The position numbers and the translations under genes were made by a program. A DNA stretch of 63,939 bases, filler included, from Reclinomonas americana ATCC 50394 (lineage: Eukaryota), in NCBI GenBank assembly GCA_048213135.1. It is 4 parts of 2 records of this genome, joined end to end, with 100 filler letters (N's around TTAATTAATTAA, not from the genome) between each part and the next. Parts side by side here need not be neighbours in the genome. Positions count along the whole stretch, not along the records: positions 1 to 9,809 come from PS015163.1; positions 9,910 to 31,680 come from PS015163.1; positions 31,781 to 62,593 come from PS015163.1; 1 more part is not named here. One strand, given 5' to 3'. Shown here piece by piece: positions 1 through 63,939 of this stretch. How positions within the stretch are numbered: position 1 is the first letter of the stretch; each line of letters opens with the position of its first letter. The notes beneath the pieces are model-generated. The model did no database searches. It had not been told where the DNA came from and was given only the letters and a program-made list of their open reading frames with translations.

Positions 1-27
1 GTGTCGGTAGTAGTACGTGTGTGCGGC

Positions 28-60
<33 letters not shown>

Positions 61-287
61 GGCTGGCGGACAAGTGGATGTGTGGGTGTGTCTATGTGTG
101 TTTCTCTGTGTGTGTTGGTGGGCTGATTGGTGGAGTGCACTTCCCGGTCACCAGAGGATCAGGAGAACGGAATGAGAAGGGAACAAAACCAGAGAGCGAC
201 AGAATGAGAATGAAAGAAGAGAGGAAGGAAGGAGGCATGCACCGAAAAGATGTAACAGAAGCATGCAACGACACTGAGTGAGAGTGA

Positions 288-497
288 GATAGATAGCGTG
301 TGAGACCGGAAACGAGCACAAGAAAGACAAAAAGGGCAAGAGTGTAAAGAAAGAAAGAGAACCACAATAGTGACCGCTCCCTTGTGTGTAATAAGAGAGA
401 AAGAGAGATAGAGAGCGTGTGAGACCGGAAACGAGCACAAGAAGAAAAAAGGGCAAGAGAGCCAAGAAAGCGAGAACCACAAGAGTGACAGCTCCCT
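288..497. repeat. ~120-bp tandem duplication (2 copies), probably intronic
   Basis: GCGTGTGAGACCGGAAACGAGCACAAGAA...AGAACCACAA.AGTGAC occurs at about 296 and about 415. Confidence 0.85.
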
Positions 498-528
498 TTC
501 CGAGTGTGTGTCTCACCTCCATCACAGT

Positions 529-1637
529 GGCCTTGCCTTCATCCTGCACTGGCGACTGGAGCAACGCGAGCTGGACGCCTCATTCGCCAGCCGCCGTCAG
601 GGATCGGTAGAAGTGGATCACGAGAATGCTCCGGGCGAGTCCGTTAGCACCAAGTTGATGAACTACGCGCTGTACAGTGAGTAGCAGCACCGTCTCCCTT
701 TACATTCGTCATCTCTCGCTAACATGGTGGGCGCAGTTGTCGGCTTTGGCTTGCTCACCAGCACCGTGTTCTCGATTGTGAACATGTTGGAGTCACTGGG
801 CACGGTACGTCACGTTGTGCGCGACGTGGTGAGAATCCGACTAACCTCTATGTTCTGCAGTCGTGGACTCCCGGTGACATCAACAACGTCATGTTGCGCT
901 TCACCGAGTGCTTTTGTTTCTTGCACTCCACGACTCACTCTCCTTTTCGCAGGTATGGAACATTCGCACGTCCTGCATGGAGCCTCGGCTTGGTGCTCCT
1001 CGTCTACGTCATGCACGAGAGCGTGTGCAATCCGTTGCGCAGGATGTGCATGCACCGCTTCTCCTTGCCCGCTCACCCCGACACTGCGCAGTAACTTCAA
1101 GAAGGTCACCGTGGTCAATCTGTGGAGGCAGTGGTTGTCGGCAGGTGAGAGAGAATGGGAAGGGGACTGTCTCCATTCATTCCCCCACTCAATGCCTCCT
1201 TTCGTTCACAGGATACTGGACGCCGCTGGCTCGCCTGACGTATGGGGCCTACCTCATCCACCCAGTAGGTGAGTCTTCTACCCGCACTCACTCTCCGGCC
1301 CCGCTTCTGCTCACTCCCTGCCAGTGATTTTCCTCAACTACATGTCCCGCCGCATGTTGCTGGAGGTTTGTCCCCTGCCTCCTTCGATGCCGTTTTCTTT
1401 CCTGCTCTCACTTCCGCTTCCTCGTCGCAGTACTCGGCGATTGTTGCGCACTACTGCATTCTTGGATGGCCACTCTCCTGATCACATCTGATTCGTGTGT
1501 TTGTCGTGCAGGAAATCACCACCAACACGGTGGCGAACTGCTTCGTCTCGTACATGTTCTCGTACCTGCTGTTCGTGCTGGTGGAGAAGCCGTTCATGCG
1601 CATGGAGGCACTGTTTCTGCCGCACAGGCGCAGCTGA
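529..1637 (+). CDS. Acyltransferase family 3 / NRF-6-like membrane O-acyltransferase, 3' part (5' exons upstream of window)
   Basis: Spliced exons read GLAFILH..., YGTFARPAWSLGLVLLVY, GYWTPLARLTYGAYLIHPV and SYLLFVLVEKPFMRME, matching the 'W.PLSRLTY..YL.H' and 'VE.PF' motifs. Stop TGA at 1635-1637. Confidence 0.85.
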
Positions 1638-1970
1638 GAAGGCGCGCGCATGACAAGTACAGTGAAGGGGTATTTTTGTGATTGGTGGGATTTGGAGGAA
1701 CGGGTTGCAAGCGGGAATGGTAGGTCTGTCAATGGAGACTTGATCCACGCGCAGCGGCGCACAGCAACAACTTGAATCATGCACACAGCTGTGCGTGAGC
1801 AGAGGTTAACATGGGCCTCTGTTTCTCGTAACAATTTGTGACGTCTCAGTTCCGTATGGCTATTCGGATTGCACTGCGCTCCAGCTGCTGCTGTTGTGGA
1901 TCCGGGGTATACGATATCAACGCGGTTGCAAGCAGGGCAGTTCGCCCAACCATACGTCCTGCAGTGGTGC

Positions 1971-2148
1971 AGGTTTGAAGGTCGAGGGTTGAGGGTCGAC
2001 GGTTGAGGGTTGATCACGAGGCTTGAGGGTCAAGGGTTGCAGGTTGAGGGTTGAGGGTCGTGGGGCGAGGGATGAGGGTCGAGGGTTGAGGCTTGAGGCT
2101 TGAGGGTCGTGAGATGAAGGTCAAGGGATGAAGTCAGATCTGCAGGGT
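1971..2148 (+). repeat. Degenerate heptamer array (TTGAGGG/TCGAGGG), telomere-like
   Basis: Runs such as GAGGGTTGAGGGTCGACGGTTGAGGGTTGA...GAGGGTTGAGGGTCG...GAGGCTTGAGGCTTGAGGG show 7-bp periodicity. Confidence 0.75.
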
Positions 2149-2285
2149 GGAAGGCAAAGATAGATAGAGTCGCTGCTTGAACATGTGGTTGTCGATCATG
2201 GGCCAAGCTAAGGATCAATCAGGATCCACCGCTGGCTAAAGTTGTCATGTTGTCCGCTTTTCGACTTCCCGAACACACCACCACG

Positions 2286-5200
2286 ATGAGTGAGCACAGC
2301 ATCGCCCGCTCAGCCTCCGCCGGCTCCGCTGACTCACCAATCATCGCACGCACCATCCGCGCACTCGACGTTTTCCGCTTTCCAAGTCGCCGACGACTGG
2401 CGGCCGAACTTGCACGCAGAGTGGTGGATGGTGAGTGAGAGAGAGTGAGAGGACAACAAGCTGCGGAAGAAAAGCCTATTTTTTGCTCATCTCCTTCACT
2501 CTGCAGTGGAAAGCGCGCCTGTGCTCATTGTGCTTACTGGCGATGGAGGCAGTGGCAAGTCGTTTTTGGCCGAGCTCATCGTGGCGGAGATGGAGAGCTG
2601 TGCGTGGCATGGATCGGCGATCACTGTTGACATGCGTGGGCATATTGCTGATCCCTCGGAGCACACCACAGTTGCGGGCGGTGTGCATTGTCTTTCCTCC
2701 TTCCTCTTCCTCTTCCTCTTCTTCCTTGTTTTCCTCATTCGTCTCCGTCCATGATCTATTGTCAACTTTGTCTTCTTCTTCTTCTTCTTCTTCTCCTCCT
2801 CCTCCTCTTCCTTGCTGTCCCACTTTCGTTCCATGTGCTTCAAGGACTCTTCTTCATAATCCACCTTGTAGCAAGGGATCGTCCGTCTGTCTCTTCTTCC
2901 TCTTCTCCTCCTTCCGCCTCGTCTACTTATCCTTCCTCCTNNNNNNNNNNNNNNNNNNNNNNNNNNNNNNNNNNNNNNNNNNNNNNNNNNNNNNNNNNNN
3001 NNNNNNNNNNNNNNNNNNNNNNNNNNNNNNNNNNNNNNNNNNNNNNNNNNNNNNNNNNNNNNNNNNNNNNNNNNNNNNNNNNNNNNNNNNNNNNNNNNNN
3101 NNNNNNNNNNNNNNNNNNNNNNNNNNNNNNNNNNNNNNNNNNNNNNNNNNNNNNNNNNNNNNNNNNNNNNNNNNNNNNNNNNNNNNNNNNNNNNNNNNNN
3201 NNNNNNNNNNNNNNNNNNNNNNNNNNNNNNNNNNNNNNNNNNNNNNNNNNNNNNNNNNNNNNNNNNNNNNNNNNNNNNNNNNNNNNNNNNNNNNNNNNNN
3301 NNNNNNNNNNNNNNNNNNNNNNNNNNNNNNNNNNNNNNNNNNNNNNNNNNNNNNNNNNNNNNNNNNNNNNNNNNNNNNNNNNNNNNNNNNNNNNNNNNNN
3401 NNNNNNNNNNNNNNNCCTCTCTCGTCTCTACGTACGTCTCTTCTCTATCTACCTTCTTACGTCTACGGTACGTCGTCCGTCTCGTCTCTCTCTCTCTCTC
3501 CTTCCGTCCTCCGTCTCTACTCTCCTCCTCCTCCTCCTCCTCCTCCTCCTCCTCCTCCTCCTCCTCCTCCTCCTCCTCCTCCTCCTCCTCCTCCTCCTCC
3601 TCCTCCTCCTCCTCCTCCTCCTCCTCCTCCTCCTCCTCCTCCTTCTTCTCCTTCTCCTTTCCTCACTCCTCCTCCCTCACCCTTCCCCTTTTAGACCACC
3701 AGCGCCATGCGCACCGCCCTCTCCGCCTTTGTCAGCGCCCAAAAGCAGGCCGACGCCGACGAAGGCGAACGCCTGGCACTCTTTGTCGACGCCGTCTGCA
3801 ACAGCGGCAACGCCGACCCGGCACGCCGCGAACTGCGACGCCTGCTGCACGCCTCCCGCGGCGTCTTTGTGCTCGACAATGTGGCCTCGCTCGAACAAGT
3901 GCGCGAGGTGTTGTGCGATGGAGGTGCGTTAGCATCCACTCCTTCCTCCCATCTCCTTCCCCCCGAGCCTCACCACCTTCAGACGCAACAGAGTCGTCGC
4001 AGTTCGAGCTGGCCCCCGTGACGATTGTGACCAGTCGTTTTCCGCCAGTGGCCACGGCCTTGCGCGATGCACTCGCCGGCACGAGCACAGTGGTGGAGGA
4101 CGTGCATGTGACCTGCGTCGACGATGCCGACATTGCGGACTTGGTGGAGCAGTGTTTGGCGGAGGTGGGCGACAATGTGCGGCAGCAGGTGGTGGCCTCG
4201 TTTGCAGATGATGCGCAGCGGAGTGCGCTGCGTGTCAATGCGTGTTTAGGGTGAGTGGGGGAATATGGAAAAGGAGGGAGGCGAGGGCTGGAGGAGAAGG
4301 ACACTCTTTTACCTTTCATCTTTTTCTGCCTCCCCTTGTTTCACTTCTCGCCTCGTCTCCATTTGTTCCTTTCCACTTTGCGCCGAATGGAGAACGAGCA
4401 TCTTGTGCTGCGATGAACTGTGCATTGCATGTTCATCAGCCTCGGAAACCCCTGTTCACGCCAATCTTTGTTTACTTTTTCTAATCCCTTCCCTTAGATC
4501 TCACCCTGGTTCAGCGTTCTCCTTGTTCCGTCCCTCCCCTCCCCCTTTCCCTTCCCCTTCCCCTCCCCTTTGTTATTCCCGTTGCACTCTCCTTCTCTGT
4601 TGCCTTCCCCTTTACCTTCCCCTTTCCTCTTAATCTTCCTTTCCCCTTTATCCCCCTTTGCCTTCCCCTTTGTATTCACCCTCGCCTTCGTTTGACATAG
4701 CTTCCTCATGTCATGCCGCCCGCAAGAACTCGACGCCAACGGCCGCCTCACCAGCGTCCTCGCCGAGACCGGCCGCGAGGCCCTCTACCAGCTGCTGGAG
4801 CGCAACGTCTCCTCGCAGGGCGAGACAGAGCGACGTCTCCTGGTGCTGCTGGTCGCCGCCAAGGAGCTCGGCATCACCGCCACGCAGCCGTTTGTGCAGG
4901 TGGCCGACGCCCTCGTGCGCGACGCCATGATTGACATTACCGAGGTGGCGGACGAGGCAGCAGCAGCAGCAGCTGAGGAGGTAGCAGATGTCGATGACGA
5001 CCGCGTGCAAGCCGTGTGCTCGAGAATGGTGCAGCTGGCGCGCTGCGCACGACGACTGACGCTGCACGAGATGGCGTGCACGAGGCGTGTTCGCGCCGCG
5101 CACCTGATTGCCGAGCATCAAGTGGAGGAGTTGCCGGGCGCGGAGGTGGTCATGCTGCGCCAGCGAGTCGCACAGTTGGTGCCTGCCGGCGATTGTGCGG

Positions 5201-6573
5201 CCACACTGACGGCCTTGCAGCACGTGAATCTGGTGACCGAGGCCGCCGTGCTCGGCTCTGGCAGTGTGCTGGCGCGCATTCTCTCGGTGGACGACGTGCG
5301 CGCGGCGAGTGACGATCGTGTCGAGTATCGGGTGCACGACGAGATCGCCCGCTGGATGGCGTCGCATGCCGGCGGCGTCGCCGTGCGCCGTGCACGACAC
5401 TTGCTGATCCGCGTGCTGTGCTGCGCACTGGCCGGCATCGATTCCGACATTGACTTTGATCGCCTGCTGGCGGTGATGCGCGAAGCCATGCCGGTGCTGG
5501 TGACCCTGTGGCGCCACCTGGCCGAGGACGAGGAGCTGTGGAGCCTGGAGCCGACGGCCGATGCCGGGCCACTGCTGCTGCAATTCGCAGCCGTGGAATG
5601 CATTTGCTCGCTGCTGTGGCTCGGTCGCATGCCGGCCCGCATGTTTAACGAGCAGTGGTCGACGGTGCTGCTGGGCCGCGTGCGCATGTACGTGCGTGAT
5701 CACCACCAGCAGAACCAGCAGCTGTACTTGACGGCGTTGAGGACGGAGGCCATGTTGTGCACGCTGCTGCGCCAGCGTGCCGACTCTGTCGAAGCCTGGA
5801 AAAAGGTGTGGTGCCATCACGAGCCGCTGCTGGCCGGCAGACAAGTGCGTGGTGTCGATCTGCTAGATGCTCTCCGTGTGTGGCGCAGTCTCGGTGCCGC
5901 CAGTCAGGATGAGGTGATGCTGAAGGCGTGCTTGCGCCGGCAGCACGAGCTCATTGGCGTGGCGCACTTTGACACCATGGTCACCGTGTGCCGGCTGGGG
6001 TCGGTGGCCTGGGACAAGATGCAGTTTGCGGTGGCCGAGGCACACTTTCGTGAATGCGTGCGAGTGGCACGGGCGTTGCTGGGCGACGACCACCCCGACA
6101 CACTGACCCTGCTCTACAACGTGGCCTCGAGTGCCCTCAGCTGCGGGCGTGAGGAGCAGGTGGCGTTGCATAGGGCGAGTCTGGAGAAGCGACGACAAGT
6201 GCTCGGTCCCATGCACCCGCACGTTCTCTCCTCCATGCACAACATGGCGTGGAGCCTGCTGCAGCTCGACACCGAGGAATCGCTCGCCGAGGCGCACACG
6301 CTGTTTGCCGATTGCTTGGCGGCTCGGCTGGAGGTCATGGGCCCGCGACACGAAGACACGCTCGGAACCATGGTGCAGTGCGCGTGGGTCCTCGCCAAGC
6401 GCTTCTCGCCGCAGCGTCTCGACGAGTCGGAGGCGATGTTGGTGGAGGCACTGGCTGGCCTGCGCTTGGTCTACGAGGAGAGCGCCTGGCAGGTGCAGGA
6501 GGCGAAGCAGGCGTTGGAGTTGGTGAGGGATGCGATGGGAGTGCCGCGGCTGGCCAACAAGGCGGTGGAGTGA
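2286..6573 (+). CDS. STAND-class P-loop NTPase (NB-ARC/NACHT-like) with C-terminal TPR repeats
   Basis: Approximate exons: 2286-2430; 2507-2680 (Walker A VLTGDGGSGKS); 3694-3923 (Walker B VFVLDNV); 3982-4250; 4701-6573. The last exon has kinesin-light-chain-type TPRs (LGDDHPDTLTLLYNVA, LGPMHPHVLSSMHNMA, MGPRHEDTLGTM). A gap at 2941-3415 could hide an exon. Confidence 0.8.
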
Positions 6574-6620
6574 TAGAGAGGGGGGGTGAAGGGAAAGGAG
6601 AGGAGAGGAGAGGAATGAAT

Positions 6621-6853
6621 GGGTGAATTAACTTGTTTACGATGGAGAAGAGCAACGACCTCGTGCAGCACCTATACACCACGTTGAATGCAAGTGCACG
6701 TGGGCGATCACGAATTCGAAATCCAGCTGCAGTAACTTGTTGTTTACGTTGCAGAACAGCAACCCGGTTCCACGTGCACGTTGAATGCATGCGGGTGAAT
6801 TACCTTGTTGTTTACGTTGAAGAAAAGCAACGACCTCGTGCAGCCACCAATAG
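6621..6853. repeat. Local degenerate direct repeats
   Basis: GGGTGAATTA.CTTG..TTTACG.TG.AGAA.AGCAACGACCTCGTGCAGC occurs at about 6621 and 6793, with a partial copy at about 6733. Confidence 0.75.
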
Positions 6854-7257
6854 AACCAAGTGCGACGTCGACGTCGAATTCGGCATTCGAATTCGACGCA
6901 CACCACGGCTCTCCACTCAGCGTAATGCACCTCTGTCGCTGCGCACTTATACACACGACCACAAGGCTACGACCATTACAGTTGCACGAGCCGAGGTTTC
7001 TCTTGCGCATGCAGAAGGCAATATCAATGCGTCTCGACTTTTTCTCTCCGTTTCCGCAGCGTAATGTCTCAGTTTCTGCTGCTCGAGAGGATGCATCATG
7101 CAGCTGTGTTACTGTTGGAATTCGCAAAGTCGTTGTGCAAGGGGAAGTTCCTTGAAGGACAAGGCCAATCAAAATGTCCCAAGCAATTTCTTTTCTCACT
7201 CCACAAGCGCGCACACACCATCTGCGTGCGTGCGTGCGTTTTCCCACTCTCCTCCTC

Positions 7258-9757
7258 ATGGAAGAAGAAGATGTCAACGCAGTCACAGAAACACAAATCG
7301 CTGTGGATCACACGCAGTCAACGCATCCTTCTCCTCCTCCTTCTGTGAGTGTGACTCAGCAGCAACAGCAACAGTCTCATGCGGGATTTGTGTGGCGACG
7401 AATCATTGCGGGTGGGTTGGGAGGCACAGCGGGAGCGATTCTCACGCATCCACTGGATTTGTTGAGGACGAGGTTGCAGGTGCGTGAGAGAGAGGAGAGA
7501 GAGAGAGGGAGAGAGAGAGAGAGAGAGAGAGAGANNNNNNNNNNNNNNNNNNNNNNNNNNNNNNNNNNNNNNNNNNNNNNNNNNNNNNNNNNNNNNNNNN
7601 NNNNNNNNNNNNNNNNNNNNNNNNNNNNNNNNNNNNNNNNNNNNNNNNNNNNNNNNNNNNNNNNNNNNNNNNNNNNNNNNNNNNNNNNNNNNNNNNNNNN
7701 NNNNNNNNNNNNNNNNNNNNNNNNNNNNNNNNNNNNNNNNNNNNNNNNNNNNNNNNNNNNNNNNNNNNNNNNNNNNNNNNNNNNNNNNNNNNNNNNNNNN
7801 NNNNNNNNNNNNNNNNNNNNNNNNNNNNNNNNNNNNNNNNNNNNNNNNNNNNNNNNNNNNNNNNNNNNNNNNNNNNNNNNNNNNNNNNNNNNNNNNNNNN
7901 NNNNNNNNNNNNNNNNNNNNNNNNNNNNNNNNNNNNNNNNNNNNNNNNNNNNNNNNNNNNNNNNNNNNNNNNNNNNNNNNNNNNNNNNNNNNNNNNNNNN
8001 NNNNNNNNNNNNNNNNNNNNNNNNNNNNNNNNNNNNNNNNNNNNNNNNNNNNNNNNNNNNNNNNNNNNNNNNNNNNNNNNNNNNNNNNNNNNNNNNNNNN
8101 NNNNNNNNNNNNNNNNNNNNNNNNNNNNNNNNNNNNNNNNNTGCTTGCATACGCGACTGAGCTCGTGCATTCTCTCTTGTTTGCCCTTTCGTCCTCTCGT
8201 CTCTTTCTCTCTGTGTCTCTCACTCTCTCTCTCTCTCTCTCTCTCTGTTCTCGAGAAAGCCGAACGACGAGCAGTCTTGCTTGTTCGGTTGTGAGCTTCA
8301 TTCTTTCTCGTCTCTCTCTGCCTCCCTCTCTCTGTCTGTCTCTCTCACTCACTCACTCTCTCTCTCTCTCTCTCTCTCTCGCACACACACCTTGTGAGAA
8401 AGCCGAACATCCGATCGTCGCATGTTTCATTCTCTTCTTGCGTCGCTCTGCCTCCAGTGCCATTCCTGTTTCTCTGTTCCTCTCTTCTCTCGCCTGCAAG
8501 CTACACACACTTCCTCACTTACTTTGTCTTCGAAAAAGCCGATCGAGCGACCCTCGCTTGCTTCGTTCTCTGCTTCCGTTCCCGAGAAGAAGCGGACTCG
8601 CTTTCTCTCCATGACTCCTTTCGTTCCGTCGTCTGTCGTGCTCCTCGGTTTCTTTACTTGGCCTTACCCTCTCAGTCACGCTCTCCCTCTTTCCCCTCTT
8701 TCCCTTCCCCTGCTTCCCCCTTATCCTCCTCCCCCTTGTGCCCCCCTTCCCCCTTGACCCCCTTCCCCTTCCATCGCAGTCCACCATGGCCTCCGCCACC
8801 TTCGCCCGACCAGCAGCCCCACCGACCACCGCCGCCGTCACCACCAACAAAACCTACATGCCGAAGACCCTACAAGCACTAGTGTTGCGTCATCCCGCCG
8901 CTCCCTCGCCTCCACAACCGTCCTTCTCACTTATTTTTCTAGTGATATTGGACGCCTGGAGGGTATTCGCGGCCTCTTTCGCGGCCTCATACCCAACCTC
9001 GTGGGCGTGATGCCTGCGAGAGCCATTTACTTTGCCTCGTATGGCACGTCGCTGATTTCCTGTCTCAGTGCGTCTGTTGTTGCTAACGTTGTCGTCGTGC
9101 AGATCTCACAAAGAAGCTGCTCACGGCGGGCGACGAATCGAGAGAAACGAGTATCGTACACTCGATATCGGCAGCCAGTGCTGGTGAGCCCGCAGTCGAT
9201 TGTTCCATGCTTCTTGTCTTCATGCGGCCAACCACTTTCTTTGTGCACAGGCGGCGTCACTGCCTCGGCCGTGTCTCCATTAGGTGTCATCAAAACCCGC
9301 ATGCAGCTCCACCCAGGTGCGGCGCATCACCTCCTCTCTCTATATCTCGTCCCCGCTGCTGACCAGGTTGGCACTCGCAGTTGGCGAACCCGGCTACACA
9401 TCCTACTGGGACTGCACACAACGCATGTATAGAAAAGAGGGCATTCGCGCATTCTATCGCGGCCTCTCTGCATCGTATCTAGGTCTGTTCCCACTTCCTT
9501 CACTTGTTGCTTTATTTGCGACTCACGTTGTGTTCATCTGCAGGGACCTCGGAGACTGTCGTACAGTTTTTGTTGTATGAAAAGTTCAAACGCATGGTTG
9601 CAGCGGGCAGTTGCGTTCAGCCTCTTCCACGATCTCTACGCGACAGTCACTCACACCATACATGCAGTGGATGGCGAACGACCTCATCCACTGTGGTTCT
9701 TCATCACCGCCGCAACGTCAAAGCTAATCGCCTCGTGCGTGACATACCCGCACGAGG
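7258..9757 (+). CDS. Mitochondrial carrier, pyrimidine-nucleotide carrier type (SLC25A33/36, Rim2-like); 3' end in gap
   Basis: IIAGGLGGTAGAILTHPLDLLRTRLQ, EGIRGLFRGLIPNLVGVMPARAIYFASY, SPLGVIKTRMQL, EGIRAFYRGLSASYLG and SKLIASCVTYPHE give carrier PX(D/E)XX(K/R) signatures plus the Rim2-type motifs. Confidence 0.9.
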
Positions 9758-9853
9758 TACGTGCCTGTCTCATCTCCTGTCCATTTGTGTTCCTTGTTTC
9801 CAAACTCGCNNNNNNNNNNNNNNNNNNNNNNNNNNNNNNNNNNNNNNNNNNNN

Positions 9854-9865
9854 TTAATTAATTAA
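9854..9865. other. Synthetic contig linker TTAATTAATTAA (also at 31725-31736 and 62638-62649)
   Basis: An identical 12-mer with stops in all six frames sits centred in ~100-nt N runs, three times. Confidence 0.95.
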
Positions 9866-9951
9866 NNNNNNNNNNNNNNNNNNNNNNNNNNNNNNNNNNN
9901 NNNNNNNNNCTGCTTCTCCCTTTTCCCTCCCCCTTCCCCTCCTCCCTTACC

Positions 9952-11263
9952 TCACTCCTCGCCCTGTATTCTCTTCCTCGCCACGACAAACCAATTGTCG
10001 GCCTCCCACCCTCTCTCCACAATCTCCAGCTCGCCCACACTGTGACACAATTGCTCCAGCTCGCCGTCCTTGAACAGGTGATAGAAACGCGTGTACACCA
10101 CCGCCACATCGGGGTTGGCAGGAGGAGGAGGCGCTGCAGCTGCGGCAGCCGCCACCGCTGGTGCAGCCGATGGCGCGGCGAACTGGTGGCGGAGGTGCCA
10201 CGGCACCAGCACATCTTGCTCCTCGTAGCGCTTCTTGGCCTGCTCAAACGCCCACACCTGCACGAGCAGGGAGCCGCCGGGCCTGAGTATTCTCACCAGT
10301 TCCTGCGACACGCGTGAGTGTGGGGGCGACTGACGGGGCAATTCAAAGAAGAGGAGAGCACGAACTCGCAACGCCTGCAGTCGACGACGCGCACTCGACA
10401 GGTGATGAATGACGGCCACCGAGATCACCGCGTCCTGCGCGCGCCACGTGAGCGTCGACTGCGAGGCGCGCAGGAGAAGGCGATTGGAGACGCAACAAAG
10501 CACGCGGAGCGGTACGGCAACGCCATGTTGTCGGCCTGCACGCAGTCGTGGCCCTTGTCGACACAGATGCGGGCCAGCTGGAACGAGCTGCGAGGGGAGG
10601 CAATGGGTCGGCAGGGTGAGAGAGAGACAATGGGAGCAGGAGAAGGGACGCACCGATCCGAGGCAAACATGGCCACCTGGTCGTTCACGTTCAAGTACTT
10701 GCCGTTGCCGGTGCCTGGGAAGGGGGAGGGAGGGAGAAGTGGGTTGAGGGAGAGAGGTTGCAGAGGATTGTGAGGGAAAGGTGGAACGAAGAGTGGGAAG
10801 AAAGGGACTTGCAGCGAGACACGGAAGGACAGAGAGCAGCACGCACAGAGGAGAGTCGTGAATATAGCGAAGGGAGAAAGCATTCAGATCACCTCTCTCT
10901 TTCTGAACCCCGTCCTGCGGCAGTACGAATGCTGCTTCGTTCCTCCTTTGCTCCAAGTCAGTGAGCCTTCTATTGCTTCTCTCTCTCTTTCTGAACCCCT
11001 TCCTGCTTCAAATGCTGTGGCCACGACGATCTGCTTGCCTGCCTGCTTCCTCGCCTTCTTCCCTACCTTCGTTTCACCTGCTCCAAGTCAGTGAGCCTTC
11101 TCCTTCCTCTCTCTCTCCCCTCTTTTCTTAGCTCCTCTCTTGCCTTCCTTTCCCCTCTTTGCAAATATCACTGCCTGCATGCACCCCACCACTCACCCAC
11201 ATCCGCCACCAACACCGTCGACTCATCCAATGAACTCAAGAAGCTCTTCACCTTGGGCCAAGG
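9952..11263 (-). CDS. TRM9: tRNA wobble-uridine carboxymethyl methyltransferase (Trm9/ALKBH8 MTase domain); first exon probably in gap
   Basis: Exons read PWPKVKSFLSSLDESTVLVADVG|TGNGKYL, DAVISVAVIHHLSS, ELVRILRPGGSLLVQVWAFEQ, QDVLVPWHL, RFYHLFKDGELEQLC and DNWFVVARK. Confidence 0.88.
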
Positions 11264-11329
11264 CTAATAAAAACAAAAAAATAAACAAGTAAATAATAAC
11301 CTGAAATCTCCTCACTGAGAGAGAGAGGA

Positions 11330-11386
<57 letters not shown>

Positions 11387-11874
11387 AGAAGAAGAAGGAG
11401 AGAGAGAGTAGAGANNNNNNNNNNNNNNNNNNNNNNNNNNNNNNNNNNNNNNNNNNNNNNNNNNNNNNNNNNNNNNNNNNNNNNNNNNNNNNNNNNNNNN
11501 NNNNNNNNNNNNNNNNNNNNNNNNNNNNNNNNNNNNNNNNNNNNNNNNNNNNNNNNNNNNNNNNNNNNNNNNNNNNNNNNNNNNNNNNNNNNNNNNNNNN
11601 NNNNNNNNNNNNNNNNNNNNNNNNNNNNNNNNNNNNNNNNNNNNNNNNNNNNNNNNNNNNNNNNNNNNNNNNNNNNNNNNNNNNNNNNNNNNNNNNNNNN
11701 NNNNNNNNNNNNNNNNNNNNNNNNNNNNNNNTGTGGCTGGTCAACGCGTTCGCATCTGGCACAAAGAAATGGCGGCACAGCGTCCGTCTGGGCCATCTCT
11801 CCCTCTGACTGTGAGCGCTTCCTCCACGGCTGCAGTGGTCATTCCCACACTAGCCAACACACCGCCCTCAGACG

Positions 11875-14800
11875 ATGAAGGTACGTGGAGATGACGGAAT
11901 GAGAGTGTGTCTGTGTGTGTCTCGTCGCGCATGGACATCGTCGACATCTGCACGTGTCTCACGCACACGCGCGCAATTTGCACGTGGCCTTTTCCACTCA
12001 CTGTCTGTCTATGCATCTGTCTCGCGTGTCTGTGCATGCATCGAGCGATCGCAATGCACAAAAGTGCACGGCCAAAGTGGTTTCGCGCCATGCTCATCTT
12101 TGCGCTTCTCTCTCAGGCGCCGCCCTGATGGAGGCCCATCGCAGTGCCAAGGCCAGCAGTGGTGCATCAGCTGCTGCATCAGCTGCATCGTCAGCATCCG
12201 GCGGTGCGGCTGCTGCATCAGCTGCTGGATCGTCGGCCGAGGAGCGATTGTTGCGAGCATTGGCGCCTGATGCGTCGCCGGCCTCGGCCGGCGACAACAG
12301 CAACAGAATAGGAGGCACAGGGCGCATTGGGTCGGGCAGTGGGGGCCATGATGACTCAGACGCAGCGCGATTTGTGCTGTTGCGTTTGTTGTTGTGTAGA
12401 AGGCAACTGGTGGGTGGTATTCAGACTGATTGAGTTGGCGATGTGCTGCAGTGCGTCGACGAGTCTGTTGTTGCCCGAGGAGCTCTTTCGCAGTCTGTTG
12501 GTGACGGATCAGGCGGCGCGAGAGGCGGCCACTGATAAGCGTTGCGCGGAAGTGGAAACGCCCCTGTTGTCTTTGAGAAACAAGAGATTGACTCTCTGTG
12601 CTTTGTGCAGTGGTGCACGATCTGTTGAATGTCAGGGGGAACCACGGCCAACCGCTGTTGTACTCGTATGTGGCGACGGTGCATCGATTCGCCTCGTGTT
12701 GTCCCTTTGGCGACGTTCGATCGAGGATGATGTGTGTGTTGGAGCAAATGGAAAAGGTGGGTTTTATCATCGGTGAATTCGAGGAAGCAGGTGGCGGTGG
12801 ATTGATTGCAGTGCGATGCAGGATCTCAAAATCCCTATTCCACGCACGTCGGTGATCCCCTCGCGGTTCATGAGGGCCTCCGATCGCGCGGTGGTGGTTG
12901 ACGATGTGTATCCTGGTGAGTGGGTTCAAAGGGCAAGGTGGTGTTTCGCGGATCGTGCACCTGTTTGTCTGTCTGCTCAACTGTACATGGTGTGCGTGTG
13001 CTTCTTGGGCTGCCTACCAATTGGCTGGTTTTCTTTCTGTGTTCTTTCTCTCTCGGTGTGTTCTATCCTGGCTGTCACTCGCTCATGCATTGTTTGTTTG
13101 TGTGTCTGTGCATCGCCCGTTGTGCGTGTCTGTCTGAATGCACTCTCTCTCTCTCTCGCATTGTCTGCTTGTCGACCAACTAGCTTGACTCACATTCATT
13201 CTGCATGTCGTTTTTCCTGTCTCTCTTGCACACGCACGCACACTGTCGTTCTTCCCTCGTTGATGCTCTACTTGTGTGTTAGTGAGCGTCTCTCTGACTC
13301 ACTTTCGGTCTGCGTTTCTAACTTTCTGTCTTCTCTTTACACGCACACACTGTCTCGTTGTCTCCTCTGCTGTCCTTGCTTTCTTTTGTCTCGTGATTAT
13401 CTCTTCGTCTTAGCGTGCCTCTCAATTTTCGCTTTCTTTCTCGCTGACTAACTTTCTCTGTCAGTCTACTCTGACTCAGTCTGCCTCACTGTCTTTCTTT
13501 CTGCCCCATCCTACTCTCTCCCTCTCCCTTCCCCTCCTCCCTTCCCCCTCTCTCCCTTCCCCTTCTCCCCCTCCCCTCCTATCCCTTTCCCTTTGCCTTC
13601 CCCTCATATCCCTTTCCCTTCTNNNNNNNNNNNNNNNNNNNNNNNNNNNNNNNNNNNNNNNNNNNNNNNNNNNNNNNNNNNNNNNNNNNNNNNNNNNNNN
13701 NNNNNNNNNNNNNNNNNNNNNNNNNNNNNNNNNNNNNNNNNNNNNNNNNNNNNNNNNNNNNNNNNNNNNNNNNNNNNNNNNNNNNNNNNNNNNNNNNNNN
13801 NNNNNNNNNNNNNNNNNNNNNNNNNNNNNNNNNNNNNNNNNNNNNNNNNNNNNNNNNNNNNNNNNNNNNNNNNNNNNNNNNNNNNNNNNNNNNNNNNNNN
13901 NNNNNNNNNNNNNNNNNNNNNNNNNNNNNNNNNNNNNNNNNNNNNNNNNNNNNNNNNNNNNNNNNNNNNNNNNNNNNNNNNNNNNNNNNNNNNNNNNNNN
14001 NNNNNNNNNNNNNNNNNNNNNNNNNNNNNNNNNNNNNNNNNNNNNNNNNNNNNNNNNNNNNNNNNNNNNNNNNNNNNNNNNNNNNNNNNNNNNNNNNNNN
14101 NNNNNNNNNNNNNNNNNNNNNNNNNNNNNNNNNNNNNNNNNNNNNNNNNNNNNNNNNNNNNNNNNNNNNNNNNNNNNNNNNNNNNNNNNNNNNNNNNNNN
14201 NNNNNNNNNNNNNNNNNNNNNNNNNNNNNNNNNNNNNNNNNNNNNNNNNNNNNNNNNNNNNNNNNNNNNNNNNNNNNNNNNNNNNNNNNNNNNNNNNNNN
14301 NNNNNNNNNNNNNNNNNNNNNNNNNNNNNNNNNNNNNNNNNNNNNNNNNNNNNNNNNTGGTGTTTCACAAGAGGCGGTGCGTATGCGAAGAGGAGAGGGC
14401 ACTGGCGGAGATGTGAAAGATGGCTAATGTCTTGTGTCGTTGCGCAGGATTTGTTTATCCCGCGCTTGCACCAAAAGCTGCGCCGCTGCTACACGTCGTC
14501 GCTGCCGAACTCCATGTCATCGTCGTCGCTGTCGCGTGACGAGGCCGACTTGGATGCGGTGGAAGCGTCGCTCCTCTACCTGGGATCGGAGGCTGACGAG
14601 AGCAGTGCGGCGGCGCTGGCGGCCTCTGGTGGTGCGTATTTTCGAGGGAGAAGAGTGACGACTTGCATTTGTGTCTCACGCGTCGATGCGTGGGAGCAGA
14701 TTTGCGCGACGGTACAGAAGATCTGCTGCAAAAGCTAAATATTATGCCGCTGGAGGAGGATGATGAGCTGACGGAGGATGAGGAGCACCGGCATGCCGCG

Positions 14801-15863
14801 TTTGAGATTGCCGGGTTGCTGGAGGAGTCGTCTGGTGGGTGGATGGAGGGGGAAAAGGAGAAGGGGAAGGCGGGGAGGAGAAGGGAGGGGAGGGAGGGAG
14901 GGAGAAAGCAACTGTGGTTGTGAGTGTAAGGAAGCAAGAGAGAGATGGGAGAGCGTGATTCTGTGCGTGGGTGTGTGAGCACGATCGTGTGAGAGAGAGA
15001 GAGAGCGCGTGGTGGTACACATTCTTTCACATCTCCCCTTCTTGCCGCGTTCTGCGATGCCGTCGCCTGTATCTTCCGCCACTCTTTTTTTGCGTGTGTG
15101 TCGTCGAGTGGTTGCGTGTGTGCATGCTTGCATTTTCACAGTTGATTCCAAGAGCTCACTTTGCCTCGCCCACTCTTTCGTACTTTTGCGTTCACGTGCG
15201 CACTCATGCAGAGAGCCAAGCGTTCTTGTGATTGTATGTGTGAGAGAGTGCGTGTGCGTATTTGTGTGAGGGTGTTATATGTGCGTTGTGTGTGTGTGTG
15301 TGTGTGTGTGTNNNNNNNNNNNNNNNNNNNNNNNNNNNNNNNNNNNNNNNNNNNNNNNNNNNNNNNNNNNNNNNNNNNNNNNNNNNNNNNNNNNNNNNNN
15401 NNNNNNNNNNNNNNNNNNNNNNNNNNNNNNNNNNNNNNNNNNNNNNNNNNNNNNNNNNNNNNNNNNNNNNNNNNNNNNNNNNNNNNNNNNNNNNNNNNNN
15501 NNNNNNNNNNNNNNNNNNNNNNNNNNNNNNNNNNNNNNNNNNNNNNNNNNNNNNNNNNNNNNNNNNNNNNNNNNNNNNNNNNNNNNNNNNNNNNNNNNNN
15601 NNNNNNNNNNNNNNNNNNNNNNNNNNNNNNNNNNNNNNNNNNNNNNNNNNNNNNNNNNNNNNNNNNNNNNNNNNNNNNNNNNNNNNNNNNNNNNNNNNNN
15701 NNNNNNNNNNNNNNNNNNNNNNNNNNNNNNNNNNNNNNNNNNNNNNNNNNNNNNNNNNNNNNNNNNNNNNNNNNNNNNNNNNNNNNNNNNNNNNNNNNNN
15801 NNNNNNNNNNNNNNNNNNNNNNNNNNNNNNNNNNNNNNNTCCCTACCGCCACCGTCGTCTCTC

Positions 15864-15914
<51 letters not shown>

Positions 15915-16172
15915 CCTAGTTTTCTTCTTCCCTGTTCCACCTGGCTTCACGCGGTCTTGCGGAGCTGTGTGTGGAATGTGGAGAGGAGGCGATTTTTGTG
16001 TGCTGCGTGGTGCGCCCAGTTTATTGCGCTCCACTGTCTTCCGATTTTGTGTCGCCCGTTCCTCTCTCGCTTCCTGTTCTCCGCACTCATCGCGAACGCG
16101 TGTGTGCCGTATCATTTCTCTGTCTCCCCCGCCTCGTAATCAGTGGTATGTACCAAGACTACCTTCGTTTAG
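11875..16172 (+). CDS. Hypothetical multi-exon protein (Ala/Ser-rich N-terminus, acidic C-terminus)
   Basis: GT-AG-bounded coding-like segments at about 12117-12915, 14448-14630 and 14700-14835. A probable last exon at 16144-16172 ends VCTKTTFV*. No family recognised; two gaps lie inside. Confidence 0.45.
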
Positions 16173-16212
16173 GTGTTTTCCTTTCATTTCTACATGCCTG
16201 TTGGCGATTTAA

Positions 16213-17365
16213 TTATGTGGTTCCCTCGGAGCCTGGCGACGACGCTATTGAGATGGACGGCAGCGAACCAGCAGCCATGTGCGACTCGTGAGACATGGTG
16301 GCGAGGCTGTTGCTGCTGAGTGAAGTCGGCATTATTGGCGACTTGATGCGCTTGTACGGTCGCGGAATGCCGCTGTTGTGGAAAAAGAACACCACGAGGA
16401 GCATGGAGACGAATTGCGAGGAGACCATGAGCAGGCCCTGTATGTGGCGGAAGGTCAAGCGTGAGAGAAACGGGAGAAGTGGGCGCGACGATTGTGAACC
16501 ATGGGGGTTTCATAGGTCCACGGTTGTGCCGTCAGCGTGCCGGCCACGTTGAGGACGATGAGCACTGCGGTTCGGGTCAATGAGTGGGGTGCCACGGGCA
16601 GAGACGCAGACGCACATCTCTCTGCAGACCATTGGTGACGGTAAACGCGACGGCCATGACGGCGGTCTTGAGCAGCGCTCTCCGCAAGCCCTGCCGAATG
16701 CCCTTGGAATGTCGAGCATACACTTGCGTGTTGCGCGTGAACAGCGTCACCATGGTCAGCACTGCGACGCGAGTGAGCGCTGCCAGTCCAGTGCTCCCAG
16801 AAACCGCACAAACACACCAATGGGAACCGCCAGCGACAAGGTGAGGAGGGCGAGCGTGAGCAAGTACATGACCAGCATCTTGAAGCACGGTTCCGGCGGC
16901 TCCGTCTGTCAACAACAGCAAGGTGAGGAGCGATGACGAGGCCGGGAGGAGGCCAGCACACAGGCGCACCACAAACAACTCAAGACACCCTTTGGCCGTG
17001 ACACCAAAAGAGAAGTGAGTGAGAAAAACGCGCATGCAAAGACAACAAAACCGAACCGAAAGCTGCATGAAAGAGGTCAGTGAGCAAGCCACAGCGCGCA
17101 GCGTCCTTTTCCCACAACAGCAGGATCGCACCTGTAGCAATGACACTCATAATCGCCGCAGCTGCAGCCATGGAAACCGCAATGGCAAGCGACACAACAA
17201 CCCAGGCAGCTGCCCGTCCATTGTGGCCTGGAGGAGGATGGCAGAGATGGAGAGAACAGGAGAGAACATTGACGTCGACGTCGGAGAAACTGTCAACGTT
17301 GCGATCGCTATGACTGCAACGCTCACCCACATGTACATAATGAAGCTTCTGCTCATCATACGTGC
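16213..17365 (-). CDS. Multi-pass membrane protein of unknown function (possibly 7TM-like); start uncertain
   Basis: Several hydrophobic exon segments (FIMYMWVSVAVIAIATLT, AWVVVSLAIAVSMAAAAAIMSVIAT, LTRVAVLTMVTLF, LLKTAVMAVAFTV, GLLMVSSQFVSMLLVVFFF) precede a Ser-rich tail. Confidence 0.5.
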
Positions 17366-17597
17366 AGGTGGGAGGCGCACAGCTCTCAAGCAAAAGAGAG
17401 AAAACGTCAACGTCGGAGAAACCGGCGAATGCAATTGTGTTCGCTTTGCAAGTTGAGGAAGGGATATCGCTCACCGCACTCACCCACACAGTGTGTAGTG
17501 TATCTTCCTACACACAACCCTCGCGTGCATCCGCCACAGTTGTCCCTCTGTCATTCACAGTTTTCGCGCCAACTTCGCAACAGAAATCCGAACAGAG

Positions 17598-19798
17598 ATG
17601 TGGCGCGAGGTGGGCACCGCCGCCTCCCTCAGCCTCTTCTCCTCCATCTACGCCGCCCTCGTGCTCCGCCACAGCGCGACCACTCCTCCCGGCCTCACTC
17701 GCCTCCTCGCCGCGCTTCCCGTCTTCCCTCTCCTGTTAAGCGCGCCTTTTGCCCTGGATGGCGCCACCTATCCCGTCGCCTGCACCCTCGCCTCCTTCAC
17801 CATCTCCTGGCTCACTCTCGTGAAGATCCTCGCCTTGTGCTTCAACCGCGGCTCTCTGGCCGACGAACGCCTCTCTGCGCTGCAGTTTGTGGTGTGTGCG
17901 CTGTTGCCGATTGTGCCCGAGAGGCGAGCGCATGTGGAGAAGAACTCGATGCGGGCGTTGCTGGTGGTGTTGCTGGCCAAGACAACGGCTCTCGGGCTGT
18001 TGTTGCGCGTGCTGACGTCAGAGAGGTGGGCGGCGTTGTTGCCGCCGGTGGCGGTGCATTTGGCGTATGCTTTCGCCTTGTACTTCTTCTTGGGATTGGT
18101 GTTGGATGGACCGGCGGCGGCGGTGTTGAGTGCGGTGGGCATTCATACGGTGGGTGTGAGGGGGAAGGGGGAAAGGGGGAAGGAAGGGGAGGGAAGGGGA
18201 AGGGGAGGGGAAGGAGGGGAAGTAACTCAATCATGAGGCAGTCTCTCTGCATGTCTCTCTCTCTGTCTGTCTGTCTCTCCATCTCTCTCCACTACTTGAG
18301 AAGCTCTATTCCTCAGCCTGGCTGCCGCTTATCCTCCTCTTCACTTGCTTATATGCACTGAATAGCATTCTTCTTTGATCGCTGCTTCTACGTCTCTCGC
18401 CCTCTACTGGAGAAGCTGCGATCCTCTGTCGGGCTGGCACTCAACTACTTCTATCGTTCTCTGTCTTACATGGCGTGCAGTTGACGAATGGCATGCTGCG
18501 TCTCTCGCTCCACTTGACAAGCTGTGACCCTCTCCATTGCCAGCACTGCATGCAGTCGACGAACGGCATGCTTCGTCTTCGATCGCTGTCTCTTCCTCAT
18601 GAACTGCACTCTTCAACCTGGCTGCCACCCAACCCTACTCCATTCACTGTCTTTCCAGTACTGACAAATGGCATGCTGCCGTCCTTCCCTATCTAGCACG
18701 GCGTGCGGTCGATGAATGGCCTGCTGTGCCTCTCGTTCCTGTCTCATTCTATCCTATACTTGACGAACTGCATTGCCGGCCACGTCTGCCGCCCAACACC
18801 TTCCATTCCTTTCTTTCCAGCACATGTTTAGCGTGATGTATGTCATGCTGTGCCTCTCGTTCTCTGTGGCTCTGTCTCTCTCCTCCTACCTCATGACTTG
18901 AGTTCTTCAGCCTGGCCGCCACTCAGCCTCATCCGTTCCTCACTTTCCAGCACATCTTGCAGTCGACGAATGTCACTCTGCGCCTCTCATACGCTCTTTC
19001 CTCATCGCTCCCTCTGCCATCCAGCCCTTTCCGTTCCTCTCTTTTCTGCACATCGTGAAGTTCACAAACGGCGTGATGTGTCTTTCTGTTCCTCATCCTC
19101 ATCCTCATCCGACTCTTCCCTCCTGCGTCTTCCTTTCTTTGCATCTTCTCGTCTCTGCGCTCCTGAGCCCTTCTGCCACTCATCCTTCTCCTTCCCTGAC
19201 CTTCCCCTTTCCCCCTTCCCAGCGCGCCCACTTCCGCGAACCCTACCTCGCCTCCTCCGTCCGCGAATTTTGGGGATTCCGCTGGAACCTGGTCGCCGGC
19301 GACACCCTGCGCCGCCTCTTTTATGATCCGTGGGTGGACGGGTGTCTGGTGAAGCCTGCGGCGGGTGACGAAAAGACTACACCACGTCGTGAGCCGTCGG
19401 CGCTCATCAAGTACATTGTTGCGTCGAATGCCGCACATTACCCCACACGCGCGTGTACCTCACTTTTTTCTCCCTTTCCCTCCCCCCAGGCCACACAATC
19501 GGCATTCTGTGCCAGCGGCCTGCTCCACGAGTTGATTCTGTGGCAGCTGTCGCGCCAGCCGCCCACCTGGGAGTGGTTCCTGTTCTTCTCGCTGAACGGA
19601 CCTCTGATTTTGCTGGAGCAGTTGGTGGAGTGGGAGCGCATTCCGCGCTGGGTGCGTGTGCCCATCACGCTCGGCTGGCTCATGTTCCTCGGCGAGATGT
19701 TCTTCTTCCCGCCGGTGGCGCGCCACGGCATCGACAAGATGGTGGTCGGAGCCGTCTACGATGTGTACAAGTCGGCAGTGGGTATGATGGCCTCGTAG
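17598..19798 (+). CDS. MBOAT long-chain-alcohol O-acyltransferase / wax-synthase-like protein
   Basis: Exons 17598-18149, 19223-19417 and 19490-19798. Motifs: HFREPYLASSVREFWGFRWNL, AFCASGLLHE (catalytic His), WEWFLFFSLNG and FFFPP. Confidence 0.88.
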
Positions 19799-19911
19799 TC
19801 CGCTCTCACGCCCCCCCCCCCTCATTTACTTTCAATGAAATTCAATCACCGACGCGTGTCTTTTTACTCGGCTGAAAAGAGCGCAGTGCGATGCAGTGCA
19901 TGCTGCGCAGC

Positions 19912-22900
19912 TTACACCTTGTACTGGAACACGGCGAGGGCAATGCTCTGCGGCTCCATGGTGACGGTGATTTGGTAAATGTTGCCGGAGACGCGCACTA
20001 GCGACACGTTTTCCTTCACCAGCTCGGCCGAGGCCACAAGCTGCTGAATCTGCTGCTGCGTCGGGTACATCGGCTGGCCCTGCTGCTGCCAGGCTGCAAA
20101 GTGGCGGACAAGGGGGATATCATGAGATCCCACAACGCAGCAAGGGGACTGAGATAGAATGCACGCAACTCTTGAAGGGATTCACGTGCGTGCTGTCGAT
20201 GCGGTACAACAGGACATCGCCCGGAATGGCTCCCGGCTGCTGGCCCAAGTCGAACTGCAGCTGCACGGTCTCCGTCTGCACCGGTGGCGGCGGCTGGTTG
20301 TAGTAAATGGGATAAAAGTTGGTCAGCAGGGCCGACACGGAGACGGACTGGCCAGAGGCGGGGCTGTTGTTGACAGTGACCAGCGCGTCGACAGTGCCCT
20401 CTGCGAGTCGTGGAGGAATGAGAAAAGGCAAAGATGGCAAGCGAAAAAGAGAGACGCAACGAGTCTGCGAGTACACGATGCGATTCTGCATCATGTGCAG
20501 CAGCTGCATGGCGCGGTGTCCGGGCTTGGCGACGTTCTGCGGGCACAGCGAGTTAGGATAGAGGAAGTGGACGGCACGAGAAGGAAGGCATGCAACGCAC
20601 GTGGATGGTGATGAGGCCGAACTTCTGGTTGAACGGCGTCGAATCCATGCCACCCTCCTGCGGTCGGGTGAGACAAGACACCAAGAGAGCGAAAGCATTC
20701 CCCTTCTACATCCCCGCGCACCTCAAAAATGTCGGTAAAGGTCCAGAAGCTGAGGGTCGTCACACCGGCGGCGTACAGGCGCTGCGAGGCGAGTGCCATG
20801 TGCCCGAGGAACGCGGCCGTGTACTGTCCGTCGGCAACATTGGTGCCGAGACCCGAGTTGAACTCGGTGATGACGAGTGGCTTNNNNNNNNNNNNNNNNN
20901 NNNNNNNNNNNNNNNNNNNNNNNNNNNNNNNNNNNNNNNNNNNNNNNNNNNNNNNNNNNNNNNNNNNNNNNNNNNNNNNNNNNNNNNNNNNNNNNNNNNN
21001 NNNNNNNNNNNNNNNNNNNNNNNNNNNNNNNNNNNNNNNNNNNNNNNNNNNNNNNNNNNNNNNNNNNNNNNNNNNNNNNNNNNNNNNNNNNNNNNNNNNN
21101 NNNNNNNNNNNNNNNNNNNNNNNNNNNNNNNNNNNNNNNNNNNNNNNNNNNNNNNNNNNNNNNNNNNNNNNNNNNNNNNNNNNNNNNNNNNNNNNNNNNN
21201 NNNNNNNNNNNNNNNNNNNNNNNNNNNNNNNNNNNNNNNNNNNNNNNNNNNNNNNNNNNNNNNNNNNNNNNNNNNNNNNNNNNNNNNNNNNNNNNNNNNN
21301 NNNNNNNNNNNNNNNNNNNNNNNNNNNNNNNNNNNNNNNNNNNNNNNNNNNNNNNNNNNNNNNNNNNNNNNNNNNNNNNNNNNNNNNNNNNNNNNNNNNN
21401 NNNNNNNNNNNNNNNNNNNNNNNNNNNNNNNNNNNNNNNNNNNNNNNNNNNNNNNNNNNNNNNNNNNNNNNNNNNNNNNNNNNNNNNNNNNNNNNNNNNN
21501 NNNNNNNNNNNNNNNNNNNNNNNNNNNNNNNNNNNNNNNNNNNNNNNNNNNNNNNNNNNNNNNNNNNNNNNNNNNNNNNNNNNNNNNNNNNNNNNNNNNN
21601 NNNNNNNNNNNNNNNNNNNNNNNNNNNNNNNNNNNNNNNNNNNNNNNNNNNNNNNNNNNNNNNNNNNNNNNNNNNNNNNNNNNNNNNNNNNNNNNNNNNN
21701 NNNNNNNNNNNNNNNNNNNNNNNNNNNNNNNNNNNNNNNNNNNNNNNNNNNNNNNNNNNNNGCCAAAGTCCAGGCGCGCAATGTCGGCCGCCAGCATAAG
21801 GCGGTCCTCGAAACCGGTGCGCGTCATCTGCACCTGCGGGTCGGTCGGGTACAGGTGCGTGGTGACAAAGTCGAGCGGATCGCCGCTCGATTGGATGTAG
21901 TCGGAGAAGGCGGTGAGCCAGCCGGTTTGCGCGGTGGCCGGGCCGCCGACCTGCGATAAGGGGAAGGGAGAGGGGGGGAAGGGAGAAGGGGGAAGGGGGA
22001 GGGGGAAGGGGGAAGGGAGAAGGGAGAAGGTAAGAGGAGGGAAGGGAGAGGGGGGAAGGGAGAAGGTGAGATGAGGGGAAAGGGGAAAGGAGGAAGCGGG
22101 AGAGCGAGGAGAAAGTGAGAAATTGAGAGAAGAGGAACAGAAGGAGGGAGGGAGTGCGGGACAGACTGAAAAGACAGAAAATGGTGAGTGACAGGGACGG
22201 AGCAAGGGGTGCCATCAGAAAGCACCCGCAAGGCGGAGAATCAGCAAGCGCAGAGCAGAATGGAAAGTGAACAAGTGATCGCAAGGGTACCATGAGAGAG
22301 CGCGCAAGGAAGATAAAATAGCGCACGCGAGAGACAAGAGGATGGAAAGAGACCGTCTGAAGGGAGCCATTAGAGAGCGCACGCAAAAGGGCAAAAAAGA
22401 ATACGAAAGTGAGAGGCAAGAAGAGAGAGCGAGTGAAGACAACGATGCACCAGAGAATAAGAACGAAAAAGAGAAAAGGCCGTGGAAGATACGAACAGAG
22501 ATATGCACAATCGAGAAGAGGAGAAGAGATAATTTGCAACGACAAGAAAGTTCTCCGCAGTTGATGCACACCTGCAGATTCGGATCGGCAGCCTTAATGG
22601 CACGCGACGTGTGGTGGTACAGCTCGTAGTAGGCAGTGCGGTTGCCGGCATCCTCGCCGCATCCGTTCTGCACGTAGAAGAAGCTGCAGGCCCAGAGAGA
22701 CTGAATCAGCTCCACTCTACTGTCTCGCTCACTATCACCAGCTAACTCGCACTCACCCGCAGTTCGGCTCGTTCCACACCTCGAACATCATGCCGTCGCT
22801 ACCGTAGCGCTGGCTGAGGTGGGTGGCGAGGTCGTAGATGAAGGCGTCCCACTTGTTGTAGTCGCGAGGGGGAGTGATGTTGCCTGAGAGAGGAGGGATG

Positions 22901-24589
22901 GGGAATGGATGAGGGAGGGGGGAGAGTGAGGGAAAGGGGGAAGGGGAGGGAGAGTGGGGAAAGAAGAGAGGAGAGAATGAGGGAGGGCGAGAGGGTGAAG
23001 AGATTGCTGCGAACAACAGAGAAGACGGAAGGGGAGACCGAGAAATACAGAGGCAGACAACTGCAGAGAGCAACAACAAAGAGAGAGCTCTACAGAGGGA
23101 CAGAAAACATAGACAAAGGAAGGAGGTGAATCACAGCGACAAAAAGGATAGAGAATGACATGCGTCTTGTGAGGCTGCAGGTGCATGAACACATGCCTGC
23201 ATAAGGAGATCGACTTCAAGCGTAGCAGTGCAGGGGAAAGAGCGAGGGAGAAAGAGAGAAGAGCAAACACTCCTGCGCATGACAAACCCTTGTAGTGGAA
23301 CACATACTGCTCCCCGCGGGCGAGGTCCTCCGGCATGAAGCTCAGCTCGATAATGGGCTGTGCAAGAGTGAGCAACAGCAACGCCAATGCACTCAACAAC
23401 TCGCTACCAACCTTCACGTTGATGCTCTGCAAAAAGTCAAACACCGAATCAATGTTGAAGTAGTTGCCCTGGCCATTCAGGTACGCCGACATGTCGTCGT
23501 CCAGCAGACCTGCAATCATAGTCAGACGAAACAACTCGACAGCAACGAGACTGGTGAGTGAACGATGAGTGGCAAACCATGGAAGCGCACACGCTTGAAA
23601 CCGGCTTCGGTGTGGCTGCGACGGAGGTGGGCGCGCCAGTCCTCGCTGCAAAGCGCAGAACAAGAAGGGTGAGGCAAACAGAGACACAGAGAGTACACGC
23701 AAAGAGAGAATGAGTGAAACGGAGAGAGTGCGAGAGAGAGAGAGAGCGAGAGCAAGAGTGAGAGTGAGACAGAGAGCGAGGGAGAGGAGAGTCGTGAGAG
23801 TACACGCAGTCGGAGGATACGTTCCGAGATGCGACAGAACGCACGCAAAGAGGGAGCGGAGAGAGAGTAAGTGAGACAGAGAGAGTGAGAGACAGGGCAG
23901 TCGGAGGATGCATTCCGAGATGTGATAGAAAGCACGCAATGAGAGAGCGAGTGAGACAGAGAGAGTGTGACTACGGGGAGGGAGCGTGAGGGAGACGGAG
24001 AGGGAGAGTCGTGAGAGCACGCGCAATCGGAGGAACAGCATCCATATTCCGAGATGCGATTGAATGCATGACGGAATGCATGCACAGAGAGAGAGAGAGA
24101 GAGAGAGAGACTACAGGAGAGAGGGAGAGAAGATGCAGAGCATGCAAGAGAGCAATGAGAAGAAGAGCTCAAGAGGGGGTCACTGTCTTCCGCTCTCTCA
24201 CTGACACAAGAATGCACAACTTGTCTCTTTCTCTCTCTCCCCTGTTCTCACTCTCTCTCTCTCTCTCTCTGTGCACACATGCACGTGCAGAAGCTCATCT
24301 CACACACAATGCATCTCCCCTGTCATCTCTCCTCTCTCACATACACTCACCGCAAGCCAAGCAGCGCATGCCCCGAGCCCACACACTCCTCCCACGGCCG
24401 CGCCAGCGGCTGCGTGGCTATTCCGGGCTTGAGGTTCACTGTGAAGGCCACACTGCCTGCGCCTTCCACTTCTGAGGAAGACTCGTCATGATCGTTCACC
24501 AGCAACACATCCTTGGCGGAGGCAGTGGTGTACACGGCGGCGAGTGCGAGAAGCACAGCGAGGAGGAGCGCGAGAGTTGCGCGTTGCAT
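19912..24589 (-). CDS. Secreted glycoside hydrolase family 39 (beta-xylosidase / alpha-L-iduronidase family)
   Basis: Signal peptide MQRATLALLLAVLLALA, then CVGSGHALLGLR|EDW, RVRFHGLLDDDM, PIIELSFMP, FEVWNEP (acid/base Glu), VGGPATA, LDFVTTHLYP, LVITEFN (nucleophile Glu) and SFWTFTDIFEE. Confidence 0.93.
23760..24065. repeat. Three degenerate direct repeats in the first GH39 intron
   Basis: GCA.TCGGAGGA....TTCCGAGATG.GA occurs at about 23806, 23897 and 24023. Confidence 0.7.
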
Positions 24590-24729
24590 CGTGCGCCAAT
24601 GCGGTGTGGTGGGACGTAGGTGTCGGAAGAACGTCGCAGCTCGTGAATGGCAAGTAAACGGTGGTTGTTCTTGAGTGCGATGGAGAGGGCAGGCACTGGT
24701 GAGTAGAATGATATGTGGCAAGCTGAGTG

Positions 24730-25190
24730 GAAATGAGTGGATCTTGTGCTGCAGTCGTCTTCGAAGAGGGGCCACAAATTTCAGTGATCGCGCCACCACT
24801 CGACAACAAAGAGTCAAAGTGTGGGCCTTATTTTGGTTGCCGAGGTGAGCGACGCAAGGCGAGTAGGATGATGTGCAGCATGGTGTGAGTGAGTGAGTGG
24901 ATCTTGCGTTTGCTGTCGTCACATTGTCGACGTAAATAAGGCCCACAAAATTCAATGATCGCGACACCACTCGACAACAAAGAGTCAAAGTGTGGGCCTT
25001 ATTTTGGTTGCCGGGGTAGGTGAAGAGAGACGAGTAAGATGGCATGCAGCATGGTGCGAGTGAGTGAGCGGATCTTGCGTTTGCTGTCGTCACATTGTCG
25101 ACGTAAATAAGGCCCACGAATTTCAATTATCACGCCACCACTCGACAACAAAGCCTCAATGTGTGGGCCTTATTTTGGTTGCCGAGGTGA
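24730..25190. repeat. ~171-bp tandem repeat (about 2.7 copies) with an internal inverted repeat, between divergent genes
   Basis: Units start at about 24736, 24897 and 25067. AAATAAGGCCCACA (24934-24947) pairs with TGTGGGCCTTATTT (24991-25004). Confidence 0.9.
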
Positions 25191-25307
25191 GTGAAGAGAG
25201 GCGAGAAAGATGGCATGCAGCAAGCCTCACACAGCCTCCTCCACAACGAGGAACAACGAAGCGTCGCCGAAAAGTCCTGTCCCTCACTCTTCTCCGTCAC
25301 TCATCGC

Positions 25308-35267: not shown

Positions 35268-38200
35268 AAGAGAGAGAGCAGAAAGAGCCTTGCACACTCA
35301 CTGCATGCGCTTGCTCGTTGAGACATGAGAGACATTCGTGCATTGAGACTTGACACAAAAGATCTCCCTTTAAGTTGGAGACAAGGGAGGGAGGGAAGAG
35401 AGTGAGTGAGAGAGGGAAAACAGGAGCAGGAGCAGCCTTGCTCTCTCACTGCATGCGCTTGTTCTCTGAGACATGAGACACATTCGTGCATTGAGACTTG
35501 ACAAGAGAGACACGCAGAGATCTCCCTTTAAGATGCCTAATCTTCCTCTTTCCATGCCTAGGCATGCCCTCTCCACCCTCTTGCACCTTCTGCACCCCTC
35601 TTTCCAACTGGCTTGTAAGTCTCCCTCCACAAGGCTGCACTCAATTCCTTCCGACCCTTGAGGCTCTGCAGTGCCTTCTTCACTCCCCGGAAACTCGAGT
35701 CTGCCTGTCTTTGTCACTCCACTGCGCTCTTCTCTTACTTTCTCTGCCCTCTCCATTCTCACGCAGTCTTCTTGCCACTCAAGACACGAGTCTCCCCTTC
35801 CCAGTCACTCTGCACTTCTGTTTCCAGTTCACCTGTGAGTCTCCTTTCTCAGTCACGCTGCACGCAGCTTCCTTCCGACCCTAGAGTTGCTCTTCGGCAG
35901 TGCCCCTTCACTCACCTGAAACACGAGTCTGCATGTCTTAGTCACTCTTCTGCGCTCTTCTCCCCCTTTGGCAGTGCTTCTCCGCCCTTTGCACCGTATC
36001 CATGCATTCCTCTGACAGTGCCTTCTCATCTCTCCCCTTTACTGCACTCGGCGCATGAGCCTCGTCGCCACCACCTCAAATACGAGCCTTCTTCAGTCAC
36101 TCTCTTTCCATTTCTCCTGCAAGGCCCCCTTACTCAGTCTCGAAGCACTCGTACATCTCCTTCTGGTATTGTCTTCTCCACTCTCCAGCAATCAAGACCT
36201 GTTTGTATTCTGAACACGACTCTCCTGCACTCCTCCTTCTCAGTCACACTGCACTTGTCATTCCACTCGGCCCACGAGTCTCTGTTCCATCTCCGCCCTC
36301 CTGTTTCCACAACACCTGTGACTCTCCCTTTGCCGATCTCCCCCTCACGTCTCCTTTTCCTCTCTCCGCAGCTCGGTCCCACCATTCCCGAGTTCGCCAC
36401 ACTCTTCGAGTTGGAACCCGAACAGCTCAACTTTGTCTTCTTCTTCCGCGGCGCCGGCTGGACATCGGCCTCGTTCCTCTGGGGCTTCATGTACGACCAC
36501 AAGAAGACGCAAGGGCGCGGTCACTGGCTGCTGTGTGGCGCGCTGCTGCTGCTGTCGCTGGTGCATGCGCTCGTGCCCGCCATGGTCTCCATCAATAAGA
36601 TTGCGTGGGGCGCGATTTTCTTCTTTGTCGGCGTCGGCGGTGCCAATGTGGATGTGGGAGTGAATAGCATGGTGAGTGGACGAGAAGGAGAAGGAGGAGG
36701 AGAAGGAGAGAGAAGGAGAAGTGAACTGAGGGGAGAAAGATCAGGGAGAGAAAGGCACAGCGGAAAAAGGTAAGAAAAAATGACGCAGGAGATGAGGCGA
36801 GAAAGAGAACAGGAAGAAGTGAACGGGGAAATAAGGGTCGAAGGACGAAAAAGGAGGAGAAGATGAAGTGGTACGGGAGCGGTGAGAACAAGACACAGAG
36901 CAATCAAGGAGGAGGAAGAAGAATGAGGATCACGGGGAGAATGAGGAGGAAAGGCTGAGAGAGACGAGAAGAGAAGAATAGGGAAGAGGCTGAGGGAGAC
37001 GAAGAATCGCGGAAGATGAGGGTTTGGGGGAGACTGTGAACAAAGGGAAGAAGGGCAAGATCACTGAGAAGTCGCTGAAGTGGACAAGAAAGAACTAGAA
37101 CAAGGCAGCTGGCGAGGTGGCGGTGGTGGAGAGCGACAGGAGAAAATCAAAAAAAAAAGAAGACGATGGGCAGCAAATGAGAGCGAGGATGAGAAGTGGT
37201 AGAGGAAGCCCGGTGGACAATGGCTGAGAAAGAAAATGCAGAAGGAGAGCAAGAGAGGAGAGCGAGATGAACAGAAAACGAAACCAAGAAGATGTGGAAC
37301 AAGGGATTTGTGGACATTTGTCGCATTATTGGAATGTGGTGAATGAAGTGTTTTGTTGCTTCCAGCAACAGATTGGCAACTTAGAACCAGCAGGAAGATG
37401 AAGACGCCCTATTTAGTTGAAAGCACTGTGATGCGTTTAAGAAGGGTTGCTGAAGTAGTGAGTCGTATCCCTCTTCTCCCTCACGCCCTCTCCCTGTTTT
37501 CCCTCACCCCCCTTTCCCCCCAATAGGTCTCCTGGATCTACATGGACAAAGTCGGCCCCTTCGTTCAACTCCTGCACTTTGTGTTCGCCCTCGGCGCCGT
37601 GCTCACCCCCATCATCACCAACCGCGTGCTGCAATGGGACGGTGGCGTCTTCTGGACGTACTGGCTATTCGCCATCTTTTGCATACCGGTGGCCATCTTT
37701 TGCCTGCTGATGCCGAGCCCGGTGTTGCCGGGCAACGAGGAGAGCGCCGTGCGCCAGTCGCTGGCCAGCACCGCCGTGGCGAATTCGTCGCTGTCGGAGG
37801 CCGAGTTCGAGGCCATCAAGGCACGCGCAGGTGGTGGCACGAAAAAGGAGGCGCTGGCCGAGGACGACGACGATGCGCTGGTGACGGTGGAGCTGGGCGT
37901 GATCGACCCGACACCGGCACCGGTGGCGGCCCCGATCGCCACGGTGGGGGCGAATGGACAGGCGACGACGGCAACAGCGACGACAGGAGCAGGAGGTGCG
38001 GCGGAGGTGGAGAGTCCACAAAAGGTGAGTGGTCAAGTGAAGAGAGGGGGGGGAGAGAGACTTCTGAAAGTGCATACAAGAACGGAGGAGAGGCTATTGA
38101 TACGTGTGCTAGGCAAGAGGATATTGTTGTGACCGTGAACGCAACGGGCGGAGAGAGTTCTGAAAGTGCACATAAGTCAAGAGAAGAGTATCGTAACTTT

Positions 38201-40352
38201 GCGTGCACGAAGATGATGGCTGTGCACAATACGGGAGGCCAGAGCAGGACTGTGCACACAAGATGAGAGGAGAGGGCAGTGTCTGCAAGACGAGAGGGTT
38301 GTGACTGTGCGCACAAAGCAGGAGAGAGTTCTGGGCGTGAGCATAAGAAGAGGAGGGTGTCGTATCTGTGCATACACGACGGGAGGAGTGAGTTTGTAAC
38401 TCAAACAAAGACGGAAGAAGAGAGTTGATACATAACGTACAAGACGGGAGGAGAGGCCTGTGATTGTGCACAGAGGAGAGAATAGTGTGTGAGTGTTGTG
38501 AGAGAACACGACACGAAATAATTGGGCTCTGTCTGTGGACACAATATGAGATGCCAGGGCTGCGATAGTGCACGCAAGACGAGAGTATAGGAATACGGGA
38601 GAAGAGGGCAGTGTCTGTGCACGCAAGACAGGAGGATAGAACTGTCACTGTATATAAGACGAGGGAGAGAGTTGTCACGGTGCACACCCGATGAGGACGA
38701 TAATCTACCGTCAGCATTACTTAATGCTGATATCGCCGTGCTTGAGCTGCAACGCGTTGTAGTGGTAACATACGGAAAGAGCACTGGCTTCAGCAATGAC
38801 ATCCGCTGATCCCTTCTCGCTCTTCCCCCCTCATCCCTTCCCCTTTTCCCCCCTCATAAGGTCGCCTCCTTCCGCCTCTTCAAACGCGACGACGCCCCCG
38901 TGGTGCCCAAACGCATGGTGCTCCTCCTCACCCTGCTGCTCTTCTTCTACTGCGGCCTGGAGGTCGGTTTCGGATCGTGGATCTACTCGTACGGTCTGGC
39001 CGAGAATCTGGTGACGGTGGACACGGGCGCGTACCTGAATGCCGCCTTTTGGCTGGCCATTGCCGTCGGCCGCTGCCTGGCCATTCCGCTGTCTGCGCGC
39101 TTCTCGCCGCCGTGGATGATGGTGTTTGACATGGCCGGCTGCCTGCTTACCACCGTGCTGATGGCGATTTTCTCGTTCTCCAATGTGGCGCTGTGGATCC
39201 TCACCATGGCGTTCGGCATCGCCATGGGCGCCGTGTTTGCCGCCTGCGTGTCGTATCCGAGTTGGCTGGGGTTGAATTTGACGGCCAAGGACACGATGTG
39301 GTTGGTGGCGGGAGTGGCGCTGGGGGAGATGACGTTGCCGGGGGCGATGGTGAGTGAGGGAAGGAGGGGCAGAAGGGGAGGGGAAGGGAGGGAAGAGGGG
39401 AAGTGATGTGAGAACGAGAAAGCTCTAGAAGTATGAAGTGTGCAATGAGAATGAGGGGACGAGGAGGGAAGGGAGGGAAGAGTGGAAGAGACGGTGAGCG
39501 TTGTGAATGCGGATGGCATTGGACGTGAGATCGAGTAAGATCGAGCAGCGTGAAGTGTGCAGTGAGAATGGTTTTTCCTGTAAGAGAGGTACGGCTACGT
39601 ATATTGAGCGAACGGTCCGAGAAGGTAGTACGTGAGGTTCTGACTGAGGAAGTGAGAGGAACGATATGAGGGAGAAGAGAACGAGACGGAAGAGTGAGTG
39701 AGAGGATTAGGATTTGAGAGGTACATAGGGCTTTATTCTCAACATCGACAACACACTTAAAACAGTTTTAGTTGTAGAAGGAAAGCACACGAGACTTGTT
39801 GGCGATCACTGGTAGATCGTTGTTGTGTATGTCTCTGTGAAGTTCTATTATCTATCTGTGCGGCAACGAAGGTTGAGAACAGCAATTGAGCGGGGAGTGT
39901 GCAAGGTATTGAAAGTTGGCAGTGGAGGAGAGGATGGAGACAGAAACGGGTTGGAATGAGGAGCATGGTGTGCCAGTTCGTGAGGGTGGAGTCGCAGAGT
40001 GCTGCAGAAGCACTCATTGCCCTTCGCTCACTATCGCGCTGCACAGGGACTGGTCTTCGAGGCCGCCAGCTTCTCCGCCATGCCATTCTGCCTGATTGTG
40101 TTCTCCGTCTCGCAACTGGCGGTGCTGCTCATCTTGTGGGCCGTGTCGCCGAAACCTCGCGTGGCGGGCAAGCATGAGGCGCCGCCCACGGTGCACGTGG
40201 TGTCCGACGTGCACTCGAGTGGTGCCGGCAAGGGCGTGGTCGGTGATTCGCTGCATGCGACGACGATTGACCTGACGGCGTCGGAGGATGATCTGGCGGC
40301 GAGGGGCGAGTTGGTCGGCGTGTCGTCAAGAGCAGGGGCGATTGCGGTGTAA
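34735..40352 (+). CDS. MFS transporter, MFSD4/FucP-like
   Basis: Exons 34735-34830, 35002-35028, 36372-36671, 37527-38024, 38861-39349 and 40047-40352. Motifs: LLGMVVSILGPTIP, DVGVNSM, QLLHFVFALGAVLTP, FFYCGLEVGFGSWIYSY and AAFWLAIAVGRCLAI. Confidence 0.9.
35100..35535. repeat. Three degenerate tandem units (~150-180 bp) in an MFS intron
   Basis: GAGACATGAGA.ACATTCGTGCA.TGAGACTTGA...AGATCTCCCTTTAAG occurs three times. Confidence 0.85.
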
Positions 40353-40550
40353 ATAGAAAAGGGGGGCGTGGGGAAGAGGGGAGAGGGGGGATGAATGAAT
40401 GAATACGCTAGTACTTTAGGCTGACGAGGGGTGGGGAGGGGAGGGGAAGGGTGATACGTGCAGAGAGTCAATGATGCGCCAACAACATGTACAGTCCTTT
40501 GGTTCGAGCCTGGATCAGCGGCAAGCAACAGCAAGTAACAGCTGATAACA

Positions 40551-40657
40551 ACAACAATTAATTCACAACAAACAAGCAACAGCTGTCTTGATGACCAAGA
40601 TCAACCGTATCCAAAACGTCATTACAAACACCAATCTTGCGGGCAGCGGCAGGTTTC
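40551..40657 (-). repeat. Interspersed repeat fragment (reverse-complement copy of 47968-48072)
   Basis: CAACAAACAAGCAACAGCTGTCTTGATGACCAAG.TCAAC.G.ATCCAAAAC.TCA is shared with the minus strand of 47968-48072. Confidence 0.8.
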
Positions 40658-41409
40658 TACGTGTGTGTGCGTTCACTCTCGGAGCTCCGAACAAGTCGCG
40701 ATCGAGAACTGCGATAAGCGTGGTTGAACAGTGGGTTCGACGCACTTGCATACGACGCACAGCGTGTTCTGCGAGTGCATGACACATCCAGTTGTCTCGG
40801 GAAAGGCCAAAAACCAAGGAAATTGCAAGCAATTGCAAAGCAAAGCCGACGCCGCAAAGTAGAAAAATTTCGGATCCGACCGCACGAAATTGCAGCCAGT
40901 CTCTGAGTTGCATCATCAGACCACGTCGAAGCTCCTGCTCGCAGCTTCTTGGTCGGTCTCAAATGTTTTTGGTTCATGATCAATTCCAATGCGTTTTTTT
41001 TGTTTGATCAATGTCCGGTTTTCAATCTCTCCTCTCCTTCACAGCCCGCCCTCTCTCTCCCCACGTCTTGCGCATTCTTGTCTCACTCTCTCACCGCGCG
41101 CAAGTAGTCTCAACTCCCCTCTTTCTCGCACAGAGAGAACCGGTGAGGAGCGACTCGCTCGACAAGTTCGGTTTGCCGGGAAAATTTGCAGACACGAGCG
41201 TTTTTTTCCTCACACACAAAGGTTTGGAGCGCAGACAGAGTCACCTCCTCATCTCCTCTTCTTCCTCTCTTCCTCTTGTGCGTGTCTGTGCGCGTGCATG
41301 CGTGTGTGCGTGTTTTGTTTGCAAAGATGTCCGACCATCTCATCTCTCTCGTTCTCTTACTCACTTCCCCCTCTCTTCCCACTTTCCCCTCTCTCTCTGT
41401 CTCTCGCAG

Positions 41410-43068
41410 ATGGCCTCTGGATCGCACCACTCACACGTGCACGCGCACACCGGTCTCGGTGGCGCTGGTGGCCGCCATGTCGGCGCCTCCAGCCTCGCCG
41501 ACGATGCTCGCGGTAACCCCAGCCACAGCCAGGGCGAGCTGGAGGTCATTCCCTGGTGAGTGAGAAGAGAGAAGAGAGAAGAGGGAGAGAAGAAAGACAC
41601 TTTTTCCGCGCATCGCATCTTTTGTCATGTACTTTGTGTCAAACACACTCGCACACTCTCTCACACTCACACACTCCGCTGCCTCTGAGACACCCTCATA
41701 CTCGTGTCAATTTATGCGCATCGCATGTTCTTTATCACCTGACTGATGCACTCGTCACTCTCCTGCGTGCACTGATGCAGCGTGAGAGAGCGTTCTTTGT
41801 GTGTTTTTGTCAGTTGCAAACTGCCTTGTTTGAGAGTGAATGACTGACTGTTCGTGATTTGCGTAGGGACAAGATTCGTGAGGCGTTGCCGACGTCGATC
41901 ACCCCCGAGGCCAAGGAGCGTCGCCGGTGAGTGTTGGGTGCGATCGATTCGAATATTCCGAGTCGCATCTGTCGCTCTTTCAACGCCCTTGCCTTCATGC
42001 GCATCTGCAACCGTCTTGCCTTGCCCTTGATCCATCGCTTATTATTCATTCATCTCTGCGTGATCGCTTTCTGTTCTCTTTCTGTCTCTATCTCTCGTTG
42101 CTTCCATTGGCAGACCTTCGCTTTTCATCCTCACTTCTCTTCCTGTTCCTTCTCCTTCGCTGCACATCCTCGCAGACCTTCCCTTCTTCTCCTTGCTTTA
42201 CATTACTTCTCCGCCCTATTGGCCTTCATCTCTTTGCCTCTGGTCGCTCCCTGTTCCCAGTTTTTAATTCTCCACCTTTCTCAATGTGCGACCTCGCCCT
42301 GACCATTCGCGTCGTTTCCTCCTCTGTGTCATCTTCATTTTCGCTCCTCTTCGTATTTCTCTTCACTCCGCCCTACTTTGCTTCTACCATTCCATGTTTT
42401 TCTCTCTCCACCCTTTCTCCCTCTCCTTTTCACGTCACTTCACCCTCCCCTCACCCATTCTCCCCTCCTTCCCCCTCATCCCCTTCCCCTTTCCCNNNNN
42501 NNNNNNNNNNNNNNNCTTCCCTCCCCGCAGCATCATGTTCGACTCGTTCGACCCGAACGGCAACGGCCTGCTCTCCCTGGCCGAGGTCGACCGCGGCCTG
42601 CTGGAGGTGCTGCAGCTGCACGAGATCTTTGACTGCAAGCCGGTCATTATGCGCGCCTTTAGCGCCGCCAAGGCCAAGTACCACGGCAAGTCGGCGGCTG
42701 GCGACGACTACGTGCAGCGCGCCGAGTTCCGCCACCTGCTCATCTACCTGAAGCGGTACTTTGAGCTGTACCAGCTCTTCCTCAAGATCGACACCAGCAA
42801 CGATCGCCGCATTGGCCTGCGCGAGTTCATTGCCGCCGTGCCGCTGCTGCAGGAGTGGGGCCTCGAGGTCAAGGACCCCGAGCGCACCTTCCGCAAGATC
42901 GACGCCGACGGTGGTGGCGTCATTCTGTTTGACGAGTTTTGCCACTGTTGCGTGACTTGGAGGGAGGGAGAGGGAGAGGGTGTATCTATACGTCGCTCAC
43001 TTTTTTTTCATGACACAGGGGCAATCCCGAAGCACCCGAAGTTCAAGATCACGGAGGAGTGCGACTAA
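41410..43068 (+). CDS. Flagellar calcium-binding protein (calflagin/FCaBP-type EF-hand protein)
   Basis: W|DKIREALPTSITPEAKERR, FDSFDPNGNGLLSLAEVD, DDYVQRAEFRHLLIYLKRYFELYQLF, IDTSNDRRI and FRKIDADGGGVILFDEFCHW|A give the calflagin layout. Confidence 0.88.
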
Positions 43069-43714
43069 AAACAAACACAAAGAGATCCACGCCGAGCGCC
43101 TGTTGGGTTGTCGCCGCCGGCTCTTTTTTTACAATCCTACTCCACCGGCCTCACTCGCTTGTACATTCGGTGTAACCTCTCTGTCAATGAATGAGTGCTG
43201 TGGGTATGACGGGAAGGGGAGAGGGGAGAGGGGTTGGGAAGGGGGAGGAAGAGTGTCCTGGATATGAGTTCCTGTCACAAACTGTTGCGTTGTGTGCGTG
43301 CTCTTTGCGTCTCGCTTGCTGCTGACTCGACGCAGCGGGTGTGTGGCCGACTGATCGGTGTCTCTCTTATCATCGCTTGCCACCTCCGGAGCCACGTCAC
43401 AAGCGTGATCGGTGTCTCCCCTTGCAGCACGAATGATGCTAGACGTGCCGTTGCGAGCAGAATAAACCATATTGCCGACAATAACCTTGGTACAACAACA
43501 ACATACAAAGACACAGTTAAAAGGCCCTCGGAGATCATGACTTCAAAGATTTGGACCTCTCGCTGCGACGTTCCGAGAGCAACAATGCACCCGCTGTCTT
43601 CACACACCAGTGGCGAAGTACGTGCAGACTGCCCGTTACCTGAGCCTGCATCAACGTCGCGCCTCATAAAGCGAAAAGGACACGCGCGAGTCCCACACGC
43701 ACAAATCAAAGACA

Positions 43715-45645
43715 ATGGGCAAGAGGAGTCGCTCTGCCTCGCCCTCCTCCTCCTCCTCGTCATCCTCCTCGGCCTCCGACGACGAGTCCAGTTACGCAAC
43801 ACAACTTAACAACGCACAATCAGTCAATCACTCACACACACAAAGGCCGACATCGTCGTCGCCACCGCTCGCCTTCATCGTCCTCCTCTTCTTCCTCTGC
43901 CTCAGAGGACGCCGACCGGCGACGTCGCCGGCGCGAAAAGGAGAAGCGAAGGGAGGACGAGGAACGTCGGCGTCGGCGTCGCAAGAAGGAGAAGAAGGAG
44001 AAGAAGGAGAAGGAGCGGAAGAAGCGAGAGAAGCGGTTGCGGAGGAAGAAGGAGGCTGCGGAGGGGGAGAGTGGAGGAGCGAGAGAGGAGAGTTGCGTGT
44101 GCTTGTGAGTGAGTGATTGACTGGGAGGTGTGACTGATTTGGTCGGTGGTGCAGGCTTTGGTCCGTCGATGGCTGATGAGTTGAGTTTGTGCGACTTATT
44201 GGGATTGGTGGCTTCTCTGTTGGGAAGCCACTCTGGAGCTGCAGTCTGCAGATTGATGTTCCTTTTGCTTCAAGCCACTCAGGAACTGCAGCGTTTGCAC
44301 TCGTGCCATGTCTGCGTCACATTCTACAGTCGCTCAATCTCGTGGCTCTTAGCACGTCTTGTCCTTGTCATTGTCAGCATGCGTTCTGCAGGCCTTCCAT
44401 GCTGTTCTCGCAGTGCTTGTCTCGTCTGTGCTGCATTCTGCACACTAACATGTGCACTGCATTCTCCTGTTCTTCCTTGCTTCTCTCGCAAGCAGATTTG
44501 TGTGGCCCCCAGTTCTTCTACTCTCGTCGGAACTGGGGCAGCTTGTTCTGTGTGGCCCTATGCAACCTGTGTCGCATTCTGCAGGCCTTCCTTGCTGTTC
44601 TTGCAGTGTCCACTCTCGTGACTCGACTTGCTGCAGTCTGCGCACTGTATCACAGTGTATTGTATTGTTGCTCTTCTTTGCTTTTCTCTCACAAGTCGCT
44701 TTCTTGGTCTGTAGTGCCCTCGTTTCTCGTCTCATGTTGTTCTGTGTCGCGCTCAGCACGCTGTATCACATGCTGCAGTCCTTCTCTGCCTCTCTCGCTC
44801 TGAAGCTGCATTGCTCACTCTTGTGTCTTCTGTGTCGCGCTCAGCGCACACTACTGCTCTTCCTTGCTGCTTCTCACATGAAGTCACTCTGCAGCTGCAA
44901 TGCCCACGTATCTTGTCTGACTCTGTTGTCACGTTCGCGACCCAGGAGACTCATTCTCCGTTTCACGCCACTCGCCTCACCTCAGTTGGCACACTGCTGC
45001 CTCCGCTTGTTTAGATAGCTCTTCGTGTGTGCTCATACCTCGCTTTCGATGTTGTCTCCCTCGCTTTGCTCATCTTTATGTCAGCTGCCGTCCTTCCCCT
45101 CCTGTCCTTCTCTCTCACACCCTCGCTTTGCTTCTCTTCCCTCCTGGCGCAGCTCCGGCTCACCCTCCGTCTCCTCGCGCGAGAAAACCAAGCAGCAGCG
45201 TGCAGAGATTGCCGCCGCACACGACATGGAGACGTATGTGGGTCGTCGGTAAGTCCCTTGCTTCTCGCCTCTCCCACGCTTCACCACCCACCCGCCTGTC
45301 GCTCCGCAGTGTGTTCCAGATTCAGTGTGCCCGCGCGAAAAAGGCCGAAAAGGCACACACCAAGGTCAGTGCTCCTTCCCCCCTGCTCACGCCCTGCTCC
45401 CCGCCACATCACTCACCCACGGGTCACCCGTCTGTTGGCGATCGCACGCCCGATTCTGTGTGATCCCCACCACCCCGCCCTCTCTTTCTCTCTCTCTTTT
45501 CCTTTCTCTTCCTCTCGCACAACAGCTCACCGAGTACCAGGCGAAAGAGGCCAGCAAGATGGAGGCCTTCATGGCCGCCATTCTCGCCGGGCAGAATAAC
45601 ATTGGCAGCTCGCCGACTCCGTCAGGTACCAGCAGCGGCAAGTGA
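43715..45645 (+). CDS. Small Ser-rich and Arg/Lys/Glu-rich protein, probably nuclear
   Basis: MGKRSRSASPSSSS..., RRRRRKKEKKEKKEKERKKREK and a last exon LTEYQAKEASKMEAFMAAIL...GK*. Middle exons are uncertain. Confidence 0.55.
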
Positions 45646-45910
45646 GTTGGTAGAAGAGACGAGTAAACCGATAGGCTGGGTGGAGGAGACGGATGACGAA
45701 GGCAAACAGAACGGCAGAGATCAAAGCCGTCGACGTCCGCGATCCAATATCAATCATGAAATACACTGTCAGCAGTGTCCGGATCCCGATTACTTGTCGC
45801 TGCTATCCCATGCACTCTGCACACTCAGCGTTAACTTCACGCACGCAGAGAGGGAGGTCCACATCGAATCTTTGTGTCCTGCATTCATCTTATTTGAGAT
45901 CTTGTGTGAA

Positions 45911-47646
45911 ATGACCAAGTGGCTTGTTGGTATCGACGGAAGCTCATTCAGGTAAAGTGCACTCTCACCTCAAGTCAGTCAGAGCCAGTCACTTACTGAC
46001 TCTCACTCTCACTCTTACTCACAGCTATGCGGCTGCGGAGAAGGCCGCTCGTCTGGCGCACACTGGTCAGAGAGATAATGAGAGAGAATCTCAGTTAACA
46101 GTCACTCACTCACTCACTGTGTGACAGGCGACACTATTGAGCTTGTGGGCATTGTCAATCAACCTCTCCCAACCTCACTGGTGTGTGTCTGTCTCTGTGT
46201 GTGTTAGTGAGAGTCACTGTTGATCTTTTTTCTCTGTCTCTCAGACAATGGGAGGTGCTGCGCTGGGCTTTGTGTATGTGCCAGTGGGTAAGTCGATGAT
46301 GTGTGGTGGGAGAGGGAAGGGAGGAGTGAGAGGGAGAAGGGATAGAGAGAGAGCGGAGGGAGAGAGACGGAGTGACTCTGGTGAAGCTGCTTCCCGGCGA
46401 GTCTCTCTCCTTGCTTGCTTTGTCACTGTTCATTACTTGTCTCGCGTCCTCCTTTCTCTATCCATGTGCTTCTCGTTCTCTGCCTTCTTCTTAGTCTCGT
46501 TCTCCCATTCGTCTCCTTCTTCCTATTCTCCCCTGTCTCCACACCCTCCCTCTCCACTTCCCTCGTCTTTGATCTTGTTCTCTTGCTTCTTCCTCTCCTC
46601 CTTGCCGCTCGATCTCCCCATCCGTCTTCTTCCTGTGGCCTCGCTGCCCTCTTGTTCTTGCCTTTCTAGTGTGTCTCGCTTCGCCCACCTCTTTCGACTT
46701 CCTTGGTCTCGTTGTTCTTGTTCTCGTTATTCTTGATCTCCTTCTTCTTCATTATCTTCCTTCTCTTCTTCCTCCTTTCTTTTCTGTTCTCTTGTCCTTC
46801 CCGTTCTCCTTCTCCTCCACTACCCTCGTCTTTCTTCTTGTTCTCTTTTTCTTCCTCTCCTCCTTGCCGTTCGATCTTCCCATCCGTCTTCTTCCTCTTC
46901 TGCTTCTCGTGTCCCTGCATGTTTCGTCGTTCTCTCTTCTTCCTTTCTCTTCCTCCTCCTCTTTCACCTTCTTCCTTCTTCTCCTCCTTCTTCTCCTCCT
47001 TCTCCTTCTCCTCCTCCTCCTCTCCTTCTTCTTATCATCCTTCGCCTTTCCCTTGTCCACCCCCTTCTCCTGTCCTTCTCACTCCTCATTCCAGAGGGCG
47101 AGCCGAGTCCATACGATCTGGTAAGCCGACCCCTGCCTGCTTCTCCCCCTCCTCGACCATCACTCATCGCGCACGCAGCCGGCTCCCGACGCCGTGGAGG
47201 TCGAGAAGCGGTCGCGGGAAATCACCTGTGCGTTTGGCAAGATCGAGGTAACGATGCCTCCCAAACGTATTTGAGAGGAGGATGGTTGGGAGCTGACTGT
47301 CGCGCGAGGAAAATAGGAGATTCTGGGTGACTCCAAGCAGGTGCACTTGACGGAGAAGATTGTGCCGGCGATGAGTGCGCGTGATGCACTGGTGGCGATT
47401 GCGGAGCACGACAAGGTCGATGTGATTGTGGTGGGCACGCGAGGACGCGGCGCAGTTGCGTGATACGTGCATATCGAAGGCTTCCTGGCCAGGTGTTCAC
47501 GTAGGGTGTGTGTGTGTGTGCTCCAGATTAAGCGCGCGCTGCTGGGATCGACCGCAGATTATCTGTGCCATCACGCCGAGTGCTCGGTGCTGGTGGTGCG
47601 CCCGGAGGAGGTGGAAGCGTGCAGCGGCAGCCGCGGAGTTCACTGA
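45911..47646 (+). CDS. Universal stress protein (USP-A domain)
   Basis: Eight small exons give MTKWLVGIDGSSFSYAAAEKA..., ARDALVAIAEHDKVDVIVVGTRGRGA|IKRALLGSTADYLCHHAECSVLVVR. Confidence 0.92.
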
Positions 47647-47967
47647 AGGCATGCACTGCTCACGCAATGCGACGGCAGTGAAGGCAAATGTGTTGGAATT
47701 GGGGTGACAGGGTCGGTGACATTCGCAAATGCTGCTGATTCGTGCGCAAGGCCTCTTGACACACCACTCATCATCGTGTTCATGCTCATTGAGAAGCTGG
47801 TGACGAGCAGTCAAATTTTGACCGTGAAACCGCCACAATTGGAGCAGTACGTCGCAACTGCAGCACCCAGCTTCATCGAGCACATCACATGCGCCACGAA
47901 ATCCTTTTGAGGCCAACACGTGTTTCTCCTGCAAGGGAAGATGATAGCTGGAGAAGAGTAATTGCTG

Positions 47968-48175
47968 GAACCTGCTGCTGCCGCAAGATTGGTGTCTGTG
48001 TTGATGTTTTGGATGCAGTTGAACTTGGTCATCAAGACAGCTGTTGCTTGTTTGTTGGTGAATGAATTGCTGAACTTGTTTTGTATGTTGTTGGTGTGCC
48101 ATGGTCATTGTGGGCAAGGGATTTGTGGACGTTTGTCGCATTATTGGAATTGAATGAAGTGTTTTGTTTCCAGTC
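47968..48175 (+). repeat. Interspersed repeat, longest copy; other pieces at 37293-37366 (+) and 40551-40657 (-)
   Basis: CAAGGGATTTGTGGAC.TTTGTCGCATTATTGGAAT...TGAATGAAGTGTTTTGTT is shared with 37293-37366. Confidence 0.8.
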
Positions 48176-48504
48176 CTCTTCACGTGAAGTACAACAACAA
48201 TTCATTCACCAACANNNNNNNNNNNNNNNNNNNNNNNNNNNNNNNNNNNNNNNNNNNNNNNNNNNNNNNNNNNNNNNNNNNNNNNNNNNNNNNNNNNNNN
48301 NNNNNNNNNNNNNNNNNNNNNNNNNNNNNNNNNNNNNNNNNNNNNNNNNNNNNNNNNNNNNNNNNNNNNNNNNNNNNNNNNNNNNNNNNNNNNNNNNNNN
48401 NNNNNNNNNNNNNNNNNNNNNNNNNNNNNNNNNNNNNNNNNNNNNNNNNNNNNNNNNNNNNNNNNNNNNNNNNNNNNNNNNNNNNNNNNNNNNNNNNNNN
48501 NNNN

Positions 48505-49301
48505 CAAGTCATTCAGAGTGGACGGATTGGTGGTGTCGTAGCACAGCAATGCAGCCTTGGATGCGCGGTAGTAGTTGCGAGCCACTGTGTTGAAATAATG
48601 AGTGGCGTGGGGGTGATGGCGACAAAAAAAGAGGGGGTGGTTGTGTGTGACAGCGCACCACTCTGGAAGCGCTCGTCGCCTGCAGTGTCCCATATTCTTA
48701 GTGTGAAATCCTGGCTGTAAATGTCGTACGTCTTGGAGATGTAGTCCACTGCGTATGCAAGGGTGAGGGTGGTGGTGGGGGAAGAAGGGGAGGAGAGAGA
48801 GAGAGAGAAAGGGAGTGAGCACCTCCGATGGTTGACTTGTACCCTGTGGATCGAGTGGGTGAGCGAGCGAGGGAGGGATAGGGGAGGGAGGGAGGGCGAG
48901 GAAGCGCATACCTTGCACGAATGAGTTCTTGCCGAATCGCTCCACCAGGGCGGTTTTGCCTGTGGTTGGGAAGGGAGGGTGAGCAGCAGGGAAAAGGATG
49001 GTGCCAGAGGAGCACGATTCAGGCAAGCCGCAAGAGGAGAACAAGAGAGAGATGAGGTTGCCATCCAAAGCGAATGCTCAGTGATTCATCTCGATGACGC
49101 TTTTTCGTTGCACGAGGCAGATGAGGTTGCCAGCGAACGCGGAGTCATCAGTCGTAAACGCTGATCCAGTCCAGCAAAGGAGTACAGTGAAGAGAAGAGT
49201 GAAAGGAAGACAGCGCGCGAAGCTGCCATCCACAGAATCGCTCCTCACAAACACACTGCTTTGTCGCAAGAATGCCAAGGCGTAGAGAGAGAGAGAGAGC
49301 G

Positions 49302-49345
<44 letters not shown>

Positions 49346-50834
49346 GTGTCTNNNNNNNNNNNNNNNNNNNNNNNNNNNNNNNNNNNNNNNNNNNNNNNNN
49401 NNNNNNNNNNNNNNNNNNNNNNNNNNNNNNNNNNNNNNNNNNNNNNNNNNNNNNNNNNNNNNNNNNNNNNNNNNNNNNNNNNNNNNNNNNNNNNNNNNNN
49501 NNNNNNNNNNNNNNNNNNNNNNNNNNNNNNNNNNNNNNNNNNNNNNNNNNNNNNNNNNNNNNNNNNNNNNNNNNNNNNNNNNNNNNNNNNNNNNNNNNNN
49601 NNNNNNNNNNNNNNNNNNNNNNNNNNNNNNNNNNNNNNCTCCATTATTCACTCATACAGAAGGCTGCCTAGCTTCCACGCCTGCATCCCCGCTCGAGAAG
49701 ACAGGGAGAGAAATAGAACAGCATGCACAGACTCGATGGATGCTTCCCTACTCTTCTCAGCAACGACGAGAAAGAACGTGAAAAGCAAGTTTCCTCTCAG
49801 AAAATCACGCTCCTCCATTCCAGGAGAGACACACAAAGAGAAAGCGCGAAGCGTCGAACAGCTCCACGCTCGAGAAGCCACGCAGGGCCTCGCTTCTCTA
49901 CTCGCAGAGGCAATACGAAGAGAAAGAGCGCGAATCGCAGCAGCCTCTGGCTGCTCAACCGCACATCTCAGCGACGAAGAAAAGTGTGCGACAGCTCCAC
50001 GGAAGAGGCAAAGGACAGCGCCACTGAGAAAGTAACTCAGCAGTCGAGATGCCTCGCTTCTCCACTCCCAGCAGCAGGCTCCCCCAACTGCTCAAGCACA
50101 GACGCGACAACTCCGCCCAAACTCTCCATGTTCCTCCACATACATAACCTCACCCCGCGAATCACCTCGGAACATCGACACACGCACACGCAGACTCACA
50201 GGCAGAAAGACACACAGACAACAGAGGCAAGAGAGAGAGCGCAGAAAGAGAGAATGTTGAAAAGAGCGCGAGAAAGAAGAACACAATGAGCATTGTGACT
50301 TACCCACAGACACATCGCCGACAACAATGACTTTTGCGCTCCACTCGTTCCTGAGAGCATAGAGAGAGAAAGAGAGAGAGAGACACTCCCATTCGTCAAC
50401 AACTGAATGACTCAAACTGTGAGAGTGAGTGAGAATGAGAGACCTTCCATGTCGATTACGACCGGTTTCAATGAGCTTTGCCTGCACACGCCCAGAGCTG
50501 TGTTTACGCACACTCTGACAGTGAGCAAACACACACGTCGCGCCAAGATAAAAATATACATGTGTGCGTGTGCAAGAGAGACACGCGCTGAGAGAGAGAG
50601 CGCGCGCGCGTGCAACACACACACGCGCACACAGAGAGAGAGACAACAGCAAGCAAGAGAGAGAGTTTGCGCGCGTGACCACATGGCCACAGACATCTCT
50701 CACACTTTTGTGTTTGTTTGTTTGTTGTTGAAACGTAACAGAATGGTGGCGGGGTCGACGACTGGTGCCAGCTTGGCGCCCTCGTCAGAGGAGGAGGCGG
50801 AGGCCGGGAGCGGACGTCCACCGCCCACTGACAT
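48505..50834 (-). CDS. Rab GTPase, Rab34/36-like; C-terminus in gap, first-exon splicing uncertain
   Basis: SAKVIVVGDVSVG|KTALVERF, YKSTIG|VDY, LRIWDTAGDERFQS|VARNYYRASKAALLCYD. The N-terminal extension and KVIVVGDxSVGKT suggest Rab34/36. Confidence 0.8.
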
Positions 50835-51638
50835 GATTGACAGATTGATATGTAGGGTTTCGTTGGTCGGCTGGGCTGGTGGATTTGGTAAGGCGTTTCT
50901 GTAGACGCTGCGGTCCTGCGTGCACGCGGTCAAGCTGCTCGGCGCGTGTTCTGTGCCATAGCATCTTCGGGTTCCACTTGCTGCTCCGTGGATTTCGAAT
51001 TCCGCTGCGACAGGTTCCCTGGTCGACGATATCGATGCGCATGCCTCGCGATCGATCTTGCGCATACAAGGTCCGGATGCTAGAAAAACTACAGTTCGTC
51101 CATCAACATGCAGCAATATGTACAGCCTTTTTGTAGCCAACCATATCCAAAACATCAAAAAAAAACAGCTGTTGAATTCTCACAAAACTTACTCGCGCAC
51201 AGGCACGCGCTGCAGATACGGACCCACCCACGCCTGCCGACATTTGCCGGACAGTTGCGCGCGTGGAGATCACAAGCGGAAAGAAGCGGCTGGATTGCGG
51301 AGATCGAAAGTCAAAAAATACTTGTGAGATATTGAAGAGTTTTGCGTGTCGAATGAAAGATGGTAGCCTAGTCACAGTGTGCGAATCCTCGACGGAGAAG
51401 GCGAGGTCGAATCGCTGTCAGCATTATATGCCGGAGAATTCGAAGACCAAGGCCTACGGGCCTCCGGAAACCGCATGCGCAAGAATGGAATTGACGAATG
51501 CACCATTCTGCAGCAATGCATTTCATAAGTACCAAACAGTGAATTCGTTTCCCAGCATCGCAGCGATCTCTCTGTCGTTGACAGGTTCACCAACCAACTG
51601 ATCGGCTCACCAAAAACAAACGTGTGGATCGCGCGCAA

Positions 51639-52595
51639 ATGGCGTCGTTCTTCACGCAAGGCTTCCCAGGTCTCCTTGCATCTTGTATGACGAATGTATG
51701 TGCCTCTGCATGGTGTTGCTGATCATCTCTCTGTGTGCGTGCGTGTCATTTTCGCAGAGGATTATGTGAACCCGCGCAAGATCCCGCGCTTGTTGTTTGC
51801 TGTTGCGTTGCACACACGCACATATGTGTGTGTCTGTGCATAAGAGTGTCAGAGTGAGCGAGCGAGAAAGGGAGAGAGCGCGCGCGCGATTGAGAATAGT
51901 TGTCTCTGAGGTTGTGTTGTCTCACTCTCTTCTGCTCTGCACATGTGTGCACTCGCGCTCTCTTGCTCTCTCTTTCTCTCTGTGCGTCATTATGCGTGCG
52001 CGTGCACTGCNNNNNNNNNNNNNNNNNNNNCGCCTCGCGCTGTGACTTGAGGAACTTGACCATCTCCACCGTCTTTCGCAGCTCCGGGATGCGCTCGTTG
52101 GCAGACTCACGACGCGCAGTCAGCAGACGCTCGTGCATTTGGTACTTGCTGTGTGTGAAATGAGGACAAGGGCAAGGGAGGGAAGGGCAAGACAAGGGAA
52201 ACGGAGGGAAGGGGAAGACAAGGGCGTTCATCGGCATTCCTTCTGCGCCTTTCTCTCTCTCTCAGTGGTCAGTCACACTCTCACTCTCTCATTCTTTCCT
52301 CTCTCTTCGCTGTCTCCTTCTGTCCTTCTCTCCCTCTGTGTGTGTGTGCGAGCGAGCGAGTGAGTGAGTGAGTGAGTGGGTAGAGAGAGACTCTCCGTCT
52401 TCCTCTTTTCTCCCTTTCATCTCTCGTATCTCCTCTCTCTCTCACACACACTCTCTCTCTCTCTCTCTCACTCTCTCTGCGTGTGTGTGTGTGTGAGTGA
52501 GAAAGTAGAGAGAGACAAGTCTATCGCCCTCTCCCTGTTTCCTACACACCTTCGTTTCCTCCCTCTTTCCTCTGTCATATCTCCCTCTCTCTCTC

Positions 52596-52644
<49 letters not shown>

Positions 52645-53260
52645 CGCCAGACTCCACTACTTGTANNNNNNNNNNNNNNNNNNNNNNNNNNNNNNNNNNN
52701 NNAACGAGGAGGCACGCGTGAACTTCAAGCTGGCGGGCAATGTGCTGGCCGAGGCGATTGTGGATGACTCGGAGTCGGTGTTTTTGTGGTTGGGAGTTGA
52801 GTTGTGGGTGGCGACGTTGGATGACTTGTCTCGGTCGTTGTTGATGTCGTTGATACTGTTGTGTTCCAGCCACTTATCATTGTGGTCGTTCTCGTGACGC
52901 ATACACGCTTTCCGTCTGCCTCTCTCTCTCTCTCTCTCGCGATTGATGCCGAATTTGTCACTTGCTTCTTGTTTGTCGTTGATATGTTGTTGTCACGCAC
53001 ATTTCGCATTCCCCCTCTCTCTGTACATCCCCTCACCTCCCCTTCCCCTCCCGTCGCAGGGCAACGTTGCCGTCGAATTCTGCCACGACGAGGCCATCAC
53101 GCTGCTCACCGGCCACATCTCCGAGGCCGAGGAGCAAATGGCGCAGTGGGAGGAGGATTTGGCGTGGTTGCGAGAGAACATTGTCACCACCGAGGTGACA
53201 ATTGCACGCGTGTACAATCACGACGTGATGGAACGACGCAAGGCCAAGGAGAAGAAGTAG
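51639..53260 (+). CDS. PFDN3: Prefoldin subunit 3 (VBP1/Gim2); the middle contig is inverted in the scaffold
   Basis: Plus-strand exons: VNPRKIPRL, VNFKLAGNVLAEA..VFLWLG|GNVAVEF..EAITLL..LAWLRENIVTTEVTIARVYNHDV. The exon KYQMHERLL..IPELRKTVEMV lies on the minus strand at 52031-52148. Confidence 0.88.
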
Positions 53261-53439
53261 TCAGTCGCGCTGCTGCAGAGGATGTGTCTGTTGGTGGAGG
53301 AGCAAGAATGTAGGTTGTTTCTAAAGGGAGATGCACGTTGCGCGCTCGGCGAAGATGGTTTGTGTGACTCTCCGGTTTGATTGTGCATCACTCAGCTGTC
53401 TGCGAGCTCGCGATTTTCCCGCTCGATGACAGTAAGGCT

Positions 53440-53905
53440 CGCCAGCACTCAGCCATCGATGGTGACTGCCTCCGTCTCCTTCATCTTGACGAGCACCATG
53501 GCCGACTACCGGTTCTCCTCGCTCGTGTAAATCACTTCGATCATGGGCTTCTCAATCCAGGCCGAGGATACGGAATCGAGAATCGAGCACAAAAGATGGC
53601 CAGCACTCAGCCATCGATGGTTACTGCCTCACTCGCCCTCTCTCAGCCGTTATCGGTGCAGCACCCAGCCTTTGTTGGCACATCGAAAAAGCTTGCAGCC
53701 AATCTTCGCTCCCTATCCTCCCCATCTTCAGCAAAACACATCTTCCCTCCATTCCTCACTCGCCCGCTCTCAGCCGTTATCGGTGACCATCGCCTCGACC
53801 GAACCCAGCACCCAGCCTTTGTCGGCACATCGAAAAAGCTTGCACCCAATCTTCGCTCCCTTTCTTCCCCATCTTCAGCAAAACACAAATCTTCCCTCCA
53901 TTCTT
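53440..53905. repeat. ~147-bp tandem duplications between convergent genes
   Basis: CAGCACCCAGCCTTTGT.GGCACATCGAAAAAGCTTGCA.CCAATCTTCGCTCCCT occurs at about 53659 and 53806. GCCAGCACTCAGCCATCGATGG occurs twice. Confidence 0.85.
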
Positions 53906-53926
53906 TTCTCCACATCACCACCATCA

Positions 53927-55524
53927 TTACCACCACTGCGGTATGGCAGCCGACAAGGCCCTGCACACCTCCTCCAGACCTTTCGCGTCCTCCGGAGTGA
54001 AGCGCGACTGCACACTGCTGTCAATGTCCAGCACGCCAATGACGCGCGCCGAGTCGTCGCGATCAAACACCGGCACCACCACCTCGCTCTGTGCAGTGCG
54101 TATGTGCGGGAGCGATGAGCGCGGGATGTGTGCACAGAGGGGGGTGAGGGAGCGCACCTCCGACACCGAGTCACACGCAATGTGCCCGGGGAATGCGTGC
54201 ACATCGGGAACGAGCTGCGTCTCTCGCGTGGACACGGCCGTGCCGCACACGCCGCGACCGACGGGAATGCGGATGCAGGCGACCTTGCCTGAGGGGAGGG
54301 AGGGGGAAGGGATAGGGAGGGGGAAGGGAAAGTGTGAGAGAGAGAGGGGGGGAGGGAGAGCGTCGTTGGTGGGTGAAGTATGTGAGCGACGGGATGACTG
54401 GGAGAGTGAGTGCAGAAAAGAGGGGGGGGGTGTGTCGGCGAGTGAATGCGTGAGTGAGCGAGTCAGGAGCGCAGAGAGTGATGGAAAAATATGCATCAGG
54501 GAGTGCGTGATGTGCAAGTGAGCGACTGCTGCGTAATTGAATGAGTAAAAGGGAGTGGGTGCACGGGTGCGAAAGGGAGTGAGTGCATGCGTGTGAGTGA
54601 GACAGCGTAGGGATAATTGAGCAAGCGAAGGAAGCAAGGAGACAAAGATAGTCAGTGGTGGAGAGAGAAACACAATAGTGAGAGATCATCGAGCGAGCGC
54701 GATGGCCGAGCGAGCGACGGAAAGAAGGAGACAGCGAGTAAGTGGCGGAGAGAGAAACACCTCACGACAATGAACGGTGAAGTGAGTGAGACAGTGAGCG
54801 ACAGGATGATCCAGCGAGCGACGGAAGGAAAGAGACAGCGAGTCAGCGACTGGGAAAGAAACACAGCAACACAATGTACGATCAGTGTTATTGTGCGAGT
54901 GAGTGAGCGTGTCGCGCACCTTGGAAGGGACCAAGCACGAGGGTCTTTGCATCGCGCAGGAAGTAAAATCCGCACCAGTTGATCGTGTTCTCGTAGCGCG
55001 CATTCAACTCAGCGTACTTATTGAGCAAAACCAGCGTGAGGGCAGAGAACAAGGACAATGCAGGCACAGTACGCACTCACCAACACGGCGGCCACTGCAT
55101 CATGCATGCATGCAATTAGTGAGTCATGATCGTCGTAAAAAGGGGATGAGACAGCAGAAGAAAGAGAGAGAAGAAAGTGAGTGAGTGTAGTGAGTGTGTG
55201 TGAGTGTGCAGACTGTAACTCTCTCATTCTCTTCGTAAACGAGTGAGAAGTGAAGGGAAGGCGAATGAGGAAGAGAGAGACACACACAGTGACTGAGATG
55301 CGTGTGTTTGAGAATGCAATGAGCGTGTGAATGACACACTCGCTCACACTCATGGTCACTCTCTGTACGCTCGCCTACTCACTGCTCTCTCTCTCTCTCT
55401 CTCTCTCTCACTTACCCTTGTCTTCCCTCTCTCTTTCCCCTTCTCTTCCCCTCTCACCATTCGCCGTATTCGCCACATAGTCCGGCTCGCCAGTGACCAG
55501 CGAAGTGACTTGCTCGACAAGTGA
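53927..55524 (-). CDS. msrC: Free methionine-R-sulfoxide reductase (GAF domain, fRMsr/MsrC); first exon in gap
   Basis: VANTANV|AAVL|YAEL..INWCGFYF..LVLGPFQ|GKVACIRIPVGRGVCGTA..VPDVHAFPGHIACD..|SEVVVPV..IGVLDIDS. Confidence 0.93.
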
Positions 55525-57744
55525 CTGATAGAACTCGCTCATGCTTTGTGTTTTNNNNNNNNNNNNNNNNNNNNNNNNNNNNNNNNNNNNNNNNNNNNNN
55601 NNNNNNNNNNNNNNNNNNNNNNNNNNNNNNNNNNNNNNNNNNNNNNNNNNNNNNNNNNNNNNNNNNNNNNNNNNNNNNNNNNNNNNNNNNNNNNNNNNNN
55701 NNNNNNNNNNNNNNNNNNNNNNNNNNNNNNNNNNNNNNNNNNNNNNNNNNNNNNNNNNNNNNNNNNNNNNNNNNNNNNNNNNNNNNNNNNNNNNNNNNNN
55801 NNNNNNNNNNNNNNNNNNNNNNNNNNNNNNNNNNNNNNNNNNNNNNNNNNNNNNNNNNNNNNNNNNNNNNNNNNNNNNAAAGGGACGGTTACCACTATAA
55901 AATTCGTATGTCTAGAAAGGTGAGGGCGGGAACGAGTTTCTCAAGCCACTGGCGAGAGAAGGCAACCAGGTCATCACGAACATCAGTCAACCCAGTCACT
56001 CGGAGGTGCACTGTGGCGTGTCTCTCTGAGTGCCACCGTGTAGGGGTGGTGTTCCTCGTGGTGTGCAAATGCACCGTGCATGTAAACACTCGAGGTGGGG
56101 GGGCGTGTGGTGGGCGGCATGGAGTGGAAATTGCCACCAAAACGCGCCATGGGCCCTTCCACTGCACCACACGCCGCGAAAAGTGTGCCCACCACCTCTT
56201 GTACGTGTACAGTCATACCCCAGAGAGCGGCGGCGCGCGGCGATGCGTGGAAGTGACCTAGGAATTTTCTTGAATTCACCGAAAATCTGGTGGAAGCGTC
56301 CCNNNNNNNNNNNNNNNNNNNNNNNNNNNNNNNNNNNNNNNNNNNNNNNNNNNNNNNNNNNNNNNNNNNNNNNNNNNNNNNNNNNNNNNNNNNNNNNNNN
56401 NNNNNNNNNNNNNNNNNNNNNNNNNNNNNNNNNNNNNNNNNNNNNNNNNNNNNNNNNNNNNNNNNNNNNNNNNNNNNNNNNNNNNNNNNNNNNNNNNNNN
56501 NNNNNNNNNNNNNNNNNNNNNNNNNNNNNNNNNNNNNNNNNNNNNNNNNNNNNNNNNNNNNNNNNNNNNNNNNNNNNNNNNNNNNNNNNNNNNNNNNNNN
56601 NNNNNNNNNNNNNNNNNNNNNNNNNNNNNNNNNNNNNNNNNNNNNNNNNNNNNNNNNNNNNNNNNNNNNNNNNNNNNNNNNNNNNNNNNNNNNNNNNNNN
56701 NNNNNNNNNNNNNNNNNNNNNNNNNNNNNNNNNNNNNNNNNNNNNNNNNNNNNNNNNNNNNNNNNNNNNNNNNNNNNNNNNNNNNNNNNNNNNNNNNNNN
56801 NNNNNNNNNNNNNNNNNNNNNNNNNNNNNNNNNNNNNNNNNNNNNNNNNNNNNNNNNNNNNNNNNNNNNNNNNNNNNNNNNNNNNNNNNNNNNNNNNNNN
56901 NNNNNNNNNNNNNNNNNNNNNNNNNNNNNNNNNNNNTTTAACGTCGGAGATGTGTCGGAGTCAATGCATCCCGAGGTTTGTCCTCCACTGTTGAGTGCGA
57001 CCACATTGGCAGGTTATCACCAGCTCGTGGTCAGCGTTCAACGCACATGCAATCCACCGCGACGAGTGCACTGGCAGAGAGTGTGCAGTTTGATTGGCGA
57101 AAATGATTGCAATTTGCGTTCGGTTTTTGCACTCGTGGCGCCTTTCCGCACTCTACAGCACTTGTGTGTGCATGCTACACAGTGTTGCGAGACCCGATCG
57201 GGTGCACACAGCATGCACCGCATTCGCTAACACTTTCGATATTCGAAGATGGTCATTCTCGTTCTCGCTCTCCGTGCGCATACATCTGCGTTCGCGCGCG
57301 GCCGGCCCGCGCCGCACTCTCTTGTGCCCACCTCCAGCTCATTATTGTCGCCCTCATGCAACCTTCCTTCTTTGCACGAGATATTCGGCGGATTTGGCAA
57401 CTTTTCCCGATCGCGACGTCGATTCTCTCCTCCTTCTACTCCCGGGCCCTCCTCCGCCTCCCACTCCTTCCCCTCCACCACCACACTCTCTTGCGTCCTG
57501 CACATTGCGTTCTGAAACACATGAAATAGTTCTGAGAATTCTCCGTTTCTTTCTCTCTTCTCCTCTCCTAGGCCTCCTCCTCCTCCTCGAGCTCCACCAC
57601 TCTCACCATCACTACCACCCCTGTTCCGCAGTATCCTGCTGCAAAGTTTCATTGGCATACATGCACTGACCACATTGTCCGATATCGATATTCCCTTCCC
57701 CGCACCCTTCCTCTTCCTCCGTTCACCTCTCCTCCTCTCTCCAT

Positions 57745-58700
57745 CAACAGAGAACTGACACTTGGGCACAACAGGCGATGCCATTAAGCGATCAATCACC
57801 ACCGATTCGGTGCGTCTGATCTGCGGCAGCGGCCACAGCGAGAGTTCCTTGCCTGTCTGTGCGTCGATGAGGTTCGTGAGAGAAGCTGTGGTTTTATTCA
57901 ACTTTACTCATATCTTCAACCCTGATGTGCAGTCACCGCTCGTCGCACACGCTGTCACCGTCGACGTGGCCACCACTCCGCTCTTTGGCACACACTGCTT
58001 TGTCGACGCAGTGAATGTCCACGAGCCGCACGCAGTCAACTGGGAGCACCACAGTGAGCACGCTTGTGGTCCGGTTGTTGTTTTGATGGCCCACGTGAGA
58101 TCGCCACCAGGCCGATCTGCATACCAACCAACACGCCACATCTGTCACGATCCTCCCGCCACCGTGAGCTATGAGCATTCCTGCGTACGCACCCGTGCTG
58201 GTCTGGAAGCCGCTGCTGTCGTATGCCGCCGCACTTGTCTTGCGTCCCGATACCAAGCAGAAATGCGAGCCACACACGTTGCTCGTCTCTGGGTTGGCGG
58301 CCACTACCGGAACGGTGCTCTGCGTGCGACAGAAGTGAGTTTGTGGTATCCTCACACGCTCCTGCCTGTCACCGATAAAACGTGCCTTCAAAGTACACAA
58401 GCTCACGCCGAGAGTGTTGGATGCCGCAGCAGCATCCAAGAAGGTCCACGATCGGCATTGTGGGTACAGATCGCACAATTCGCAGCATCCGACCTCACTA
58501 GCAACCGAAGGCATTGTGCCCAAGATCGTGCCACCAGGTCGATCCACTGCCTCGAATAGGCACACTTCCAATGCCGCTGTTCGGTGTGGCGAAGAGTGAG
58601 ACGGCCGATCATGGGACACAGAGCGGAATCTCTACGCAACGAGCCACAACTCCATTCTGCACCGTTGAACAACCAGTATTCAACGCTGCACACGCACCCC
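57745..58700 (-). CDS. Coding segments with two PAN/apple-like domains; gene boundaries unresolved
   Basis: SEVGCCELCDLYPQCRSWTF...CTLK and TTTGPQACSLWCSQLTACGSWTFTASTKQCVPKSG...TSG show the C-x3-C-x5-C-x2-WTF-xn-C-x2-K pattern. Confidence 0.6.
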
Positions 58701-58879
58701 AATCACCGTTAGCATCGCCCATCTCTCTTGCTGACACCAACAATTGCGGATGGAGTGCGAGTCCAACGAGGAAAAGAGTATGGCTGAACGAAGTTCCACA
58801 GTAGCTGTACCGAATTGCGCATGACGAAGCGCGAAACTCTCGATCATTTTCATCTCCGACAGGCGGTGCGTATCCTTCT

Positions 58880-61800
58880 CATCATCCAACAATAAATGCA
58901 CATGCACCAGTCACTCTTCTCCACCCTTGATTCTGTCGCCTGCACTCTTCATCCAAGAGCGCATCACCAAACCCACTCTTATGAGCTTGCATGACACCAC
59001 CAAACGATACCTCTCCCCCTGCCCTCCTCTCTCCTTCCCTTCACCCTCCTCCCTGTCCCCACCCACGCACCATACACAATCATAAACTGCTTGGTGTACG
59101 TCAGCGCGCCGTCGCTCACTTGCACAAACACTTGCAGTCGCCGACTCAGTGGCGGAGCCACCGAAATCGTCAGCTGATTGCCACCGACGATGGTGAACAG
59201 AGCCGCATGCACACCACCAACGATGCTGAATGTCGGCGTCTGTCCCGTGTTGAGATCCACCATGCTCAGTGTGCCCACCGTGAACGGCACCGTCGCACTC
59301 GAGTACGTCTGCGCACCCGACAGCAGAATGTCGCTCGGCGCCACGCTTCCTGCACACACACTCTGGTCAGCTGATACACGCATACACACTCATACACATA
59401 CATATACAGAGAGGGGGAGTGAAGAGAGAGAGAGAGAGAGAGAGCAAGGGAGAGAGAAGAACAACATGAAGGAAAAGAAGCACAGCTCTAGATCTCCACA
59501 CACAAACAAACAAGAAAGCAACGGCCGAATGTTCCCTGCGCTCACCAATGGCGAATGCCGACACGGCCAGATATGCCTTGGCTGGCGCCCATCGTATGCA
59601 CAGCTCGTACGTGCCACCAGTTGCACCCGCCGCCCCAATCGTCAGCGTGATGCTGGTCGCACTGCCGAATGTGCTGCTGACGCTGGTGCTGGCCACGGCT
59701 GTCGGCGGTGTCGTGGCGGCACAAAGTGGAGTGCCCAACACATACGCCGACGCATCTGCCGAGTTGTTCACCAGCGCGGATCCCGTCAGTGTTATCAACT
59801 GGCCAGCCAGTGCCGACACGAAGGTGGCCGACAGAGAAGTCACGGTCGGCGCTGCATGCAAATGGCAAAACAGTGAGTCTCACCAAGCAGCAACGTCACG
59901 CACAGTCAGAAATGGCACGCAACCAGCAATGTTGAGGGTCTGGTCGAACGACATCGCAGGGTTGCCATTGTCGGTCGTGCGCACAATCACCACCAGCGAG
60001 GCCGTCACTCCCGCAGTTGCAAACTGCAGCTGATTGCCAGACGCAATCGTCACCAATGCGCTGCTGGCGCCACCCACCACCGAATACGTGAACGACTGCT
60101 GCAAATCCACATCACTCGTGCTCATCGTGCCGATCGCCTGCCCCACCGTGCTGGGTGGAAAATAAGAGCTCGCACTCAGCGTCACCGCCGTCGGTGCATT
60201 GTTCACTGCGGGAACGACACGCTCAGCATTCACGCCAAGAAGCACGCCACACTCACTCTGCTACTCACCCGACGTCACAGAAAATGACTTGTCAAAAAAC
60301 ATGGGCGGTGTGCCATTGTCAAACGAGCGAATCGTAACGGCCAGTGGACTACCGGACTGACCCGCCGAAGTGATCTGCAGTTGTGCGCCAGCGCTAACCG
60401 AAAACGCAGCGCCGTTCGCACCTCCACTGACCGCGTACGTAAATGACTGTCCAACGTTATCGTCGCTGATACTCATTGTGCACACGGTCATGTTGGCCGT
60501 CGACGGTGCGACATACGTTGTCGTTCCAGCGCACGCAATGTCGGTCGGCGCCGAGTTGGAGGTGGTGAAGGACATGGTAGAGCCGGTGAGGGTGCTGGGC
60601 GCAGTGGAGGTTGAAACGGCACGGAAATAGTACGTCCAGTTGGCGGCCAGCGATGTCAGAGACGCAGTCAAGGTGGTGCTGGAAGCGACGCCAGAGTTGG
60701 CCGGAGTAGCAGCGATGGTGGTGGAGCCGATGGTCAGTCGGCGGATAGTATGGTTGCTCCAGTCTGGAGAGGGAAATGCTGAGAAGGAAGACAAGACACA
60801 AAAGTGGTTCAATCTCTGCTTTGATCACGCACCTGCAATATACAGCGTGGATGATGCGGAATCGTACGATATAAATACCTGGACTGACACAATGAGAGAA
60901 GCACCATATTATAGTCACCATCAGTACCAGACGAACGAACCGGATTTGTCATCTGAGCAGCTGTAAGTGGGCTCCCATCAGCTGATCCTGCTACACCTGC
61001 AGCACCGGCGATGGTTGTAACGGCGCCAGTGCTGATGACGACTTGGCGAATGGTGAAATTCATAAACTTTAAATGATAAAGATCTAAAAATTAGTGACAC
61101 GAGTAATACTTCACGTGCATTGCGTTAGCCCGACGCAACATCAGCAACGTACAGAACGCCACGCGCTCGATCAAGCTGTATGCCAAGAGGTTCGTTGAAT
61201 CGAGCCGCTGTACCTGTGGCATCCGTTGACCCTGTTACCGCGGCGAGCGACCCGGCCAGAGTCGACAAGGTCATCGCCAACATGTCGATCACTCGAATGG
61301 TGTGGCCGGATCGATCAGCTGCATGGCCCTGTCCCGTTAGTGATCATTCAAACACGCTAGAATACACACGAATACACGCACCAACATAGAGTCGATTGGC
61401 CGTCGTGTCCAGAGCCAAGCCGTTGGGTCCAACAAACCGCGCTGTTGTTACGCACGCTCCGTCAACTGTACCCGACGATCCAATCGTGCCACAGAAGGTG
61501 GTTACTTCGCCGCCGAATGTAACCTAAGAAACGGATCGAATGAACAGATCGTAGAAGCACGGCAGTAGCACATGCGAGCAGGCACCTTTCTGATGGCGAG
61601 GTTACTCCAGTCACCAACATACACCGCCTTGTTCGAAGGATCAACCAAGATGCCATGCGGTCTGTTAAATCTCGCACTAGATCCGGTGCCATTTGCAGTG
61701 CCGGCTGACCCGTTGCCAGCCAGAGTCGATACAGAACCGGAAGGGGTACTCACACGGATTGCGTGGTTCGATTGCTAGTGGCGGTAGTTGTCAGGGACAG

Positions 61801-62345
61801 AGGAACTCATTCAAGGACATTGCAACGAACTCAACATCAGCAATGTACAGGTACCCGGTGGTCAAGTCGATGGAGAGGTCGGTAGGCGTGTTAAGCCGTG
61901 CCGCATTGCCGATCCCATCGGCCAAGCCCGATATTCCCGCAGCTCCAAGAAATGTCGACGTCACACCTCCACTCGTCACTCGTCGAATCGTGTGGTTCCA
62001 CAGATCGCACACAAATCCAGCACCGGACGCATCAAAGGCGACGCTCTGCGATGTCATGTGAGAATAGAGTCGTGCACAAGGAATCCAATTTAACGAGACA
62101 GTCCACCGCAGGATACGCGAAACGAGCTGCCGTCCCAGTGCCATCCGTCGAGCCCTGCATACCCGCTGTGCCCAACCAAGTTGACACTGCCGGCGTGATA
62201 CCCAATGCAGCCGCCGAAGGCGCCCATTCGAACGAATTGCTCATTGTCGAGGCCGCCACAGAGTTGCCCACCACCGCATTCAATGTCACCGACGATATCG
62301 TCACGTTGCTGGCCGCCAGCGTGGCCAGCGATTGGGAGGCTGCGG
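58880..62345 (-). CDS. Large extracellular protein: NHL beta-propeller, FN3-like segment, three cadherin-like domains and one Ig/IPT-like repeat (5' end beyond gap)
   Basis: About six NHL repeats (DGTGTAARFAYP, NGTGSSARFNRPHGI, ARFNEPLGI, 'D..NH.IR') at 60740-62190 and YYFRAVST. Cadherin-like N.APT.I/V....D...SFTY.V.GG...LQ...DNG at 60268-60560, 59925-60210 and 59075-59350. TYELCIRW repeat at 59548-59853. Confidence 0.8.
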
Positions 62346-62693
62346 AACATCAAAGAGAAGAGAAGCACTGTGAATGACCAGCAATGAAAGACGTGGAGGA
62401 GGAGGAGGAAGAGGAGGAGGAGGAGGAGGAGGAGGAAAGAAGAAGAAGAAGAAGAACAAGAAGAAAGAAAGAAGAAGAAAGAAAGAAAGAAACAAAGTAA
62501 ACGTAAAAAACGTAAAAAGTAAAAGGAAAAAGGAAAAGGGAAAGGTAAAGGAAAGGAAAAGGAAACGAAAAGGAAAAAAGGAAAAAACGAAAANNNNNNN
62601 NNNNNNNNNNNNNNNNNNNNNNNNNNNNNNNNNNNNNTTAATTAATTAANNNNNNNNNNNNNNNNNNNNNNNNNNNNNNNNNNNNNNNNNNNN

Positions 62694-63939
62694 GACGACG
62701 AGAGGTCGATCTCGTTGCCGAAATTGACCGAGGGGAAGGTGAACGAGCCTGTCGACGGGAAGGCGATGACCTTGTCACCATTCGTGTTGATGATTGCCAG
62801 TTCCTGCGGCGACGCCCGAAGCGTAAAGAACTTGCCCATGTCTTGGGCGACACCGAGGCGGATTTCCGACTGCGTTGCGGCGGTGCTCACAGGCACCACT
62901 TGGAAACTCTCGCCAACCGCCAGCACGCTACCGTAGGCATTCAGACCGGTGGCCTCCAGGTACACGTGACCGCCGCGTGTGGACCCTGATGCACAGCAAA
63001 TGTGAGGAACTGCACCAAGCAAATTTTTTGGTCAGCAGCATCGACCAACGCACCCGAGCCGCTGCGCAGACGGACTTCGCCACCAGAACCCGCCGATCCA
63101 GTGCCGGCCGTGACAAGAAGCGAGCCACCAGTGGCTCCGTCTTGGCCACGAATAGTGGTGGCGCCACCAGTGCCCGTCGTGACGGCGCGGCGAATCTCCA
63201 CACCCTGCGACGCCGTGGAATCACCGAGCTCAATGGTGGGCGTGTACAGGTGCGTCGTCGATGTTGTGGAGCTAGACGCTTGCAGAATACGACGTGTCGC
63301 CGCAGCGGTGGACGACGGCGACGACGATGACGAACGACCAGAGCCATCACCCGCACCACCACCGCCACCACCACCAAACTCATACAATCGCCGGCCAGCG
63401 TACGGCATGTCTACCACCTCCACCTCGGCTTCACGAGCCGCGGTGGCTGAGGACGGCACATCGCTCCCAGTCGGCGGCACGGAAGTGCTGTTGGTGGTGG
63501 TCGTCGACCCGGACGAGGACGAAGCTGCAGGCTTGGTGAAGCCAAGCAAGGCCTCACCGTTCGCCGCAATGACCGTCAACGATGTCGGTCCAGGTGTTAT
63601 TATCTGGTACGTGCTGTCTCCAGTGGTGCCGCCACCACCGAGTAACACGCGAGCGACGCCGCCAGCCAGCACAGCCACCTGCGACGACGAAGTGGCGCCC
63701 GACGCACTGACCGTCACGTTGGCGGCAGAGAATTGTTGCGTCACAGTTAACGACTCGGCCGTGCTCTGACCCTTCACGGTCACCGCCGTGAGAGTCGCAC
63801 TGCCAAAGAACAGAGGCAGGTGTGCAAAAATCATGGCCACCACAAAATACAACAATGCCAGATGGAGGACGGCGATGGAGATCCAAAGAACCAACGCCGA
63901 GCGTGATTGCCACCAGGGACCTGCAAACCATGTTAGGAC
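62694..63939 (-). CDS. Putative type II membrane protein with a Gly/Thr-rich beta-strand repeat stalk; partial
   Basis: A hydrophobic segment LVLWISIAVLHLALLYFVVAMIFAHLPLFF precedes GG-x-x-hydrophobic repeats (TGGATTIRGQDG, TGGSLLVTAGTG, SGGEVRLRSGSG, RGGHVYLEATG). Confidence 0.55.

Follow-up and report, generated by a model that had tools for sequence, protein, structure and literature searches.

Introns beginning with GTTGCG

Does Reclinomonas americana use a second kind of 5′ splice site? The question is raised by an intron-dense stretch of its DNA of 63,939 nucleotides, filler included (the window), for which a preliminary description had listed 17 donors reading GTTGCG, held that reading frames need them, and said that they avoid G at exon position -1. 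GTTGCG was found at all 17 positions, each on the expected strand. For seven of these donors the protein evidence is strong and covers both flanks of the junction, coming either from a spliced protein-to-DNA aligner asking only for GT..AG, run with independent homologues, or from profile or structure coordinates; five more have moderate support. Two second-class donors, at 1034 (GTTGCGC) and 61835 (GTTGAGT), were found beyond the 17 (Table 1).

Table 1. Donors and introns of the two classes, and candidate sites, in the window
Class	Position	Strand	Gene	Donor	Phase	Length (nt)	Evidence
Second	893..952	+	Acyltransferase-like	t|GTTGCGC		60	Moderate
Second	1034..1091	+		c|GTTGCGC		58	
Second	1443..1511	+		t|GTTGCGC		69	Moderate
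Second	8884..8942	+	Mitochondrial carrier	t|GTTGCGT	2	59	Strong; aligner, P0001 and P0002
Second	9610..9667	+	Mitochondrial carrier	a|GTTGCGT	1	58	Strong; aligner, P0001
Second	10435..10496	-	Trm9-like methyltransferase	t|GTTGCGT	0	62	Strong
Second	19418..19489	+	MBOAT_2	t|GTTGCGT	0	72	Moderate
Second	20094..20169	-	GH39-like	a|GTTGCGT	1	76	Strong; aligner, P0005 and P0018
Second	20401..20460	-	GH39-like	c|GTTGCGT	1	60	Strong; aligner, P0005 and P0018
Second	42947..43018	+	EF-hand	t|GTTGCGT	1	72	Moderate
Second	47455..47526	+	Universal stress protein	a|GTTGCGT	0	72	Strong
Second	59852..59923	-		g|GTTGCGT	1	72	Moderate
Second	61067..61139	-	NHL-repeat	t|GTTGCGT	0	73	Strong; AAG acceptor
Second	61775..61835	-		t|GTTGAGT	0	61	
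Ordinary	677	+	Acyltransferase-like	a|GTGAGT			Splice chain, one open frame
Ordinary	805	+	Acyltransferase-like	g|GTACGT			Splice chain, one open frame
Ordinary	1145	+	Acyltransferase-like	g|GTGAGA			Splice chain, one open frame
Ordinary	1269	+	Acyltransferase-like	g|GTGAGT			Splice chain, one open frame
Ordinary	1366	+	Acyltransferase-like	g|GTTTGT			Splice chain, one open frame
Ordinary	9184-9250	+	Mitochondrial carrier	g|GTGAGC			Aligner, P0001 and P0002
Ordinary	9317-9380	+	Mitochondrial carrier	g|GTGCGG			Aligner, P0001 and P0002
Ordinary	9483-9543	+	Mitochondrial carrier	g|GTCTGT			Aligner, P0001 and P0002
Ordinary	10653-10588	-	Trm9-like	g|GTGCGT			Sequence reading, 5cm2_Z and Pfam matches
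Ordinary	10365-10303	-	Trm9-like	a|GTTCGT			Real donor; sequence reading, 5cm2_Z and Pfam matches
Ordinary	20600-20537	-	GH39-like	c|GTGCGT			Aligner, P0005 and P0018
Ordinary	20721-20658	-	GH39-like	g|GTGCGC			Aligner, P0005 and P0018
Ordinary	22571-21951	-	GH39-like	g|GTGTGC			Aligner, P0005 and P0018
Ordinary	22756-22684	-	GH39-like	g|GTGAGT			Aligner, P0005 and P0018
Ordinary	23287-22884	-	GH39-like	g|GTTTGT			Aligner, P0005 and P0018
Ordinary	23411-23358	-	GH39-like	g|GTTGGT			Aligner, P0005 and P0018
Ordinary	23577-23510	-	GH39-like	g|GTTTGC			Aligner, P0005 and P0018
Ordinary	61524..61585	-		g|GTGCCT		62	
Candidate	12541..12610	+		c|GTTGCGC	1		Open frames of 76 and 80 codons
Candidate	28849..28920	+		t|GTTGCGT		72	In frame, stop-free, within ORF 27973-29259
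Candidate	34831..35001	+		t|GTTGCGT		171	CA- and GT-repeat-rich; ORF logic only
Candidate	35029..35034	+		t|GTTGCGT			
Candidate	44092..44154	+		a|GTTGCGT			Low-complexity upstream, negative coding scores

At the 20169 junction of the GH39-like gene conserved residues flank both sides with no gap, and the split codon supplies the T of a TW pair that is conserved; the length of the gene's other second-class intron, 20401..20460, is a multiple of three, so that the evidence for it is that both homologues lack the 20 residues. The exons around 10496 follow Trm9 chain 5cm2_Z: residues 29-50 come before a 31-residue exon, and residues 82-101 come after it, starting at exon residue 1. The exon upstream of the donor fits residues 51-81 in length, and the one downstream begins at 5cm2_Z residue 82 and at position 62 of Pfam Methyltransf_11. 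Nearby, GTTGCGAG at 10372 was rejected as a donor. The Pfam Usp match 84-115 stops one residue short of the 47455 donor and the match 117-141 begins at the first residue past the acceptor; bases 7-9 of this intron are an in-frame TGA. The NHL profile, at positions 1-19, is cut exactly at the 61139 donor, 61067 is the only acceptor that keeps the frame for it, and the following exon resumes the repeat with the spacing of an intact repeat, an intact one within the neighbouring exon serving as ruler. A match to profile positions 1-19 also stops at the 61835 donor, the same repeat position, and the exon before 61524..61585 carries a complete NHL repeat whose end is at that ordinary donor.

The moderately supported donors are of several kinds. 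An eight-intron splice chain, its ordinary introns spanning 677..1430, reads the acyltransferase-like gene as one open frame through to the stop. Since the intron at 893 is in frame and stop-free, its evidence is compatibility with that frame. Retention of 1443..1511 leads to a stop, with no alternative in-phase GT within 40 nt; retention of 1034..1091 causes a frameshift to a stop, and in-phase GTs at 1025 and 1046 also leave the frame open. The MBOAT_2 profile matches at 4-36 upstream and 55-83 downstream of 19418..19489 with phase unchanged, and EF-hand profiles reach the last residue before the 42947 donor, whose intron ends in CTCAC, a T-run and CAG. The donor at 59923 agrees in position and phase with a GTGAGT donor at 60268 in the preceding paralogous domain, and the first residue of the exon that follows is where a TIG profile begins; 59899 offers an alternative donor in phase. 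Use of GTTGCG as a donor is supported strongly at seven of the 17 sites and moderately at five, the introns at 893, 19418 and 42947 being frame-neutral and stop-free. For five of the 13 tabulated second-class introns, which keep the frame when retained and contain no stop, openness of the frame does not by itself call for splicing.

Among the candidates, splicing of 34831..35001 would leave a 27-nt exon (35002-35028), a search for an acceptor keeping a frame open at 35029 found none, and no family matches were found for the frames flanking 12541..12610. The 44092 site may lie inside a 5′ untranslated region.

Judged from the DNA and its protein homologues, the short GTTGCG introns are real spliceosomal GT-AG introns. 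Both classes span similar lengths (median 62 versus 64 nt) and share a CTCAC/CTAAC-like branch region and a CAG end. About 10 of about 31 introns across five mapped genes belong to the second class, a share to be read with the choice of these genes for holding claimed sites. All counts are from this one 64-kb window. In it GTTGCG has 59 occurrences, the two strands taken together, where 100 dinucleotide shuffles give 37.8 ± 6.4 and never reach 59; for HGTTGCGT the count is 21 against 6.4 ± 2.4 (no shuffle as high). TGTTGCGT alone, counted independently of gene models, occurs 14 times versus 2.0. The excess suggests about 15-18 second-class donors in the window. GGTGCGT was found 18 times versus 7.7, VGTTGCGT 9 versus 5.9 (not significant), and GTTGAGT showed no enrichment (10 versus 10.6).

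Two donor populations

As had been described, A, C or T stands at -1 in 16 of the 17 listed sites, 59923 being the sole exception, and most ordinary donors follow G (14 of the 17 other supported GT donors). The split into two populations by the -1 base is clear: G precedes 0/13 GTTG[CA]G donors versus 14/17 others (Fisher p = 4.8e-6), the 13 leaving out 59923, with which the count is 1/14. In the strict evidence subset the figures are 0/9 and 10/11 (p = 1.2e-4). However, avoidance of G did not hold up against background, as only 16.7% of GTT in the window is preceded by G, and 0/13 is no significant departure from it (p = 0.09). The rule is instead a preference for T at -1 (8/13 donors), because TGTTGCGT is found 14 times versus 2.0 in shuffles and GGTTGCGT twice versus 1.6.

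Positions +1 to +4 and +6 of the second class are invariant (13/13), +5 is C in 12 and A in one, and +7 is always a pyrimidine, T in ten and C in three. Ordinary donors have G at -1 in 14/17, T at +2 in 17/17, G at +3 in 10/17, G at +5 in 16/17 and T at +6 in 12/17; they use GA and GC equally at +3/+4 (5/17 each), and A stands at -2 in 9/17. By sequence, then, the organism has two kinds of donor: an ordinary, degenerate G|GTNNGY, and a rigid T|GTTGCG(T/C). Positions +1 to +7 of the latter mirror -1 to +6 of the former moved one base downstream, one base excepted, with matches at +1, +3, +4, +6 and +7 in 13, 13, 13, 13 and 10 of 13.

An extra T added to ordinary donors in general does not account for the class, since GTTGAGT is not enriched and the +5 base of GTTCGT is the usual G. 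Nor do the related GTT donors form one class: GTTCGT (real at 10365), GTTTGT and GTTGGT all have the ordinary +5 G, and the GTTTGT and GTTGGT donors have G at -1. GTTGAGT is a real donor once (61835).

How the second class might be read

The best explanation of the whole, to which we tentatively give a probability of about 0.4, would be a rigid second donor class at which the U1 helix is shifted by one nucleotide. We propose this because the heptamer is the ordinary pattern, -1 to +6, displaced by one base: intron G+1 would stand in for exon G-1, and G+6 and Y+7 for G+5 and Y+6. The early U1 snRNA helix would form one nucleotide out of its usual register while cleavage stays at GU, and U6 pairing would make room for one extra nucleotide. 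G at -1 would no longer be selected because G+1 occupies its pairing partner; with +2 mismatched, all the other pairs may become necessary, as the strict GCG at +4 to +6 suggests. The fit would be best if the U1 pairing segment of the organism matched GTGCGT-type donors; a search of the window for snRNA matches found none. Against a shifted register, a simple shift predicts far less rigidity than the class shows, with GTTGAGT in 1/13 while ordinary donors use GA as often as GC, and to standard U1 the C at +5 would be a mismatch where A would pair. Moreover, -1 should resemble ordinary -2, mostly A, yet T prevails. The T preference is left unaccounted for by the shifted register.

The donors might instead have a reader of their own, a second U1-like snRNA or U1 variant able to pair through its 5′ end with all eight bases of T|GTTGCGT, while branch site and 3′ end would still be left to the ordinary machinery; the minor spliceosome's U11, which reads its own rigid donor, would be the parallel. 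Rigidity over 7-8 contiguous bases, -1 included, seven-fold enrichment of TGTTGCGT and of no other -1 context, the unenriched GTTGAGT and the missing exon G preference all fit such a reader. We nevertheless consider it possible but unlikely: branch and acceptor signals are equal in both classes, the +5 base is A in one member and the +7 base C in three, and to our knowledge no major class of introns is served elsewhere by a U1 variant with an altered pairing segment.

It is improbable that ordinary U1 pairs in its normal register with one U of +2/+3 bulged out. The -1 base would then face its usual partner, so G there should remain favoured, whereas it is found in 0/13, or 1/14 with 59923. The heptamer does equal GTGCGT plus one T, and a +3 (or +2) bulge is a validated human register (PMC4856993).

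Rather more doubtful is a GC-AG donor three bases downstream, GTT|GCGT, which would keep the frame and add one codon. Every GTTGCG has GC at +4/+5, a three-base shift is frame-neutral, and when GC was permitted the aligner preferred 9613 over 9610, in a poorly conserved stretch, and found one GC-AG intron (9044-9102). That intron, however, has an ordinary-looking donor, g|GCACGT, while GCGTNN would be without G at +5, and 61835 has no GC at +4. With GC permitted the aligner also kept GT at 8884, and at 20460 and 20169 with both homologues. The TW pair completed at 20169 is conserved in P0018, and GT fits the contiguous Usp positions at 47455, the repeat spacing past the D of the NHL motif at 61139 and the 5cm2_Z-matched exon length at 10496.

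Another reading takes the introns as remnants of mobile, introner-like elements of one family, with the 5′ end and preceding T left over from element end and target site under no splicing requirement. It would explain an identical 5′ end and fixed preceding base across unrelated genes and the narrow range of 58-76 nt. This is very unlikely, as an alignment of the 13 introns has nothing conserved past base 7 (mean column identity 31%), the length range is shared by ordinary introns, and class switches at paralogous positions (GTGAGT at 60268, GTTGCGT at 59923). Chance GTTGCG in coding sequence with misdrawn gene models is the least credible, even with 5/17 sites lacking independent support, 5/13 introns in frame and stop-free, gene finders drawing on shuffled sequence about half the number of introns that they drew on the real one, and the site at 10372 rejected, for at seven junctions the frame needs an intron and both flanks agree with homologues, profiles or structures, and the octamer stands at 14 versus 2.0.

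Comparison with known splice-site systems

The second class would point to an unusual, lineage-specific recognition of intron starts. In human, shifted-register and +3/+2-bulged U1 pairing is experimentally established (Tan et al. 2016, PMC4856993; Roca and Krainer 2009 and Roca et al. 2012, as summarised there), and the validated noncanonical registers, a heterogeneous set, together make up an estimated 1.5% of donors. As in the human shifted registers so described, the donor begins with GU, the bases that would pair with U1 lie one position deeper, and cleavage is at GU. Unlike them, one fixed heptamer is estimated to serve between a tenth and a third of the introns here, with its own T preference at -1 and a sister form, GTTGAGT, that is not enriched.

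The AG//GU and //GURAG classes both lie in the normal register, with a G kept at +5 or at -1. They are described as the two main kinds of 5′ splice site and linked to LUC7 proteins, to loop 1 of U5 and to the ACAGA box of U6 (PMC9803359, PMC11732430, PMC11842720). Here too donors split in two, and exon end (-1) and intron side swap importance. Unlike in that system, our second class has neither G in the normal register and the ordinary class has both, at -1 in 14/17 and at +5 in 16/17.

U12-type (minor) introns are few, their donors rigid on the intron side and indifferent to the exon. Their share is quoted as 0.36% (PMC4856993). The second class differs from them in donor sequence and has no rigid branch motif setting it apart from neighbouring introns. 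Like them, it is a minority whose donor is rigid within the intron and shows no preference in the exon, a likeness that would point to a dedicated pairing partner.

GTTGCG donors in the mapped genes

The 63,939-base eukaryotic draft window contains 20 N runs and has a G + C content of about 50%. The N runs at the joints between its parts each consist of two 44-base runs 12 bases apart, and other gaps are irregular in length; the paired runs may be masked stretches instead of assembly gaps. Long GA, GT and CT microsatellites occur all over the window and defeated self-trained gene finders. Pfam searches of ORF pieces identified a P-loop/TPR gene, a mitochondrial carrier, an MBOAT_2 gene, a GH39-like gene, two methyltransferases, an EF-hand protein, a universal stress protein and an NHL/TIG repeat gene. 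The mapped genes are very intron-dense, with introns mostly of 54–76 nt. In the GH39-like gene two much longer introns lie amid neighbours of this size, and the 621-nt one could hide unaligned exons.

Protein collections are without close relatives. The carrier piece retrieved two proteins (P0001 and P0002) and the GH39 piece 20 weak matches, of which two of about 490 residues each, P0005 and P0018 (a named Pelomyxa schiedti protein), were useful. The MBOAT and GTPase pieces retrieved zero homologues in the protein search, and scanning metagenomes for the GH39 exon or for P0001 gave no relative. In the carrier and GH39-like genes, introns were placed with a purpose-written protein-to-DNA aligner, which permits an intron at any GT..AG and scores the protein match only, and is thus indifferent to donor positions −3 to −1 and +3 to +8.

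The preliminary description had listed 17 donors beginning GTTGCG. The hexamer is present at all 17 coordinates, and its use as a donor was confirmed at 12 of them, at seven strongly, this count excluding 12541, 28849, 34831, 35029 and 44092; two further members were found. Alignment with P0001 and P0002 gave two GTTGCG introns and three ordinary ones in the carrier gene, and alignment with P0005 and P0018 gave two and seven in the GH39-like gene, with conserved residues on each side of the junctions. In the universal stress protein gene, the Usp profile match (84–115) stops one residue short of the donor, and 117 is the first residue past the acceptor. In the Trm9-like methyltransferase gene, the exon downstream of the intron begins at position 62 of Methyltransf_11 and at residue 82 of chain 5cm2_Z, a Trm9 structure; residues 29–50 of the chain are matched two exons upstream, and the intervening 31-residue exon fills 51–81. 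Two exons of the NHL gene carry profile positions 1–19 ending exactly at GTTGCGT and at GTTGAGT, and the spacing of an intact repeat in the adjacent exon shows that the next exons carry the repeat on correctly. The acyltransferase-like gene has eight introns, three of them with GTTGCGC, whose removal yields a single open frame through to the stop.

The donor at 59923 has its counterpart, equal in both place and phase, in the GTGAGT donor at the end of the paralogous domain before it. These paralogous exons suggest that an intron can switch donor class, and such a switch would explain why 59923 retains G at −1.

Coordinates of donors, introns and other features in the window (a slash marks the exon–intron boundary)
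Position	Strand	Gene or context	Feature
893		acyltransferase-like	GTTGCG donor; compatible with the frame
1034		acyltransferase-like	further GTTGCG donor; required by the frame
1443		acyltransferase-like	GTTGCG donor; no alternative in-phase GT
~1975–2110	+	downstream of acyltransferase-like gene	tandem array of GGTTGAGG-like units
8884–8942	+	mitochondrial carrier	GTTGCG intron
9044–9102	+	mitochondrial carrier	GC-AG intron, g/GCACGT, 59 nt, phase 1
9610–9667	+	mitochondrial carrier	GTTGCG intron
9760			donor, g/GTACGT; acceptor lost in N run
9810–9909, 31681–31780, 62594–62693		joints	paired N runs
10365			real donor, GTTCGT
10372	−		GTTGCGAG, rejected as donor
10496		methyltransferase	GTTGCG donor
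20460–20401	−	GH39-like	GTTGCG intron
20169–20094	−	GH39-like	GTTGCG intron
22571–21951	−	GH39-like	621-nt intron, g/GTGTGC
22884–23287	−	GH39-like	404-nt intron
34817–35026			Claudin_2 match, rejected
35002–35028	+		27-nt candidate exon
47455		universal stress protein	GTTGCG donor
59923	−	paralogous domain	GTTGCGT donor, G at −1
60268	−	preceding paralogous domain	GTGAGT donor
61067–61139	−	NHL	GTTGCGT intron; AAG acceptor at 61067
61084	−	NHL	TAG acceptor 17 nt upstream of 61067
61385/61381			ambiguous donor pair
61835	−	NHL	further member, GTTGAGT donor
3983–3990, 43794–43801	−		unlisted TGTTGCGT
12378–12385, 43283–43290, 51801–51808, 63734–63741	+		unlisted TGTTGCGT

The hexamer by itself is insufficient for a donor: GTTGCGAG at 10372 resembles a donor of the GTTGCG class, but its use breaks the frame, and the real donor, which overlaps it, lies seven bases downstream. 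The 27-nt exon lies between 34831 and 35029 if both of these are real donors, and the 171-nt candidate intron ahead of it is packed with CA and GT repeats. The Pfam match to Claudin_2 here is weak, in a Cys-rich, hydrophobic, low-complexity frame, and was judged unreliable.

Two donor classes

By their donors, supported introns form two classes, distinguished by the base at −1. Among the 17 ordinary donors, 14 have G at −1; at +3, 10 have G, five T, one A and one C; +4 varies; 16 have G at +5; and at +6, 12 have T and three C. GA and GC are equally used at +3/+4 (five each). In the 13 donors of the GTTG[CA]G set, +1 to +4 are invariantly GTTG, 12 have C at +5, all 13 have G at +6, and at +7, 10 have T and three C; −1 is T in eight, A in three, C in two and never G. 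When read one base downstream, these donors have the ordinary pattern throughout, save for T in place of the intron's first G. Compared column by column with the window's own ordinary donors, they fit poorly in the normal register and well in the +1 nt register. One class is a rigid heptamer equal to the shifted ordinary pattern.

G at −1 was found in 0/13 GTTG[CA]G donors versus 14/17 other GT donors (Fisher p = 4.8e-6), and in 0/9 versus 10/11 when only introns with homologue, profile, structure or repeat evidence were counted (p = 1.2e-4). These counts omit 59923, which was examined after they were made, as well as the 621-nt intron, the GC-AG intron, the donor at 9760 and the ambiguous pair 61385/61381; with 59923 included, G at −1 occurs in 1/14 and p is about 3e-5 by our own arithmetic. 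Against local background the −1 result for the GTTG[CA]G donors alone carries little weight: 16.7% of all GTT in the window follow a G (p = 0.09 for 0/13), and T at −1 in 8/13 compares with a background of 37.9% (p = 0.07).

Clearer than this background test, and independent of any gene model, were k-mer counts. The hexamer GTTGCG occurs 59 times (37.8 ± 6.4 in shuffles) and HGTTGCGT 21 times (6.4 ± 2.4). The octamer TGTTGCGT was observed 14 times against 2.0 ± 1.4, a count reached in 0/100 shuffles, VGTTGCGT nine times against 5.9 ± 2.6 (reached in 18/100), GGTTGCGT twice against 1.6 (reached in 50/100) and GGTGCGT 18 times against 7.7 ± 2.8 (reached in 0/100). Thus the excess of the new donor falls after T, and that of ordinary GTGCGT after G. 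The split at −1 proposed in the preliminary description is supported, and the avoidance of G proposed there is better described as a preference for T together with an absent preference for G. Six TGTTGCGT octamers lie outside the listed donors; several of them may be donors of unmodelled genes or untranslated regions, since chance would supply only about two among all 14.

Intron type

Introns of the GTTG[CA]G set begin with GT and end with AG, and taking them out recovers both the frame and the protein match, as judged by the aligner, profile or structure coordinates, or the open frame. Their median length is 62 nt, versus 64 nt for ordinary introns, and the 3′ regions are similar in appearance. 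As judged by eye, most introns of either class appear to have a motif resembling CTCAC, CTAAC or CTGAC about 10–30 nt ahead of the AG. These features are those of U2-type introns. In intron 61067–61139 the AAG acceptor is required; the TAG acceptor 17 nt upstream is the first AG past a branch-like motif, and its use would lead to a stop after four codons.

The 3′ signal model alone gave 45 sites in the window versus 14–27 in shuffles and separates real from shuffled sequence poorly, and local hexamer enrichment with ORF criteria gave no discrimination. Our own Viterbi gene finders were run with flat and with trained donors, and self-training either diverged or was drawn towards low-complexity CT/GT stretches. 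In the first flat-donor run GTTGCG ranked top, with 6/114 introns and 6/38 among those with good 3′ signals. Shuffled sequence yielded 45–52 introns versus 124 in real sequence, and 37–41 versus 75, about half as many; the Viterbi intron lists were therefore not relied on.

Recognition of the GTTGCG donors and comparison with known systems

We consider that the GTTGCG donor may be recognised in a register moved by one nucleotide, with a probability of about 0.4. A register shift of this kind is established for rare human donors (PMC4856993). Two observations run counter to a plain shift. GTTGAGT is found 10 times versus 10.6 in shuffles, though ordinary donors use GA and GC equally, and the earlier idea of a generic extra T is not supported by the same count; furthermore, the model offers T at −1 no pairing partner.

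A variant U1 complementary to the whole octamer T/GTTGCGT would account for both observations, although we regard such a dedicated reader as unlikely. A U1 with a pairing segment matching GTGCGT would account for them in part. No Rfam family matched the window at gathering score, and hence no snRNA; a relaxed cut-off of E ≤ 1 gave 26 matches, none a spliceosomal snRNA and mostly of microRNA-precursor, 3′-UTR and snoRNA families well under their gathering scores.

Every GTTGCG contains GC at +4/+5, and a GC-AG intron that began there, three bases further on, would be neutral for the frame. When GC donors were permitted, the aligner moved 9610 to GC, within a poorly conserved stretch, but it retained GT at 8884, 20460 and 20169, three of the four homologue-tested sites; spacing at 47455, 10496 and 61139 and a conserved split-codon T at 20169 also favour GT. 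The GC-AG intron of the carrier gene was picked in the same run, and the score rose from 508 to 543, a rise that also covers the switch from 9610 to 9613. If instead the donor paired with a bulge at +2/+3, −1 would retain its partner and G should be favoured there, whereas G at −1 occurs in none of the 13 donors (in one of 14 with 59923); the lost G preference is easier to reconcile with a shift than with a bulge. Mobile introns of one introner-like family and U12-type introns are not indicated, as the 13 introns align with 31% mean column identity, with bases 1–6 conserved at ≥ 90%, base 7 at ≥ 70% and nothing beyond base 7, and the donor differs from the U12 motif.

A more far-reaching and improbable reading is that the lineage has a second donor-recognition system within the major spliceosome, in which a dedicated U1-type snRNA pairs with T/GTTGCGT in between a tenth and a third of all introns; U2 and the 3′ signals would be common to both classes. 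Such an snRNA, if real, would join U1 and U11 as a third reader of 5′ splice sites.

Few steps of gene expression are as conserved as donor recognition by U1 and U6, and off-register donors are not known other than as rare human exceptions. Among the papers listed by literature string searches for the GTTGCG donor forms, none concerned such a donor class, although a string search cannot prove a class unpublished. If a lineage does rely on one off-register heptamer for a major share of its donors, this would be a natural experiment on the range of the 5′ splice-site helix relative to the cleavage site, and would inform the role of the −1 G and the question whether donor sets and the pairing segments of snRNAs evolve together. 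A gene finder trained with a single donor matrix will overlook such introns or put them in the wrong place, here and in relatives.

Two major classes of donor, AG//GU and //GURAG, are linked to U5 and U6 or to LUC7 proteins. In the normal register each of them retains a G, either at −1 or at +5; the GTTG[CA]G donors belong to neither, having C at +5 in 12/13 and G at −1 in 0/13. Shifted and bulged registers together make up about 1.5% of human donors (PMC4856993). The human shifted and bulged registers, the U5/U6- or LUC7-tied classes and U12-type introns are the nearest known systems, and in none of them is one off-register heptamer described as a major class.
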